Source: Clostridiales bacterium
GTDB lineage: Bacteria; Bacillota; Clostridia; DUPQ01
DNA length: 64,000 nt
Direction: 5' to 3'
Assembly (NCBI GenBank): GCA_023145435.1
Contig: JAGLDS010000001.1
Coordinates: forward strand, 51,140-115,139
In this document: positions 1-64,000 of the stretch, piece after piece
Layout: each line of letters opens with the position of its first letter
Position numbering within the stretch: position 1 is the stretch's first letter
The notes under the pieces: generated by a model
What the model saw: only the letters and a program-made list of their open reading frames with translations
Database searches by the model: none
Told to the model about the DNA's origin: nothing
Made by a program: the position numbers and the translations under genes

Positions 1-1284
1 ATTGGGAAAAGATATCAATCAAAATTTATTCAAAAGTTTTCTGGATTAATTATCTTTTTATTCATGCCACTTTACACAGCAGCAGTTATGATTGGAGCAT
101 CAAAGTTTATTGAAACGCAATTAAATATTAATTATGATGTAGCATTATTTTCATTCTCAATTATTATTGCAATCTATGTATTTTTTGGTGGTTTAAAAGG
201 TGTTATGTATTCTGATGCTTTCCAAGGAACTATTATGTTTGTTGGAATGATTATTTTACTATTTTCTGTATATAACGGATTAGGAGGATTTACAGAGGCT
301 CATATTAAATTAGGAGAATTATTCTCAAATCCTGATGCTGCAGGAATGGCTATGGCACCTCCAGGGTTTATGGGATGGCTTAATATGCCAGCTGGTGGGT
401 CTATTTCAGCATGGATTGTAATATCATCATTAGTAATGGGTGTTGGTATTGGTGTACTAGCACAACCACAATTAATTGTTAGATTTATGACAGTTAAAAG
501 TGATCGTGAATTAAATAGAGCTATTCCAATTGGTGGAATATTTATTTTAATGATGACAGGTGTTGCTTTTATTGTTGGACCATTATCAAATGTATATTTC
601 TTTGAGAAATTTGGTATGACAGCGATGGCTTATGCAAAATCATTGGGTTCAGGTTCAGGGGCGATTATTCCTGCATTCTTGAATAATTTCATGCCAGAGT
701 GGTTCTCAACGGTATTCTTAGTAGTTATAATTGCAGCTGGTATGTCAACCATATCATCACAGTTCCATACTATTGGAACAGCTGTTGGACGTGACTTATT
801 TGGTTCTAAGAAAAATAATGAAAAACAAAATATGTTATTTTCTAGAATTGGTATGCTAATAGCCATTATTGTTACTATTTTATTAGCTTACGTATTACCA
901 ACTATATGGAATGATTCTATTGCTATTGCTACAGGGTTGTTCTTTGGAATATGTGCGGCTTCATTCTTACCAATGTATATTGGAGCGTTATACTTTAAAA
1001 CAGTTAGTAGAAAAGCTGCCATTATTGGTATGATATCTGGATTTTCAGCTAGCATGCTTTGGATGTTATTCTTCCATAGTAAAGAATCAGCTGTTATTAA
1101 ACTTTGTGATTTAATTTTCCATAAATCATCATTAGCTCCTGCGGGAACTATTATTGCTTTTATTGATCCGATTATTATTGCATTATCACTTTCAATTATT
1201 GTTACAGTGATTGCTGGTAAACTTATAAAATCAGACTTACCAAAAGAACATATTGAAGAGTGTTTTGAAGGTGTTGGAAAATAA
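1..1284 (+). CDS. sodium:solute symporter (SSS) family transporter, 5' end cut by the window edge
   Basis: The frame is open from base 1 (IGKRYQSKFIQKFSG...) and continuous with ORF 64..1284. The protein is a multi-helix hydrophobic protein with SSS-like segments (AQPQLIVRFMTVKS). The TAA stop is followed by a terminator. Confidence 0.75.
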   Translation: MGKRYQSKFIQKFSGLIIFLFMPLYTAAVMIGASKFIETQLNINYDVALFSFSIIIAIYVFFGGLKGVMYSDAFQGTIMFVGMIILLFSVYNGLGGFTEAHIKLGELFSNPDAAGMAMAPPGFMGWLNMPAGGSISAWIVISSLVMGVGIGVLAQPQLIVRFMTVKSDRELNRAIPIGGIFILMMTGVAFIVGPLSNVYFFEKFGMTAMAYAKSLGSGSGAIIPAFLNNFMPEWFSTVFLVVIIAAGMSTISSQFHTIGTAVGRDLFGSKKNNEKQNMLFSRIGMLIAIIVTILLAYVLPTIWNDSIAIATGLFFGICAASFLPMYIGALYFKTVSRKAAIIGMISGFSASMLWMLFFHSKESAVIKLCDLIFHKSSLAPAGTIIAFIDPIIIALSLSIIVTVIAGKLIKSDLPKEHIEECFEGVGK

Positions 1285-1303
1285 GAATATACTAGTTACT
1301 AAA

Positions 1304-1334
1304 AGATCTGGTTTTTTATCAGGTCTTTTTTTTA
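1304..1334 (+). terminator. intrinsic terminator after the symporter gene
   Basis: Stem AGATCTG (1304-1310) pairs with CAGGTCT (1320-1326), including one G-U pair, with a 9-nt loop. A T8 run follows (1327-1334). Confidence 0.6.
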
Positions 1335-1412
1335 TAAAAAATTAGGTTAAATGAAAATATTATATAAAATAAGTTATAATGTAATTCTATTGCATATTAT
1401 TATGGAGTGATT

Positions 1413-2279
1413 ATGAAAAGCGAAACACAAATCTATAAAATTATATTAAATATGGCAAATAATGATGAGAGAATCAGAGCAGTAGAATTAAATGGATCTC
1501 GCTCTAATCCAAAAGCTATCAAAGATGATTATCAAGATTATGATATCGCTTGCTATGTTACAGATTTGACATATTATAAGAATAATCAAAAATTCATTGA
1601 AAATTTTATGAGTAATTTTGGAAAACTAATTATTATGCAATCAGCAGCAGAACAATCTGATTATGATATGGATAATGATAATTGGTATATTTATATGATG
1701 CAATTTGATGATGGGATACGTATTGATTTATCTTTTTATAAAATAAATGAATCTATTGATTCAAATAGAGAAAGTTTAAGTGTAATACTCCTTGATAAAG
1801 ATGGTTTATTTTCACATTCACATGTTTCAGATGAACGAGATTTTTATCCTAAAATACCTACAGATAAAGAATTTCGTTTTAGTACCAACGAATTTTGGTG
1901 GTTAGTAACATATGTAGCAAAGGGAATTGCTAGAAAAGAAGTTACTTTTTCAAAAGTAATGTTTGACTGTTATTTAAGAAAAGAACTTTTTAAAATGATT
2001 AATTGGTATATAGGAATAACAACTGACTATGATGAAAATCCAGGAAAACTAGGAAAAAATTATCATACCCTATTAGATGAAAAAAACTATAAATTATATT
2101 TAGCCACATACTCTTCTAATGATTTTTTAGAAATGACAAAATCCCTTTTAACCATTTGTAAACTTTATGAGAATTTATCTAACGAAGTTGCTATTAAGAA
2201 TAAATTTAAATATAAAAAGAGTGAGGCACAGAATGTCACAAAGTATATTTTAAATATGAAAAAATTGGGTAAAATTTAA
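1413..2279 (+). CDS. aadK: aminoglycoside 6-nucleotidyltransferase, ANT(6)/AadK family
   Basis: The sequence can be aligned by eye along its length to B. subtilis AadK: NDERIRAVELNGSRSN, DYQDYDIACYVTDL, NWYIYMMQFDDGIRIDLSF, NEFWWLVTYVAKGIARKE. GGAG lies 5 nt upstream of the ATG at 1413; the ORF track starts at GTG 1407. Confidence 0.8.
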   Translation: MKSETQIYKIILNMANNDERIRAVELNGSRSNPKAIKDDYQDYDIACYVTDLTYYKNNQKFIENFMSNFGKLIIMQSAAEQSDYDMDNDNWYIYMMQFDDGIRIDLSFYKINESIDSNRESLSVILLDKDGLFSHSHVSDERDFYPKIPTDKEFRFSTNEFWWLVTYVAKGIARKEVTFSKVMFDCYLRKELFKMINWYIGITTDYDENPGKLGKNYHTLLDEKNYKLYLATYSSNDFLEMTKSLLTICKLYENLSNEVAIKNKFKYKKSEAQNVTKYILNMKKLGKI

Positions 2280-2302
2280 TATATAACAATAAGGAGTATA
2301 GT

Positions 2303-2743
2303 GTGAAAAAAATTGTAGCATTTGTTTGCACACACAATTCATGTAGAAGCCAAATGGCAGAAGGCTATTTAAAGGCTTTTGGAAGTGATATTGCAGATGT
2401 TTATTCAGCAGGTACTGTAAAATACCCACAAGTCAAACCAAAGGCTATAGAGGCTATGAAATGTGATGGTATTGATATAGCATTTCAATACCCGAAGCTA
2501 TTAAAAGAGATACCATTAGTAATAAATATATTAGTCACAATGGGATGTGGAGTTGTTTGCCCTCAAATTCCATGTGAGTATAGAATAGACTGGGGAATTG
2601 ATGATCCCTCAGGAGGTTCAATTGAGGACTTTATTAAAACTAGGGATTTAATTAAAAAAAAAGTTGTTGATCTAATAGAAAAGATTAAGAATGATGATTT
2701 AGAGGGCATTAAAGAAACAACTAATATTAACTTTACTTTCTGA
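2303..2743 (+). CDS. arsC: arsenate reductase, thioredoxin-coupled LMW-PTP type
   Basis: N-terminal CTHNSCRSQMAEGY P-loop (CX5R) and overall LMW-PTP/ArsC layout. GTG start with AAGGAG 7 nt upstream. Confidence 0.85.
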   Translation: MKKIVAFVCTHNSCRSQMAEGYLKAFGSDIADVYSAGTVKYPQVKPKAIEAMKCDGIDIAFQYPKLLKEIPLVINILVTMGCGVVCPQIPCEYRIDWGIDDPSGGSIEDFIKTRDLIKKKVVDLIEKIKNDDLEGIKETTNINFTF

Positions 2744-3004
2744 AACAAAAATGACTCCTTCATTTAGTAATAATTGTTTTTGTAAAAGTTTAAATGATGT
2801 TTCTGGAAGGTGACCACTACTTTTAATAACTCGCTGCCAAGGAATATCAAGTGAACTTGGTATTAACGACATAGCCTGACCTACTTTCCTCGCATAATAT
2901 GGAGAGCCTAGTATGGCACCTATTTGCCCATATGACATAACTTTTCCCTTGGGAATTTTTTTAACGACATCATATACTTGATTAAAAAATATTATTTTAT
3001 TCAT
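2699..3004 (-). CDS. alkyltransferase-like (ATL) / MGMT-family DNA-binding protein lacking the acceptor cysteine
   Basis: YGQIGAILGSPYYARKVGQAM helix-turn-helix segment. The active-site PCHRV is replaced by PWQRV, as in E. coli YbaZ/Atl (PWHRV). Its 3' end overlaps arsC convergently by 45 nt. Confidence 0.75.
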   Translation of the reverse strand: MNKIIFFNQVYDVVKKIPKGKVMSYGQIGAILGSPYYARKVGQAMSLIPSSLDIPWQRVIKSSGHLPETSFKLLQKQLLLNEGVIFVSESKVNISCFFNAL

Positions 3005-3063
3005 ACCCTTACTTTAACATGAATTTTCTGTATAATGAATGTAGTATTTCTTTTGGAGGAATT

Positions 3064-3702
3064 ATGAAAAAAATATATGAATATACTTTTGGAGAAGAAG
3101 CTGCAAACACTATTACTCATGGAGTAATGGCAATGCTTGTTTTATTAATAATGCCTTTTGCTATTCTATTTGTAAATTATAGAAATGATTTAACAAGCGC
3201 TATTGGTGTATCAATATTTTGTTTATCAGTATTTTTAATGCTATTATCATCTTCTCTTTTTCATTCGATGGAAAAAGATTCAAAGCACAAATTAATTTTT
3301 AAAATATTTGATCATATTTTTATTTATGTAGCTATAGCAGGAAGTTACACAGCTGTTGCTCTCTCAGTAATTAGAGGATGGCAAGGAATTGTTATTATAT
3401 GTATACAATGGGTTATGGTCTTAGCAGGTATATTACAAAAAGTACTTATTAATAGGAAAAATCCTGTATCTTCTGTAGCAGTTTATTTAATTATGGGATG
3501 GACTATTTTAGCATTTTTACCTTTGTTTTTACAAAAAGCTAGTTTCGCAATTATTTTATTTATTGCTCTTGGTGGAATATTTTATTCTATTGGAGCACTT
3601 ATCTATGCAAAAAAAGCATTTAAATATTATCATATGGTATGGCATTTGTTTGTCAATCTTGGAGTTCTTATGCATTTCATAGGATTAGTTTTTTTCTTAT
3701 AG
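3064..3702 (+). CDS. hemolysin III / PAQR family membrane protein
   Basis: Seven hydrophobic helices with Hly-III motifs (EEAANTITHG, SSSLFHS, DHIFIYVAIAGSYT, HLFV). GGAGGA precedes the ATG at 3064, so the upstream part of ORF 3019.. is probably untranslated. Confidence 0.8.
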   Translation: MKKIYEYTFGEEAANTITHGVMAMLVLLIMPFAILFVNYRNDLTSAIGVSIFCLSVFLMLLSSSLFHSMEKDSKHKLIFKIFDHIFIYVAIAGSYTAVALSVIRGWQGIVIICIQWVMVLAGILQKVLINRKNPVSSVAVYLIMGWTILAFLPLFLQKASFAIILFIALGGIFYSIGALIYAKKAFKYYHMVWHLFVNLGVLMHFIGLVFFL

Positions 3703-3711
3703 GAGGAGAAT

Positions 3712-5157
3712 ATGTCATTTAAAGTTGCCTTTATAGGGGCTGGGAGTATTGGATTTACTAGAAAAATCGTAAGAGATCTTTTATGTGTTGATTCTTTTAA
3801 GAATATAGAAATTACATTTATGGATATTAATGAGCATAACCTTGAAATGGTTAGAGCTTTGTGTCAACGTGATATTGATAGTAATAAAATATCAATAACT
3901 ATTAATACAACAACTAATCAAAAAGAAGCGGTTACTGATGCTAATTATGTTTTTGTAACTGCGAGAATTGGTGGATTAGAAGGGTTTGATACTGATATTA
4001 AAGTGCCATTAAAATATGGATTAGATCAATGCGTTGGAGATACACTTTGTGCTGGTGGAATAATGTATGGACAACGTGGAGTGCCATTTATTATGAATTT
4101 ATGTAAAGATATTAAGCAAGTTTCACATAGTAACTGTTTAATTCTTAATCATACAAATCCAAATGCGATGATAACATGGGCTGCTAATCATTATGGTAAA
4201 GTTCAAACAATTGGATTGTGCCATGGTGTACAACATGGACATCGTTTAATTGCAAATGCTTTGGGATATCCCAAGGATGAAATTGATTATATATGTGCAG
4301 GTATTAATCATCAAACATGGTATATTCAATTAAAACATAAAGGTAAAGATGTTAAAGGAGAATTATTAGAAGCTTTAGAAAATCATGAAGAATACTCGAA
4401 AACTGAAAAAGTTAGGATTGATATGCTAAAAAGATTTGGTTATTTTTCAACTGAATCAAACGGGCATTTAAGCGAGTATGTTCCTTGGTATCGTAAACGA
4501 ATAAATGAAATAAGTGAATGGATAGATACATCCGTTTGGATACATGGACAAACAGCTGGCTATTTAAGAGTGTGTATTGAAAATCGGAATTGGTTTGAAG
4601 AAGAATATCCACAATGGATGGAAGATGAACCATATAAATATACAGTAGAAAATAGAAGTGAAGAACATGGATCATACATTGTAGAAGGTTTAGAAACAGG
4701 TAAAGTATATAGAGGACATTTTAACATTGTAAATAATGGATGTATTACAAATCTTCCTGATGATGCTATTGTTGAAGTACCAGGTTATGTTGATAGAAAT
4801 GGTGTAAATATTCCTAAAGTAGGTGATTTACCCTTAGGATGTGCAGCTGTTTGTCAAAGCAGTATTCAGGTACAGCGAATGTCAGTTGAAGCTGCAATTA
4901 ATGGAGATATTATATTATTAAAACAAGCTATGATGATGGACCCATTAACAGGAGCTGTACTAAACCCTCCTGAAATATGGCAAATGACTGATGAAATGTT
5001 AGTAGAAGGGGAAAAGTGGCTTCCTCAATATAAAAAAGACATTATACAAGCAAAAGAAAGACTAAAGAATAAAAAAATAAAAACCAATGATAGTTTTAAA
5101 GGTGCTGTTCGATTGGATGTTAAATCCATTAATCAATTAAGAAAAGAAAAAAAATAG
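3712..5157 (+). CDS. glycoside hydrolase family 4 (NAD+/Mn2+-dependent alpha-galactosidase/alpha-glucosidase type)
   Basis: N-terminal Rossmann IGAGSIGFT, NHTNPNAM, and GLCHGV (the Cys-His metal site typical of GH4). Strong RBS AGGAGGAG. Confidence 0.85.
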   Translation: MSFKVAFIGAGSIGFTRKIVRDLLCVDSFKNIEITFMDINEHNLEMVRALCQRDIDSNKISITINTTTNQKEAVTDANYVFVTARIGGLEGFDTDIKVPLKYGLDQCVGDTLCAGGIMYGQRGVPFIMNLCKDIKQVSHSNCLILNHTNPNAMITWAANHYGKVQTIGLCHGVQHGHRLIANALGYPKDEIDYICAGINHQTWYIQLKHKGKDVKGELLEALENHEEYSKTEKVRIDMLKRFGYFSTESNGHLSEYVPWYRKRINEISEWIDTSVWIHGQTAGYLRVCIENRNWFEEEYPQWMEDEPYKYTVENRSEEHGSYIVEGLETGKVYRGHFNIVNNGCITNLPDDAIVEVPGYVDRNGVNIPKVGDLPLGCAAVCQSSIQVQRMSVEAAINGDIILLKQAMMMDPLTGAVLNPPEIWQMTDEMLVEGEKWLPQYKKDIIQAKERLKNKKIKTNDSFKGAVRLDVKSINQLRKEKK

Positions 5158-5173
5158 TTTTCGCATATAAAAA

Positions 5174-5223
5174 ACCCTAATAAATAACTAATTAAAATTA
5201 AATTTTATAGTATTTATTAGGGT
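5174..5223. terminator. bidirectional terminator between convergent genes
   Basis: Perfect 13-bp inverted repeat ACCCTAATAAATA (5174-5186) / TATTTATTAGGGT (5211-5223), flanked by A-run and T-run. The loop is long and AT-rich. Confidence 0.55.
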
Positions 5224-5236
5224 ATGTTTTAATGAT

Positions 5237-5833
5237 TTATCTGCTTAATTTCCTTTGAAAAGCATCTAAGTGTTTTTCTGAGGCATCTCTTAAATTTATA
5301 AATGTTTCTCTGATATCATCAGGAAGATCTAGTTCTAAGAATTGTTCATACATAGCTATATTATCAACTTCAGCTATAACACCAGTTTCGTATGCTTCAA
5401 TAATTGTAAAAGGTACTATTAAATGTGTTCCTGAGGTATCAACTGGTAGATCGAATCCATATGTTTCAAATAGAGGGATTAGCATACTTATATGTGAAAC
5501 TTCAGCATTTATAATATTTGTAAATGGTGATCCACCATCCATTTCGTTTATTATATATTCATATTCGCTTCTTGCAAGATACTCATCTTGTATTGCATAA
5601 ATTAGCATTTGTTCAATTGTGTATTCCCTTGCTTTAAAAGAACCAACAGCTCCGTATCCTAGGTCGCCTTCTTCAGTGGTTACATCAGTTATTTTTTTAG
5701 TAGCTTCTTCAACAACTATAGGTGTTGGTTTAGCGCTTTCGCTTGTATTTATAACTGCTTCTTCTGTTGAACAAGCAACAAGTGTTAATCCAATTAGTAA
5801 TGTTAGTGATATTATTAATAAATATTTTTTCAT
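5237..5833 (-). CDS. lipoprotein with a ferritin-like (DUF2202-type) domain
   Basis: Signal peptide with lipobox LTLVAC. The C-terminal part resembles the DUF2202 ferritin-like fold (DEYLARSEYEYII ... ASEKHLDAF). GAGGAG lies 7 nt upstream of the ATG at 5833. Confidence 0.6.
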   Translation of the reverse strand: MKKYLLIISLTLLIGLTLVACSTEEAVINTSESAKPTPIVVEEATKKITDVTTEEGDLGYGAVGSFKAREYTIEQMLIYAIQDEYLARSEYEYIINEMDGGSPFTNIINAEVSHISMLIPLFETYGFDLPVDTSGTHLIVPFTIIEAYETGVIAEVDNIAMYEQFLELDLPDDIRETFINLRDASEKHLDAFQRKLSR

Positions 5834-5952
5834 TTTTTTACTCCTCAATTAGTTTGTATACTTATTATTACCTACTACTCTTAAGATTACCTTAAGTTTT
5901 ATTGCAATTGAAATATAGTGTGGTATACTCAATAGTGAACGGAGGTTCATTA

Positions 5953-6564
5953 ATGACTCAAATATTAAAAGAATCAGTTAGACAAAGAATTATCAGTGAG
6001 GCAGTTAATCAGTTTAACGAAACCGGTTATATTCAATCAAAAATGAAAGATATTGCTATAAGAGCAGGTGTCTCTGTTGGAAATATATATCGTTACTTTG
6101 ATAACAAAGAAGATTTATTTGAAAGTATAGTTCAACCTGTCATTGAAAAAATTAATGAAATTTTTAATGAAATGCAAAAATATACTCCAAATTATGAAAT
6201 GACAAAAGAAAGCGCAACGACTTTTATTAATATATATTTACAATATCAAGATATATTTGTACTTGTACTTGAGAATAGCAGTAATACACGATTTGAAACC
6301 ATGAAGAATGATATTATTGAGAATTTTACTCAAATTGTATTGAGCTTTCCAGTAATTGCTAAGGAAATAAGCCAAAATAAACAGTTTTTATTTTATGTGA
6401 AAGCTTTTTCTGTAGCTTTTGTTAATGGTGTAATAAGTATACTAAAAGAAAGCTGTAGTATTGAAGAAAAAATAGAACAGGTAACATTTTTCTTAGATAA
6501 TATGAGAAATATGTTAATTAGTTCTTGTGAAAAGGATAAAGATAATGGAAAAATTATTAAATAG
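5953..6564 (+). CDS. TetR/AcrR family transcriptional regulator
   Basis: HTH MKDIAIRAGVSVGNIYRYFDNKEDLF. GGAGG precedes the ATG at 5953. Confidence 0.9.
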   Translation: MTQILKESVRQRIISEAVNQFNETGYIQSKMKDIAIRAGVSVGNIYRYFDNKEDLFESIVQPVIEKINEIFNEMQKYTPNYEMTKESATTFINIYLQYQDIFVLVLENSSNTRFETMKNDIIENFTQIVLSFPVIAKEISQNKQFLFYVKAFSVAFVNGVISILKESCSIEEKIEQVTFFLDNMRNMLISSCEKDKDNGKIIK

Positions 6565-9500
6565 TTTAATTAAAAATAGAAAAATCACTTTACTTTTTAT
6601 GGTGGTAATATTATTAATGGGAGTTGTTACCTATTATTTTAGTCCTAAACAAGATTCACCCGACCTATCAATACCTTATGCAATGATTACAACTGTTTAT
6701 CCAGGGGCTAGCCAAGGAGATGTTGAAAGACAAGTTACTAGTGTCATCGAGAATAATATTAGCCAAATGAAAGGATACAATACTAGTTTTTCATATAGCT
6801 CATCCAATCTATCTGTAATTATTGTAGAGTTAGCTTTTGATGTAAATAGAGATCAAGCTTTTGATGAACTAGATAATATTATTACAAAGACACAAAAAGA
6901 AATACCAGAACAGGCAATGAATATTTTAGTTAATAATAAAATTACTGATGAGGCTGCTATTATTTTGTCACTATCATCTGATGTATATACTTATGAGAAA
7001 TTAAATGATTATGCTAAGGAGCTAGGAGAAATATTAGATAGTATAGAAGGAGTAGAAAAATTCGAAAGTGAAGGACTCATAAATGAGCAAGTTATTATAG
7101 AGGTTGATGATAAAAAAATTGAAAATTTATCTCTTGCATTACAAGACATTGTAAATATAGTAAATATTAATAACATAATGTTACCATATGGAAAAGTCGA
7201 AAATATTGGAGAAAAAATTTCAGTAAATATAAATGAATCATATAAATCCATTGAAGATATTAAAAAAATAGTAATTGGGTTTAATCAAATAACTAAGCAG
7301 ATGATAACACTAAATGATGTGGCTGATATTTATAAGGAAAGTAAAAGCAGTGACACATATTATATATTTAATGATCAACCAACTATTCTGTTAACTGGAA
7401 CTTTTGAAGATGATCAAAATATTTTATTAATTGGGGATGAAATAAAAGAAGAAATAGAAATATTTAAAGAACAATTACCAAATGATATCCTTTTAACAGA
7501 AATTTTATTTCAACCAGATGAAGTGGCTGCATCAATTAACCAATTTATGATGAATCTACTTTTAGGTGTTGCTTTAGTAATTATTGTTGTTTTTCTTGGT
7601 ATGGGAGGTAGGAATGCAATTATTATTTCTATCTCAATCCCGATGTCTATCTTATTATCTATTAGTTTTATGAAACTAATTTCTATACCTATTCACCATG
7701 TATCTATTGCTGCATTGATTGTATCTCTTGGAATGCTAGTTGATAACTCGATAGTTGTGAGTGATTCAATACAAGATCGCCTAGACAAAGGACAAAAACG
7801 AATGAAGGCTTGTACAAAAGGAGTTTTGGATGTGGCTATTCCTGTTGGGACTTCAACCTTAACAACCATAGCAGCTTATACTCCGTTTTTATTTCTAAGT
7901 TCTATAGCTGGAGATTATATTAAAGCTCTTCCTCAAATAGTAATTATGACTTTATCAGCTTCTTATGTAGTTGCAATCTTATTTATTCCAGTTCTTGGTT
8001 ATATGTTTTTTAGGAAGAGAAAAAATAAAAAAGAAAAGTCTATTGTAGCAAGACTTTATACAACAGTTCTTAAAAAAGGATTAAAGGTAAAATGGGTTGT
8101 TATATTATCTGTTCTATTAGCTATAGCTGGAACAGCATTTTTAGCAACTAAATTAGATGTTATTTTCTTTCCAGCTTCAGATAAAGACATTATATACATT
8201 GATGTTATTAATCATAACAGTAATGATTTAGAAAGCACTCATGATATTGCGGTTTCCATTGGTGAAATTTTAGATAGTGAAGATAGTATTAGTTATTATG
8301 TGTCTTCAGTTGGAGGAGGATTACCTCGTTTTAATAAAATTATGTATATTTATTCTGCAAAGCCAGATATTAGTCAAATTATGATGCGCATTGATTTAGA
8401 AAAAGGAGATTTTGTGACAAATGAAGAGCTAGTGAGTAATTTACAAGTTAGAATTTCTAATAGTCAACTTGAAGCAAAAGTGACAGTAAAACAACTAATG
8501 TATGCTTTTCCAATGGACGAAGATGTTAATATTCGAATTAGTGGTAATGATATTACAAAAGTAAAAGAATATGAAATAATAATTTATGAAATGGTCTCCA
8601 AAAAGGAAGGAATGGAAAATGTCACAAAATCAAATTCAGATTATATTATGGAATATGTACTAGATATTAATAAAGATATGTTAGCGATTAATGGATTAAC
8701 ATTAATTGATGTACAAAATCAATTAAGTATTGCCTCACTAGGTAGAACTAGTACTAAACTCATTGAAAATGATTATGAAAAAGAAATTCTAATAAAGTGT
8801 GATATTAAAAAATTAGATGATTTATTACAAGTTAGTATATATTCACCTACACAGAACAGATATATTAAGTTATCAACAATTATAACGGTACGAGAAGAAC
8901 AGTCTTTATCTACAATCCAAAAATATGATAGTGATTATGCTCTATCAGTAAAAGCTGATTTTAATTTAGAATACGATAAACATGAATTACTAAAGAGCAT
9001 AAAAGAAGAAATAGATCTTTTATCAATTTCTGATTGTGTAATAACATATGAAGGCGAAGACACTTTGATTAGAGAAAATTTTGGACAAATTGGTATATTA
9101 GCAATTATTGCTGCTATTGCTGTATTCTTAATTTTACTATTACAATTTAAATCATACATACAACCATTAATTATTTTTATGACCATTCCACTATCAGCAA
9201 TTGGGTCTGTTATTGGTTTGTATCTTACAAACCAGCCGATATCCTTTACGGCACTATTGGGAATAGTTAGTTTACTTGGAATTGTGGTAAATAACGCTAT
9301 TATACTAATTGCATATATTAATCATCAAACAACGATTGGTGTAACAATTAAAAAAGCGTGTATTAATGCAACGAATAGGCGACTTAGACCTATTTTTCTA
9401 AGTACAATAACAACAATTATTGGGTTAATTCCATTGGCTCTAAGTACTTCTGAACTATTTAAACCAATGGCAATCGCTTTAATGTCTGGACTTTTAGTAT

Positions 9501-9589
9501 CGACATTATTAACATTGATTGTAATTCCTGTATTAATTAGTATTGGGAATAAGCAAATAAACATAAAAACAATTAGAGGTGTAAAATGA
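6545..9589 (+). CDS. RND (AcrB/AcrD/AcrF family) efflux permease
   Basis: About 1000 aa with the 12-TM two-repeat architecture and two large loops, plus typical TM4/TM10-type segments (ALIVSLGMLVDNSIVV, LLGIVVNNAIIL). It overlaps the tetR 3' end. No adaptor (MFP) gene is adjacent. Confidence 0.85.
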   Translation: MEKLLNSLIKNRKITLLFMVVILLMGVVTYYFSPKQDSPDLSIPYAMITTVYPGASQGDVERQVTSVIENNISQMKGYNTSFSYSSSNLSVIIVELAFDVNRDQAFDELDNIITKTQKEIPEQAMNILVNNKITDEAAIILSLSSDVYTYEKLNDYAKELGEILDSIEGVEKFESEGLINEQVIIEVDDKKIENLSLALQDIVNIVNINNIMLPYGKVENIGEKISVNINESYKSIEDIKKIVIGFNQITKQMITLNDVADIYKESKSSDTYYIFNDQPTILLTGTFEDDQNILLIGDEIKEEIEIFKEQLPNDILLTEILFQPDEVAASINQFMMNLLLGVALVIIVVFLGMGGRNAIIISISIPMSILLSISFMKLISIPIHHVSIAALIVSLGMLVDNSIVVSDSIQDRLDKGQKRMKACTKGVLDVAIPVGTSTLTTIAAYTPFLFLSSIAGDYIKALPQIVIMTLSASYVVAILFIPVLGYMFFRKRKNKKEKSIVARLYTTVLKKGLKVKWVVILSVLLAIAGTAFLATKLDVIFFPASDKDIIYIDVINHNSNDLESTHDIAVSIGEILDSEDSISYYVSSVGGGLPRFNKIMYIYSAKPDISQIMMRIDLEKGDFVTNEELVSNLQVRISNSQLEAKVTVKQLMYAFPMDEDVNIRISGNDITKVKEYEIIIYEMVSKKEGMENVTKSNSDYIMEYVLDINKDMLAINGLTLIDVQNQLSIASLGRTSTKLIENDYEKEILIKCDIKKLDDLLQVSIYSPTQNRYIKLSTIITVREEQSLSTIQKYDSDYALSVKADFNLEYDKHELLKSIKEEIDLLSISDCVITYEGEDTLIRENFGQIGILAIIAAIAVFLILLLQFKSYIQPLIIFMTIPLSAIGSVIGLYLTNQPISFTALLGIVSLLGIVVNNAIILIAYINHQTTIGVTIKKACINATNRRLRPIFLSTITTIIGLIPLALSTSELFKPMAIALMSGLLVSTLLTLIVIPVLISIGNKQINIKTIRGVK

Positions 9590-10968
9590 TTAACCAACCA
9601 AATATTATTTTTCTTTTAACAGATGATCAACGTTTTAACACAATTGGCTGTCATAATAATAAAGCAATCCATACACCAAATATTGATGAACTAATGAAGC
9701 GTGGTACATATTTTGAAAATGCTTGTATTCAAGGAGGAACATCTGGAGCTGTTTGTATGCCAAGTAGAGCGATGCTACATACTGGAAGAAATTTATTTCA
9801 CTTACAAGGAAGTGGAGAAGAGATACCAAAAGAACATGTTTTATTAGGAGAACTATTACAAAAACAAGGATATGAAACTTTTGGAACAGGTAAATGGCAT
9901 AATGGAACTTCTTCATATGCACGTTCATTTTCAAAAGGTGATAATATTTTCTTTGGTGGAATGGATGACCATTGGAATGTACCGGTTCATAGCTTTGATA
10001 AGACAGGTAAATATAACAATAAATCATATAAGACACTTGATTATCTTAAATGTAATGATAAACGAACTTTTATAAGTGACCACACTCATACATCAGTCCA
10101 TTCAAGTGATTTGTTTGCTAATAGTGCTTGTGAATATTTAGAAAGTAAAACATCAAACAATCCATATTTTATGTATGTTTCATATATGGCACCCCATGAT
10201 CCAAGAACTATGCCACAGATTTATTTAGATATGTATTCAGTTGATGACATTGAAATACCATTTAATTATTTACCAGAACATCCCTTTGATTTTGGGCAGA
10301 GAAGTATACGTGACGAAATGTTAGAAAACTACCCTAGAGGGGAGCAAGCTATTAAAAAACATATTGTAGAATACTATGCAATGATTACACACTTAGATGA
10401 TACAATTGGTAAAATAGTTGAAGCGGTTAAAAAAAGAGGAGATTATAATAATACGATTTTTATTTTAGCTGGAGATAATGGATTAGCATTAGGACAACAT
10501 GGATTAATGGGAAAACAGAATTTATATGAACACAGTATTAGAGTTCCGTTGTTATTTTCAGGAAGTAATATTCCCAAAGGGAAAATAAGTAAAGCCAATG
10601 TGTATTTAAATGATGTTTTTCCAACAATATGTGAGTTAGTGTCTATAGCCACTCCACAATCTGTTGAAGGGAAAAGTCTAAACAATGCAATTTATTATGA
10701 TGACTTAATAAGAGATGATATGTATTATGCTTACAAGCATACAATCCGATCAATTAAAGTTGGAAATTTAAAATTGATAGAATATAGATATGATAAGCTT
10801 AAAAAAGTTCAATTATTTAATCTTGATGATGACCCATTGGAAATGAATAATATTGCAAAAGAACATAAAGAGATTGTAAAAAAATTACAAAAGAAATTAA
10901 TTGCATATGGAAATGAATCAGATGAAAAGAAAACAATTCATGGACAAGCATTTTGGAATAACTTTTAA
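9586..10968 (+). CDS. Cys-type sulfatase (formylglycine-dependent), no signal peptide
   Basis: IIFLLTDDQRF metal site, the CMPSR (C-x-P-x-R) formylglycine motif, GTGKWHNG and AGDNGLALGQHG. ATGA start/stop overlap with the RND gene. Confidence 0.85.
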   Translation: MINQPNIIFLLTDDQRFNTIGCHNNKAIHTPNIDELMKRGTYFENACIQGGTSGAVCMPSRAMLHTGRNLFHLQGSGEEIPKEHVLLGELLQKQGYETFGTGKWHNGTSSYARSFSKGDNIFFGGMDDHWNVPVHSFDKTGKYNNKSYKTLDYLKCNDKRTFISDHTHTSVHSSDLFANSACEYLESKTSNNPYFMYVSYMAPHDPRTMPQIYLDMYSVDDIEIPFNYLPEHPFDFGQRSIRDEMLENYPRGEQAIKKHIVEYYAMITHLDDTIGKIVEAVKKRGDYNNTIFILAGDNGLALGQHGLMGKQNLYEHSIRVPLLFSGSNIPKGKISKANVYLNDVFPTICELVSIATPQSVEGKSLNNAIYYDDLIRDDMYYAYKHTIRSIKVGNLKLIEYRYDKLKKVQLFNLDDDPLEMNNIAKEHKEIVKKLQKKLIAYGNESDEKKTIHGQAFWNNF

Positions 10969-10970
10969 TT

Positions 10971-11972
10971 TTATAAAGATTGTGGCCATCTAGTCATAAG
11001 AGACCATTGTTTTTTTGAAATCGTATATTGCATTGGTTGCTTTTTAATAAAACTATTAACATCATTAAAAATTGCTTGGAAAAATTCATATCTTGCAGCA
11101 ACTCCTGCTGTATGGGGATGAGCAAGAACATTAGGTAATTGACGTAAAGGACTTTCTTTAGATAATGGTTCTTGTTCATATACATCTAATATAGCAGAAA
11201 ATCTATTTTTAACTAACTCATCAATAAGGGCACTTTCATCTACTATACGTCCTCTAGCACTATTAACAAAAAGAGCATTATCTTTAATCAGTGATAATTT
11301 TTCTTTAGTTAATAGACCACTTGTCTCTTCTGTAAGAGAAGCGTGAATAGTAACTATATCACCAAATGATAAAGCCTCATCTAAAGAACTAGTGATTTTA
11401 AAAGATTCATCTTTTAAATATGGATCATATATTAAATATTGAATATTAAATGGTTTTAATAAGTTATATAAAAAATGGCCAACCATACCAAAACCGATAA
11501 AACTAATTTTTGCCCCATATAAGCTTTTTGAACGAGAGTAATCGTCTGGAGAATTTTTCCAATTTCTGTTTTTCATGATAGATGTAAAATATTCTGTTTG
11601 TTGATAGACTGATAAAATATTTGTTAAAACAGTTTCAGCTACATATTTTGCCATTACTTTATTGGTACTTAATAGAGTAATTTTTTTATCAAATACACAT
11701 TCATCAACTAAGCCATGAATTGAACCAGCACCATGTGCTATTAGCTTCAATCTATTGGCATTTAATAAAACATCACTATCAATTTTAGGAGCAGCCCAAT
11801 GAGTAATTAAAATATCAATATCTCTAATCATTGTAGTTAACTCACTTTTTGTTAACGCTCTATCATAGGGGTTGAAAGTAACATGACCAAAATTTGATAA
11901 TTGATTATATAAATCATCATTCATATAGTGATTTGTAATTTTATTTTTTCCAAGTGAAAATAGTATATTCAT
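10971..11972 (-). CDS. D-isomer-specific 2-hydroxyacid dehydrogenase family
   Basis: NAD fold FIGFGMVGH and catalytic-region motifs NSARGRIVDE and HPHTAG. Confidence 0.8.
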   Translation of the reverse strand: MNILFSLGKNKITNHYMNDDLYNQLSNFGHVTFNPYDRALTKSELTTMIRDIDILITHWAAPKIDSDVLLNANRLKLIAHGAGSIHGLVDECVFDKKITLLSTNKVMAKYVAETVLTNILSVYQQTEYFTSIMKNRNWKNSPDDYSRSKSLYGAKISFIGFGMVGHFLYNLLKPFNIQYLIYDPYLKDESFKITSSLDEALSFGDIVTIHASLTEETSGLLTKEKLSLIKDNALFVNSARGRIVDESALIDELVKNRFSAILDVYEQEPLSKESPLRQLPNVLAHPHTAGVAARYEFFQAIFNDVNSFIKKQPMQYTISKKQWSLMTRWPQSL

Positions 11973-11977
11973 TTTTC

Positions 11978-13729
11978 TTACCTCATTTGTAAATTAACTG
12001 TAATTTTGTTACCTTTTTTCATTGCATAAAAAAGTTTATAATGTCCATTACGATTACCATATAGATTATCATCTTTTATAATTGTACCATCGGTTGATGC
12101 AATAAGCGATTGATCTTCTAATGTGATAGTTAATTGCTTTGTTTGATGATTGATTATAGTAGTATCCTTTCCATTATAGGATAAGGCGGGCAGCATAAAA
12201 TAAATGTGGTCAGTTTTTGGATTTACTAACCTTGATGTAACGGTTACGCCTTCATTGGTAATTTGATAATGTTCTTCAATGGAAGTGAAGTCTGTAAATG
12301 CTAAATCAAAATATTTAATGGAAAAAGATACTTTATTTGAATCACTTTGTTGATTATAAACAACTGAAGTTAATGAGTCGGTAAAATCACATAAAAAGCT
12401 TTTTAGACTTCCTCCGCAATATGATATGTTTTTATTTTGTAGATTTTTTGAAGTTTCATATCTATGTGTAGCAGACAGTGGTGTTGATAAACCAAGTTCT
12501 GTTGGGAATCCTTGCTTGTGAAAACGACCAAAGCCAGTAGAATCATAAATGAAATCAGCTTTAGTATCTATCTCTATACTATATCCTTGGCAATTAGCAA
12601 AAACTTTATGAAAATCACTACTTGTTTGAAGTATATATCCACCCGTTTCAGAAGGACAAGGGTATTCTTTAATATCATCATCACAAAATTGACAAGCAAT
12701 ATATATAAAACTGCCTATACTCATCATATACTTACGATAGTAACCATAACTTTCGGTTCCATAAAGGCTATCTTTTTCAAAAAAGTTTTTTATATGTCTA
12801 GGATATTTTGTTGCTTGTAACCATCTCTTAATTGATAAAACAGATAAATGTGCGGCTCGCTTGAACATTCCAGCTAGTACTAAGTTACCTTCTTTTAGAT
12901 ATCTTTTTGCTTCATATTCATAAATAGAAACTACATATGTTTCATTGAAAATATATTGATTAGAGCGACCACCATAGGGAAATTCAAAAGCAGAAGATTG
13001 CATAAACAAAGAGTATAGACCTGCTTTTTTTAAGTGGTTATCAAGTTCGTTAGCATATATACCTTGATAATCATTACCTATGATTAATAAAAGATTACTT
13101 CTACTTGCAACATCATATAACATTGGATTGTGTGGGTCTTTATACATGCCGTTTTGATCAAACATTTGTAACTGAATAGGTATATGTTTGTCAAAGTATT
13201 GAAGTGTATCAGTCATGCCTTCTAATTCTCGTAAAAACTCTCCCGCTAAATTATAGATCCCCCAATTACCATATACTGCACAGTTACTATTATCAACAGA
13301 ACAATAATAACTTTTGAAAGGATCAATTTTTGATAAGTACTCTTTCCATATATTGAGTTTTTTATCTGGCACATGATCTTTCATAGCTCTATATGCAAAC
13401 ATGAATTCTTTTACTGCAAAATCAAGGACAGTATAGGGCCGTTCTTTATAAAAAGACAAAGCACAGGCATCCATCATTTGATACCATAAGTCCTCATAAT
13501 CTTTTTTTCTTCCTTCTGCTAAAAGTACACCAAGGGCCGCTGTAATTCGTGAAAAAGATTGTAAATCGTCAATTTCATCCCCTGAAATTTTAGGGAGCCA
13601 TGATGTGATTTCTTCATAAGTATAGGCATTAACACATAATTCGATAATGTCAAAATAATCTTTTTTTAAAAGATTTGTTTCACTAAAATTATCAAAAGTC
13701 ATATTTTCAATATAGTGATTAAAGTCCAT
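11978..13729 (-). CDS. hypothetical 583-aa cytoplasmic protein; possibly an (alpha/alpha)-toroid plus beta-sandwich glycan lyase/hydrolase-like fold
   Basis: Long ORF packed between an amidohydrolase and a dehydrogenase with 5-nt gaps. The helix-rich N-terminal two thirds and strand-rich C-terminus resemble the heparinase II/III or alginate-lyase layout. I recognise no diagnostic motif. Confidence 0.3.
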   Translation of the reverse strand: MDFNHYIENMTFDNFSETNLLKKDYFDIIELCVNAYTYEEITSWLPKISGDEIDDLQSFSRITAALGVLLAEGRKKDYEDLWYQMMDACALSFYKERPYTVLDFAVKEFMFAYRAMKDHVPDKKLNIWKEYLSKIDPFKSYYCSVDNSNCAVYGNWGIYNLAGEFLRELEGMTDTLQYFDKHIPIQLQMFDQNGMYKDPHNPMLYDVASRSNLLLIIGNDYQGIYANELDNHLKKAGLYSLFMQSSAFEFPYGGRSNQYIFNETYVVSIYEYEAKRYLKEGNLVLAGMFKRAAHLSVLSIKRWLQATKYPRHIKNFFEKDSLYGTESYGYYRKYMMSIGSFIYIACQFCDDDIKEYPCPSETGGYILQTSSDFHKVFANCQGYSIEIDTKADFIYDSTGFGRFHKQGFPTELGLSTPLSATHRYETSKNLQNKNISYCGGSLKSFLCDFTDSLTSVVYNQQSDSNKVSFSIKYFDLAFTDFTSIEEHYQITNEGVTVTSRLVNPKTDHIYFMLPALSYNGKDTTIINHQTKQLTITLEDQSLIASTDGTIIKDDNLYGNRNGHYKLFYAMKKGNKITVNLQMR

Positions 13730-13734
13730 TTTTA

Positions 13735-14610
13735 TTATCCTATCAATTTCAGAAAATTATTCTGTGCGATTTTTTGCAATACTATCTTAGATATCTTATT
13801 TTCATTTGCCATGGTTACTAGTAAGTTTGCGGTTTTAAAAGTTTGCCCTTCATAACATATGTCTGTTCCATAATAAATCTTATTTTGAAATTCATGTAAG
13901 AATGATTGTGTAAAAGCATAATCACGACTTATTGCATTATATCCGCTATTTGCGGATAAATCTACATGGAGATTTGAATATTGACGAAGTAAATAACTTA
14001 TACGTCCTTCTTTATGAATTGAAGATGTTTGGTAAGTATCTATATAATCTTCTTTATTTATTTCACGAATATGGGCCCAAAAATATGGGCCATGACCTAT
14101 GAATAAAAGATTAGGATAATCAATAAGACATTGCTCTAACTGTGGCATTAATGGTTCATCATATATCCCATAACCAAAATCTTTATTTCCTGTCATATCA
14201 AATAATAATGGTAATTTTGCTTGCTCAGCATGATAAAGAAGATTTTGCATTCTTTTATCATTCCAAGGTAGATTTGGCATTACTTCTCCAATACCTTTAC
14301 AACCTTGATTTACATAATGTTCAATTAGTCTACCAATTGGGGCATCGGATGTATTGGTTAATACACGAGGATCAATATTGCAAAATGGAATATATTTCCC
14401 GTTGGAACGATTAGCGATATCAATAATTTCACCAACTGATTGGGGAACATAAATTTCTGGACTAACAATAGGTAACAGTATTGCTTTTTTTATATGTAAT
14501 TTTTGGTGAACACGTTTTAATTGTTCTTCATTAATAAATAACATCCTACCATCTTTGTTAGGATATTGATATTTGTATACGTGAGCATGTATGTCAAAAA
14601 AATCTATCAT
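13735..14610 (-). CDS. amidohydrolase-superfamily (TIM-barrel metal-dependent hydrolase) protein
   Basis: N-terminal DIHAHVY (HxH metal motif), later GHGPYFW, and the terminal D of YGTDICY. Confidence 0.7.
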   Translation of the reverse strand: MIDFFDIHAHVYKYQYPNKDGRMLFINEEQLKRVHQKLHIKKAILLPIVSPEIYVPQSVGEIIDIANRSNGKYIPFCNIDPRVLTNTSDAPIGRLIEHYVNQGCKGIGEVMPNLPWNDKRMQNLLYHAEQAKLPLLFDMTGNKDFGYGIYDEPLMPQLEQCLIDYPNLLFIGHGPYFWAHIREINKEDYIDTYQTSSIHKEGRISYLLRQYSNLHVDLSANSGYNAISRDYAFTQSFLHEFQNKIYYGTDICYEGQTFKTANLLVTMANENKISKIVLQKIAQNNFLKLIG

Positions 14611-14631
14611 TATTTATTTCTCCTACTACTA

Positions 14632-15225
14632 TCATATTACAGACACATTTTTGTTTCCTTTTATATAAAAACGCCAAAGAAAATCTTTAGCTTCACTGGC
14701 ATAATCAATATTAATCCTTTTTGACTTAACAATTTCAAATGATTGTGATAAGCATTCTTCTATATATAAACCATTACTTATTACTTCAATTCCGTTGTGT
14801 GATTTATTTAAATCTAATGACATACAGACTTTACCAGGACCATTTGAAAAGTTCTTTAGTTGATAAGAAGATAAATTTGTCAATGGTTTATGATACCTAT
14901 TGTATGAGGCTTTTTCATTGTTGTTAGTTATATCAATAGCTCTAATTAGTACAGCACAGGGCATACCTTTTTTTTCTGTGACGATATTAAAACAGTGATA
15001 CATACCATAAATTTGATAAATATATGCTATAGCATATTCTTGGAACATTACAGAATTTCTAGTTGTTTTATGAAAATTGTATGCATGACAAGCTTTATCA
15101 ATGGGACCAATATACGCCTCTGTTTCAATAATAGTAGCTTTAATGTTATTTCGAACTATACTTTTACCTAAAAGATCTTGTGCTACTTGTAATGTAGGTC
15201 TATTGAAAAATGATTTATCGAGCAT
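14632..15225 (-). CDS. mpg: DNA-3-methyladenine glycosylase (Mpg/AAG family)
   Basis: FFNRPTLQVAQDLLGK, IIETEAYIGPIDKACHAY, NGPGKVCMSLDL. The likely start is MLDKS at 15225. The ORF's upstream extension runs into tadA and is probably not translated. Confidence 0.85.
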   Translation of the reverse strand: MLDKSFFNRPTLQVAQDLLGKSIVRNNIKATIIETEAYIGPIDKACHAYNFHKTTRNSVMFQEYAIAYIYQIYGMYHCFNIVTEKKGMPCAVLIRAIDITNNNEKASYNRYHKPLTNLSSYQLKNFSNGPGKVCMSLDLNKSHNGIEVISNGLYIEECLSQSFEIVKSKRINIDYASEAKDFLWRFYIKGNKNVSVI

Positions 15226-15658
15226 TTGTTTCTCTTTTTTCTTTAAAGAATTTTTGTAGGATGTGTAAACATTCATCTTCCATAATACCACCGTAGTACT
15301 CAATCTTATGATTAAATGGTAAAACAAACACATCAGTTACACTACCTAGACAACCTGACTTACTGTCATAAGTACCAAAAAAAACTTTATCAATACGAGC
15401 ATTAATTAAAGCTCCAGAGCACATAAGACATGGTTCAACTGTAGAATATAATTCACAACCAGTTAAAAATCTTTTATTTACTTTTCTTAAAGCTTTTTCT
15501 ATAACCAAAAATTCAGCATGTTCCAAAGAACCACTTCCATTATGGGCAGACGCAATAATTTGTTGATTTTTTACAATGATTGCACCTATTGGGACATTGC
15601 CTTCTTTGTATGCTTGTTTTGCTTCATCTATAGCTTTTATCATAAATTTATTCATCAT
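15215..15658 (-). CDS. tadA: tRNA adenosine(34) deaminase
   Basis: CDA-fold zinc motifs HAEFLVIEKA and PCLMCSGAL, with typical length. Confidence 0.9.
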   Translation of the reverse strand: MMNKFMIKAIDEAKQAYKEGNVPIGAIIVKNQQIIASAHNGSGSLEHAEFLVIEKALRKVNKRFLTGCELYSTVEPCLMCSGALINARIDKVFFGTYDSKSGCLGSVTDVFVLPFNHKIEYYGGIMEDECLHILQKFFKEKRETNAR

Positions 15659-15695
15659 CAGAAAAAAACGGGTATTTGACCTGCTTTACATATAT

Positions 15696-15950
15696 TTAGA
15701 AGAAATTTTTCTCTTTGATATTTTGATAGCATTCTGGACAAACGGGTTTATCCTTGAACAAAATGATATCTTGATTGTTTCCACAAAAGACACATCCGGG
15801 ATTATACTTTGATACATAAACATTAGTTCCTTCTACAACAATTTCAATATCATCTTTTATATCTATATCAAGTGCTTTTCTGTACTTCTTTGGAAGAACA
15901 ATTCTCCCTAGAGGATCTAATCGCCTGATGACTCTTACTTTTTTAGACAT
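15696..15950 (-). CDS. AbrB/SpoVT-family DNA-binding protein with a C-terminal Cys4 segment
   Basis: Swapped-hairpin N-domain RRLDPLGRIVLPKKYRKALDI. C-terminal CVFCG...CPEC. GGAGG lies 7 nt upstream of the ATG at 15950. Confidence 0.75.
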   Translation of the reverse strand: MSKKVRVIRRLDPLGRIVLPKKYRKALDIDIKDDIEIVVEGTNVYVSKYNPGCVFCGNNQDIILFKDKPVCPECYQNIKEKNFF

Positions 15951-15980
15951 AGTCACGCCTCCTCTCTTATTATATATATA

Positions 15981-16008
15981 ATTTTACACCTTATATAAAA
16001 ACTGTCAA
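15981..16008 (-). promoter_or_regulatory. candidate sigma-A promoter for the abrB-like gene
   Basis: On the minus strand, TTGACA (16008-16003), 16 nt spacer, TAAAAT (15986-15981). Confidence 0.4.
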
Positions 16009-16130
16009 GAAATTGACATAAAGATATGAATATAATGATAAAAAACCATAAAAAATAGTAATATTACGAAATTAAGAAGATATTTTATGTGAATTTAACT
16101 AGAGCAAAGGAACGAATATAGGTGCTAAAT

Positions 16131-17354
16131 TCAAGTTTTAGTAATTTTTGCTGGTGAGAGTTCAGGGTTAATTTTATTTTTACCATAGATTAAAAAGACG
16201 ATACAACCAATAACTCCAAAAGCAAATGCAACTATAAAGTTAGTTTGAGGAGAAATATTCCATAGGAAAGCACTGCAGAAGGCGGCTATGGATACAAATA
16301 TATCTCTAACTAAATAATAGGCTCCAAATGTACCAGCTTTTTCATTTTCAGGAGCTAAGTCCATTATAAGCGCTTTTCTTGTGGGCTCGCCAAATTCTTT
16401 CATTCCTCTAATAATAAAGGCAAATATTAACATAGAAAAGGTTGTGGAAAAGATTAGAATAAGTGGGAATAAAGTGAAAAACATAAAAGTTACTAAGACA
16501 AATGGCTTTTTTGTATATTTATCTGCAAAATAGGAAACAGGTATGTAAATTATTAATGCAGTTACCATTTCAATTGTTGTTAAAATACCAAATTTAATAG
16601 GTGTAAGCCCATTTAATGTTACTACCCAAATTACTACAAATGCATATGGTATTTGTTCTGCAAAACGAATCAAAATATCAGCAGCTAAAAGTGCTTTTAG
16701 AGGTCCTTTAATATTTTTAAGAGTTTTTCTTAACCCCTTTGTTTTAGGTTTGAATGTTTTTTCATCTGGCATATATTTATGTACAAAGAGTATGGAAATA
16801 ACAGCTAATACAGCTGCGATTGAAAAAGCAATTCTAATACCATCAACATCTCCAAATGACATAATTAACACACCACCTACTAAAGGGCCTAATGCCATAG
16901 GAATTCTTCTTACAAAGGAATGTATGGTTACACCGGTTACTCTCTTTTCTTTTTTAAAGTTTTTAGAAACCATTGACATAATAGCTGGTAGTGAAACAGC
17001 TGTCCAAGCAATAAAGAAAAAAGCACCGACTAACACAGACTGCCAAACAGGAATAAAAATAACAATAAGATAACCAAATAAAGCAACTAATGTGAAAAAT
17101 ATTAATGCTTTTTTATAACCAAATTTATCAGAGATATAACCTCCAGGATATGAATATAAAGAACTAAGTAAATTATCCATTGTATTTAAAGAGGCTACTG
17201 CTAAAGCTGAACCCCCAAGTGCAATAATATATAATGGTAAAAAACGTTCTGCCATTTTTTCGCCAAACCCAATAAAGACTACCATTATAACCATGGAAGT
17301 CATTCCGTTTTTTAAACCAATTGATTTAAGTTTAGCAAAAAATTTCACGTTCAA
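16131..17354 (-). CDS. MFS transporter
   Basis: 12 predicted TM helices in a 6+6 layout with a basic central loop. Begins 5 nt after the ChrB-domain gene. TTG/GTG start, exact start uncertain. Confidence 0.75.
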   Translation of the reverse strand: MNVKFFAKLKSIGLKNGMTSMVIMVVFIGFGEKMAERFLPLYIIALGGSALAVASLNTMDNLLSSLYSYPGGYISDKFGYKKALIFFTLVALFGYLIVIFIPVWQSVLVGAFFFIAWTAVSLPAIMSMVSKNFKKEKRVTGVTIHSFVRRIPMALGPLVGGVLIMSFGDVDGIRIAFSIAAVLAVISILFVHKYMPDEKTFKPKTKGLRKTLKNIKGPLKALLAADILIRFAEQIPYAFVVIWVVTLNGLTPIKFGILTTIEMVTALIIYIPVSYFADKYTKKPFVLVTFMFFTLFPLILIFSTTFSMLIFAFIIRGMKEFGEPTRKALIMDLAPENEKAGTFGAYYLVRDIFVSIAAFCSAFLWNISPQTNFIVAFAFGVIGCIVFLIYGKNKINPELSPAKITKT

Positions 17355-17359
17355 ATATC

Positions 17360-17791
17360 CTATTTTTTACTTACTTGTAATTTGAAAAAATTATAAAGTG
17401 CATCATATACTATAAATTGATGCTCAAGATTTTCATAATCATCAGGGAATTTCATGCCAAAACCGACAGCTATTGCTTCTAATCCATGTGCATATGGATT
17501 TTCATCTAATCTGTTTGTATCTGCAGCATCTACTACTTCTGCTAGTAGTGCTAATGCTGGTTCTTGAAGTTTATAGTGATTTATAATTGTAACAAAAGTA
17601 CAGTGACCATCTTTATGCCCTAATTCTACTGGGCCAGTATCAAAAGGAATTGCACCTTCTCTATTTGCTGTCTCTTGTACCATGCTTCTAGCAACAAAAA
17701 TAAATTCAGCTTGTGTATCAACAAATCGTTTAATTAACCAAGGACATGCAACTCTATCAACGTGAACTCTAGATCTAGTAACCCACTTCAT
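17360..17791 (-). CDS. ChrB C-terminal domain (chromate-resistance) family protein
   Basis: N-terminus VHVDRVACPWLIKRFVDTQAEFIFV matches the ChrB_C signature (VDRIACPWLIRRFID). Strong RBS GAGGAGG. Confidence 0.7.
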   Translation of the reverse strand: MKWVTRSRVHVDRVACPWLIKRFVDTQAEFIFVARSMVQETANREGAIPFDTGPVELGHKDGHCTFVTIINHYKLQEPALALLAEVVDAADTNRLDENPYAHGLEAIAVGFGMKFPDDYENLEHQFIVYDALYNFFKLQVSKK

Positions 17792-17901
17792 GTATTTACC
17801 TCCTCAAAAAATTATAAATTAATAATTATAAACATAATATCATTGTGGCTAATCGAACACAAATTCTTTTTCAACAAAACTTATCTTCTATTTACAGATT
17901 A

Positions 17902-17968
17902 GTGAGGGACACTCTCTCACCTGCACTCACTAAAGTGAGAAAGAAAGCATGAAGGTGAGCGATTTTTT
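17902..17968. promoter_or_regulatory. GC-rich structured element with mutually exclusive helices (candidate cis-regulatory RNA or small RNA)
   Basis: Hairpin 1: GTGAGGGA (17902-17909) / TCTCTCAC (17913-17920). Hairpin 2: CTCAC (17926-17930) / GTGAG (17935-17939). Alternative helix: CTCACC (17916-17921) / GGTGAG (17954-17959), followed by T6 (17963-17968) on the plus strand. It lies in the 5' region of the minus-strand chrB-domain gene. Confidence 0.4.
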
Positions 17969-18195
17969 GTCAATAACATTGAATTAAACCAAATTATTAC
18001 TTTAAATATTTGTAAAACTTACTCATATAGTTAAAAAAAAGGAAATATGATTTTCTAATAAAAAAAAACTAAAACTACTTATCTATGATGTTTATAACTT
18101 TTAGCTAAAATTTAATGTTTTTGTGATTATTCAACATTAATGCGATATAATAATTAGATAAAAAAGTGATAAGTACGAAGAAAGAAGATAATAGT

Positions 18196-18408
18196 ATGAG
18201 TGGGAATAAAAGATCTGATATAAGTGTGGGGAGTCAAGTAAGCGTTGTTCAAAAACACCATCAACGTACTGAGCAATTAACAAATGGAATAGTGGAAAAA
18301 CTTCTTACTAAATCTGACTATCATCCTCATGGAATAAAAGTAAGATTGAAAAGTGGTCTTGTTGGTAGAGTGAAAATTGTTCAAAAGAATGATAACAAAG
18401 AAACTTGA
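18196..18408 (+). CDS. YwbE-family small protein (DUF2196)
   Basis: SVGSQVSVVQKHHQRTEQLTNGIVEKLLTKSDYHPHGIKVRLKSGLVGRV matches the YwbE/TIGR03833 pattern. The ATG at 18196 has an upstream purine-rich RBS. Confidence 0.75.
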   Translation: MSGNKRSDISVGSQVSVVQKHHQRTEQLTNGIVEKLLTKSDYHPHGIKVRLKSGLVGRVKIVQKNDNKET

Positions 18409-18415
18409 GGTGAAA

Positions 18416-19819
18416 ATGAAAATGAAAAATATAAAAACACAAAAATTTATGTTCTTTGATGATTGGCCATATGAATATATAAGAGGATTTGAAAGAAAAC
18501 AGGGTAAACCCTCTAAGAATAAGAACAATCCTGTGCTTAAGCCAGAATTACCCCATGAGTTTGGGCGAACTTCTTTGTATGGAACAATTCTTTATGATAG
18601 AGATTTAGATTTATATAAAATGTGGTACCCTACATTTTCAGGGGGAGAGAAAGCAATAGCATATCTATGTTATGCACAGTCACATGATGGATACACATGG
18701 GAAAAACCAGAACTTGATGTAGTAAAAGGAACAAATATTGTACTAGATAGTGATCATGATGTTAGAGGACAGACAATCATATATGACAAATTAGAAAAAA
18801 ACCCATCAAGAAGGTATAAGCTATTGGTTAGACCAGGACATACACCAAAAGTATGCTCTTATGTTTCTAAAGATGGAATACATTGGGAAATACTGAGTAA
18901 AAATGCTATTAATGCTAATAGTGATAGTCATATAGGATTAATAAGACATCCACAAACAGGGTTATATATGGCTACGATGAGGAAAATTAAAGGTGACAGG
19001 AGAGTATGGTTAAGTACAAGTTATGATTTTTTAAAGTGGTCAGATCCTGTACTTGTTAAAGAATTAGACGTAACACAAAGCATGCAAACTCAAATTTATG
19101 GTATGCAAATTTCATATTATGGAGCATATCTAATTGGAGCGGTTTCTTACTATAATACATTCGAAGATGACTTTGTCGGATGGGGTAAGATGGATGGAAC
19201 CATGGATATAGGACTTGCATATAGCAGAGGTGGTTATTGTTGGCATGAAAATTTTGTACATGAAAGATTCATACCGCTAGGGAATAAAAATGAATGGGAT
19301 TGTGGAATGATTTCACCATCCTCTCATCCTATTCTACTTGATGATAAAATTGTATTTTATTATTCAGGAATGCCTTATTTACATAAACCACCATATAAAG
19401 AAAATGATTTACAATGTATTGGCTTAGCGACTTTGAGAGTAGATGGATTTGTATATTTAGAAACCAATGATTATGGTGGAGAGATATGTACACGTAATTT
19501 TAATATTGATGAAAGTGGATTTTTTATAAATGTAGATGCATCAGCAGGTGAGATATTAGTTGAAATATGTGATGGTGATGGTAATGCTATAAAAGGATTT
19601 GAAATGGATCAATTTATACCAATTAAAAAAGATGGATTATCTATACCACTTAAATGGAAAAATAATCCAGATGATAAAATTCTATTAAAAAGAGCGTTGC
19701 GATTTAGAATTAAAGCAAAAAATACGAAATTGTATTCAATTACTATGATTAATGGTGAAAAAAACCCTATATATTGGAACTTTAGAGAAATAAATTATGC
19801 GGATCCATTTTATAAATAA
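18416..19819 (+). CDS. beta-propeller glycoside-hydrolase-like protein with a C-terminal beta-sandwich (uncharacterised family), paralog of 35344..36882
   Basis: Repeated blade motifs S-x-D-G-x-x-W (SHDGYTWEKP, SKDGIHWE, SRGGYCWH) and C-terminal LRVDGFVYLE ... FINVDASAGEILVEICD. GAGGTG RBS before the ATG at 18416. No signal peptide. Confidence 0.5.
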   Translation: MKMKNIKTQKFMFFDDWPYEYIRGFERKQGKPSKNKNNPVLKPELPHEFGRTSLYGTILYDRDLDLYKMWYPTFSGGEKAIAYLCYAQSHDGYTWEKPELDVVKGTNIVLDSDHDVRGQTIIYDKLEKNPSRRYKLLVRPGHTPKVCSYVSKDGIHWEILSKNAINANSDSHIGLIRHPQTGLYMATMRKIKGDRRVWLSTSYDFLKWSDPVLVKELDVTQSMQTQIYGMQISYYGAYLIGAVSYYNTFEDDFVGWGKMDGTMDIGLAYSRGGYCWHENFVHERFIPLGNKNEWDCGMISPSSHPILLDDKIVFYYSGMPYLHKPPYKENDLQCIGLATLRVDGFVYLETNDYGGEICTRNFNIDESGFFINVDASAGEILVEICDGDGNAIKGFEMDQFIPIKKDGLSIPLKWKNNPDDKILLKRALRFRIKAKNTKLYSITMINGEKNPIYWNFREINYADPFYK

Positions 19820-19846
19820 AATACTTTCTTAAGGAGAAAATAAATA

Positions 19847-20545
19847 ATGAAATTATATGGAGCAGGAAGCCTAGAAGAAATTAAAAAATGTGATGAACTC
19901 GGAGTAGTTGGAATTTTAACTAACCCACAGGGGTTTGAGCAATATTTTGAGGGCAAAAAAACCCTTGAAGAAATAACAAAAGCAATATGTGAAATAACTA
20001 CTTTACCAGTATTTATTCAAATACATGGTGAAACAACAGAAGATATTGTAAAAAAAGCGGTTTCACTGCACAAAATCTCAAAGCAAGTTGGATTTAAAAT
20101 AATTGCAGATGAAAAAGGGTTTTTTGCCATAAGTATATTGCAGAAAATGGGAATTAACTGTATTGCGACAACATTGTTTACAATTTCTCAAGCAGCTATT
20201 GCAGCGAATGTAGGAGCATTTGGTATTTGTCCTTTTGTTTCACGAGCTAGAGCAATTGGTATGGATCCTTATGACATTCTATCCACCATTAAAAAACAAT
20301 ATATGAATATGGAAAATCCGCCACAAATAATTGCAGTTAGTATGAAAGGTATAGGAGATGTTGAGTTGGCAATTAGAGCTGGTGTTGATGCAGTTGGTAT
20401 GAGGTATCCTTTGATAAGTGATATGATGCATCATCCATTAAGCCAAAAAGCTGAGCAACTTTTTGCAAAGAATTGGGCGAATGTTAAAGGAGAGGATATT
20501 AGCTACTTAGATCATATGCTTAACCTTGAAGGAATTGCTGAATAA
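19847..20545 (+). CDS. transaldolase-family protein, TalC/fructose-6-phosphate-aldolase-like
   Basis: Aligns by eye to E. coli FSA: GILTNPQ (GVTTNPS), FIQI (FAQV), Schiff-base Lys in GFKIIAD (VVKVPVT), TTLFTISQAAIAANVGAFGICPFVSR. Confidence 0.75.
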   Translation: MKLYGAGSLEEIKKCDELGVVGILTNPQGFEQYFEGKKTLEEITKAICEITTLPVFIQIHGETTEDIVKKAVSLHKISKQVGFKIIADEKGFFAISILQKMGINCIATTLFTISQAAIAANVGAFGICPFVSRARAIGMDPYDILSTIKKQYMNMENPPQIIAVSMKGIGDVELAIRAGVDAVGMRYPLISDMMHHPLSQKAEQLFAKNWANVKGEDISYLDHMLNLEGIAE

Positions 20546-20546
20546 T

Positions 20547-21533
20547 ATGAAAAAAATATATGGGTTTGGTTCTGCAACTATGGATTTTAGAATAACAACA
20601 GCCGATTACCCTGATACCTACAAGTCGAAATTACTAGCACAAAAAACTAGCAAACTAGGCGGAGGTGCCATTGCTAATTGTTTAGTTCAAGTAGCAAGAT
20701 TAGGGGGAAAAACTTGTTATCTTGGTAAATTAGGAAACGATTCAATTGGTAAAGATATAATTTCTTCATTAAAGAGTGAAGGGATTTCATGTAAACATAT
20801 AGTTGTTGATAAATCAGTATGTTCTCCATTTAATGTGGCTGTGTATCAAGGAGAAAAAATGAGGAGAAAAGGTGGTTATTTACTACCTAATAGTCTGTTA
20901 TCAATAACAAAAAAAGATATTATTAAAATAACTTCTATAATGAAAAAAAATGACTGGGTAATTGTTGAAATTGGTGAAATTCCTTTGGAAAAAGTATTAT
21001 TTTTCTGTCAGGAAGCAAAGAAAAAGCATGTTCATATTTTACTTGATGTTGATTTAGATCCAATTAAACAATGTATGGGAGATATCTCTTTGATTAACGA
21101 TATATTTATGATTGCTGATATATTGTTGCCAAATATAGAAGCGTTAAAAAGCATGTATAATATAGATGATAATAAAGTTCTTTTAGAAAGGTTGTTTGAA
21201 CAATTTAATAAACCGATTGTAATGACAGCTGGTAAAAAAGGAGCATATTATATATCAGAGTTTGAAAAATATACAAATGTTTTAGCAAGCAAAGTTGAAG
21301 TTATTGATACAGTAGGTGCTGGGGACGCTTTTCATGGAGGCTTATTATTTGGATTAGCAAATGAATGGCTTTTACATGAAGCAATTAAATTAGGTGTTTT
21401 ATGTGGTGGAAAAAATTGTACACAATTTGGTGCAAGAGAAGGTATGGTAGATTTTAAAGAATTATATAATAAGGTGGATAAAGATGAATTCAAACAAACG
21501 ATTTTACAAGACAATGTCTGGAAAATTAGTTGA
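20547..21533 (+). CDS. PfkB/ribokinase-family sugar kinase
   Basis: GGGAIANC N-terminal motif and DTVGAGDAFHGG anion-hole/catalytic motif. The ATG lies 1 nt after the upstream stop. Confidence 0.85.
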   Translation: MKKIYGFGSATMDFRITTADYPDTYKSKLLAQKTSKLGGGAIANCLVQVARLGGKTCYLGKLGNDSIGKDIISSLKSEGISCKHIVVDKSVCSPFNVAVYQGEKMRRKGGYLLPNSLLSITKKDIIKITSIMKKNDWVIVEIGEIPLEKVLFFCQEAKKKHVHILLDVDLDPIKQCMGDISLINDIFMIADILLPNIEALKSMYNIDDNKVLLERLFEQFNKPIVMTAGKKGAYYISEFEKYTNVLASKVEVIDTVGAGDAFHGGLLFGLANEWLLHEAIKLGVLCGGKNCTQFGAREGMVDFKELYNKVDKDEFKQTILQDNVWKIS

Positions 21534-22635
21534 TAGAACACCGGTTGTTCCAAAAATATGGGTAGATTTAGCAGCAAATTTAACAAGTACTCCAATTGTG
21601 AATGTAATAAGTGACCCTGCAACTGCATTAAAAGTAATAGTAGATGCAGGTCTTATTTGTAAAGTTGATGCAGTTAGACAATTTCATTTTCCAAATAGAG
21701 AGATAACCACAGAAGATGAAGAAGTTTATGAAGTTAATAAGGCTGGTAAAAAACTAGGTGTTATTGATATGAAAGGTGGATTAATAACTCATTTATATGA
21801 TGATAATGATTATAAACTTGATAATCCGTATATAATGGCACATCACCATTACTGGGTCACAAAAAAACCTGTAGTAAAATCAATAGAAGACGTAAAGAAA
21901 ATTGTTATTCCTAGTAAACAATATTTAAAAGATATTGGATTAGTTTCAAGACAACAAAAAATTATTGAATATACTAATAATAGATTAGAATTAATTGGAG
22001 ATTGTTCTTCAGCTACTTTAGCTTTTTATGTTTGTTTAAGAGGAATGGATCAAGCTATGTTTGATTTAATTGAAAATGAAAAGTTAGTACATGCTGTAAT
22101 GGAAAAAGGAACTGCTATAGCTATTGAAAAAGGAAAGATGAATATAGATATGGGTATAATGGTACTTAGATTAAATGATTCTATTGCTAATATGTCTGTT
22201 ATTTCACCAACGCATTTTAGAAAATTTATCAAACCTCATATAAAAACAGTTTGTGATGAATTACACCACTATAATAAAAATGTAAAAATATATTGCCATA
22301 TTTGTGGGAATGTTCTTCCAATTATGGAGGACTTAATTGATACGGGGTTAGATTGTATTGCACCATTAGATCCTCTTGGTGGTGGTGCGACTTGTAAACA
22401 ATATAGGAAAAGAGCTGGGGATGAAATAGTGTTAATGGGAGGAGTGAATACTATGTCATTTATTCAAAGAACACCAGATGAAATTGAAAAAGAAGCAACA
22501 GAGTGTATTGAAAGTGCAGGTTCAAACGGTAACTTTATTTTAGGCTCTGGTTGTGTTGTTCCAAGGATGGCAACTAAAGAAAGTTTGTTAGCTTTAGTCA
22601 AAGCATCAAAAACAAAGGGTTTATTAGAAAAATAA
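21484..22635 (+). CDS. URO-D superfamily protein, MtaA/CmuA-like (paralog 1)
   Basis: N-terminal GKLVDRTPVVPKIW, HICG motif and C-terminal FILGSGCVVP (both MtaA-type Zn-ligand positions retained). AAGGTGGA RBS. The start lies 50 nt inside the pfkB-family gene. Confidence 0.7.
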   Translation: MNSNKRFYKTMSGKLVDRTPVVPKIWVDLAANLTSTPIVNVISDPATALKVIVDAGLICKVDAVRQFHFPNREITTEDEEVYEVNKAGKKLGVIDMKGGLITHLYDDNDYKLDNPYIMAHHHYWVTKKPVVKSIEDVKKIVIPSKQYLKDIGLVSRQQKIIEYTNNRLELIGDCSSATLAFYVCLRGMDQAMFDLIENEKLVHAVMEKGTAIAIEKGKMNIDMGIMVLRLNDSIANMSVISPTHFRKFIKPHIKTVCDELHHYNKNVKIYCHICGNVLPIMEDLIDTGLDCIAPLDPLGGGATCKQYRKRAGDEIVLMGGVNTMSFIQRTPDEIEKEATECIESAGSNGNFILGSGCVVPRMATKESLLALVKASKTKGLLEK

Positions 22636-22647
22636 TCATATAAAAAA

Positions 22648-22673
22648 AACAGCTTCCTGATTGGGAAGCTGTT
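22648..22673. terminator. bidirectional intrinsic terminator
   Basis: Perfect 10-bp stem AACAGCTTCC / GGAAGCTGTT with a 6-nt loop, preceded by A8. It sits between convergent genes. Confidence 0.8.
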
Positions 22674-22679
22674 TAATGT

Positions 22680-24323
22680 TTATTTAGACATTTTGGCTTT
22701 TTCTACGGCAACTTTTCTGCCATTTATTTTTTGACCATTCATTTTCTTAACTACTTTATCTGCTACATCTTTATTTACATCAAAGAAAGTAAATTTATCT
22801 AAAATATCGATGGAGCCTATTTTATCTCCACTGATATCACATTCACCGGTAACGGCTCCTAAGATGTGACTTGGTTTAACTTTATCTTTTCTTCCTACAG
22901 TCATGAATATTCTGACCATATTTTTATCGCCTTTACTTTTACCACTTTTTTTAGATGATTTTCTAGAAGAATTATTATCACTTTGATAATTTTCTTTTAA
23001 CATAAGGTTAATATCATTCTCATGGGTAATTTCTTCTAATTCAATATTATGTTTAATCAATGATGCACAAATATCTTCAATGGTATACATGGTGTCAAAC
23101 TTATTTAAAATTTCAATATAATCATCTAGTTTTTCATTTTGAATAGTTTCAGAAATTTCTTGAATAAAACTTTGTACCTTTCCATCATTAACTTCCTTCA
23201 TTGTTGGAATCTTAATTTTTTCTATTTGTTTTTTTGTATAATGCATAATGCTGACAAACTGATTTTTATGACCTTTTGTAACCATGGTTATTGAGTGACC
23301 ATCTTTACCAGCACGACCACTTCTTCCAATTCTATGAACATAATATTCGGGTTTTTCTGGAACATCAAAATTAATTATTAAATCGACTTCTTTTATGTCT
23401 AATCCTCTTGCGGCTACATCGGTTGCTACAAGTACATTAATCATTGCATCGTTAAATCTTTTAAGTACTTGCATACGTTGAGTTTGTCTTAAATCACCAT
23501 GTATTTTTTCAGCATTAATTCCTTTAATAAACAATTTTTCGTTTACAAAATCTACACGACTTTTCATATTACAAAAAACAATACATCTGGTAGGTTTGTG
23601 TACAGCTAGTAATCTAAATAATGCATCAACTTTATCACTGGTTTTTATTTCACAATATTCTTGTTTAACAGTATCAGCTGTTAAATCTTTTGAAGCAACC
23701 TTGATAAGTTGTGGATCTATTTGATATCGGTTTGTAATATCTAGAATAGGTTTTGGCATAGTTGCTGAGAATAAAATTGTTTGCCTCTCATCTTTTATTG
23801 ATTGTAAAATTAATTCAATATCTTCTCTAAATCCCATTTTCAACATTTCGTCTGCTTCGTCTAAGACTAGAGTGCTGATATCAGCTGTTTTTAATGTGCG
23901 TCTTTTAGTAATATGATCAATAGTTCGTCCAGGTGTTCCAATAATAATCTGTGCACCATTTTTTATGGCCATTATTTGACGATTAATTGGTTCGCCACCA
24001 TATACAGCAACTGTTTTAATTCCATGTTTATATTTAGCGATTTTTTTAAATTCATTAGCTACTTGTACTGCTAGTTCTCTTGTTGGGCATAATACTAATG
24101 CCTGTGGGTTTCTATTGTTTTTATCGATTTTCTCTAAAATAGGAATCGCAAAGGCAGCTGTTTTACCAGTTCCTGTTTGTGATTGTCCAATTAGGTCTTT
24201 TCCTTCCATTAAAAGGGGTATAGCCTGTTCTTGTATAGGTGTTAAGTTTTCAAAACCCATATCAAATAAGGCTCGTTTGATTTCCTCTGAAACCATAATT
24301 TTGTTAATTTCCATTTGTTCCAA
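22680..24323 (-). CDS. DEAD-box ATP-dependent RNA helicase with a C-terminal DbpA-type RNA-binding domain
   Basis: Q-motif TPIQ, motif I SQTGTGKTAAF, PTRELA, DEAD, SAT, HRIGRSGRAG. A basic Ser/Lys linker is followed by the DbpA-like RBD (VRIFMTVGRKDKVKPSHILGAV). Confidence 0.9.
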   Translation of the reverse strand: MEQMEINKIMVSEEIKRALFDMGFENLTPIQEQAIPLLMEGKDLIGQSQTGTGKTAAFAIPILEKIDKNNRNPQALVLCPTRELAVQVANEFKKIAKYKHGIKTVAVYGGEPINRQIMAIKNGAQIIIGTPGRTIDHITKRRTLKTADISTLVLDEADEMLKMGFREDIELILQSIKDERQTILFSATMPKPILDITNRYQIDPQLIKVASKDLTADTVKQEYCEIKTSDKVDALFRLLAVHKPTRCIVFCNMKSRVDFVNEKLFIKGINAEKIHGDLRQTQRMQVLKRFNDAMINVLVATDVAARGLDIKEVDLIINFDVPEKPEYYVHRIGRSGRAGKDGHSITMVTKGHKNQFVSIMHYTKKQIEKIKIPTMKEVNDGKVQSFIQEISETIQNEKLDDYIEILNKFDTMYTIEDICASLIKHNIELEEITHENDINLMLKENYQSDNNSSRKSSKKSGKSKGDKNMVRIFMTVGRKDKVKPSHILGAVTGECDISGDKIGSIDILDKFTFFDVNKDVADKVVKKMNGQKINGRKVAVEKAKMSK

Positions 24324-24361
24324 CTTTCTTTAATATGCTACTTTGTTTTTAGCAGCGGTCA

Positions 24362-24390
24362 ATTATACAATGCTTTCATTGAAATAGCAA
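24362..24390 (-). promoter_or_regulatory. candidate sigma-A promoter for the helicase gene
   Basis: On the minus strand, TTGCTA (24390-24385), 17 nt spacer, TATAAT (24367-24362). Confidence 0.5.
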
Positions 24391-24442
24391 ACAAAAAAAA
24401 CTAAAAAAAGAGGGATTATCTCTAGTTATCGTTATTTAAACC

Positions 24443-25564
24443 TTATTTAATTGATTTTATATAGATGCGCCTTCTTCGATGAGTTTTTGTATCAAAGTAT
24501 TTCCACATAGTTCTTACCATATGATTATTTTCAAGCTCAGGACCAGTTTCGGCTAAAGTCATACCATATTTTATAGCAGTGTTCATTATGCTCTCTATTA
24601 ACAAAGATGCAGCACCGGTTCCTTGTACTTCGGGAAGGACAGCTACTAAGTATAAGTCAAGGATATCATTTTTCTTTATGGATTTAAGAAGGTGAAGGAA
24701 TCCAAAAGGGAATAACTTTCCTTTACCTTTTTGCATAGCTTTTGAAAGTGATGGCATAGTAATACAAAAACCAATTAATTTGTCATTTTTATCTAGTACA
24801 ATCTTAATAAAATCAGGATTAATAAAACCAAAGAAAGCATTAACATACATATCTATTTGCTTTTTAGATAGTTCAGTAGTTCCATATAGTGGAGCATATG
24901 CTTCATTATATAAATCAAATACTTTATGTGCCCACGGAAGAATATCTTTTTTTCTAGTAAAATCAATTAATTGATACCCATATTTCTTTTTAACAATTTT
25001 AGAAATACTATCATACTTTTTTACAGGTTCTTTTGGTATGGTGATTTGGTATTCAACCCAATCTATTTCTTTGGTAAATCCTAATTTTTCAAGATGAACT
25101 TTATAATATGGGTGATTATAGATTGTGATAAATAAATCTAATTCAGAAAATCCTTCAACTAACATACCTTGATGGTCCATATCTGTTAATCCAAGAGGAC
25201 CGTGAATAGTATCAAGACCTTTAGATTTTGCCCATTTAATAGCAGTATCCATTAAAGTTTTTGACACTTCATAATCATCAATAAAGTCAAAGTGAGAAAA
25301 CCTAGCATATTTTTGTTTCCATTTTTCATTACTTTTATTATTAACTAATATTCCAATTCTTCCAACAATTTTTTTATTACGATAAGCTAAATAAAAAACA
25401 CCATCAGAAAAATCATAAGCAGGATTTTTATCTTTTCTCAGTGTATTTACTTCATCTATCACTAAGTCGGGTACAAAATATTTGTTGTCTTTGTATAGCT
25501 TATTCACATAGCTTACAAATGTTTTTAATTGTTTGTTGTTAATAACTTGTTTAATTTCTAGCAT
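24443..25564 (-). CDS. GNAT-family N-acetyltransferase (long, about 370 aa form)
   Basis: Acetyl-CoA-binding-like segment VAVLPEVQGTGAASLL in the C-terminal half. The overall family resemblance is from memory only. Confidence 0.55.
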   Translation of the reverse strand: MLEIKQVINNKQLKTFVSYVNKLYKDNKYFVPDLVIDEVNTLRKDKNPAYDFSDGVFYLAYRNKKIVGRIGILVNNKSNEKWKQKYARFSHFDFIDDYEVSKTLMDTAIKWAKSKGLDTIHGPLGLTDMDHQGMLVEGFSELDLFITIYNHPYYKVHLEKLGFTKEIDWVEYQITIPKEPVKKYDSISKIVKKKYGYQLIDFTRKKDILPWAHKVFDLYNEAYAPLYGTTELSKKQIDMYVNAFFGFINPDFIKIVLDKNDKLIGFCITMPSLSKAMQKGKGKLFPFGFLHLLKSIKKNDILDLYLVAVLPEVQGTGAASLLIESIMNTAIKYGMTLAETGPELENNHMVRTMWKYFDTKTHRRRRIYIKSIK

Positions 25565-25741
25565 AATGCCACCATATCCCTTTCATCTGCTAACTCTTAT
25601 TATATATATGTTAGAAATAAAAAGTAGTTAATTTTTAATTTTTAATGAAATTTTAAGGATACAAAGGAATTGTTTTGTTTAGGAGCCTAAATTAGTTTAA
25701 AAGATTGATTGTGGAGAGTATGAAAGGTGTATAATTAATTT

Positions 25742-26881
25742 ATGAGTTATGAAGAACAAAACAAAATTATTAAACTTCAAGAATATGTTTCTGCATTGAT
25801 GAAAGGTGATGACAAAAAGTTACTATATTTAAAATATCAAGAATTTATTAATGAAGTGGTTCCTTTGGATGTTATTAAAATTGAATATAGTTTTTTGGAA
25901 AAGGGAGTCTTAGCAATAAAGCTGCTAGAAACAGTTGATATGTTGATGAATGTATTTCATAAGCGATTGTCTGAATATAAATGGGAAATGCCTAAAAAAA
26001 ATTCTTTTGTTTTTTACTTGATGAAAGAAAATATACAAGTAATTAATTCAATGAATAATTTAAAAAAATATATTAGCAATCAAACATTTGGAGTGGATAA
26101 ACATGCTATTTTATTAATACTTGATGATTTAAAATTATTTGATAGCCATTATCAAAAAATCGAAAATATTATTTTTCCTATGATGCAAAAAAAATTAGAA
26201 GAATTTGATGGATTAGCTATTATGTGGGAACTTCATGTCTTAGTTAGAAAAACTTTGAAAACTTTGCATGAACAATTTAATGGAAAAATTATTGAAAAGA
26301 AATTTGTTAATCAATTAATTGGTAAATTGTTTTTTCAGATACAAGGATTAATAAAAAAAGAAGAATTGATTTTATTTCCTCTTGTTTCAACTATATTAAA
26401 TGAAAATGAAAATCAACAAATGTTTGCCCATAGTAAAGAATATAATTATTACCACTTAGAAATTAATAATCATTCATTAGTTTTTGAGAGTACAGATGTA
26501 GCTTTAACAATATCAGAAGCGAAATTACTACTAAATCATTTACCATTTGATATTACATTTATTGATGAGTATGACAAAGTAACATATTTTAACAAGACAA
26601 ATAATCGTTTTTTCCCACGATCAGGGAGTAGTATTGGACTTGATGTTAGACAATGTCACCCTCCAAAAAGTGTACATATTGTTGAAAAAATATTAGATGC
26701 TTTCAAAGAGGGAAAAGAGAATGAAGCAGTTTTTTGGATTAATGTAAAAGAAAAGAAAGTGCTAATTTCTTACTATGCAATTAGAGATGATAAAAAGGGG
26801 TATAAAGGCACATTAGAAGTGGTTCAAGATATAACTAAAATACATGCTATTACGGGAGAAAAGAGGTTACTTGATTGGTAA
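25742..26881 (+). CDS. DUF438 / PAS-domain protein with a hemerythrin-like N-terminal region
   Basis: C-terminal ITFIDEYDKVTYFN...RQCHPPKSVHIVEKILDAFKEG...TLEVVQDIT matches the DUF438+PAS_10 pattern. Confidence 0.65.
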   Translation: MSYEEQNKIIKLQEYVSALMKGDDKKLLYLKYQEFINEVVPLDVIKIEYSFLEKGVLAIKLLETVDMLMNVFHKRLSEYKWEMPKKNSFVFYLMKENIQVINSMNNLKKYISNQTFGVDKHAILLILDDLKLFDSHYQKIENIIFPMMQKKLEEFDGLAIMWELHVLVRKTLKTLHEQFNGKIIEKKFVNQLIGKLFFQIQGLIKKEELILFPLVSTILNENENQQMFAHSKEYNYYHLEINNHSLVFESTDVALTISEAKLLLNHLPFDITFIDEYDKVTYFNKTNNRFFPRSGSSIGLDVRQCHPPKSVHIVEKILDAFKEGKENEAVFWINVKEKKVLISYYAIRDDKKGYKGTLEVVQDITKIHAITGEKRLLDW

Positions 26882-27789
26882 GTAAAAAAGAAACACAAAA
26901 AAACATTAAAATAGCATTTTTCTTAAATTTTATTTTCACAATTGTTGAAATCATTGGAGGGATTCTTACGAATAGTATTTCTATTATGTCAGATGCAATC
27001 CATGATTTAGGAGATTCTCTATCAATTGGACTGGCCTGGATACTTGAAAAGAAATCAGTTGAAAAACCTGATGAAAAATTTACATATGGATATGCTAGGT
27101 ATTCTCTTTTAGGTGCATTAATCAACTCGCTAGTTTTACTAACAGGTTCTGCAATAATTATATATAGAGCAATTCCAAGAATCATACATCCAGAAGAAAT
27201 TAATAAAGAGGGAATGATACTATTTGCAATAGTGGGGATAGTAGTAAATGGATTTGCAGCTTGGAAGACATCAAAAGGAGAAGCAATAAATGAGAAAACT
27301 GTTAGCCTTCATTTACTTGAAGATGTTTTAGGATGGGTAGCTGTTTTTGTCACTAGTATAATTGTATATTTCACTAATTGGTATATTCTAGATGGGCTAC
27401 TATCTATTTTGATTACCATATTTATTTTATTTAATGTAGGGAAAAATCTTAAAAAAATTATCAGTATATTTTTACAAAAAGCTCCTGATAATATTAATTT
27501 TAAAAAGATTGAAGAGGAAATAGTTTTAAAAAGTAATGCTATTGGAATACATCATATCCATATCTGGTCTTTAGAAGGAACAAACAATTATCTAACTATG
27601 CATGTTGTTGTAAATAATAATAGTACTAGTGATCAAATTAAAGTAATTAAGAGTGATGTTAAACATATATTATCACATCATAAGATTTCACACGTAACCA
27701 TGGAAATTGAGTTTGAGGATGAAAATTGTCAAACAATTGACTGTGAATTAGAACAAAATAGCAATCCTCATCAATATCATAATCACTAA
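26875..27789 (+). CDS. cation diffusion facilitator (CzcD/ZitB-type) metal exporter
   Basis: TM2/TM5 metal-site motifs SDAIHDLGD and HLLEDVLGW, and a His-rich C-terminus (NPHQYHNH). TTG start overlapping the upstream stop. Confidence 0.85.
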   Translation: MVSKKETQKNIKIAFFLNFIFTIVEIIGGILTNSISIMSDAIHDLGDSLSIGLAWILEKKSVEKPDEKFTYGYARYSLLGALINSLVLLTGSAIIIYRAIPRIIHPEEINKEGMILFAIVGIVVNGFAAWKTSKGEAINEKTVSLHLLEDVLGWVAVFVTSIIVYFTNWYILDGLLSILITIFILFNVGKNLKKIISIFLQKAPDNINFKKIEEEIVLKSNAIGIHHIHIWSLEGTNNYLTMHVVVNNNSTSDQIKVIKSDVKHILSHHKISHVTMEIEFEDENCQTIDCELEQNSNPHQYHNH

Positions 27790-27830
27790 AAAAATGATAT
27801 GATATAAGTGAATGATTAAGAAACATATAA

Positions 27831-28001
27831 AGAGGATATAATCATTTTATAGATAAATTAGTGTATAAGGATTCACTTATGCAAAGTGGTAATGGCGCAG
27901 AAAAATGTGTTGAGTGTGAGATTTGTAAAGTCCATTGTCCGCAGGCCATTGATATTCCTGTAGAATTTAAAAAAGCTCATACAATTTTGACCAATAGATA
28001 A
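27831..28001 (+). pseudogene. C-terminal remnant of a 4Fe-4S-domain protein (aldo/keto-reductase-associated ferredoxin tail type)
   Basis: The frame is open only from 27831: RGYNHFIDKLVYKDSLMQSGNGAEKCVECEICKVHCPQAIDIPVEFKKAHTILTNR*. It has the CxxCxxCxxxCP motif but no upstream domain and no RBS. Confidence 0.45.
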
Positions 28002-28011
28002 AGGAGACGAT

Positions 28012-29346
28012 ATGAAAGAATTAACAATAGAACAAGTAAGAGAATTTGGGAATAAGTTTTTAAAGGACTCACATAATAAAGCATATATGAATGCTATTAC
28101 AAGTGCAGGTATTTTAAAAGTTTCAAAAGTGTTTTCTGATAGTTACAAGACGAAAATGACATTTTCAAAAGAAATAAAAACAAGTAAGGTGACTGCACAG
28201 AATTCAAGTGGCAGATGTTGGTTATTTGCAGGATTAAATTTATTTCGTCACGAAATTGAGAAAAAATTAGATATTAAAGAATTTGAATTATCTCAAAGTT
28301 ATTTAATGTTTTATGATAAATTAGAAAAAGCTAATTATTTTTTAGAAAGCATTTTAGATACTTTAGAATTAGAAACTAGTTCTAGAACTATTTATCATCT
28401 ACTAACTCACATAGTAGATGATGGAGGGCAATGGGATATGTTTAGTAACTTAGTTAAAAAGTATGGAGTTATTCCAAAGGATGTTATGCCTGAATCTTTT
28501 CATAGTAGTAATTCTCGTATGATGAATAAATTACTAGTTTTAAAATTACGGGAATTTGCTTATGAATTACGTGAAAAGTATAAAAAAGATATACAGATGG
28601 AAGAATTGCGAAATGAAAAAATGAAAATGGTTCAAACAATTTATGATATGTTATGTAAATTTTTATCAAAACCAATTGATACTTTTGATTTTGAATATAC
28701 CAATAAAGATGGGAAATATCATATTACTGAGAATATGGATAGTTTACAATTCTTTAAAAAAGTTGTTGATATTAATCTAGACGACTATGTTTCTGTTATA
28801 AATGCTCCCACAATTGATAAACCATTTAACCGTGTTTATACTGTGAAGTACTTAGGAAATGTATATGAAGGAGAAAAAATTAAGTACTTAAATGTAAATA
28901 TAGATACAATGAAACAATTGACAAAAAAACAACTATTAGATGATGAACCTACTTGGTTTGGGTGTGATGTTGGACAGATGAGTAATTCAGAAGATGGAGT
29001 TATGAGCATGGGTGTTTATGATTTCGAACTTTCATTAAAAATACCATTTACCATGAGTAAAGCAACTAGGCTTGATTATGCAGAAAGTGTGTTAACACAT
29101 GCAATGGTTTTCACAGGTGTTAACATTTGCCCTGATGGCACAACAGACCGATGGAAAGTAGAAAATAGCTGGGGTGATAAAAGAGGGAAGAAGGGATACT
29201 TTATGATGACAGATGAATGGTTCGATGAATTCATGTATGAAGTTGCTATACATAAAAAGCACCTAACTAAAGACCTATTAGATGTATTAAAAGAAAAATT
29301 AGTTGTATTAGATCCGTGGGATCCTATGGGATCATTGGCAAAATAA
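28012..29346 (+). CDS. pepC: aminopeptidase C (bleomycin-hydrolase-type C1 cysteine peptidase)
   Basis: QNSSGRCWLFA (catalytic Cys), THAMVFTG (His), VENSWG. Confidence 0.9.
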   Translation: MKELTIEQVREFGNKFLKDSHNKAYMNAITSAGILKVSKVFSDSYKTKMTFSKEIKTSKVTAQNSSGRCWLFAGLNLFRHEIEKKLDIKEFELSQSYLMFYDKLEKANYFLESILDTLELETSSRTIYHLLTHIVDDGGQWDMFSNLVKKYGVIPKDVMPESFHSSNSRMMNKLLVLKLREFAYELREKYKKDIQMEELRNEKMKMVQTIYDMLCKFLSKPIDTFDFEYTNKDGKYHITENMDSLQFFKKVVDINLDDYVSVINAPTIDKPFNRVYTVKYLGNVYEGEKIKYLNVNIDTMKQLTKKQLLDDEPTWFGCDVGQMSNSEDGVMSMGVYDFELSLKIPFTMSKATRLDYAESVLTHAMVFTGVNICPDGTTDRWKVENSWGDKRGKKGYFMMTDEWFDEFMYEVAIHKKHLTKDLLDVLKEKLVVLDPWDPMGSLAK

Positions 29347-29501
29347 GTTGGTTAAATATTTTTATAATTATTTATTACCTTGTTATGCGCTTATACTTTA
29401 TTTATACTGGAATTGTATATATACAAAAATCCTAACAGAAAGGAGTGATGAAGTGATTATATTTAAAGAGGTGGTCTTGAGATAATCAAGACTATGACAA
29501 G

Positions 29502-29530
29502 GCGGTCAGTCAAATGGCCGCTTTAAAATT
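29502..29530 (+). terminator. candidate intrinsic terminator about 155 nt downstream of pepC
   Basis: GCGGTC (29502-29507) / GGCCGC (29516-29521) with an 8-nt loop, then TTTAAAATTT. It is preceded by a perfect hairpin GTCTTGA-GATAA-TCAAGAC (29474-29492). Confidence 0.4.
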
Positions 29531-29558
29531 TGCTTAATATATAAACGTTAGTTATAAT
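29530..29558 (+). promoter_or_regulatory. candidate sigma-A promoter
   Basis: TTGCTT (29530-29535), 17 nt spacer, TATAAT (29553-29558). Confidence 0.45.
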
Positions 29559-29592
29559 ATAAATACCAACTAAAAAAGGAGGTAAATATCAA

Positions 29593-29622
29593 ATGAAAAA
29601 AACACAGGTGATTTCCACTTAA
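29593..29622 (+). CDS. 9-codon upstream ORF (MKKTQVIST) with a consensus Shine-Dalgarno
   Basis: AAGGAGG (29576-29582) lies 10 nt upstream of the ATG. TAA stop. A hairpin and a terminator follow. Confidence 0.3.
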   Translation: MKKTQVIST

Positions 29623-29673
29623 TTTAATATAGGCTACTTTTGTAGCGAGAAAAAGTTAATCATTTACTAATGT

Positions 29674-29699
29674 ACACGATGTGATTATCGTGTTTTTTG
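29674..29699 (+). terminator. intrinsic terminator/attenuator immediately upstream of the Mor-like gene
   Basis: ACACGAT (29674-29680) / ATCGTGT (29687-29693) with a 6-nt loop, then T6. It ends 15 nt before the ATG at 29714. Confidence 0.55.
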
Positions 29700-29713
29700 T
29701 ATTTGAAAATGAA

Positions 29714-29998
29714 ATGGAGAATATTTTGACATATAAAAATGGGAAAGACGTGCTGCCATCTAATTTACTTAAGCAGATTCAACAATATATAACTGGAGAA
29801 AATATTTATATTCCGACTAATCAACATAAAAGAATTGGTTGGGGAGAAAAAAATGGCACAAAAGAATACTTAACTAAAAGAAATAAACAAATTTATGAGC
29901 AGTATATGTATGGACAATCAATTGGACAGTTGGTTCAATTATTTCATCTGTCTAAAGATAGTATTAAAAAAATTATATATAAGATGAGAAAGAGTTAA
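29714..29998 (+). CDS. Mor/CD3324-family small transcriptional regulator
   Basis: VLPSNLLKQIQQYITGENIYIP...WGEKNGTKEYLTKRNKQIYEQY...SIGQLVQLFHLSKDSIKKIIY is the pattern of the CD3324/Mor family. Confidence 0.6.
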   Translation: MENILTYKNGKDVLPSNLLKQIQQYITGENIYIPTNQHKRIGWGEKNGTKEYLTKRNKQIYEQYMYGQSIGQLVQLFHLSKDSIKKIIYKMRKS

Positions 29999-30060
29999 TT
30001 ATATGGGTAATGTTTCATTAATGATTTATTAAGAAGATAAAAAGTATTAATAAAAACTAA

Positions 30061-30462
30061 TTAGAGATAGTTTATAAACAGTAGGTAACTTGTTAATGAT
30101 ATTAGACCGCAAAGAAATCCACCCCAGATTAAATCGATTATAGTAATGGAAATTGGCCAGTTCTTTATTGTAGCAAAATTTGTGAGATTATATGTTCCAT
30201 ATGTTACTACTCCATAAAAAGAACCTACAAATATTGCATAGACTACACTATGTTTATTAATGGCAGGATTAATAACAAAAAAGACTAAACCAATAATAAA
30301 AACCACATAAAAAATTACTGTTGCAAGCATATTTTGTTTCTTTGCCATAATATATCCTAAATGTTTATGGTAGAATTTTTTTGCAAATATGCTTAACCAC
30401 AAAAAATCAATGATCATAAATATAATAAACGTTACTAGAAAAATAACAATCCATTTTATCAT
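30061..30462 (-). CDS. DUF2177 family membrane protein
   Basis: Four TM helices. The N-terminus IIDFLWLSIFAKKFYHKHLGYIM is typical of DUF2177. Confidence 0.6.
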   Translation of the reverse strand: MIKWIVIFLVTFIIFMIIDFLWLSIFAKKFYHKHLGYIMAKKQNMLATVIFYVVFIIGLVFFVINPAINKHSVVYAIFVGSFYGVVTYGTYNLTNFATIKNWPISITIIDLIWGGFLCGLISLTSYLLFINYL

Positions 30463-30474
30463 AAATTGACTCTC

Positions 30475-30594
30475 CTATTTTTTTTCTTTCTTATCTACTT
30501 CTTCTTTCTTTTCTTCAGGATTTTTTACAACAGTTTTCTTTTTTTTAACTTTTTGAATTTTTTGCCATTTATTTTCATGAAACATATTTTTCAT
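30475..30594 (-). CDS. 39-aa lysine/glutamate-rich micro-protein (not in the ORF track)
   Basis: Hand translation gives MKNMFHENKWQKIQKVKKKKTVVKNPEEKKEEVDKKEKK*. GAGGTG lies 5 nt upstream of the ATG. Its stop TAG is embedded in the AGGAGAG RBS of the DUF2177 gene. Confidence 0.4.
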   Translation of the reverse strand: MKNMFHENKWQKIQKVKKKKTVVKNPEEKKEEVDKKEKK

Positions 30595-30804
30595 TTTATC
30601 ACCTCTTCTAATTGTTATTATATCATTTTCGTACTTATTCACAATATGTTGACAGCTATTTGTTCTATCATTTGAGTTATTTACATAAAATAGTAGAAGT
30701 AATTATTAATAAATTCATAAAAAGCAGTATTTCTCATAAGCGTATAATTTGTTCTACCATAGAGCAAATATGGGTATACATATAAGGAATAGAGGTTATT
30801 GATT

Positions 30805-31278
30805 ATGAGTATCTATGACATTACAGTGGAAAACATTTTAGGGTTTGAAAATACTTTAAAAGAATATAAAGGAAAATTTATTATTATTGTTAATACAGCT
30901 AGCAAATGTGGCTTTACACCACAATTTGAAGGATTAGAGAAGCTTTATAAAGAATATAAAGCAAAAGGACTAATTATCATTGGATTTCCTTGTAATCAGT
31001 TCAAAAATCAAGATCCAGGAACTAATGAAGAAATTTTGAGCTTTTGTCAAAGTACATATAAAATTACATTTCCCATGTATTCTAAAATTGATGTAAATGG
31101 TGATAGCCGACATGAACTATATAAATTCTTGATAATGAACACACCTCGAAAAAAAGGAAAGGATATTAAGTGGAATTTTGAAAAATTTCTAATTAGTAGA
31201 GAAGGCAAAATCATTAATCGCTATTCTTCAGTGGTTACTCCTTATAAAATAGGTAAGAATATTAAGAAAATTATTTAG
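30805..31278 (+). CDS. gpx: glutathione peroxidase (Cys type)
   Basis: NTASKCGFTPQ, GFPCNQF, WNFEKFLI. Confidence 0.9.
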   Translation: MSIYDITVENILGFENTLKEYKGKFIIIVNTASKCGFTPQFEGLEKLYKEYKAKGLIIIGFPCNQFKNQDPGTNEEILSFCQSTYKITFPMYSKIDVNGDSRHELYKFLIMNTPRKKGKDIKWNFEKFLISREGKIINRYSSVVTPYKIGKNIKKII

Positions 31279-32449
31279 TTATATTTTTTAACATTTTAAT
31301 AGCATACATATAACTTCTAGGTACGTGAAATGGACCTTTCCAAATACATCCCTTAACAGATGAGGAAATTGTATTATCTCTATGAAGATAACCATACCAC
31401 TCGCCATACTCATTATCATAAAAATTTGACTGAATATAGTTGTTAATTGTATCAAACCACTGTAAATATTTTTTATTTTCTGTGTAAGAATAAGCCATAA
31501 GAGTGGCAATGATTGCTTCATTATGCGGCCACCATAATTTCATGTCCCATTCTAAATTATAAGGTGGCAGACCTTCGCTATCTAAAAAAGAATATAAACC
31601 ACCATATTTTTTATCCCACCCTGTTAACAGTGAAGAATCAAGAATACTTAAACCTAAATTTATATATGCTTGATTGTTACTTGTTATACCTTCTTCAAGG
31701 ATAAACCAAGCTGTTTCAATAGCATGGCCTGGATTTAGAAGTCTTCCTTCTGGAATATCACTATAATATTCACCTGATGGACCAATATTCTCTATTAGCA
31801 TCTTTTTGTCGCTAAAAAAGAAATGATGTTCAATTTGATGTATTGAATCTTTTATGATTTTGGCATAATCATATGAATTGTCACCTTGTCTCATTGTTTT
31901 ACAAAGATCAATCATAATCATTACCAATGAGTGATTTTTCATTAACCTGTTTTCGGTAACTATCTTTGATGGTAACTTGAGTTCTCCATAAAATACATCA
32001 AATACTGTTTTAAAACTTTGTAATGATAAATTATAGGCATCTAAATTTTTTGTTGCTATATAATATTCCATCATTCCAGCTGCTACAAAAACATCGGAAA
32101 AAATATATCTTCTTTTTATTATAGGTTTACCATCTTTGGTCATTCTAAAAAATAATCTATTGTCTTTATCAATGCAATAATTCTTAATAAAATTATAACC
32201 TGATGCTGCTGTATCAAGCCATTTTTGATTTTTTGAAAATTGATTATACATTTTTGAAAATATATATAATCCTCTTCCTTGCATCCAAACTGATTTATCA
32301 GTACTTATTAAGGTCCCGTCACGATTCAACCAAGTCATGTAACCACCATAAATGGAGTCGATACTATGATTCATCCAAAATGGAAGAATTTTTTCAAGAA
32401 GCTGATACTCATATTGAGCTTTGATTTCTGATAAATGAATATTATTCAT
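31271..32449 (-). CDS. AGE-family (N-acylglucosamine 2-epimerase / cellobiose 2-epimerase / YihS-like) sugar isomerase/epimerase
   Basis: ILPFWMNHSIDSIYGGYMTWLNRDG...WMQGRGLYIFSKMY plus later (alpha/alpha)6 repeats (HAIETAWFILE, WWPHNEAIIA). ATG at 32449 with GAGG upstream. The 3' end overlaps gpx convergently by 8 nt. Confidence 0.7.
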   Translation of the reverse strand: MNNIHLSEIKAQYEYQLLEKILPFWMNHSIDSIYGGYMTWLNRDGTLISTDKSVWMQGRGLYIFSKMYNQFSKNQKWLDTAASGYNFIKNYCIDKDNRLFFRMTKDGKPIIKRRYIFSDVFVAAGMMEYYIATKNLDAYNLSLQSFKTVFDVFYGELKLPSKIVTENRLMKNHSLVMIMIDLCKTMRQGDNSYDYAKIIKDSIHQIEHHFFFSDKKMLIENIGPSGEYYSDIPEGRLLNPGHAIETAWFILEEGITSNNQAYINLGLSILDSSLLTGWDKKYGGLYSFLDSEGLPPYNLEWDMKLWWPHNEAIIATLMAYSYTENKKYLQWFDTINNYIQSNFYDNEYGEWYGYLHRDNTISSSVKGCIWKGPFHVPRSYMYAIKMLKNITK

Positions 32450-32485
32450 GCTTTCATACCTCAACTATTACTAATCGATAATTCT

Positions 32486-33640
32486 TTACTTATATTTACC
32501 ATAGGCTAGTGCTGCTTTAAAATAAGCATCAATATTCTCTTTAGGACTGCCATCTCTAATTGAGTCAGATGTTCCTAATATGAAATAACCATCTTTTCCT
32601 AATATTTCACATGCTTGCTTAGTTTGTGCTGTAATTCCCTCGGGTGTACCATATCTAATATTTATTGTATCAACATACCCACTCATAACAGTTTTACCAT
32701 GCATAATTTTTTTAATTTCTTTAGCATTTGTATCGCCAGATGGAGGTGGGGTTAAAGTTGTTATCATATCCATTCCAGAATTAGCAAAATCTTTTGCTAA
32801 TGGCATAAATTTCCCATCATCATAAAAATGGAAAAAGGCATTATATTCATGGGTTAGATTAATATCTTCTATAATTTTTCCTAAAAACAATTCTCTATAC
32901 ATATCAGGTGACCAACCTGTACTCAAACTTGCGTTAAACCAAGCTTCAAAGATTATAGGTGCACCTTGTTCTAAGGTGTGTTTTAATAGTTTTTTATAAT
33001 ACTGATGAAAAGTATCAATTACATCAACAAAAAAATCTTTATCATCATAATAAAGCATAAGGCAATTTTCAAGGCCTAATGAATTAACAACCATATCGTC
33101 TACGCCACCTGTAATACGAGTATGAACAATTCCATCTTCACCAACTAATTTTTCAGTATTTTTAAACAAAGGCTCTGGAAAATAGGGAGATTGAATCATT
33201 AAATAGTTTATTTTTGCTAAGTCATTTCTATCTTTTATAAGAGGTTCAATTAAATGAGGATTAGGGTTTATACCATATGAACGATCATTAGGGTCTGGAT
33301 ATGCTTTAATCTGTGTCAATCTTCCAGCAGGGGTATCAACATGTAAGGTTATATATTTCTTTTTATCATTATCTTTGTAGACTTCAGTAATTGTTTTTTC
33401 AAGATTTCTTTTTGCTTTTTTATTTTTATGAGTTAACAAGTACTCTACATTATCATCAAAATGAAATGGAAATCCTGATTCTCCCCAAATGATAGGGTCA
33501 TAATCATATAATTGTTTAAATTGTAAGTGAGTTTTTTTCTGTTCTAATAGATAAGCCCAAATTCTTGGAGCAATTGGAATCCGATCTGGAATTTCACCAT
33601 TTAGCACAGCTAAATGTCTTCTTTTTGATGTGTAATTCAT
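32486..33640 (-). CDS. URO-D superfamily protein (paralog 2; lacks the HxCG motif)
   Basis: N-terminal LNGEIPDRIPIAPRIW and C-terminal FILGTSDSIRDGSPKEN. The HxCG position reads HFYDDG. AAGGAG RBS before the ATG at 33640. Confidence 0.6.
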   Translation of the reverse strand: MNYTSKRRHLAVLNGEIPDRIPIAPRIWAYLLEQKKTHLQFKQLYDYDPIIWGESGFPFHFDDNVEYLLTHKNKKAKRNLEKTITEVYKDNDKKKYITLHVDTPAGRLTQIKAYPDPNDRSYGINPNPHLIEPLIKDRNDLAKINYLMIQSPYFPEPLFKNTEKLVGEDGIVHTRITGGVDDMVVNSLGLENCLMLYYDDKDFFVDVIDTFHQYYKKLLKHTLEQGAPIIFEAWFNASLSTGWSPDMYRELFLGKIIEDINLTHEYNAFFHFYDDGKFMPLAKDFANSGMDMITTLTPPPSGDTNAKEIKKIMHGKTVMSGYVDTINIRYGTPEGITAQTKQACEILGKDGYFILGTSDSIRDGSPKENIDAYFKAALAYGKYK

Positions 33641-33816
33641 AAGAAAATCTCCTTCTAATATTATTATAACAAGAAAAACCACATAAGTAGACGTTTGCGT
33701 TAAAAAAAACAACATATGTTATTTTAATTGGTATAGGTGGGAACATAATGATATAATATCCATTGAAAGATACTTAAATACTAGCTAGGTGTTATAAGGT
33801 GGTTATACCTAAATAG

Positions 33817-33891
33817 AAAACTATTGAAGAATTTATTTCAAATAAAGGAATACAATTTGATAAAGCATTAGTAGATGCTCTTATCAAATAA
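33817..33891 (+). pseudogene. possible 24-codon C-terminal remnant of an HD/HD-GYP-domain protein
   Basis: The open frame KTIEEFISNKGIQFDKALVDALIK* resembles the conserved tail (..G.qFDP.lv.aF..) of HD-GYP/HD-domain proteins. There is a stop immediately upstream and no start or RBS. Confidence 0.25.
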
Positions 33892-33913
33892 GTATTAGTA
33901 GAGTAGTATAAAA

Positions 33914-34960
33914 ATGATGTATTTAAATAAACTTTTGTCTATTACCAGTGAAAGACAACCAAATTTTAAAAATATAGAAAAAATATTAAGCAATAAAGTT
34001 CCAGATAGACCAACTTTGTTTGAGTTTTTTCTTAATGATAAAATGTATGAGCAACTTAGTGAGAAAGAGCTAAAAGGAAAATCTTTTTTACAAAGTAATA
34101 TTATTAAAATGATGGCTTATCGTTACGCTGGTTTTGATTATTTTACGCTTAGCTATCCTGATGGTTTTCTATTTTCTTCAAATGAACATGATACATTAGA
34201 AAGCATATCTTTAAATGAAACTGCCATAATAAAGAATGAAGAAGATTTTTTGCGTTATCAATGGCCAGATGCAAACAATTATGATTACTCATATATTGAT
34301 AATATGAAAAAATCAGTACCTAAAGGGATGAAAGCTATTATTTATAGTCCTGGTGGATTATTAGAAAACACAACTCAACTTCTTGGATATGATAATATGT
34401 GTTTATTACTTTTTGACGACATTGATTTTTTTAAAAAGGTTGTTGATAAAGTTGGGAACACTCTATATAAGTTTTATGAAAATGTAATGGGAAATGATTT
34501 GATTGGAGCCGCAATTGTCAATGATGACTGGGGTTTTAATACACAAACTATGATAAACGAAAAATGGATGAAGCAATTTATTTTTCCATGGCAAAAAAAA
34601 ATAGTTAAATTAATTCATTCATATGGGAAAAAAGCAATACTTCATTCTTGCGGGCAATTAGAAAATGTAATGGATGATGTAATAAATGATATGGCGTTTG
34701 ATGCAAAGCACTCCTTTGAAGATAATATATTACCCATTGAACAAGTTATAGTAGAATATGGAGATAAAATTGCAATTCTTGGAGGAATTGATCTTCATTA
34801 TATTTGCACGCATAACTATCAAGAAATCCAGCATAGAGCAAGGCAACTTTTGACAATGACTAAGAAAACAGGTGGCTATGCTCTTGGAACAGGAAACAGT
34901 GTTCCATATTACATTGAAGCAGAAAAATATTATGCTATGATTCTAACTGCTTTAGAGTAA
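33914..34960 (+). CDS. URO-D superfamily protein, MtaA-like (paralog 3)
   Basis: N-terminal SNKVPDRPTLFEFF, HSCG motif, C-terminal YALGTGNSVPYYIE (second Cys replaced by Asn). Confidence 0.65.
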   Translation: MMYLNKLLSITSERQPNFKNIEKILSNKVPDRPTLFEFFLNDKMYEQLSEKELKGKSFLQSNIIKMMAYRYAGFDYFTLSYPDGFLFSSNEHDTLESISLNETAIIKNEEDFLRYQWPDANNYDYSYIDNMKKSVPKGMKAIIYSPGGLLENTTQLLGYDNMCLLLFDDIDFFKKVVDKVGNTLYKFYENVMGNDLIGAAIVNDDWGFNTQTMINEKWMKQFIFPWQKKIVKLIHSYGKKAILHSCGQLENVMDDVINDMAFDAKHSFEDNILPIEQVIVEYGDKIAILGGIDLHYICTHNYQEIQHRARQLLTMTKKTGGYALGTGNSVPYYIEAEKYYAMILTALE

Positions 34961-35043
34961 GATTTTTCATTTTTATTCATGTTTATCTAGTCACAAGTAA
35001 ATGTTTTTTGTATAATGATAATTAGGTAATTAAGAGGGGTAAC

Positions 35044-35265
35044 ATGGAAAAAGAAAGAAAAAAAAAGGATAAATTTCAAACAGCAATCTGGTTTGTACTA
35101 GGGGTTGTTTTAGTTATAATTGGGGGAGTTATTCTTATCCCTCTACTTAAAATATATGGAATTTTATGGACGATACTTGCTGTTGGAGTTGCAACTTATC
35201 AAGGGATAAAATTATTTAGTAGTAAAAGTTTTACAATGTGGGAAACTATAAATGATGAAGACTAA
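35044..35265 (+). CDS. small two-TM membrane protein
   Basis: Basic N-terminus, two hydrophobic helices, acidic tail. RBS AGAGGGG. Confidence 0.5.
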   Translation: MEKERKKKDKFQTAIWFVLGVVLVIIGGVILIPLLKIYGILWTILAVGVATYQGIKLFSSKSFTMWETINDED

Positions 35266-35343
35266 TAATTATGATGTAAATAAGAACATCTTTTTTATTG
35301 AATTAATGAAGATAACCACTAAAGTTTGTGAAAGGAAGAAATT

Positions 35344-36882
35344 ATGAAAGTTTATTCAAGTAGACAATTATTTATAGATGATAAGTTTATTCAGTTTAAG
35401 GAAAATATCAAATTAGTTGTGCATCAGCCAACAAAAACAGGAGAAATTGTCATTTGGAAAAATCAGTCTCCACATCATAGAATCGGTGGATATAACTCTA
35501 TAATATTTGATGAAGGAATTTATAAACTCTATTATGGCGAAACCTTATATAAAGAAGATGGTGTTTATGCATTTGTATGCTTAGCTACCTCGACTGACGG
35601 TATTAATTTTAATAAACCTTCACTTGGCTTAGCTCCACACTATCATGAGAAAGATAATAATATTATTATTGGTTTTGGTGCTGGGGGTGTAAAAGACGGA
35701 TTAGGTGACGGTGGCTGTATGGTGTTTATTGATCCTAATGATCAAAAGAATAAATATAAGCTATTAGCTAGGCATGGACTTAAGCGACATATGGGACTTT
35801 ATGGTTCTAGCGATGGGATACATTTTAAATTTGAAAAAGAAAAAGTATTAGATGATAGGCGATTTGAAAAAACTAAAGGGGAAACTTATAGAGGGTTTCA
35901 TCTTGACTCGCAAAATATTATATTTTATGATGAGACAATTAAAAAATATGTAACATTTGTTAGAAGGAATTATGAAATTGGTGGACAAGTAAGAGCAATT
36001 GCACGAGGTGAGAGTAAATCATTAGATGAATTTTGTGTAGTAGAGGATATGAAAGTTATTATAAAACCAGATGAAAAAGATCCTCAGTTTTTTGTAGAAG
36101 AAGCCAATAAGGAAGTACCTGTTATTGATTATTATACAAATTGTGTTAACCAATATCCTTTTGCAGCAGATACCTATGTAATGTTTCCTGGAATGTATTT
36201 TAAATATAATCGCTTTATTGATAAATTTAGTGAAAACAAACCAATGAATGCAGGTCCAATTGATACCTTTTTTGCAGCAAGTAGAGATGGAATTGATTGG
36301 GATTTTTACGATAGAAAACCTTTTATTAGATTAGGTGAGAAACACGAATTTGATGCCTATGCACAATACATGGTTCATGGAATTGTCCCAGGTAATGGGA
36401 ATAATATGTATTTATACTATATGGGTAGTGATATAATTCATGGGTATGGTAGAGGTGATCAATATGAAGAAAGAGAAAACAAAATAATAGCTAAAGCCAA
36501 TCTTAAACCAACAAATAATGTCACTGCAATTAGCCGATTGGTTATGAGAAGAGATGGATTTGTTTCAGCCAGTGCTGGTTATCAGTACGGTTCAATAAAA
36601 ACACCTATACTTATATTTAATGGTAACCAATTATTAATAAATGTAGATACTTCAGCTACAGGATTTATGAAAATAGAAATAAGAGATGAGCATAATAAAC
36701 CAATTTCTGGATTCACAATAAATGACTGTGACATGATTCATACTACAAATGATATTAATAAGATAGTTACTTGGAATGACTTATCTGATGTAAGTTCGTT
36801 ACAAGAAAAAGAAATAAGCTTATATTTTCATATGTTTAATTGTGATTTATATGCATTTGAGTTTACCAATAAATTGATATAA
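35344..36882 (+). CDS. beta-propeller glycoside-hydrolase-like protein with a C-terminal beta-sandwich, paralog of 18416..19819
   Basis: Blade motifs STDGINFNKP, SSDGIHFKF, SRDGIDWDF. C-terminal MRRDGFVSASAG ... LINVDTSATGFMKIEIRD. No signal peptide. Confidence 0.5.
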   Translation: MKVYSSRQLFIDDKFIQFKENIKLVVHQPTKTGEIVIWKNQSPHHRIGGYNSIIFDEGIYKLYYGETLYKEDGVYAFVCLATSTDGINFNKPSLGLAPHYHEKDNNIIIGFGAGGVKDGLGDGGCMVFIDPNDQKNKYKLLARHGLKRHMGLYGSSDGIHFKFEKEKVLDDRRFEKTKGETYRGFHLDSQNIIFYDETIKKYVTFVRRNYEIGGQVRAIARGESKSLDEFCVVEDMKVIIKPDEKDPQFFVEEANKEVPVIDYYTNCVNQYPFAADTYVMFPGMYFKYNRFIDKFSENKPMNAGPIDTFFAASRDGIDWDFYDRKPFIRLGEKHEFDAYAQYMVHGIVPGNGNNMYLYYMGSDIIHGYGRGDQYEERENKIIAKANLKPTNNVTAISRLVMRRDGFVSASAGYQYGSIKTPILIFNGNQLLINVDTSATGFMKIEIRDEHNKPISGFTINDCDMIHTTNDINKIVTWNDLSDVSSLQEKEISLYFHMFNCDLYAFEFTNKLI

Positions 36883-37040
36883 TTGACATGATAATAGCGT
36901 TCTTTAGATATCACTAAATAATGGCACAATAGTTGATATTGTAGTTGAGCTAAGTTGTTATATTTCTCTTTAAATATTTCTGATGGCTTATTATAATTAT
37001 ATAAAAAAGACAGATCTGATTTAATCTATTTTACTTTAAA

Positions 37041-37736
37041 CTAGTTTTCTAAATAAAGTTTATATAATTTTTTAGGACTAATAATTGTAAAGGTATTCTT
37101 TTTGTAAACAAGAATACCTTTTTTTTGTAGCAAACTTAGCACCCTTGATAAAGCGCTCCTATTACTATGCAAATATTCAGCTAGTTCATAACGTTTAAAG
37201 GGAATTGTGAAGGAAAGATTTGCATTTTTTCTAATTTGGTTTACTAAGTAAATGCTAAGTTTTTGTTCTATTGTTTTTTTTGTTAGATATTCCATTTTTT
37301 CATTCATAACCAACGTTTTATTTGCTAGTATTGTCATCATGTTACTAATAAGTTTTTTATGAAAGGTACAAGAATGTTCACATATACCAATTAACTGATT
37401 AAAATCAATAAACATTATTTCACTATCACCATGACTAGAAACTGTAACTGGGCTGATATTTTTTCCAGAACAAACAAAAACTTCTGCAAATAAATCACTA
37501 GATTCTAATCTGCTAATAATTACTTTATTACCAACATAATCTTCTTTGGCAATGTCAATATTCCCTGAAAGAATAATGCCGATTTCATTAATAACATCAT
37601 CTTGCATAAAAATAATATCATTTTTTGAATATGAGTGATAATTTGCTTTTATACATTGAAGTAATTGAGGTAATTCCTCATACTTTATTCCTTCAAAGAG
37701 AGGACAAGATAGTATTTTTTTATAGATAATTTTCAT
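37041..37736 (-). CDS. Crp/Fnr-family transcriptional regulator
   Basis: N-terminal cNMP-binding beta-roll and C-terminal HTH (YELAEYLHSNRSALSRVLSLLQKKGIL). Confidence 0.85.
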   Translation of the reverse strand: MKIIYKKILSCPLFEGIKYEELPQLLQCIKANYHSYSKNDIIFMQDDVINEIGIILSGNIDIAKEDYVGNKVIISRLESSDLFAEVFVCSGKNISPVTVSSHGDSEIMFIDFNQLIGICEHSCTFHKKLISNMMTILANKTLVMNEKMEYLTKKTIEQKLSIYLVNQIRKNANLSFTIPFKRYELAEYLHSNRSALSRVLSLLQKKGILVYKKNTFTIISPKKLYKLYLEN

Positions 37737-37748
37737 GTTTGCCTTAAT

Positions 37749-37762
37749 GTTGCAATTGCAAC
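37749..37762. promoter_or_regulatory. perfect 14-bp palindrome, candidate operator in the crp/cupin divergent region
   Basis: GTTGCAATTGCAAC lies 13 nt upstream of the crp-family ATG and about 100 nt upstream of the cupin gene. Confidence 0.4.
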
Positions 37763-37863
37763 GGAAATTATCTGATAACTATACTATACTACCACTATAA
37801 AATCAATTATAAGATATTAAGGATAGTGTTATGTTATGTAACTATTATATAAAGGAGAAGAAA

Positions 37864-38187
37864 ATGATAGAAAAAATTTATGAAATAACAACAGGGAATA
37901 ATAAAACAATAGAGAAAATTGTGGACGATAATCATGTAAATATAAACCATATGATTTTAAATAAAGATGAAGCACTTCCACTTCACTTCGCAAATTCAAA
38001 TGTATATATGGTGATTGTAAGAGGCAATCTTACATTGGCACTAAATGAAAAAGAGTTTGCCACATATACTTATGGGCAAATCATAAATATTCCATATAAA
38101 ACAAAAATGAATGTATCAAATACTAATGAACAAGTGTTGGAGTTTTTTGTAGTGAAATCACCAAACCCAAGACATTATAATGATTGA
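37864..38187 (+). CDS. cupin-domain protein
   Basis: About 107 aa in a single beta-barrel pattern (LPLHFANSNVYMVIVRGNLTL...). AAGGAG RBS before the ATG at 37864. Confidence 0.6.
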   Translation: MIEKIYEITTGNNKTIEKIVDDNHVNINHMILNKDEALPLHFANSNVYMVIVRGNLTLALNEKEFATYTYGQIINIPYKTKMNVSNTNEQVLEFFVVKSPNPRHYND

Positions 38188-38252
38188 ATTATACTAATGT
38201 TAACTTATTTCTCTTTAATATATGTAAATTGTATCAGCATCAATAGAATTTT

Positions 38253-38261
38253 TGCTATAAT
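38253..38261 (+). promoter_or_regulatory. extended -10 element upstream of the GT4 cluster
   Basis: TGCTATAAT lies 31 nt upstream of the ATG at 38292. Confidence 0.35.
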
Positions 38262-38291
38262 ATAGTACATAAACTATAAAAAGGTGAATTT

Positions 38292-39419
38292 ATGAAAATT
38301 GTATTTAATATGGTACATTTATCAGATGTTAATACTGCAACTGGAATTGGTTATCATCAGCTTAATATTGTAGAAGGATTGATGGCTTTATCTTTGCAAG
38401 AACATTATATATTTATAGTTAATGATATAGTTAAAGAGCAGTTGACAAAAAAATATCCTAAAATTATAACCATCTCTTATGGGAAACAAGATAAAATTCC
38501 AAAAATATTCAAAAAATATTATTATTATTTAAACGTATTATTTATTGATCAAATATATATTAAAAAAATCGTAAATAAAATTAAACCCGATGTTATTTTT
38601 CAACCTTTTAATAGTATTACAATAAAAACAAGATGGAAGATACCTGTAGTAATCATGGTGCTTGATATGTATCATCGTTTTTTTTCTGAACAATTAGGAA
38701 AAGCCAAATATTATATTACAGTGAAAAGGCATGATTCAATGATGAAATATTCAGATGCCATTATTACTAGTACTAATGTAAATAAAAAGCATATTAGCCG
38801 ATTTTATCCCAAAAGTAGTAAAAAGATTAATGTGATTCCTGTTCCTATTTCCATTGATACAACTAAAATAAAGAAGTTTAGTGTAAAAACCCCATATATA
38901 TTGTGTGTAAATTCATTAAGGTATCATAAAAATATTCACACCTTAATAAAAGCTTTTGATTTAATTAAAGAAAAAATCAAACATGATTTAATTCTTATTG
39001 GTACTAGTGAAAATGACGAAGCTAATAATATAAAAAATAAGAATAGTAGAATTCATTTTACTGGGTACATTTCAGAAGCAGAAAGAAATTATCTATACAA
39101 AATGGCTGATTTAAATATTAGTCCTACTATGTTCGAAGGTTTTGGTATGACTCCATTAGAGGCAATGCTATTTGAAAAAAAAGTATTGGTATCTGATATT
39201 GAGGTTATGAGAGAATCAACTTTTAATAGAGCACAATATTTTATGGACATTGAAAACGAAGATATATTGGCGAAAAAAATAATTGAAGTTTTATCAATAA
39301 AAGAAGACAACTCAGATTTAAAAGATTGTAAAGAAGAAGTAATTAAAAGGTATAACCCTAGAGTTGTTGCTAAGCAGATTCATCAAGTGCTTATGAAGAC
39401 TGGTGGAGAAAAACAATGA
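38292..39419 (+). CDS. GT4-family glycosyltransferase
   Basis: GT-B C-terminal domain with the EX7E motif (EGFGMTPLEAM). Confidence 0.8.
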   Translation: MKIVFNMVHLSDVNTATGIGYHQLNIVEGLMALSLQEHYIFIVNDIVKEQLTKKYPKIITISYGKQDKIPKIFKKYYYYLNVLFIDQIYIKKIVNKIKPDVIFQPFNSITIKTRWKIPVVIMVLDMYHRFFSEQLGKAKYYITVKRHDSMMKYSDAIITSTNVNKKHISRFYPKSSKKINVIPVPISIDTTKIKKFSVKTPYILCVNSLRYHKNIHTLIKAFDLIKEKIKHDLILIGTSENDEANNIKNKNSRIHFTGYISEAERNYLYKMADLNISPTMFEGFGMTPLEAMLFEKKVLVSDIEVMRESTFNRAQYFMDIENEDILAKKIIEVLSIKEDNSDLKDCKEEVIKRYNPRVVAKQIHQVLMKTGGEKQ

Positions 39420-41599
39420 AAATTGCTATTGATTTAACTAACTTTAATAAAGAGTTCAAAGGCGGCAAAGAACAAGTAATCTGTAACTTGATTACAGGTT
39501 TTATCAGTCAATCACCTCAAACAGAATTAGTACTCTTTTGTTATGAAGACTATGAAAATAAAGCAAAAAAACTTGCAAAAAATGCTACTATTATTACTTT
39601 TAAACGATGGAAGATTAAAAGATTCATTCAAGATATGTATTTGCGAACTTTTATAATTAAACAACATTTAGATAATGTTGATATATTATTTTTCCCAATT
39701 TATTACACAGGATTCCATAAATTTTCTATCCCAACAATTGTTCTTCCACATGATATTCATTTCAAATCTCATCCTTCTTCATTTGGTGTTTTATCTAGAA
39801 TTAAAGAAAATATATTGTATAAAATTGATTTTTCATTACGTGACTACGTAATGGCTATTTCTGATTTTGATTATCATGAAATGATAAAATATTTTCCAGC
39901 TTATATTGAAAAAATTACTAAAATATATAATCCGATTGTGGCACCAAAAACAATTAGGAAATCAAAAAGAAAGCATTTACTTGCAATTAATGTTGGATTT
40001 GCTCATAAGAATATTAAAACACTTATTAAAGCTTACTCATTAATAAAAGATCAATGCCAATTACCATTAATTTTAATTGGCAAGTCATATGATGATGTCA
40101 ATATTAACGAAATGATTAAAAACTACGGACTACAAGATTATATTACTTATATGGGGTATGTAGAAGATGGAAATCTAAAACAATTATTTATTGATGCGTA
40201 TGCTTACATCACACCGTCTATTTATGAAGGATTTGGTATGACAGCTGTTGAGGCTATGCTTTATAAAGTGCCGGTTATTTCTTCAAAACAAGAAGCATTA
40301 GTTGAAGTAACTTTTAATAAAGCTACATATTATGAACCATATAATGATGCTAAAGCATTGGCTAAAGAAATATTGAAGTTAATAAAGTGTTATCCGGATG
40401 AAGTATATTTAAATAATTTAAAAGCACAAGCAACAAAAATATTCCATTTTGAAAAAATTGCTATTGAGTATTTAAAGTTTTTTAAAAAGATCAGTCAGCA
40501 GATAATTTATGTTGATCCAATGTCATATCATAATTTAGCGTTATATGATCATAGCTTGTTATCTGCTATGTCATCAATGGATATTATTTATGTGGGTAAT
40601 AGTAATTATAATTTATCCAAAAACCATCAAATTAAAAGACTATATGACTATTCTAGGTACTCTTTAACAATAAAAAAAGTTAGTAGTTATTTGTTTTCAC
40701 AAAAAAAGCTATATAAACTTATTAAGAAACATCATATAAAAGTGGTACATTTACAGTGGTCGCGAATGGCGTTTATTGATTATCTATTCATTAAGTATAT
40801 GAAGCGAAAATTACATATAAAATTTGTTTACACTTCCCATGATACTTTTAGTCATAACTTTGAGCAAAGTAAGAAAAAGGTATATCTAAAACTAATGGGA
40901 ATTGCTGATAGAATAATCGTACATACAAAAACATCAGCCAATATATTAGCAGTACATGGATTTTTAAAAGTTACAGTTATTAATCATGGACTACTAGATA
41001 TTAAAAACATGTATCCTCCTGAACCTATAGATTACAATAAAGAGAAAAGAATTGTTTTTTCACTTCTAGGATATATGGAAGAATATAAAGGAACAGATTT
41101 ACTAGTAAAAGCATGGTTGAAGTCTAAGAAACTTATGAGTAATAATAGGATTCAATTGGTTGTTATAGGTAAAAACAAAATGAATTATCATCCAGTGATT
41201 AGAGCCAATTCAAATATTATATTTAAAGATGAATTGCTAAATGATTATGCCTTTACAAGATGGATGGAAATAAGTGATATAGTTGTGTTACCTTATCAAA
41301 CTATTTCACAAAGTGGGTTATTATTAACAGCTTTATCAATGAATAAACATTTTGTTGTTAATGATGTTGGAGAAATAGCAATTCCTATTAAAAAGTACCA
41401 ATTAGGATGGATTATTAATGAGCAGTCAGTAGAAGGATTACAAATACAACTAGAAAAAATTGTTTTGGATATAGAGAAAAATGGATTATCAACAATCAGT
41501 AAAGAAACCCTTGAAAGAATTAATAATGATTATAGTTGGAAAATCTCAGGAGAAAAAACTATGGCAATATATATGAAATTATTAGAGAAAAGAGTATAA
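39416..41599 (+). CDS. fusion of two GT4-like glycosyltransferase modules (727 aa)
   Basis: The first module has EGFGMTAVEAM (EX7E). The second module (about aa 360-727) is a GT-B fold with SQSGLLLTALS at the equivalent site. ATGA overlap with the upstream GT4. Confidence 0.7.
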   Translation: MKIAIDLTNFNKEFKGGKEQVICNLITGFISQSPQTELVLFCYEDYENKAKKLAKNATIITFKRWKIKRFIQDMYLRTFIIKQHLDNVDILFFPIYYTGFHKFSIPTIVLPHDIHFKSHPSSFGVLSRIKENILYKIDFSLRDYVMAISDFDYHEMIKYFPAYIEKITKIYNPIVAPKTIRKSKRKHLLAINVGFAHKNIKTLIKAYSLIKDQCQLPLILIGKSYDDVNINEMIKNYGLQDYITYMGYVEDGNLKQLFIDAYAYITPSIYEGFGMTAVEAMLYKVPVISSKQEALVEVTFNKATYYEPYNDAKALAKEILKLIKCYPDEVYLNNLKAQATKIFHFEKIAIEYLKFFKKISQQIIYVDPMSYHNLALYDHSLLSAMSSMDIIYVGNSNYNLSKNHQIKRLYDYSRYSLTIKKVSSYLFSQKKLYKLIKKHHIKVVHLQWSRMAFIDYLFIKYMKRKLHIKFVYTSHDTFSHNFEQSKKKVYLKLMGIADRIIVHTKTSANILAVHGFLKVTVINHGLLDIKNMYPPEPIDYNKEKRIVFSLLGYMEEYKGTDLLVKAWLKSKKLMSNNRIQLVVIGKNKMNYHPVIRANSNIIFKDELLNDYAFTRWMEISDIVVLPYQTISQSGLLLTALSMNKHFVVNDVGEIAIPIKKYQLGWIINEQSVEGLQIQLEKIVLDIEKNGLSTISKETLERINNDYSWKISGEKTMAIYMKLLEKRV

Positions 41600-41600
41600 A

Positions 41601-42656
41601 GTGAAAGCAAAACAAGTGTTACCTGTTGAAGTTGTTTTTACACCTGGATGGTGGCATAAACATGCGAAAATTAATTTTGATGAAGATTTTTTCTTTAATC
41701 CTAAAAGACGAGTTCATGATGAAATGATAATGAGACACTTTTTATATAATCGTTTTAAAATTAAAGGGTTAGGAGATAAGCATTTAATAGAGAAACCAGT
41801 TATTGGGCCAGTGCATTTAGCTGCTGGATTTCTGATTCCTCAATTATTTGGTTGTGAGATCAGATTCCATATAGATGGTCCACCAGATGTAATTCCACTA
41901 AATTTAACAGACGAACAAGTTATAACCTTAGAAAAACCTAATATTTACACTACTTATCCCATGAACCAAATGATTAATATGATGGATAAATTAGAAAATG
42001 AGTTTGGATATATTGAAGGTGACGTTGACTGGAATGGCGTACTAAATCATGGATTAGATTTGAGAGGACAACAATTGTTTATTGACATGATGGATGAGAG
42101 TCCTATTATTGATATATTATTTAACAAAATATATGAAACTATGATTGAGTTTGTATCATATATACAAAAGAGAACAGGTTCTACATCAACTGCTGTAAAT
42201 AGGCAAACACTTAATTTTGACAAACCAGTGACTTTACATTCGAATTGTTCAGTTCAGATGATTTCTAATGACTTATATGAAAAGTATTTATTGCAATATG
42301 ATCAGAAATTAGCAAACCTTTATAAACCATATGGAATTCATCATTGTGGAGATAATATGGAAAATGTTATTAAAGGATATCAAAAAGTAAAAGGTGCTAC
42401 TTTTTTTGATGTTGGATATGGTAGTGATGTATCTATGTGTAGAAGATACTTACCAGATGTCTTTTTGAATTTACGACTTAGTCCTGTGAAAATACTATCA
42501 TGTTCTCCAAAAGAGGTTAAAGATGATATATTAAGACTAGTAAAAGATAATGGAGGAGTACATAATGCGGGTATTTGCTGTATTAATATGGACGCGAATA
42601 CTCCAGATGAAAATATAGCTATGATATATGAGACTGCTAAAGAACTTAGAAAGTAA
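41601..42656 (+). CDS. URO-D superfamily protein, MtaA-like (paralog 4)
   Basis: HHCG motif and C-terminal GICCINMDANTPDEN. GTG start 1 nt after the GT fusion stop. The N-terminus lacks the PDR motif of the other paralogs. Confidence 0.55.
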   Translation: MKAKQVLPVEVVFTPGWWHKHAKINFDEDFFFNPKRRVHDEMIMRHFLYNRFKIKGLGDKHLIEKPVIGPVHLAAGFLIPQLFGCEIRFHIDGPPDVIPLNLTDEQVITLEKPNIYTTYPMNQMINMMDKLENEFGYIEGDVDWNGVLNHGLDLRGQQLFIDMMDESPIIDILFNKIYETMIEFVSYIQKRTGSTSTAVNRQTLNFDKPVTLHSNCSVQMISNDLYEKYLLQYDQKLANLYKPYGIHHCGDNMENVIKGYQKVKGATFFDVGYGSDVSMCRRYLPDVFLNLRLSPVKILSCSPKEVKDDILRLVKDNGGVHNAGICCINMDANTPDENIAMIYETAKELRK

Positions 42657-42773
42657 TTGTATGAAGGAAGTATATAAGCATAATGAAATTTAAATCAAAA
42701 AGATAAGAGATTTAAATAGTAAATAAAGAGGATGGGGTCAAGATATTATTACTTAGCCCATAGTGTATAATTA

Positions 42774-45047
42774 ATGAAAATAGCAAATCTTCCAAATAAA
42801 GTGTTATTAACAGGACAATGGTATTGTTGTTATAATCAAATAGATTGTAATTTCACCACTATAGATAATATTAATACTAATGAAATCACAGTAATCAAAG
42901 CCTCTGTTCCAGGTAATTTTGAAATTGATTTATTAAACAATCATTTAATTGATGATATATATTTTGGAAGCCATATTGAAAAAAACTATAAATATGAAAA
43001 TTATCATAAATGGTATTTCAAGGAATTTGAATATAATGGAGATAATTCAAAACTTACTTTGTGCTTTGAAGGGCTTGATTGCATAGCTGATGTGTATTTA
43101 AATGGACAATTAGTTTTACAAAGTAATAATATGTTAATAAGCCATGAAGCATTAGTGGAAGATATAATCAAAAATAATAATGAGTTAGTAGTTCATTTTT
43201 ACCCTGTAAAAGATAGCGCGTTACAAAAAGATTATCCATTATATTGTGGCGCATTTCCTTTTAATGTTGAGTCGCTTTATATTAGAAAAGCACCACATAT
43301 GTATGGTTGGGATATTTTTCCACGACTACTTTCTGCTGGGATTTTTAAAGAGTGCTATTTGTATCAGAAAACGAGAGTAATTGAAGAAATCCATGTGGAA
43401 ACCATGGGGATTTATGAAACTCATGCTGATATGTTATTTTACTTTTCTTTAGCAATTGATGATTATGATTATCATGAATACACTTTGAAAATTCAAGCTG
43501 AATGTAATGGCCAAGTAGTATATGAAAAGGTTAATGTACTATTCATATCTGGAAAGCATTTATTTACAATAAATAATCCATTTCTTTGGTGGCCAAGAGG
43601 AAAAGGAAATCCTGATTTGTATGAGGCGAAAATAACATTAGAGAAAAATGGTGTAAAAATAGAACAAGTTAGTTTGAAATTTGGAATACGCATTCTTAAG
43701 TTATTAAGAAGTGAAATTATAAGTGATAAGAAAAACTCTCAATTTATATTTAACATCAATCATAAAAGAGTTTTCATATTAGGAACAAATTGGGTGCCTG
43801 CTGATGCTCTACATTCAAAAGATCATGAACATATTGAGAAAATGATTGAACTAGTTAATGATTTAGGGTGTAACATGATTAGATGTTGGGGTGGAAATAT
43901 TTATGAAGATGATATGTTTTATGAACTATGTGATAAATATGGAATTATGGTATGGCAGGATTTTTCGTTTGGATGTGCAGTATATCCACAAGATGAAAAC
44001 CTTTTAAACGATATAAAAAAAGAAGGAATAGCTGTAATTAAGCGATTACGAACACACGCTTGTTTAGTTTTATGGGCAGGAGACAATGAAGTAGATTGTG
44101 CACATTCTTGGTTTGGTGGGAACCTTGATCCTGCAATAAATAAGATAAACCGTAAATTACTAAGTGAATTAGTTTCAATTCATGACCCATATAAAGAATA
44201 TTTACCATCGTCTCCATACATAAGTTCACAATCGCACAATAATGGCTCAAATAATGTATTACCAGAATGCCACTTGTGGGGACCAAGAGACTATTATAAA
44301 AGCGATTTTTACAAATCTGCAACTTGCTATTTTGCTAGCGAAATAGGATATCATGGATGCCCTTCACCAAAAAGCATTGAAAAATTTATTAGTAATGAGT
44401 ATAAATGGCCTTATGAAAATAATAGAGAATGGCTACTTCATTGTACTTCACCTATGCCAGATAAGGATGACAGATATAATTTTAGAATCCAATTAATGGT
44501 AAATCAGATAGGTGTATTATTCGGCCAAATTCCAGATAATTTAGAAGATTTTTCTTTAGCTTCACAGATATCTCAAGCAGAAGCAATGAAATTTTTCATT
44601 GAACTTTTTAGGCAACAAAAATGGAGCAAAACTGGCATTATATGGTGGAATTTACGTGATGGTTGGCCACAGTTCTCAGATGCAATAGTAGATTATTATT
44701 TTGAAAAAAAATTGGCATATGACTATATAAAAAGGGCACAACAACCCCTACTAGTTATAATGAGCGAACCTATAAATGGATATCATGAAATATTAATTGT
44801 TAATGATTTTACGAAAAATTTAAAAATAAAAATAAAAATTATTGATGAGGAAAATAAATTAGTATTTACTAAATGCTGTTATGCTTTAGCAGATGAAGTA
44901 ATTAAGGTAGGTAGGATTCCGTTTATATCATCAGAAAAACATTTTTATAAAATTTCTTATGAGTTCAATAATGTTACTTATACTAGTCATTATCTATCGG
45001 GAAATCCTACATTTTCATTGTCCTGGTATAAAAAACAGCTACAATAA
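42774..45047 (+). CDS. GH2 glycoside hydrolase, beta-mannosidase-like; cytoplasmic
   Basis: LWWPRGKGNPDLYE, RCWGGNIYEDDMFYELCDKYGIMVWQDF, acid/base WAGDNE, nucleophile FASEIGYHG. Confidence 0.8.
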   Translation: MKIANLPNKVLLTGQWYCCYNQIDCNFTTIDNINTNEITVIKASVPGNFEIDLLNNHLIDDIYFGSHIEKNYKYENYHKWYFKEFEYNGDNSKLTLCFEGLDCIADVYLNGQLVLQSNNMLISHEALVEDIIKNNNELVVHFYPVKDSALQKDYPLYCGAFPFNVESLYIRKAPHMYGWDIFPRLLSAGIFKECYLYQKTRVIEEIHVETMGIYETHADMLFYFSLAIDDYDYHEYTLKIQAECNGQVVYEKVNVLFISGKHLFTINNPFLWWPRGKGNPDLYEAKITLEKNGVKIEQVSLKFGIRILKLLRSEIISDKKNSQFIFNINHKRVFILGTNWVPADALHSKDHEHIEKMIELVNDLGCNMIRCWGGNIYEDDMFYELCDKYGIMVWQDFSFGCAVYPQDENLLNDIKKEGIAVIKRLRTHACLVLWAGDNEVDCAHSWFGGNLDPAINKINRKLLSELVSIHDPYKEYLPSSPYISSQSHNNGSNNVLPECHLWGPRDYYKSDFYKSATCYFASEIGYHGCPSPKSIEKFISNEYKWPYENNREWLLHCTSPMPDKDDRYNFRIQLMVNQIGVLFGQIPDNLEDFSLASQISQAEAMKFFIELFRQQKWSKTGIIWWNLRDGWPQFSDAIVDYYFEKKLAYDYIKRAQQPLLVIMSEPINGYHEILIVNDFTKNLKIKIKIIDEENKLVFTKCCYALADEVIKVGRIPFISSEKHFYKISYEFNNVTYTSHYLSGNPTFSLSWYKKQLQ

Positions 45048-45100
45048 CAATAACTCAAATATGTTATACTATTATTAAGAAAAATTAGGAGAATTATTGA

Positions 45101-46117
45101 ATGATTATTGTAATGAAATCAAAGGCAACTAAGGAGAATATTGAGAGCGTAGTAGATAAACTACATAAATATGGTCTTGAGGCACACTTATCTACTGGAA
45201 AGCAAGTTACAATTATTGGTGTTGTAGGGGATAAAGCTGTCTTATCTAATAAAAATATGGAATTATTGCCAGGAGTTGATAAATTAGTTCCTATTACAGA
45301 AACATATAAATTGGTTAATCGGAAATTCACAGAAAAAAACACAACAATAAAAATTAAAGATGTGATTATTGGAGGTTCGAATTTTACTATGATTGCAGGA
45401 CCTTGCTCTGTTGAGAGTGAAGAACAGGTTTATAATACAGCACAGTATTTGCATGAATCAGGTATAAAGATATTACGAGGTGGTGCATTTAAACCTAGAA
45501 CATCACCTTACTCCTTTCAAGGGTTAGGAGAAGAAGGGCTCATTTATATGAAAAAAGCTGCCAAAGATTTTGACATGTTAATGGTTAGTGAGGTAACTAG
45601 TATTCGTGCATTAGATATTGCGGAACCATATCTTGATATTATTCAAATTGGTGCTAGAAATATGCAAAATTATGAACTATTAAAAGAAGTTGGTAGGACT
45701 CATAAACCTGTGTTTTTAAAAAGAGGTTTATCAGCTACAATTGATGAATGGTTAAATGCTGCTGAATATATTATTAGAGAAAACAATTCAAAAGTTATAC
45801 TTTGTGAGAGAGGTATTAGAACATTTGAAACAGCAACAAGAAATACATTAGATATTTCAGCTGTTCCCGTTGTGAAAGCAAAATCTCATCTTCCTATATT
45901 TGTTGATCCATCTCATGCAAGTGGAGTTAAAGATTATATAATTCCTTTAGCAAGAGCAGCTGTTGCAGCGGACTGTGACGGATTAATGGTAGAAGTTCAT
46001 CCTCATCCTGAACAAGCGTTATCAGATGGTGCGCAAGCATTGACCCCCATTGATTTTACTGAATTATTAAGACAAATAAAACCAATAGTTAATATAATGG
46101 GGAGAAATATAACATGA
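45101..46117 (+). CDS. aroF: 3-deoxy-7-phosphoheptulonate (DAHP) synthase, type I-beta, with an N-terminal ferredoxin-like regulatory domain
   Basis: KPRTSPYSFQG, CERGIRTFE, VDPSHA. The about 70-aa N-terminal domain resembles that of the T. maritima enzyme. Confidence 0.9.
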   Translation: MIIVMKSKATKENIESVVDKLHKYGLEAHLSTGKQVTIIGVVGDKAVLSNKNMELLPGVDKLVPITETYKLVNRKFTEKNTTIKIKDVIIGGSNFTMIAGPCSVESEEQVYNTAQYLHESGIKILRGGAFKPRTSPYSFQGLGEEGLIYMKKAAKDFDMLMVSEVTSIRALDIAEPYLDIIQIGARNMQNYELLKEVGRTHKPVFLKRGLSATIDEWLNAAEYIIRENNSKVILCERGIRTFETATRNTLDISAVPVVKAKSHLPIFVDPSHASGVKDYIIPLARAAVAADCDGLMVEVHPHPEQALSDGAQALTPIDFTELLRQIKPIVNIMGRNIT

Positions 46118-47205
46118 TTGTTGGTGTTGTTGGATTAGGTTTAATTGGAGGTTCCATTGCAAAAGCATTAAAAAAACATAAAGCATGTGATTTTATTATT
46201 GCCTATGATAATAATACTGAAACATTGAAGAATGCAAAAGAAGAAAATATAATTAATGAATATACCTTAAAAATAAATAAATCCTTTGCAAAATGCCAAG
46301 TAATATTTATTTGTACACCTGTAGATAGTATATTTGGTATTATTGAAAAATTTAGTAAGATTGTACCCACATCATGTATTATTACAGATGTGGGTAGCAC
46401 AAAAAACTCCTTGGCACATCAAGTAAATCAATTACATCCAATGGTATCTTACATTGGTGGACATCCAATGGCAGGTCTTGAAAAAAATGGTTATGATTAT
46501 TCTAGCGAAATTTTATTAGAAAATGCTTATTATTTAATAACGAAATCATCATTTAATACAGAAGAGCAAATGGCTTTATTTCAAAGTTTGATTAAAAAAA
46601 TTAAAGCTATTCCTTTGATAATTTCACCAGAATATCATGATTATATCGTAGCTAGTATTTCGCATATTCCCCATATTATTGCTTCATCGCTAGTAAATAT
46701 GGTGAAAAGCAATGATCAAGACAATAACTATATGCATACTTTAGCATCTGGTGGATTTAGAGATATTACAAGGATTGCTTCTTCATCACCTACTATTTGG
46801 AAAGATATATGTTTACATAACTCACAAGAAATACAAGATAATTTAAAAGTATTTATTAATAAAATAAAGATATTTGAAGAAGCTATTATCAATAAAGATG
46901 AAAAAACTCTTTTAATGCTGTTTACTCAATCAAAAGAATATCGTGATTCTTTTGATAATAGACAGACTAGCATAATGAATAAAATTTATGATTTTTCAAT
47001 AAGTGTTGAAGATAAACCTGGAATTATAGCAGATGTTTCTACCATTCTGGCAAAAAACAATATTAACATAAAGAATATTGGGATTTTAAACAATCGTGAA
47101 AGCTATGGTGGTGCACTACGAATTGAATTGTATAGTGAAGAACATAGACTGCAAGCATTACAGGTATTAGAGAAATTACAGTATAATATTCACGTAAAAG
47201 AATAA
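46114..47205 (+). CDS. tyrA: prephenate dehydrogenase with a C-terminal ACT domain
   Basis: VGLGLIGGS NAD motif, GGHPMAG, ISHIPH, and an ACT-like tail (ISVEDKPGIIADVSTILA). ATGA overlap with aroF. Confidence 0.9.
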   Translation: MIVGVVGLGLIGGSIAKALKKHKACDFIIAYDNNTETLKNAKEENIINEYTLKINKSFAKCQVIFICTPVDSIFGIIEKFSKIVPTSCIITDVGSTKNSLAHQVNQLHPMVSYIGGHPMAGLEKNGYDYSSEILLENAYYLITKSSFNTEEQMALFQSLIKKIKAIPLIISPEYHDYIVASISHIPHIIASSLVNMVKSNDQDNNYMHTLASGGFRDITRIASSSPTIWKDICLHNSQEIQDNLKVFINKIKIFEEAIINKDEKTLLMLFTQSKEYRDSFDNRQTSIMNKIYDFSISVEDKPGIIADVSTILAKNNINIKNIGILNNRESYGGALRIELYSEEHRLQALQVLEKLQYNIHVKE

Positions 47206-47388
47206 TGCCTTATGATAACATTGCTAGCACAACATAATAAATATAGCTCTTTTCTTTTTTATTCAAAAAGAGTATTTATGTAAAAGGGTACGCCATGTTG
47301 ATAAATGATATTTAGAGGGAAAAGAACAAATCGAATTTTTTAATATATATTGCATTTAAGACGAAAAAAATCATAGAAAGATATATAA

Positions 47389-48498
47389 ATGAGTTGTAAA
47401 GTTTGCCACATAAGTATTGTTCATAAACGACATGATATTCGCATTTTTCATAAAGAGTGTGTATCTTTAGCAAACGATGGATATGATGTTACTTATCTCT
47501 CAACAGGACGACATGATAATATTGAAAAAGGAGTTCATCTATTAGGCTTTTTTGAAGCAATAGGCTCAAATCGTTTACAACGGATATTATTTTACGACAA
47601 AAAGATGATAAAAAAAGCTATGGCAATCAATGCTGATATTTACCATATCCATGATTTAGAATTATTTAGATATGCTAAATATTTGAAAAGAAATAAAGCT
47701 AAAGTGGTGTATGACTCCCATGAAAATACCCCCATGCAAATGTATGAAAAAGAATGGGTTCCTACTTTCTTACGACCAATACTTGCAAGAGTTGTTGATT
47801 GCATTGAAAGAAGAAACATTAGCTATTGCGATTTAGTTATTGCTGTTGCAAGGAGTACCTATGATAGGTTTTCTAAGTATATTAATAATGTAGTATTAGT
47901 TGAGAATCTTCCTATTAAAGAAGAGTTTGAAAATATTCATATTGATTATAGTATTAAGATTACAAACAAACAATTCTGTTACACAGGAGCTATTTGGAAA
48001 GAAAGAGGGTTATATAATACTTGTTTTTCAATAGAACCACTTAAAGATAGTCAACTTAAAATTGCAGGGAGAGTTGACATAGAAAAGTTTGATGAGTTTT
48101 TAAAATCATTACCTAAAAATGTTTCTTATGTTGGTTATCTGACAAGAGAAGATACTCTTAAAATATATGAACAAAGTTATTGTGGGTTATGCTTATTTGA
48201 AGATTATCCTAATAACAAGATTGATCCTCCCACAAAAATATTTGAATACATGGCAGCTGGGATTCCAGTTATATGTTCGAATTTCAAAAGTATGGAAGGT
48301 GTGGTGTTAAAATATAAATGTGGTATTAGTGTGGATCCTCACGATAGACAGGCAATAACAGATGCTATGATTTATTTAGTAAATAATCCAACAGAAGCTA
48401 TAGAAATGGGACAGAATGGTAAAAAAGCAATTGAAGATAAATTAAATTGGGAAATACATCAACAAGTATTACTTAAAGCATATAGGAGACTAAAATGA
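47389..48498 (+). CDS. GT4-family glycosyltransferase (WbuB-like subgroup)
   Basis: N-terminal CHISIVHKRHDIRIFHKECVSLANDGYDV and C-terminal PPTKIFEYMAAGIPVICS. Confidence 0.75.
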   Translation: MSCKVCHISIVHKRHDIRIFHKECVSLANDGYDVTYLSTGRHDNIEKGVHLLGFFEAIGSNRLQRILFYDKKMIKKAMAINADIYHIHDLELFRYAKYLKRNKAKVVYDSHENTPMQMYEKEWVPTFLRPILARVVDCIERRNISYCDLVIAVARSTYDRFSKYINNVVLVENLPIKEEFENIHIDYSIKITNKQFCYTGAIWKERGLYNTCFSIEPLKDSQLKIAGRVDIEKFDEFLKSLPKNVSYVGYLTREDTLKIYEQSYCGLCLFEDYPNNKIDPPTKIFEYMAAGIPVICSNFKSMEGVVLKYKCGISVDPHDRQAITDAMIYLVNNPTEAIEMGQNGKKAIEDKLNWEIHQQVLLKAYRRLK

Positions 48499-50606
48499 TA
48501 AATAATTATATGGATAGTGCAACAAATGCAATCCCAAAAGAATATAGTAAACTAAAAGTGAATTATGATTATTCTTTTACAGATTCTTTAGGGATCTGCT
48601 ACAAAGGTGAAAATTTCAGGGTAAGAGCTGCCACTAAAGGAACGTGGGCAATTAATATCACATTGAAAGAAGCATGTCTTAAAGGTGATGGTTTTTTTGT
48701 TTATATATTGAATGGAAGTATAGCTCACGAACTTCAAATGAAAAACCCAAAAGCTGCAAATTATATTTCGTATAAAAGTGACATAGCAGTTGAATTTATA
48801 CATAAAGTACCAGGATTTTCTAATATATGTCGTGTGTTTTTAAAAGAGAAAGGGTATAAAGACCAGCAAATACTAATTACAATTAAAAATGCGAATAGTT
48901 ATTTTACCTCTGGACAAAGTTATTTCTTCATAGAATACTTTAATAAGCTAACTAATCGTCCACTACCAATTAATAATACTCCATTAATATATAATATAAT
49001 AAATCGTGATGAATTAGGATTGATTAGAGTTCTAGGTCCAACAGTAGCAATTAAAGGTGAAAATTATCCTATCCATGTTGGAGCTTTTGATAAATGTGGT
49101 AATATAATGGAAAACTGTTTTGATGAAGTAATGGTTGATGAAAAACTTATTTCCTTAACCAACGGAATGGCTATTTATAAAAAAACTTTTAATGAAGAAA
49201 AAACATATAGATTAAAGGTTATTCATAGTATTAGTGGAAAAGAATTTAATTCAAATCCAATTGTTTGTAAAGAAAGTCCTACAAATCAAATCTTTTGGGG
49301 TGACTTACATGCCCATGGTTGGGGAGATAAATCCATGCATTTAATGCATGTAAATAGTGAGAAGATTTCTCCAAAAGCCAGACATCATCAAGCAAAAATG
49401 ATTGGACGATTTGATTTTTGTGCTGTTGGTCCAATGTCGTTTCCAGAAGTGAATCGTGAAAAAATTTGGCAAGAGTATACAAAAGTGTGTAATGAGTATG
49501 ATAAAGCTTATGAATATATACCTTTTTTATCTTATGAAGCACATCCACCAACAGGAGGAGACAGAAATATATTTTTTAAAAGTTTAAAAGAACCTTTACC
49601 TCCACTTTATAACATACCTATGTATGAAGTAGATGAATTATACAATAAACGTGATGATGTATTTGTAGAATGTCATATCGGTGGGAAAATTCCACGGTAT
49701 GAAGATAACTTACTTCATAGAGAACGATTGTGTGAAGCTATTAGCGCTTTTGGGAATGCAGAGTGGTTACTTCATCAAACAATTAAAAATGGTTATAAAC
49801 CAGCGGTATGTGGATGTTCAGACTTGCATTATGGATTAATGGGTGGACCAAAAACCATTGAAGAATCAAGGGGTCGATTTTTTAAGTATTTTGATAAACG
49901 TGACAGTGCTTTTGGGACAGGTGCAATTACAGCAATAGTCACTGAAAAACTAACAAGAAACCATTTATGGAATGGACTTGAAAGACGAAGCACATATGCA
50001 ACAAATGATGATAGAGTTTATGTTGATTTTAAGGTAAATGGACAATTAATGGGAGAGACTATAGTTGAATGTGAAAAATATACAATTGATTTAGAGGTTC
50101 ATGGGAGTGCGAAAATCATAGAGATTTCAATTGTTTGTGGTGAGTATGAAGTTGAAAAAATCACACCAAATCAATTTGACTATATTAATACAATAACTTT
50201 AAAAGAATTGCCAAGTGATTATATATATATTAGAATTTTACAAGAAAATAACGGATTTGTATTAACTTCACCTATATATATTACTAGTAAATTTAAAAAA
50301 TGGAATGAACAAGAAGAGATGGTTTTAGGAAATAGAGCTAATCAAGCTAAACAGTATCTAGAAGCAGTTATAAGTTATTTAACAGAAGAAGGGGATATTA
50401 ATAAATTCAATCAAATTACCCCAATTGATATTATAGATGAATCAATTACAACTTGCGCTTTATTTAAAGGTTATCTAGGGCAGAAAAAAGTATCAATTAG
50501 ATGGTACTTTGAATATGAGGTACCAAGAATTCGTTTTGACTGGGGATTCACGCAAAACGGTAATATTAATTGTGAAATTATTCATAACATAAATAATCCC
50601 GATTAA
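48495..50606 (+). CDS. 703-aa protein: N-terminal beta-rich region plus a PHP/DUF3604-like metal-dependent hydrolase domain
   Basis: IFWGDLHAHGWGD (PHP motif I-like), ECHIGG, CGCSDLHYG, ERRSTYATNDDRVYVDF (like the RR.tYATsG motif of DUF3604/PHP enzymes). ATGA overlap with the upstream GT4. Confidence 0.5.
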   Translation: MINNYMDSATNAIPKEYSKLKVNYDYSFTDSLGICYKGENFRVRAATKGTWAINITLKEACLKGDGFFVYILNGSIAHELQMKNPKAANYISYKSDIAVEFIHKVPGFSNICRVFLKEKGYKDQQILITIKNANSYFTSGQSYFFIEYFNKLTNRPLPINNTPLIYNIINRDELGLIRVLGPTVAIKGENYPIHVGAFDKCGNIMENCFDEVMVDEKLISLTNGMAIYKKTFNEEKTYRLKVIHSISGKEFNSNPIVCKESPTNQIFWGDLHAHGWGDKSMHLMHVNSEKISPKARHHQAKMIGRFDFCAVGPMSFPEVNREKIWQEYTKVCNEYDKAYEYIPFLSYEAHPPTGGDRNIFFKSLKEPLPPLYNIPMYEVDELYNKRDDVFVECHIGGKIPRYEDNLLHRERLCEAISAFGNAEWLLHQTIKNGYKPAVCGCSDLHYGLMGGPKTIEESRGRFFKYFDKRDSAFGTGAITAIVTEKLTRNHLWNGLERRSTYATNDDRVYVDFKVNGQLMGETIVECEKYTIDLEVHGSAKIIEISIVCGEYEVEKITPNQFDYINTITLKELPSDYIYIRILQENNGFVLTSPIYITSKFKKWNEQEEMVLGNRANQAKQYLEAVISYLTEEGDINKFNQITPIDIIDESITTCALFKGYLGQKKVSIRWYFEYEVPRIRFDWGFTQNGNINCEIIHNINNPD

Positions 50607-50618
50607 ATCGGGATTATT
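50592..50618. terminator. intrinsic terminator whose loop is the stop codon
   Basis: Perfect 12-bp stem AATAATCCCGAT / ATCGGGATTATT with loop TAA, followed by a T-rich tract. It sits between convergent genes. Confidence 0.75.
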
Positions 50619-50642
50619 TTCTGTTGATTTTTTATTTATTAA

Positions 50643-51887
50643 TTATTCAGTAATTTTAACATTTCCTATATCTTTTGGTAATGTTATAAAGACAAAGAAT
50701 CCAGCTATAAATAATGGAATAATAGCCAATATAGAATATCTAGCATTACCAGTTAAGGTAGTAGTTAAAGCCATAACCATTGGTCCAACAATAGCTGCGA
50801 ATTTGCCAAATACATTATAGAAACCAAAGAATTCATTTGAATTATTTTTAGGAATAATTTTCGCAAAGTATGAACGACTTAGCGCTTGGATACCACCTTG
50901 TGCTGATCCTATCATTGCGCCTAAGATAAATATGTGCCAAATTGAGGTAATGAAAAAAGCAGAAATACAAGCAATGATATAAGTAATTATTCCTACAATA
51001 ATCATAGATCTTGCTGAATATTTTTTAGCTAAGTTTCCATAAATAATGGCACATGGGAAAGCAATTATTTGTATAATTAATAAAATTCCCAATAGTGTAA
51101 ACATATCAAGAGAGTTACCTCCTAAAACGGCAGTTGCATATGGAACAACCATTTTAATAATTGTATCTACCCCATCTATATATAGAAAATATGCAATTAA
51201 GAAAACAAAAACAACTTTGTGTTGTTTAATATTTCTAAATGTTTTAAGTAAGCGTTTAAAACTTTGCGCAACTGGCTTTGGCTCAGGTTCTATATAATGT
51301 TTTTGTTTTACATTTTTAATCATTGGAATAGTTAGTAATCCCCACCATAAAGCAGTAATCATAAAACCAAGTTGATATCCAATAGCTTTATCTAAGCCTA
51401 AGAATAAAATAACACCTAAGCTAATTCCAAATGGAATAACACTTGATATATAACCATATGCAAAACCTCTAGTTGACACTTTATCCATACGCTCATCTTT
51501 AGAAACATCTACTAAGAAGGAATCATAAAAGATGTTTGCACCAGAAAATCCTATAACAGTTAAGATATAAAAGATAATCAGTAATTGCCACATACCACTA
51601 GACGGAGAAACAAAGGCTAAAGAAGCGGTAAAAATTATACCAACTAAGAAAAAGAATAAGAAAAATCTTTTCTTTTTATCCTTATAATCTGCAATTGTAC
51701 CTAAAATTGGGCTTAAAATAGCCACAATTATTGAAGCAATTGAATTAAAATAACCTAAGTTCATTGTACTAACACCATTAAACATACCAAATATAGCAGG
51801 TAAAAGTGCAGTAGTAATTGCGATTGAGTATGCAGAATTACCACAATCGTACAAAATCCATGATTTCTCTTGTTTTGTTAATTTCAT
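50643..51887 (-). CDS. MFS transporter, UMF1/Atg22-like subfamily
   Basis: N-terminal KQEKSWILYDCGNSAYS, typical of UMF1, and 12 TM helices. The start is chosen at 51887 (GGGG 9 nt upstream); the ORF track begins at 51896. Confidence 0.75.
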   Translation of the reverse strand: MKLTKQEKSWILYDCGNSAYSIAITTALLPAIFGMFNGVSTMNLGYFNSIASIIVAILSPILGTIADYKDKKKRFFLFFFLVGIIFTASLAFVSPSSGMWQLLIIFYILTVIGFSGANIFYDSFLVDVSKDERMDKVSTRGFAYGYISSVIPFGISLGVILFLGLDKAIGYQLGFMITALWWGLLTIPMIKNVKQKHYIEPEPKPVAQSFKRLLKTFRNIKQHKVVFVFLIAYFLYIDGVDTIIKMVVPYATAVLGGNSLDMFTLLGILLIIQIIAFPCAIIYGNLAKKYSARSMIIVGIITYIIACISAFFITSIWHIFILGAMIGSAQGGIQALSRSYFAKIIPKNNSNEFFGFYNVFGKFAAIVGPMVMALTTTLTGNARYSILAIIPLFIAGFFVFITLPKDIGNVKITE

Positions 51888-51974
51888 AAACATCAACCCC
51901 CGTATATGTTAATATAAATAGTATATCATATAAATGTTCACTAATTGTTAGTATTACATAAAGAAAGGATAGAT

Positions 51975-52889
51975 ATGCCAGATTTATTAACACATACTTT
52001 ATTTGCAAGAAATGTATTGGCTAGGATTGATCAAGTAAAAATAGCACAATTGATTGAGGAGAAAAAGAATCTATTTCAATTGGGTGCTCAAGGACCTGAT
52101 TTCTTTTTTTACTATAAACCATGGTCTCTATTTAATAAAAGAATCACATCTATTGGTGGAGAGATGCATGATTATTTTACATCGCAATTTTTTATTGATG
52201 GATTTTTACTTATTAAGGAAAAAGGAATTGAAGAAAAACAGAATCTTTTAGTATATTTACTAGGATTTCTATGTCATTATTACTTAGATAAAAATGCTCA
52301 TCCATATGTTAATTATATTGAAAAAACTGGGATATGGGATTTTGATGGAGGTGTTCATGAATTTTCTCACTATAATCTTGAGTACACTATGGACATACGG
52401 TTGTGGGGAAAATATGAAAATCAAAGGGCAATAGACATAGATGAATCACTTCTTTTAAAAACAGATGATTTTGATGATAGCATTACTTCATATATTAAAA
52501 ATTATGTTAATACATATAACAAAAAACTTGTATCTTTAAAAGAGATTCATAAAGCTTATATAAATATGATGGCAATTTTACATATATTATATGATCCTAA
52601 TTACCAAAAAAAACTATTACGAAAAATCCCTGCTCCACGAAAATTTTATACAAATAATCCATTTAGTAATTTTGATGTATTAAATAGCAAACACCGCCCA
52701 TGGCATTATTTAGGAGAAGAAAAACTACGAACAGATAGTATGGAAGATATAATGAGTACTGCTGCAAATGAATGCCTTAATGTAATGCTAAAATTGTTTG
52801 ATTATTTAACAAAAGATACCCAAATAGATATTAAAACATTAATTCCCAATGTTAGTTATAACACTAATAGAAAAGTGATTAAACCATAG
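51975..52889 (+). CDS. zinc-dependent phospholipase C-like family protein
   Basis: N-terminal MPDLLTHTLFA and GAQGPDFFFY, with later H-rich segments (LCHYYLDKNAHPYV). Confidence 0.55.
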   Translation: MPDLLTHTLFARNVLARIDQVKIAQLIEEKKNLFQLGAQGPDFFFYYKPWSLFNKRITSIGGEMHDYFTSQFFIDGFLLIKEKGIEEKQNLLVYLLGFLCHYYLDKNAHPYVNYIEKTGIWDFDGGVHEFSHYNLEYTMDIRLWGKYENQRAIDIDESLLLKTDDFDDSITSYIKNYVNTYNKKLVSLKEIHKAYINMMAILHILYDPNYQKKLLRKIPAPRKFYTNNPFSNFDVLNSKHRPWHYLGEEKLRTDSMEDIMSTAANECLNVMLKLFDYLTKDTQIDIKTLIPNVSYNTNRKVIKP

Positions 52890-52923
52890 GTATATTGGGT
52901 ATAAACTAATTGTTGCTAAGAAT

Positions 52924-52952
52924 TTGACTTTATTAACAAATGAGTCTATAAT
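52924..52952 (+). promoter_or_regulatory. sigma-A promoter of the thiamine-precursor uptake operon
   Basis: TTGACT (52924-52929), exactly 17 nt spacer, TATAAT (52947-52952). Confidence 0.65.
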
Positions 52953-52971
52953 CATAGGAACTTAAATAACG

Positions 52972-53060
52972 ACATTCATGTGGGAGCCTAAGATATGGCT
53001 GAGAGGAATAAACTTCGACCACTACACCTGATCTGGGTAATGCTAGCGTAGGAAATGATA
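52972..53060 (+). promoter_or_regulatory. TPP (THI-box) riboswitch aptamer
   Basis: Conserved cores GGCTGAGAGG and ACCTGATCTGGGTAATGCTAGCGTAGGAA. P1 pairs TCAT (52976-52979) with ATGA (53055-53058). Confidence 0.9.
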
Positions 53061-53076
53061 GTTAATCGTATCGATT

Positions 53077-53109
53077 AGTCATCCTGTACCAGGTGACTAT
53101 TTCTTTTTA
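53077..53109 (+). terminator. riboswitch expression-platform terminator
   Basis: AGTCA-(T bulge)-CCTG, loop TAC, CAGG-TGACT, then ATTTCTTTTTAT. The 3' arm (CAGGT) can also pair with the aptamer's ACCTG. Confidence 0.75.
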
Positions 53110-53135
53110 TTTACCACATGTGAAAGGATATTTAA

Positions 53136-53388
53136 ATGAAATGTAATGTAATGTTACAAGTCGTTCCTATAGTTGAAGAAGAAAGCATCTACTATGTGGT
53201 AGAACAAGTTATTAATTATATAAAAAGGTAATGTTTCTTATGTAGTTGGCCCAATGGAAACTACCATGGAAGGTGAACTAAATCAATTAATGTCTATTAC
53301 AAAGAGAGTACAAGAAAAGTGTATTGGATATAAAACTTTAAAAGTATGTTCAGTAATTAAAATTATCATAAGAAAGAAGGGGTTACAT
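53136..53388 (+). pseudogene. MTH1187/YkoF (DUF77) thiamine-precursor-binding domain, split by a frameshift in an A5 run and then in frame with thiX
   Basis: Frame 1, 53136-53231: MKCNVMLQVVPIVEEESIYYVVEQVINYIKR*. The +1 frame from 53224 reads KGNVSYVVGPMETTMEGELNQLMSITKRVQEKC...VIKIIIRKKG, which completes a DUF77 domain. There is no stop before the permease. Confidence 0.6.
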
Positions 53389-54147
53389 TTGAAGAAAAAA
53401 CCAATAAATATTCTTTATAAACTGTTACCTTCCATAATGCTAGTGAGTATACTTGCCATTTGGGAGATTATTGTTAAGGTGAAAGATATTAAAGAATATA
53501 TTCTTCCTTCACCAAGCGCTATAATCAACGAATTTATAAAATCTTTTGATGTATTATTTTCTCATACAATAATTACATTGTCAGAAACATTGTTAGGTTT
53601 TGTTGTAGGTACTATATTAGCTATAATACTGTCTATTGCTATTGATAAGTTTGTCTTAATGAGACGAATTGTATATCCTTATTTAGTTATATCACAGACA
53701 ATCCCACTAGTTGCTTTAGCACCAATATTAGCTATTTGGTTTGGATTTGGAATTGTTCCTAAAATAATATTGTCAGCATTAGTTGTCTTTTTCCCAATCA
53801 CATTAAGTCTAACAGAGGGTCTTTCAAATTATGACAGAGAATTATATGAAATGATGGTACAGTTAGGTTCAACTGATCGCCAATTATTTTTTAAATTAAA
53901 ACTACCATCAGCTTCTACACACTTTTTTTCAGGATTAAAAATAGCTGCAGCATATTGTGTAATGGGAGCGGTCATTTCGGAGTGGGTAGGCGCATCAAAG
54001 GGATTAGGAATCTTTTTAACCAGAGCTATGAGCTCTTTTCAGACAGCAGCACTATTTGCAGATATTGTAATTATTATCATAATAAGCATAACGTTGTTTA
54101 AGGGCATTGAATTTATAGAAAAAAAAGTATTGTCGTGGAGGAATTAA
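53389..54147 (+). CDS. thiX: ABC transporter permease, ThiX type (HMP/formylaminopyrimidine uptake)
   Basis: Six-TM SsuC/TauC-like permease with EAA-loop-like LGSTDRQLFFKLKLPSA. Candidate TTG start at 53389 with AAGGGG 6 nt upstream. The frame is open from 53224 and the first ATG is at 53254. Confidence 0.75.
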   Translation: MKKKPINILYKLLPSIMLVSILAIWEIIVKVKDIKEYILPSPSAIINEFIKSFDVLFSHTIITLSETLLGFVVGTILAIILSIAIDKFVLMRRIVYPYLVISQTIPLVALAPILAIWFGFGIVPKIILSALVVFFPITLSLTEGLSNYDRELYEMMVQLGSTDRQLFFKLKLPSASTHFFSGLKIAAAYCVMGAVISEWVGASKGLGIFLTRAMSSFQTAALFADIVIIIIISITLFKGIEFIEKKVLSWRN

Positions 54148-54150
54148 CTT

Positions 54151-55125
54151 ATGAAAAAATTATTTATAATTATTATTAATCTTATACTAGTGGTAACCTT
54201 GCTAGTAGGATGTGCAAAAAAAACAGATGAAACAATAAAGGTGAATTTTGTTCTAGACTGGACACCAAATACTAATCATGCAGGTATTTATGTTGCAAAA
54301 TCTCTTGGGTATTTTGAGGAAGTTGGATTAGACGTTAATATTATACAACCTTCAGAGGGAACTGCTGAACAGCTTGTTGCATCAGGTAGCGCAGATTTTG
54401 GTATTAGTTATCAAGAAAATGTTACGTTTGCTAGAAGCGAAGGTGTTCCAATTGTATCTATTGCTGCAATTATTCAACACAACACATCGGGCTTTTTATC
54501 TAGAGCAGACGAAAATATTAATGGTGTTAGTGATTTTGAAAATAAAAAATATGGTGGTTGGGGTGGTCCTATTGAAGAGGCAACAATCAAATATTTAATG
54601 GACCAGGTAGGTGCTGATTACAAAAAGACTGAGATTATAACATCAGGAGATATTGACTTTTTCACAGGAAGTGAAACTGGGAATATAGATTATGCTTGGG
54701 TTTTTGAAGGTTGGGCTAATATACAAGCTAAAATAAAAGGAGTTGATGTTAATTACATCGATTTAGGAAAAGAAGCTAAGGTTTTTGATTACTATACACC
54801 TATAATTATTACTAGTGAAAAAAACATAAAAAATGGTGATATAACAGAAAAGTTTATGAAGGCAGTTATTAAAGGATATACTTATTGTATTGAGAATCCA
54901 AAACAAGCAGCTGACTTATTAATAAAAGCAGTTCCTGAATTACCTGTAGAATTAGTAACTAATAGTATGATGTTTTTAGCTAAAAAATATAAAGATGATG
55001 CTCCTTATTGGGGATACCAAAATGATGAAGTTTGGAGCAGGTATATGGATTGGTTAGTAGAAAATCAATTTATTGATCAAGCTATTAAGATAGAAGAGGC
55101 GTTTACTAACGATTATGTAAAATGA
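54151..55125 (+). CDS. thiY: NMT1/THI5-like substrate-binding lipoprotein, ThiY type
   Basis: Lipobox LLVGC and VNFVLDWTPNTNHAGIYVAKSLGYFEEVGLDVNI, typical of ThiY/NMT1. It lies downstream of a TPP riboswitch. Confidence 0.8.
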   Translation: MKKLFIIIINLILVVTLLVGCAKKTDETIKVNFVLDWTPNTNHAGIYVAKSLGYFEEVGLDVNIIQPSEGTAEQLVASGSADFGISYQENVTFARSEGVPIVSIAAIIQHNTSGFLSRADENINGVSDFENKKYGGWGGPIEEATIKYLMDQVGADYKKTEIITSGDIDFFTGSETGNIDYAWVFEGWANIQAKIKGVDVNYIDLGKEAKVFDYYTPIIITSEKNIKNGDITEKFMKAVIKGYTYCIENPKQAADLLIKAVPELPVELVTNSMMFLAKKYKDDAPYWGYQNDEVWSRYMDWLVENQFIDQAIKIEEAFTNDYVK

Positions 55126-55838
55126 TTAAAGTTACAGATTTAAATAACACATATACATCGAATGAAGGGAATGTAAAAGTTCTTGAACACTTATTTCTTA
55201 CTTGTGAAAAGAATCAATTTGTATCAATTATTGGGCCCTCTGGTTGTGGTAAAAGTACTTTTTTCAAAATACTTTCTGGTATTATTACAGATTATACTGG
55301 TTCATATAAAATTGATGGACAAGTTATTTATATGCATCAAAACGACAACTTAATGCCTTGGAGAAGTATATATGACAATATAATACTGCCCTATGAAATA
55401 AGAAAAGAAAAACCAAATCATGAAAAAATTAAAAAATTAGTTGAAGAATTTGAATTAGATGGTTTTATGGATATGTATCCACATCAATTATCAGGTGGGA
55501 TGAGAAAGCGAGTTTCATTATTACGCGCTTACCTGACAAATAGAGAAGTTATGTTACTTGATGAACCCTTTGGTTCTCTAGATGCCTTAACTCGAAAAAA
55601 TATGTACAGTTGGTTATTGAAAATTTGGTATAAACATCAAAAAACAGTACTATTCATAACCCATGATATTGAAGAGGCTATTTATTTATCTGATATAATT
55701 TATGTGATGGGAAAGAGACCTGCGACAATTGTTGATAAAATTAAAATTGATTTTAAAAGACCTAGAAACACTGATATGCTCATAGGGCAAGAGTATCTAA
55801 TTTACAAAAAAAGGCTACTAGACTCACTTGCCAAGTAA
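55122..55838 (+). CDS. thiZ: ABC transporter ATPase, ThiZ type
   Basis: Walker A GPSGCGKST, signature LSGGMRKR, Walker B LLDEPF. ATGA overlap with thiY. Confidence 0.85.
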   Translation: MIKVTDLNNTYTSNEGNVKVLEHLFLTCEKNQFVSIIGPSGCGKSTFFKILSGIITDYTGSYKIDGQVIYMHQNDNLMPWRSIYDNIILPYEIRKEKPNHEKIKKLVEEFELDGFMDMYPHQLSGGMRKRVSLLRAYLTNREVMLLDEPFGSLDALTRKNMYSWLLKIWYKHQKTVLFITHDIEEAIYLSDIIYVMGKRPATIVDKIKIDFKRPRNTDMLIGQEYLIYKKRLLDSLAK

Positions 55839-56282
55839 TTCTATTATTTTACCTAGTACTTGATCTTTGTTTTTTTCTGATTGTGTTATACACCAAGTTT
55901 GAGTTGCTAGACCGTAATTTTTAGCAGTAGATGCTGCCATATTCTTTGAATTGCTACCTCTACAAACAGATAGGATATATAGATTTTTAAAACCGTTCAT
56001 TTCTTTTTTTATATATTGTCTAGTAGCTGGTGTCATACCACCAGCCCAAACAGGAGTAATGACTAAAACATTATCATAGGAACTAGCATTTTTCTTATAG
56101 GAAATTACTGTTTCCTTTTTAGTGATTTCGTTAAAGCTAGCTTTAGGCCAACCTAATAGTCCACTATAGTTTTTCTCGTCAATAATTTCATCAATATCAC
56201 AAGATGAAAGCAACTGTGATATTTCTTTACTTAATTTTTTACAAGAACCAGTTCTAGAATAATATACTAATAAGCTTGTCAT
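55824..56282 (-). CDS. flavodoxin-like fold protein
   Basis: N-terminal LLVYYSRTGSCKKL and a mid-protein VITPVWAGGMTP pattern. AAAGGAG RBS before the ATG at 56282. Convergent 15-nt overlap with thiZ. Confidence 0.6.
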   Translation of the reverse strand: MTSLLVYYSRTGSCKKLSKEISQLLSSCDIDEIIDEKNYSGLLGWPKASFNEITKKETVISYKKNASSYDNVLVITPVWAGGMTPATRQYIKKEMNGFKNLYILSVCRGSNSKNMAASTAKNYGLATQTWCITQSEKNKDQVLGKIIELLGK

Positions 56283-56373
56283 TCTTTTCTCCTTTAACAC
56301 ATAAATTTAAAAAAGATGTTATACTAATTATAATATTTGTACAAGAGGATTACAACAAAGTGATAGGACAATT

Positions 56374-57288
56374 ATGAACGAGGGCAAAAAAGGAACTATA
56401 TTCATTATTATTGCTTATGTATTGTGGGGTCTTTTCCCATTTTATTGGGCGCAATTAAGCCATGTGTCAAGTATAGAAATAATTGCTTATAGGATATTAT
56501 TTTCATTTATATTGTGCCTTATTTACTTAATTTATAAAAAAGAACTTTCAGTTTTTGATATTTTTAAAAATTTCAAATCTACATTACGATTTATCTTTAT
56601 AAGCTTATTATTGTTTATTAACTGGTTTACGTTTATATATGCTGTTACTAATAATATGGTTATTGATGCTGGAATGGGATATTACTTAAACCCAATTATC
56701 AGTATATTATTAGGAATATTATTTTTAAAAGAAAAACTTGGGAAATTACAAATTGCTGCATTTACATTAGCAGTTCTTGGTATTGTATATTATATTGTAA
56801 GTATGGGAGTTATTCCATATATTACTCTTATTTTAGGAACAACATTTGGTGTGTATGGATTGTTCAAAAAAAAGACTACACTTTCTGGTATGCATTCAAT
56901 GTCAATCGAAACTGCTCTTTTAACACCTATTGCTTTAATTATTCTTTTTGTGGTATCTAAAAACAGTGATATCTCATTATTTATAGGAGATATAAAAACA
57001 ATTACTTTTATTGTTTTTGCAGGTTTTATTACTCTTACACCATTGGTCTTGTTTGCTGAAGCTACAAAGAGAATTCCATTAACTAGAGTTGGATTTTTAC
57101 AATTAATTGCTCCAACTATGATGCTAATTACAGGGCTTGTCATGGGAGAAGATTTTTCGTTTAATCGAATAATTTCACTTTCGTTTATTTGGGTAGCACT
57201 AATCATATATAGTATTTCAATAATGAAAGGAGACGATAATGATAGGAAAAACAATAAAAGACTTTCCACCAACAGCAGAAAATCCTAG
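56374..57288 (+). CDS. rarD: EamA/RarD-family (DMT superfamily) permease
   Basis: GTIFIIIAYVLWGLFPFYW and ten TM helices in a 5+5 EamA repeat layout, typical of RarD. Confidence 0.7.
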   Translation: MNEGKKGTIFIIIAYVLWGLFPFYWAQLSHVSSIEIIAYRILFSFILCLIYLIYKKELSVFDIFKNFKSTLRFIFISLLLFINWFTFIYAVTNNMVIDAGMGYYLNPIISILLGILFLKEKLGKLQIAAFTLAVLGIVYYIVSMGVIPYITLILGTTFGVYGLFKKKTTLSGMHSMSIETALLTPIALIILFVVSKNSDISLFIGDIKTITFIVFAGFITLTPLVLFAEATKRIPLTRVGFLQLIAPTMMLITGLVMGEDFSFNRIISLSFIWVALIIYSISIMKGDDNDRKNNKRLSTNSRKS

Positions 57289-58342
57289 AAATTCAGAAGG
57301 CTCATTTGTTAAGTTGGAAGATGGAACAATCATATTTGCTTATAGTAAATTTATGGGTGAAGGTCATCAAGACGTATCAAAAGCATATATTGCGTTTGAA
57401 TATTCATATGATAATGGAGAAACATTTGGAGACGAAAAAATAATGTTTTCGCCAGATGAAGTAGGTGCAAAAAATATAATGGCTGTGTCCTTTTTACAAT
57501 TGGATAATTGTATTATTGTTGCTTATGTAGTTAGATATGGATTTCATGATCTTAGACTACATATTAGAAAAACCTATGACCAGTGTAAAACCTTTACTGA
57601 ACTAAAATGCACTATACCTTATCCTGGTTACTATGTTACAAACAACGATAGATTAGTTAGATTATCTAATAATTCTATTATTATACCTACCGCATATCAT
57701 CGTTGTCTTCATAGCGATTCTTTAGCTTGGAGTTCATGGGATAGTCGTGGAGTTGCTAGATTCTTTGTTTCAGAGGACGAAGGTGAAACATTCATAGAAT
57801 CAAAGGGATTTGGTGCGCTAAATATTGGTGATAGTAATACAGGGTTACAAGAACCAGGTGTAATTGAAATAAATAAAGGACATCTTCTTTGTTATTGTAG
57901 AACTGATTTAGGATGTCAATACTTATCACATTCATATGATTATGGTAAAACATGGAGCAACTTTTCACCATCAAAATTCTTTTCACCAACATCGCCAATG
58001 TCTATGAAGAGAATTGATGAAAAAAGGATTTTGGCAGTTTATAATCCTGTTCCAATAACACCTATTGCTAACGAAGGAACTTCATGGGGAAGGACACCAC
58101 TAATTGGAGCAATAAGTGAAGATAATGGTAGTACTTTTAGCAAATTTTTCATGTTAGAAAATGATAAACTAGCTGGATTTTGCTATACAGCTATGTATGT
58201 TGATGGAGATAATATTTTGTTATCATATTGTTGTGGTGGTGAAACTGATGGTCAATGCCTAAATAGAATCAGAATAAGAAAGTTAAGTGTGCAAGATATA
58301 TATAACAATCTAGAGCAAAGTAGTATAATAATAAATACATAG
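57239..58342 (+). CDS. BNR/Asp-box six-bladed-propeller protein (sialidase-like), cytoplasmic
   Basis: Four Asp-boxes: SYDNGETF, SEDEGETF, SYDYGKTW, SEDNGSTF. N-terminal NPRNSEGSFV. AAAGGAG RBS. The start lies 50 nt inside rarD. Confidence 0.7.
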   Translation: MIGKTIKDFPPTAENPRNSEGSFVKLEDGTIIFAYSKFMGEGHQDVSKAYIAFEYSYDNGETFGDEKIMFSPDEVGAKNIMAVSFLQLDNCIIVAYVVRYGFHDLRLHIRKTYDQCKTFTELKCTIPYPGYYVTNNDRLVRLSNNSIIIPTAYHRCLHSDSLAWSSWDSRGVARFFVSEDEGETFIESKGFGALNIGDSNTGLQEPGVIEINKGHLLCYCRTDLGCQYLSHSYDYGKTWSNFSPSKFFSPTSPMSMKRIDEKRILAVYNPVPITPIANEGTSWGRTPLIGAISEDNGSTFSKFFMLENDKLAGFCYTAMYVDGDNILLSYCCGGETDGQCLNRIRIRKLSVQDIYNNLEQSSIIINT

Positions 58343-58356
58343 GGAGGGAATTGTTC

Positions 58357-59373
58357 ATGAAAAAAGTTACTGTAGGATTTATTGGTTGTGGAGGGTTTGC
58401 CCAAAATATGCATATGCCTTTATTAGTGAAAAATGATAAATATATCATTAAAGCTTATATGGATATTAATCTAGGAGCTGCTAAAAGTGCTCATGAAAAA
58501 TTTGGAGGAGACTATTACACAGATAAGATTGAAAAGCTTTTAGATGATCCAACGATTGATTTGGTTTTTATAACTACAAGACATGATTCACATGCAAATT
58601 TAAGTATAAAAGTTGCTAATGCTAAAAAAAATATCATGTGTGAAAAACCAATGGCTCTAAATTATGAAGACTGTTTAAGAGTAGCAAAAGCTGTTAAAGA
58701 GAACAATGTGAAATATACCATTGGATATAACAGAGGGTTAGCACCTTTAGTTACTAAAGCTAAAGATTTGTTAGATACAACTAAGGGGAAAATTATGGCT
58801 TATCATCGAATACAAGCACCATTTCCAGAAGAGCATTGGGCTCATATAAAGGAAATAGGTGGAGGCAGATTCGTTGGTGAAGGCTGTCATATATTTGACT
58901 TATTCTGTAGATTAATTGATGCTGATCCAATTTCTGTTTATGCTTCAGGAGGAACTTTTTTAGATGAAAAAAAAGTAGCTGTTCCTGATAGTGCAAATGT
59001 GACAATTACATTTGCTGATGGTAGTGCTTGCACAACATTAATAGCAAGTGCGGGTTGTTCAGCTTTTGAAAAGGAAGTAACAGAAATATATTGCGATAAT
59101 AAAGCAATATATATTAATGGATTCAAGGAAATTGAATATTATGGATTTGAAGGACATGATAAAATTGCAATGCAATTAGATGGAGTAGATAAAGGTCAGC
59201 GAATCGAACTTGATTTATTAGCAGATGCAATATTAAATAATACACCTAGCCCAAATGGGATTGACATTGCTTTAAGAGCTGCTGTTATAAGTTACAAAGT
59301 TGATCAATCAATTGAAAGTAAACAACCAGTTAAAATAAAAGAAAGTGAAATTTACTATAATGAAGATTACTAA
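58357..59373 (+). CDS. Gfo/Idh/MocA-family NAD(P)-dependent oxidoreductase
   Basis: VGFIGCGGFAQ Rossmann motif and the CEKPMA (EKP) motif. Confidence 0.85.
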   Translation: MKKVTVGFIGCGGFAQNMHMPLLVKNDKYIIKAYMDINLGAAKSAHEKFGGDYYTDKIEKLLDDPTIDLVFITTRHDSHANLSIKVANAKKNIMCEKPMALNYEDCLRVAKAVKENNVKYTIGYNRGLAPLVTKAKDLLDTTKGKIMAYHRIQAPFPEEHWAHIKEIGGGRFVGEGCHIFDLFCRLIDADPISVYASGGTFLDEKKVAVPDSANVTITFADGSACTTLIASAGCSAFEKEVTEIYCDNKAIYINGFKEIEYYGFEGHDKIAMQLDGVDKGQRIELDLLADAILNNTPSPNGIDIALRAAVISYKVDQSIESKQPVKIKESEIYYNEDY

Positions 59374-60607
59374 GGGTTCGATTGGATATGTAACTGAACC
59401 TCTATTAAAACCTTTTGGGTTTAAAGGAGGTTATGTTAGTGATGTCTGGCAGGTAGTAGTAAGTATCGGTAATGATGAACATATGGCAACTGGACTAAGT
59501 ATTCAATCAGTTCTTTGGTCAGATGGACAGGTTTTTGCATCACTAGGTCAATTAGCTGGTGATAAACTTATGTATGATACAACAAAGTTTGCTTTGTCAT
59601 ATTTACAAACCATTGAATTTGAGCACCCAAAACAAGCTACTAGAATGTTGTTTGAAAAGTGTTATGAACATGTAAAAATAACAACTAAAATAGATGTTAA
59701 AAAAACCTTTATATTAAATGCATTAGTAGCTATTGATATGGCATTATGGTTGCTATATGCAAAAGAAAAAGGAGTTACTTCTTTTACTAAATTAACAGGA
59801 TTAGAAAAAAAGCATAATAAAGTAGCATCTATTCCGTTAATTACTTATACAACAACAACAGATGAAATAAGAGAAATGCTAAATAATGGACAGTTCTTTT
59901 TAAAGATTAAAATTGGGAATAATTATGAATGGGACAAACAGCGTATAATGGAAATTTATCAATTAACTAAAGAGATAGATTGTCCATACACTACTACTGA
60001 AAAACCAATATTATATTTAGATGCTAATGGCAGGTATGAAAATTATGACAAATTAGCTTCTTTGATTAATTATCTTGATATAAAAGGTATTTTACCTGAT
60101 GTTGGATTATTTGAAGAGCCATTTTCAGAAGAAAAACAAATAGATATAAGTTTACTACCTTGTATCTTTGCATGTGATGAAAGTGCTCATTCTGTCAAAG
60201 AGGTAAAGGAAAGATATGAACAAGGGTATAAAGCTATTGCACTAAAACCAGTGGCAAAAACGTTATCTGAAAGTCTAGAGATGTTAGAGTTTGCTATATC
60301 TATGGGAATGAAGCCATTTGTTGCTGATTTAACTGTTAATCCATTTCTATTGGAATTAAATCGTAATATAGCTTGTAGAATAGATACATTAGACAGTGTA
60401 TCTGTTGGGTTACTTGAAACCAATGGTGACATGAATTATACCAATTGGGAAAAGATGATTACTTACCATCCGCTAAAAAAAGAAGGTTTTCAGGTTGCAA
60501 AAAATGGAGTATTTATAATGGATGACTATGAGAAAAATGATGGAGGAATCTTTTTGAATTCTTCATATTATGATAGTGTTCCAAAGGAGGTAATTAAAAA
60601 TGGCTAG
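59360..60607 (+). CDS. enolase-superfamily protein, muconate-lactonizing-enzyme (MLE)-subgroup-like
   Basis: Ordered motifs FLKIKIG (KxK), LYLDANGRY (Asp ligand), LFEEPF (Glu ligand), ACDESAHS (third ligand), IALKPV (second Lys base). The start is either ATG 59360 or GTG 59345, and both overlap the upstream gene. Confidence 0.6.
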   Translation: MKITKGSIGYVTEPLLKPFGFKGGYVSDVWQVVVSIGNDEHMATGLSIQSVLWSDGQVFASLGQLAGDKLMYDTTKFALSYLQTIEFEHPKQATRMLFEKCYEHVKITTKIDVKKTFILNALVAIDMALWLLYAKEKGVTSFTKLTGLEKKHNKVASIPLITYTTTTDEIREMLNNGQFFLKIKIGNNYEWDKQRIMEIYQLTKEIDCPYTTTEKPILYLDANGRYENYDKLASLINYLDIKGILPDVGLFEEPFSEEKQIDISLLPCIFACDESAHSVKEVKERYEQGYKAIALKPVAKTLSESLEMLEFAISMGMKPFVADLTVNPFLLELNRNIACRIDTLDSVSVGLLETNGDMNYTNWEKMITYHPLKKEGFQVAKNGVFIMDDYEKNDGGIFLNSSYYDSVPKEVIKNG

Positions 60608-61532
60608 AAAAGTTAAAATATCTGTATTGTCTGGACATCGTCCTAACCAGTACAATGGTGAAATGAAAGTAGATTTGGCTATAAAAGCCATGAAAGATTA
60701 TTGGACAAACGAATTACAACAAGCGGTTAATGAAAAAAGTGATGTGGTATTGCTACCAGAAGCTTGTGATAGATTTTTAGACTTAGAACCTTCATTTGCT
60801 AAAGAATTTCATGAAACAAAAATTCACATAATGCCTGAATTTTTTGCAAAATATGCCAAAGAACATAAGATTACCATTGTTTATAGTGGCAAATTAGAGA
60901 AAACAAACTCAAGTGTAGTATTTGATCAAGATGGAAATACTGTATCAACTTATGATAAAGTTTTTCCAATGATTGAAGAAATTAATGTTGGAATTATTCC
61001 GGGGACAGATGCAATAATTAGTTCATTTAATAATATTAAAAAGGCAGGATTTGCTATTTGTTTTGATTTGAATTTTGATGAACTAAGACAACAATATATT
61101 GATTTAGGTTCTGAAGTAATCTTTTTTTCTTCAATGTTTCACGGAGGATTTCAACAAGAACTTTGGGCATATAGTACTAGGTCGTTTTTTGTGTCTTCTA
61201 TATTTGGGAAACAAAGTAGAATAATGGCGCCAAATGGGAGTATACTTGCGTCAACTTCAAACTATAATACACATTGTTCTGCTGTAGTTAATTTAGATAG
61301 TGTGCTAGTTCATTTAGATCATAATAATAATAAGCTTCCAGCAATTAAGAAAAAATATGGAGATAAAATTATTGTTGATGATACAGGATATTTAGGTTCT
61401 ATTATGATATATAATGAACTAGAAGATAGAACAATTAATGATATAGTAAAAGAATTTAAACTAGAATTACTTGATGACTATTTTAATAGATCAAGAGATT
61501 ATATAAGCAATTTCTTGAAAAGCATTGATTAA
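60600..61532 (+). CDS. carbon-nitrogen hydrolase (nitrilase superfamily) amidase
   Basis: E-K-C triad contexts VVLLPEACD, YDKVFP, GFAICFDLNF. AAGGAGG RBS. 8-nt overlap with the upstream gene. Confidence 0.7.
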   Translation: MARKVKISVLSGHRPNQYNGEMKVDLAIKAMKDYWTNELQQAVNEKSDVVLLPEACDRFLDLEPSFAKEFHETKIHIMPEFFAKYAKEHKITIVYSGKLEKTNSSVVFDQDGNTVSTYDKVFPMIEEINVGIIPGTDAIISSFNNIKKAGFAICFDLNFDELRQQYIDLGSEVIFFSSMFHGGFQQELWAYSTRSFFVSSIFGKQSRIMAPNGSILASTSNYNTHCSAVVNLDSVLVHLDHNNNKLPAIKKKYGDKIIVDDTGYLGSIMIYNELEDRTINDIVKEFKLELLDDYFNRSRDYISNFLKSID

Positions 61533-62605
61533 TATGTACCTAATTTTAATCCTTTTTCAATAAAGTATTTATAGGTTTCATAATCTACATTGTTAGGTAT
61601 AGAGTGGTCTGAGTGTAAAACATAACCAAAGTTTTTCATTACATAGGGAATTTTTTCTTCTAATTCTTTATCAATCAATTTTTTATCATTTGAATAAAGA
61701 ACTCTTACATCAATTCCTCCCATGAAAGATAAATCTTGACCAAATTGTTTATATAATTTTACTAAATCCATTCCAGCTTTTACTTCAATAACTTGCAGAC
61801 AGTCAATGCCTGCATCCATCATACCTGGAAGCAATGTTTCTACATAACCACAAGAATGCATAATTACAGGTAAATCAAGACTTTTGGCAAAATCAATAGT
61901 TTTTTTATGACCTGGCTTAATTATTTCGTCATACATAGCAGGTGACATAAAGGGGCGTAATTTAAAACCCATATCTTCGTAATACCAAATACCATCTGGT
62001 TTTCCTTCTTTTTCAAACAAGATTTCTTGTAAGTTAACAATAAGTTCTGAATAGGTATCAACCATATCTTTAACCCAATCAGGATCTAATGCCATTCCTA
62101 CAAGCATATGTTCATGTCCGCATACTGGATGCATAGATTCGAAAACGTTAACTCCAGATAAACAGAAAAACTTATTTTGTAAAGCAGCTTTTGCTTTCTT
62201 AGTGCGATAATCATCAAAGTTAATTCTATCAACGGTAGCCTTAAGTAATGGTTTTGTATATTTTTCCCAAGCTTTACGTTCTTTTACGAGAAAATCCACA
62301 TGTTCAGGAGTGGCATCATGTAATTTGTGTCTTCTTAATAAAGCTCCATTGCCATCACGTTTTAGGACAGTTTCTTCTGTTTCTTCAATTATTTGTGGTA
62401 TAAAATTTAAATCAGCCGTTAATTTAAAAGCCCATGATAATTCCAAATCAAAATTAAAGTGTTCACCAAAATCTACGTCTATAGGAATTTTATCTTTTTT
62501 GGCCCAGATTCTTTTAGTATCAGACCAAAAATGCTCCATAAGACCAATTCTATCAACTGGTTTCCTCTGTAAGATATTTGTTATACGATCTATACTGTTC
62601 ATCAT
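61529..62605 (-). CDS. URO-D superfamily protein, MtaA-like (paralog 5)
   Basis: N-terminal QRKPVDRIGLMEHFW, HSCG motif, C-terminal YVLHSDHSIPNNVD. GGAGGT RBS before the ATG at 62605. Convergent 4-nt overlap with the CN-hydrolase gene. Confidence 0.65.
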   Translation of the reverse strand: MMNSIDRITNILQRKPVDRIGLMEHFWSDTKRIWAKKDKIPIDVDFGEHFNFDLELSWAFKLTADLNFIPQIIEETEETVLKRDGNGALLRRHKLHDATPEHVDFLVKERKAWEKYTKPLLKATVDRINFDDYRTKKAKAALQNKFFCLSGVNVFESMHPVCGHEHMLVGMALDPDWVKDMVDTYSELIVNLQEILFEKEGKPDGIWYYEDMGFKLRPFMSPAMYDEIIKPGHKKTIDFAKSLDLPVIMHSCGYVETLLPGMMDAGIDCLQVIEVKAGMDLVKLYKQFGQDLSFMGGIDVRVLYSNDKKLIDKELEEKIPYVMKNFGYVLHSDHSIPNNVDYETYKYFIEKGLKLGTY

Positions 62606-62752
62606 AGAGTTAACCTCCAACTAGATACAGCTTAATATATTTGATTTAAAAATGGAACAGGAAAAATTAAAAATTTAATAAAAAACATTAAAATAGTTGA
62701 ACCATGTAAAGTGTATTGATATAATAAACATAATAAAATTTGGGGGTATCTC

Positions 62753-63064
62753 ATGGACGAAAACACATATGTTGAATCTGAAATCAATGAACAAGGAACA
62801 AATAAAAAAGCAATTATAGGATTTGTTTGCTCAATAATAGGTGTAGTTTTATGTTGTGGCTTTCCCGTAGGGATTGTAGGATTAGTTTTTAGTATTATGG
62901 CGCTTAATGAAATAAAACAAACAGGTTTAGAAAATGGGAAGGGACTAGCAATTGCTGGTATCGTCCTTGCTATTTTAAGTTTATTAATTATTATATTATT
63001 AGTTGGTCTTGGAGTTATCACTTCACTTGTTACTCCATTAGTAGAGCCACTTATATATTATTAA
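62753..63064 (+). CDS. DUF4190 small membrane protein
   Basis: KKAIIGFVCSIIGVVLCCGFPVGIVGLVFSIMALNEIKQ...GKGLAIAGIVLAI is the DUF4190 pattern. Confidence 0.65.
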   Translation: MDENTYVESEINEQGTNKKAIIGFVCSIIGVVLCCGFPVGIVGLVFSIMALNEIKQTGLENGKGLAIAGIVLAILSLLIIILLVGLGVITSLVTPLVEPLIYY

Positions 63065-63495
63065 TGAAAAAAAATATTGAACCAATTGTTTTTTTATTAG
63101 GTAGTGTAATTATTTTATTGCTATCATTGATATTAACGTTTCAAAATGAAACAGTAACTTTTCATATCGGAAAATTATATTTTGCTAGTGGTTATCAATG
63201 CCCAATATATAGTGTCTTTCATATTCCATGTCCGACTTGTGGATTAACAAGGGCTTTTGTTTTATTTGCACATTTGGATTTTAAAAGGGCCTATATGTAC
63301 AATCCTAGTGTATTTATATTATTCCCATATATACTATTACAAATTCCATTACAAATTATTGATTTAATTAAAAGAAAAAAACATGTTAATAATAATAAAA
63401 TGAGAAAAACAAATCTATATATTTTAATTGCTGTAGGTTTTATTTTAATAATTATATGGGTAGCTAAATTAGCTCATATATTGCCCATTCTATAA
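63064..63495 (+). CDS. DUF2752 membrane protein
   Basis: CPIYSVFHIPCPTCGLTRAF motif. TAATG stop/start overlap with the DUF4190 gene. Confidence 0.65.
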   Translation: MKKNIEPIVFLLGSVIILLLSLILTFQNETVTFHIGKLYFASGYQCPIYSVFHIPCPTCGLTRAFVLFAHLDFKRAYMYNPSVFILFPYILLQIPLQIIDLIKRKKHVNNNKMRKTNLYILIAVGFILIIIWVAKLAHILPIL

Positions 63496-63519
63496 TGCTT
63501 CTGTGCTATAATATTTGCT

Positions 63520-64000
63520 ATGGGAGTTATTACATTTAACAAAGTAACCAAAAGTTACGGAGATAATTTAATATTAGATAAAGTTTCTTTTGAAATTCAT
63601 GAAAATGAGAAGATTGCATTAATAGGTAAAAATGGAACAGGAAAGACTACAATTTTCAATATTTTAACTGAATCTATTGACATTGATGATGGAGTTTTCT
63701 CCATTCAAAAAGAACGAACAATTGCATACTTACAGCAAATTCATGAAGCTAGTGATAAACATACAGGTTATGAAATCTTACAACTTGCTTTTTCGAAAAT
63801 TGACCAATTACAAATTGATATGGAAAATGCTCATGAATTAATGGCTGCTAACCCTACAAATAAAATTCATATTAAAGAGTATGGCCGATTACATGATAAA
63901 TTTGAATTTATGGGTGGATATAATGTTAGTGAAAAAATTTCTAAAATTATTACCGGATTAAAAATTCCAGAAAAAGTATTAAAAAATCAGTTTACAAAAT
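63520..64000 (+). CDS. ABC-F family ATPase, 3' end cut by the window edge
   Basis: MGVITFNKVTKSYGDNLILDKVSFEI...GKNGTGKTT (Walker A), then an ABC-F-style helical insert. The frame stays open to base 64000. It is not in the ORF track because there is no stop. Confidence 0.8.
   Translation, partial: MGVITFNKVTKSYGDNLILDKVSFEIHENEKIALIGKNGTGKTTIFNILTESIDIDDGVFSIQKERTIAYLQQIHEASDKHTGYEILQLAFSKIDQLQIDMENAHELMAANPTNKIHIKEYGRLHDKFEFMGGYNVSEKISKIITGLKIPEKVLKNQFTK

Follow-up and report, generated by a model that had tools for sequence, protein, structure and literature searches.

The URO-D fold is familiar from haem synthesis and from methyl transfer in methanogens. What, then, are five genes of this fold doing among sugar genes in DNA of an uncultured anaerobe? 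Our analysis covers one window, i.e. the whole 64 kb stretch; its contig is at least 160 kb long. The sequence-only reading had proposed a role in carbohydrate metabolism that is undescribed for this fold. Our literature search turned up no paper on such a role, nor any biochemical data on these families.

Five URO-D-fold genes and their ligand motifs

The Pfam URO-D model (PF01208, cut-off 23.9 bits) is passed by exactly five ORFs of the window, the same five that had been pointed out before:

21484..22635, plus strand: U1, MtaA-like URO-D-fold protein, 383 aa (Pfam URO-D 138 bits)
32486..33640, minus strand: U2, URO-D-fold protein, 384 aa (48.8 bits)
33914..34960, plus strand: U3, URO-D-fold protein, 348 aa (51.8 bits)
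41601..42656, plus strand: U4, URO-D-fold protein, 351 aa, the most divergent copy (25.7 bits, marginal)
61529..62605, minus strand: U5, URO-D-fold protein, 358 aa (60.2 bits)

All five are members of the URO-D superfamily, and a six-frame search with family HMMs recovers no sixth URO-D-fold gene. For U2 and U5 the shorter starts, which have GGAG-type ribosome-binding sites ahead of them, are preferred over the longest ORFs. The copies are indeed far-diverged paralogs, as had been claimed: pairwise BLASTP identity is about 20–27%, and U4 has no detectable BLASTP similarity to the other four. None of the five reaches the curated-model cut-offs for HemE, MtaA or MtbA, i.e. by these models they are not canonical MtaA/MtbA. 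The earlier statement that they are not HemE also holds, since U1, the best of them, has a hemE score of 39 bits against a cut-off of 303; U5 scores 20 bits, and U2, U3 and U4 do not match the hemE equivalog model at all.

The motifs listed by the sequence-only reading were all found again. They include the N-terminal KLVDRTPV, EIPDRIPI, KVPDRPTL and KPVDRIGL, the H-x-C-G of four copies (HICG, HSCG, HHCG, HSCG) and HFYDDG in U2 where the others have H-x-C-G. A cysteine at the C-terminal ligand position is kept in U1 (GSGC) and U4 (GICC) only; the position reads GTSD in U2, GTGN in U3, where HSCG is combined with Asn, and HSDH in U5. Ligand signatures are conserved within each of the four families sampled: His-Cys-Cys (U1, U4), His-Cys plus His-x-Asp-His (U5) and Tyr-Asp-Asp plus Asp (U2). 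Specifically, a putative metal-ligand set C-H-x-C...C is invariant in the U1 family, as is H-x-C...C-C (H247, C249, C326, C327) in the U4 family, and U5 has H-S-C-G together with an invariant H-S-D-H. The places of the His/Cys ligands are taken in U2 by Y-D-D-G and D, both conserved (Y273/D274/D275/G276 in 35–38 of 38 sequences, D359 in 33 of 38). By analogy with MtaA, the metal in U1 and U4 would be zinc. U2 is without thiol-type ligands, and one chemistry common to all five proteins is therefore unlikely.

MtaA is the best match of U1 in both sequence and fold. The predicted U1 model (pLDDT 92) has 4ay8/4ay7, MtaA of Methanosarcina mazei, as its top Foldseek matches (E = 8e-18, TM 0.72/0.81), and in the alignment with 4AY7 the HICGN and G-C motifs are in register. 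The best NCBIfam match of U1, at 102 bits, stays under the cut-off of 244. The U5 model (pLDDT 94.8) is equidistant from HemE and MtaA.

Neighbours of the five genes and of their relatives

According to the sequence-only reading every copy adjoins a sugar enzyme. This is correct for U1 (PfkB), U2 (AGE) and U4 (GT4, GH2-like), but too strong for U3 and U5. The neighbours are:

18377-19819, plus strand: 480-aa protein without Pfam match, with repeated S-x-DG-x-x-W motifs, propeller-like; first gene of the U1 operon
19847-20545, plus strand: FSA/TalC-type aldolase, U1 operon
20526-21533, plus strand: PfkB sugar kinase, U1 operon, overlapping U1 by 50 nt
31271..32464, minus strand: AGE-family gene (N-acylglucosamine 2-epimerase fold; Pfam GlcNAc_2-epim 147 bits)
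35344..36882, plus strand: 512-aa protein without Pfam match downstream of U3, paralogous to the 480-aa protein that opens the U1 operon
38292-39419, plus strand: GT4 gene, U4 flank
39416-41599, plus strand: double-GT4 gene, ending 1 nt before U4
42774-45047, plus strand: GH2-like gene, downstream of U4
57239-58342, plus strand: BNR_2 propeller, convergent with U5
58351-59373, plus strand: GFO/IDH/MocA oxidoreductase, convergent with U5
59345-60607, plus strand: enolase-superfamily-like gene, convergent with U5
60600-61532, plus strand: CN-hydrolase, convergent with U5 and uncoupled from it

The upstream part of the U1 operon spans 18377..21533 (+), the U4 flank region as listed 38292..45047 (+) and the convergent block beside U5 57239..61532 (+). 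U5 lies on the opposite strand from the BNR_2, GFO/IDH/MocA and enolase-like genes. The sole close neighbour of U3, which is transcribed divergently from U2, is a protein without any Pfam, NCBIfam or PDB match; it has 23% identity over 521 aa (E = 4e-16) to the 480-aa protein of the U1 operon.

Gene neighbourhoods are conserved in other genomes for the U1, U4, U5 and U2 families, and here the link to sugar genes holds for all four, with U2 sampled thinly. The sequence-only reading had named the loss of this link in related genomes as a refutation, and for these four families no such loss is seen. For U3 only close relatives (80–87% identity) were retrieved; synteny of its region is seen in L092 and L093. 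Neighbour clusters were built from our own ORF calling and single-linkage clustering.

The U1 family, sampled in 83 loci, is tied to sugar-acid and sulfated-sugar loci. Of the loci whose two flanks each reach at least 5 kb, 22 in number, 19 have a TRAP or SSF transporter, 11 a DHDPS aldolase and 5 a sulfatase; across all 83 there are 12 with FucI (L-fucose isomerase), 11 with an FGGY kinase and 17 with IclR. A second URO-D-fold gene is present in 53/83 loci (no more than 300 bp away in 48 of the 53), or in 32 of 46 when only loci with sufficient flank are counted, and in L136 this partner domain is fused to an SSF symporter in one continuous ORF. We infer that U1-type proteins often work with a second URO-D-fold partner. 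The window's U1 operon is atypical for the family, having the propeller-like gene, the FSA aldolase and the PfkB kinase and no partner gene; the window has a single transporter gene, a partial SSF one, and both this and the window's sulfatase are more than 10 kb from U1. In a neighbour-joining tree U1 is sister to L094, which has the partner, TRAP, DHDPS and sulfatase genes, and falls inside the clade with these neighbours, apart from the basal corrinoid-adjacent members.

The U4 family has 1998 homologs. Its link is to hexuronate genes, with UxaC/UxaE or KduI in 4/4 independent contexts. Two lineages have UxaC-UxaE divergent from the URO-D gene together with an SSF symporter; in two others KduI is accompanied by a sugar ABC transporter and by three URO-D genes in tandem. 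Judging by 25–29% identity, the U4 family is related to the partner of the U1-family genes.

The AGE-family gene lies 21 nt downstream of U2 and scores 357 bits with the NCBIfam AGE model, under the cut-off of 600. The arrangement is kept in L092 with an 807-aa gene inserted between the two. The U2 family comprises 56 representative clusters at E <= 1e-30; one U2-like homolog (P0370, a single case) is joined to a GH95 catalytic domain. The U5 family has 243 relatives among species-representative genomes and is 63–81% identical across phyla, and its neighbourhoods are variable: in 80 loci the commonest sugar-related neighbour, GFO/IDH/MocA, occurs in only 14, followed by GH38 (10), SDR (9), AKR (9), MFS (8), MR_MLE of the enolase family (6) and CN-hydrolase (5).

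Corrinoid genes in the window and in related loci

The sequence-only reading had found no corrinoid protein, MtaB, activase or hem gene in the 64 kb, and this is confirmed, although partners may be encoded elsewhere in the genome. Pfam scans of 57 ORFs (all non-nested window ORFs of at least 100 aa) detect none of these families, a B12-binding HMM has no match at E <= 10 in the six-frame translation of the window, and Rfam detects no cobalamin riboswitch in it. Extended to relatives, the claim stands for more than 90% of the loci: within 10 kb there is no corrinoid gene in 78/83 U1-family and 77/80 U5-family loci, nor in any U4-family locus. It fails for a minority of U1- and U5-family loci. 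A B12-binding protein is encoded within 10 kb in 5/83 U1-family loci. Three of these loci belong to basal members (L161, L171, L173). The B12-binding gene immediately adjoins the URO-D gene in L161 and L171, the second of which has MtaB as well. A pair of corrinoid and MtaA-like genes abuts a full IclR-DHDPS-FucI-partner-TRAP-U1 cluster in L108 and L114. For the U5 family a B12-binding gene was detected in 3/80 scanned loci and L008 and L009 were added by look-up; in L008, L009, L077, L080 and L087 the U5-family gene is directly upstream of the B12-binding gene, and MtaB is present in three of the five. The tree places these members inside a family at least 63% identical, which suggests shared biochemistry. 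Such genes beside some U1- and U5-family genes hint at methyl-transfer chemistry.

Possible reactions

We give about even chances to the explanation that these are MtaA-like URO-D-fold enzymes recruited to the catabolism of anionic or modified sugars. The five genes would be intact and would each represent a different subfamily, the five having separated long ago on the MtaA side of the superfamily. Their products would most likely be cytoplasmic accessory enzymes of sugar breakdown. The substrates would be monosaccharides taken up by the cell that are anionic or modified in some other way (uronic or sulfated, perhaps also O-methylated), and the enzymes would work ahead of the isomerase, kinase and aldolase steps or in parallel with them.

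Our leading guess for the reaction, a tentative one that is rather unlikely to be right as it stands, is that methyl transfer takes an O-methyl group off a sugar or sugar acid, with a corrinoid, either free or encoded elsewhere, as the possible acceptor. In the absence of Co(I), demethylating an ether is difficult chemistry, and the leaving group of an alkyl (sugar) methyl ether is poorer than that of an aryl one. The corrinoid-dependent O-demethylase MT1 enzymes MtvB (Moorella) and MtoB (Methermicoccus) presumably belong to the URO-D superfamily. These enzymes split a methyl ether and hand on its methyl group, and their operons encode a corrinoid protein, MT2 and reductive activase for aryl methyl ether substrates (PMC8630106). 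This would be the most plausible chemistry if the substrate is an O-methyl sugar. However, corrinoid protein, MT2 and activase genes do not accompany the genes described here; the absence of activase and MT2 genes of canonical O-demethylase operons (PMC8630106) and of a corrinoid protein from most loci counts against sugar O-demethylation. The physiological role proposed here, methyl ether removal that enables monosaccharide catabolism, is that of a cytochrome P450 acting on 6-O-methyl-D-galactose in marine Bacteroidetes, with genes in polysaccharide-utilisation loci (PMC6292453, PMC10033563). Its fold and chemistry are unrelated; the oxidation depends on O2, releases formaldehyde and is therefore unworkable in strict anaerobes.

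Another possible, though doubtful, explanation is corrinoid-independent chemistry on sugar acids other than methyl transfer, such as decarboxylation, isomerisation, dehydration or ring-ether opening, with the metal as a Lewis acid. It agrees with the lack of corrinoid genes in most loci, the conserved acidic site of the U2 family, the His-x-Asp-His that replaces the C-terminal Cys in the U5 family and the presence of a cofactor-free decarboxylase within the parent fold. The near-obligate second URO-D-fold gene beside U1-family genes and the one SSF-partner fusion also favour it: U1 and its partner might form a two-barrel enzyme like MetE, the cobalamin-independent methionine synthase (1XPG, 1U1H). 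After MtaA and HemE, MetE comes next in structural similarity, and its two tandem barrels of URO-D-like fold resemble the gene pair. The fold match of this distantly related barrel is much weaker (TM about 0.5), however, and MetE is a single fused chain acting on methyl-folate and homocysteine. Its His/Cys/Cys(/Glu) zinc site serves thiol alkylation. U1 and U4 retain the exact His-Cys-Cys set that activates thiols for alkyl transfer in MtaA and MetE, no known member of the fold acts on carbohydrate, and this reading has difficulty accounting for the minority of loci with adjacent corrinoid genes.

It is improbable that the proteins are ordinary corrinoid-dependent methyltransferases of the MtaA (MT2) or MtvB/MtoB (MT1) type, with C1 or methoxy substrates unrelated to sugars (e.g. 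methanol released from pectin, or methoxy-aromatics), partners and activase elsewhere in the genome and incidental or loosely related sugar neighbours. MtaA/MtbA/CmuA-type methylcobamide:thiol methyltransferases (TIGR01463) share with them the (beta/alpha)8 fold, the N-terminal (V/P)DR(V/I)P motif and, for U1, the H-x-C-G and C-terminal G-C ligands in register, the same ligand set being invariant in the U4 family. The match of U1 to MtaA, the corrinoid and MtaB neighbours of basal U1-family and nested U5-family members, and a view limited to 64 kb of the contig all favour this explanation. Identity to the MtaA type is only about 19%, though, with 88 bits against a family cut-off of 235; U3 and U5 lack the C-terminal Cys and U2 has wholly lost the His/Cys ligands. 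The hosts here are bacteria, which are not known to use coenzyme M. Corrinoid genes are absent from the great majority of loci, and the tight same-strand synteny, often closely spaced, is with transporters, DHDPS, sulfatase, FucI, UxaC/UxaE and KduI; the window's U1 itself belongs to the sugar-locus clade. Genuine uroporphyrinogen III decarboxylases (HemE; TIGR01464) or haem-pathway remnants can practically be dismissed: nothing but the Pfam family name and the HemE structures among the fold matches (1URO, 1J93; TM ~0.70 for the U1 and U5 models) speaks for them, identity is 11–18%, hemE scores are at most 39 bits, there is no haem-pathway context, five paralogs this diverged are unlike a housekeeping enzyme, and the conserved acidic or, in the U1, U4 and U5 families, His/Cys ligand motifs differ from HemE, which is not known to have a metal site.

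Genes for sugar and sugar-acid breakdown recur beside four of the five families in many bacteria, and the U1, U2, U4 and U5 families are therefore probably uncharacterised sugar-processing enzymes.

Divergence of the five genes from characterized URO-D-fold enzymes

The window (G+C about 29%) holds five ORFs at the positions claimed from sequence alone, and all of them score above the gathering cut-off of the Pfam URO-D family (PF01208; 23.9 bits). They are numbered by position.

URO-D-fold genes of the window, with Pfam URO-D scores
21484-22635, + strand: U1, 138 bits
32486-33640, - strand: U2, 48.8 bits
33914-34960, + strand: U3, 51.8 bits
41601-42656, + strand: U4, 25.7 bits
61529-62605, - strand: U5, 60.2 bits

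The U4 score is marginal; support for it comes from the rest of the U4 family and from the partner family related to it (37.5 bits), i.e. the second URO-D-fold genes that lie beside U1-family genes in other genomes. For U2 and U5, the shorter starts chosen in the sequence-only reading are preceded by better ribosome-binding sites than those of the longest possible ORFs. A search of all six frames of the window with per-family HMMs returned exactly five URO-D-type genes. The far divergence that had been claimed is borne out, as pairwise identity among the paralogs is 20-27% and U4 has no BLASTP match to the other four; the N-terminal (V/P)DR, the H-x-C-G and the C-terminal ligand-position residues also read as described. 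The five are old subfamilies on the MtaA-like side of the URO-D superfamily (MtaA and MtbA are methylcobamide:CoM methyltransferases). Four of these subfamilies, those of U1, U2, U4 and U5, are widespread. The proteins are probably cytoplasmic, because by eye none has an N-terminal signal-like hydrophobic stretch.

The HMM checks proposed earlier make all five members of the URO-D family, with none reaching the HemE or MtaA/CmuA cut-offs. Identity with HemE, the uroporphyrinogen decarboxylase, is rejected on scores far under the 303-bit cut-off of the equivalog model TIGR01464 (U1 39.3 bits, U5 20.2 bits, no match for U2, U3 and U4). Hem or tetrapyrrole genes were found neither among the 57 ORFs of the window (Pfam) nor in the annotated related loci. 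Curated cut-offs of the MtaA/CmuA models (TIGR01463, NF040654, NF041608) range from 235 to 600 bits. U1 scores highest, reaching 87.8 bits on TIGR01463 and 102 on the methylcobalamin:CoM model PRK06252 (cut-off 244), and U2-U5 obtain 17-52 bits on models of this type. PDB sequences contained no match to U3 or U5 at E <= 0.01, and the U5-family profile gave only a weak match to MtaA (E = 0.028).

Structural comparison places U1 and U5 in the same fold. Both predicted models align with the (beta/alpha)8 barrel of MtaA and HemE at TM 0.65-0.81. For U1 (pLDDT 92.3) the best match is MtaA (4AY8/4AY7, E = 8e-18, TM 0.72/0.81), followed by HemE and then MetE; U5 (pLDDT 94.8) is equidistant from HemE and MtaA. 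MetE matches the U1 and U5 models only weakly (E = 1e-7 to 1e-5, TM about 0.5), and the Meth_synt Pfam domain has no match in U1-U5. When U1 is aligned with the 4AY7 sequence, its HICGN and G-S-G-C fall in line with the MtaA motifs.

Candidate ligands that are invariant within each family
U1 family: C271, H272, C274, C357 and four more Cys
U4 family: H247, C249, C326, C327
U5 family: H250, C252, H331, D333, H334
U1 partner family: H-x-C only

Candidate zinc ligands of the pattern H-x-C plus a C-terminal Cys are complete in U1 (H272, C274, C357) and U4 (H247, C249, C326/C327). U3 and U5 keep H-x-C but carry N (U3) or H-S-D-H (U5) as the third element, and in U2 the motifs read Y-D-D-G and D. 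Across 38 sequences of the U2 family, Y-D-D-G stands in place of H-x-C-G in 35-38 and Asp in place of the C-terminal Cys in 33. The U2 site is different but conserved, and it has not decayed. An extra Fe-S cluster in U1 was considered on account of its seven invariant Cys and set aside; several of these lie mid-strand or in helices of the predicted model.

Gene neighbourhoods in the window and in other genomes

According to the sequence-only reading, every copy is adjacent to, or translationally coupled with, sugar-enzyme genes. That is correct for U1, U2 and U4. For U3, whose neighbour encodes a no-Pfam 512-aa protein, it is unproven, and for U5 it is too strong because this gene is only convergent with its gene string (BNR_2, GFO/IDH/MocA, enolase-like and CN-hydrolase genes). 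U1 is the final gene of an operon in which a no-Pfam 480-aa protein is followed by an FSA/TalC-type aldolase and a PfkB kinase, and the kinase gene and U1 share 50 nt. Just 21 nt separate the end of U2 from an AGE-family epimerase gene. U3 is divergent from U2 and has the gene for the 512-aa protein downstream. U4 starts 1 nt past a double-GT4 gene, with a GH2-like gene downstream. Genes for DAHP synthase and prephenate dehydrogenase (ACT domain) lie at 45101-47205 (+) between GH2-like and GT4 genes near U4, so that genes of aromatic amino-acid and of glycan metabolism are oddly mixed in this region. At 59345-60607 (+) there is a gene for a 420-aa protein that has no Pfam match; its weak matches in NCBIfam are to models of the enolase superfamily, for o-succinylbenzoate synthase and dipeptide epimerase. 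The gene at 1407-2279 (+) matches PF04439, the streptomycin/aminoglycoside adenylyltransferase family, strongly (286 bits) and looks like an aminoglycoside nucleotidyltransferase resistance gene. The Mor family of phage Mu-type transcription activators is represented by a small ORF at 29681-29998 (+), isolated amid chromosomal genes.

The no-Pfam proteins encoded by the first gene of the U1 operon (18377-19819, +, 480 aa) and by the gene downstream of U3 (35344-36882, +, 512 aa) are paralogs with 23% identity (E = 4e-16). Neither has a match in Pfam, NCBIfam or PDB; their repeated S-x-DG-x-x-W/F motifs suggest a beta-propeller. Two U1-family loci, L159 and L172, encode distant homologs of 800 aa that include a Laminin_G_3 domain.

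The association with sugar loci persists in other genomes for the U1, U2, U4 and U5 families and is strongest for U1 and U4. There are more than 600 U1 homologs with 54-63% identity in Clostridia, Atribacteria and Spirochaetes, either unnamed or annotated as 'uroporphyrinogen decarboxylase family protein'. In three looked-up loci there are an IclR regulator, a TRAP transporter (DctPQM), an aldolase of the DHDPS family and another URO-D gene with a weak score, sometimes with a sulfatase. For counting we used 83 loci, 80 of them from a metagenome scan, in which ORFs were called and clustered and representatives annotated; partners were counted with a partner HMM that separates them from SSF symporters. 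The partner gene is present in 53 of the 83 loci, at most 300 bp away in 48. The same 83 loci contain DHDPS (31), IclR (17), sulfatase (16), L-fucose isomerase (12), FGGY kinase (11), SSF (10) and aldose 1-epimerase (6) genes. Where at least 1.3 kb is available on both sides (46 loci), 32 have the partner and 8 SSF. With at least 5 kb on both sides (22 loci) the partner is found in 15, TRAP in 15 and SSF in 4 (TRAP or SSF in 19), DHDPS in 11 and sulfatase in 5. In L136:7468-9999 (+), directly upstream of the U1-family gene, a continuous 843-aa ORF combines an SSF sodium:solute symporter in residues 37-423 with a partner domain in residues 513-842. In one sub-group SSF, sulfatase and the U1-like gene are followed by large FGE-sulfatase/BNR_2, DUF5703, PA14 and Laminin_G_3 proteins, and in L094 a radical-SAM/SPASM gene adjoins the sulfatase. 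The neighbour-joining tree places the window U1 beside L094 within the large transporter/partner clade. Its operon has FSA and PfkB where the family usually has DHDPS and FGGY, it lacks a partner gene, and the sole SSF and sulfatase genes of the window are more than 10 kb away. The operon is atypical within a typical clade.

U4 has 1998 homologs (45-85% identity), one of them annotated as Latescibacterota. Hexuronate genes were present in 4 of 4 independent U4-family contexts outside the window. In two lineages UxaE-UxaC is divergent from the URO-D gene and accompanied by an SSF symporter, in one also by a GH2 gene. The other two have GntR, a split transketolase, a sugar ABC transporter, an M14 peptidase, KduI and then three tandem URO-D genes. 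Each of these trios (L091:10001-13444 and L174:8001-11465) consists of one U4-like gene and two further genes for proteins of 374-385 aa, and immediately follows KduI and the sugar ABC transporter. U4 and the U1 partners share 25-29% identity (E = 1e-40 to 3e-49), and the two families are related subfamilies, not orthologs.

The U2 family comprises 56 representative clusters at E <= 1e-30, with a top identity of 42%. One homolog, the 1071-aa protein P0370, is predicted to carry GH65N_2 and a GH95 catalytic domain ahead of a U2-like URO-D domain. Its middle/linker part is of low complexity and looks frameshifted, and the joining may come from a frameshift or from reading through two neighbouring genes. 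For U3, the relatives retrieved were all close ones (80-87% identity); the query was a U3+U5+U2 alignment dominated by the U5 family, and it returned no U2 relatives. In a relative at about 80% identity, U2 is kept with its AGE gene and U3 with a 510-aa gene.

The U5 family is remarkably conserved: a scan with one genome per species yielded 243 relatives of U5, of which 80 were kept (63-97% identity). Its hosts are Clostridia, Spirochaetes, Chloroflexota, Atribacteria, Hydrogenedentes, Gemmatimonadetes and Armatimonadota, with the nearest relatives in the Clostridia MAGs CSMAG_185 and CSMAG_202. Neighbours in the 80 loci are variable: ABC exporter 16, GFO/IDH/MocA 14 (11 within 3 kb), GH38 10, SDR 9, AKR 9, MFS 8 and MR_MLE 6. 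GFO/IDH/MocA and enolase-type genes adjoin U5 in the window too.

Our results show that the four widespread families are embedded, some more than others, in loci for the breakdown of anionic or decorated sugars. The context consists of a TRAP or SSF transporter with sulfatase, DHDPS, FucI and FGGY for U1, hexuronate genes for U4, GH95 and AGE for U2, and oxidoreductases, GH38 and enolase-family genes for U5.

Corrinoid partners and the possible reaction

It had been claimed that corrinoid, MtaB, activase and hem genes are missing from the 64 kb. This holds for the window, which is part of a contig of at least 160 kb, but it is not absolute across the families, since a minority of U1- and U5-family loci have B12-binding genes. 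A Pfam scan of 57 window ORFs (all non-nested ones of at least 100 aa) detected no B12-binding, MtaB, activase or tetrapyrrole gene, and a B12-binding HMM built from 11 sequences had no match in the six-frame translation of the window even at E <= 10. Rfam found no cobalamin riboswitch in the window. The sole Rfam match was a TPP riboswitch (RF00059, 62 bits, 52970-53071, +) upstream of an ABC system at 53254-55838. This system is probably a thiamine-precursor importer because, besides the riboswitch, it has a permease with a Thiamine_BP fragment, an NMT1/THI5-like binding protein and an ATPase.

B12-binding genes (PF02310/PF02607) occur in 5 of 83 U1-family loci and in 3 of 80 U5-family loci, plus L008 and L009; the U4-family loci examined have no such match. 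In the U1 family they are directly next to the URO-D gene in L161 and L171, the latter also with MtaB, and nearby in L173, and these three loci are basal in the tree. In L108:2-1480 and L114:3-1313, a gene for a B12-binding protein and a short (about 325 aa) MtaA-like URO-D gene border the upstream side of a complete IclR-DHDPS-(FucI)-partner-TRAP-U1-partner cluster. They are the only loci where a corrinoid pair abuts a sugar-type U1 cluster. MtaB and a corrinoid protein occur together only in L008, L171, L080 and L087.

As for the U5 family, the two looked-up loci (L008 and L009) have a U5-like gene next to B12-binding proteins, one of them also with MtaB, CobW and more URO-D genes. Among the 80 scanned loci, tblastn on the DNA found a corrinoid neighbour in three, all from Hydrogenedentes (3 of 38 with at least 5 kb on both sides). 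The corrinoid-adjacent members have at least two placements nested within the tight family, and therefore a corrinoid-linked activity of the whole U5 family is a live possibility.

Our most natural guess for the reaction is methyl or alkyl transfer, because U1 and U4 have the thiol-alkylation ligand set, the proteins are close to MtaA and a corrinoid protein is occasionally adjacent. Candidate substrates would be 4-O-methyl-glucuronate in hexuronate loci and methyl-fucoses in fucose loci. Canonical O-demethylase operons of the MtvABC/MtoABCD type consist of MT1, a corrinoid protein, MT2 and a reductive activase (PMC8630106), whereas this full set is absent from the window and from typical family loci. 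A corrinoid-independent reaction, possibly carried out by the U1-partner pair, is for this reason about as likely. Within the methyl-transfer reading, U1-type proteins with their partner, and U4-type proteins in hexuronate loci, could form an O2-independent demethylase for O-methylated sugars or uronic acids with no dedicated corrinoid protein, an assignment that we consider improbable in this exact form. The methyl carrier would then be free cobamide, or direct zinc-thiolate chemistry would take its place.

Novelty and meaning for anaerobic sugar catabolism

The fold and the superfamily are already known. In the open-access library searched we found nothing that describes URO-D-family clades in sugar loci, the pairing of U1 with its partner or the changed ligands in U2 and U5. 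To our knowledge, an O2-requiring P450 is the only sugar O-demethylase known. Sugars with methyl groups or other decorations reportedly withstand breakdown in the gut and build up in sea water, and the P450 enzyme depends on O2 (PMC6292453). The demethylase proposed here would, if true, be its anaerobic counterpart.

The U1, U4 and U2 families have hundreds to thousands of relatives each in the sequence databases. These and the U5 relatives carry no annotation beyond 'uroporphyrinogen decarboxylase family protein' and are central to transporter-linked clusters for sugar acids, sulfated sugars and hexuronates. The potential for a new enzyme activity is real but unproven. Even under a different chemistry, a carbohydrate substrate would be new for the URO-D fold. 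Assigning the reaction would fill a recurrent gap in anaerobic polysaccharide catabolism and put right an annotation that misleads in many genomes. Should it prove to be demethylation, what becomes of methyl sugars under anoxic conditions would turn into a directly testable question.
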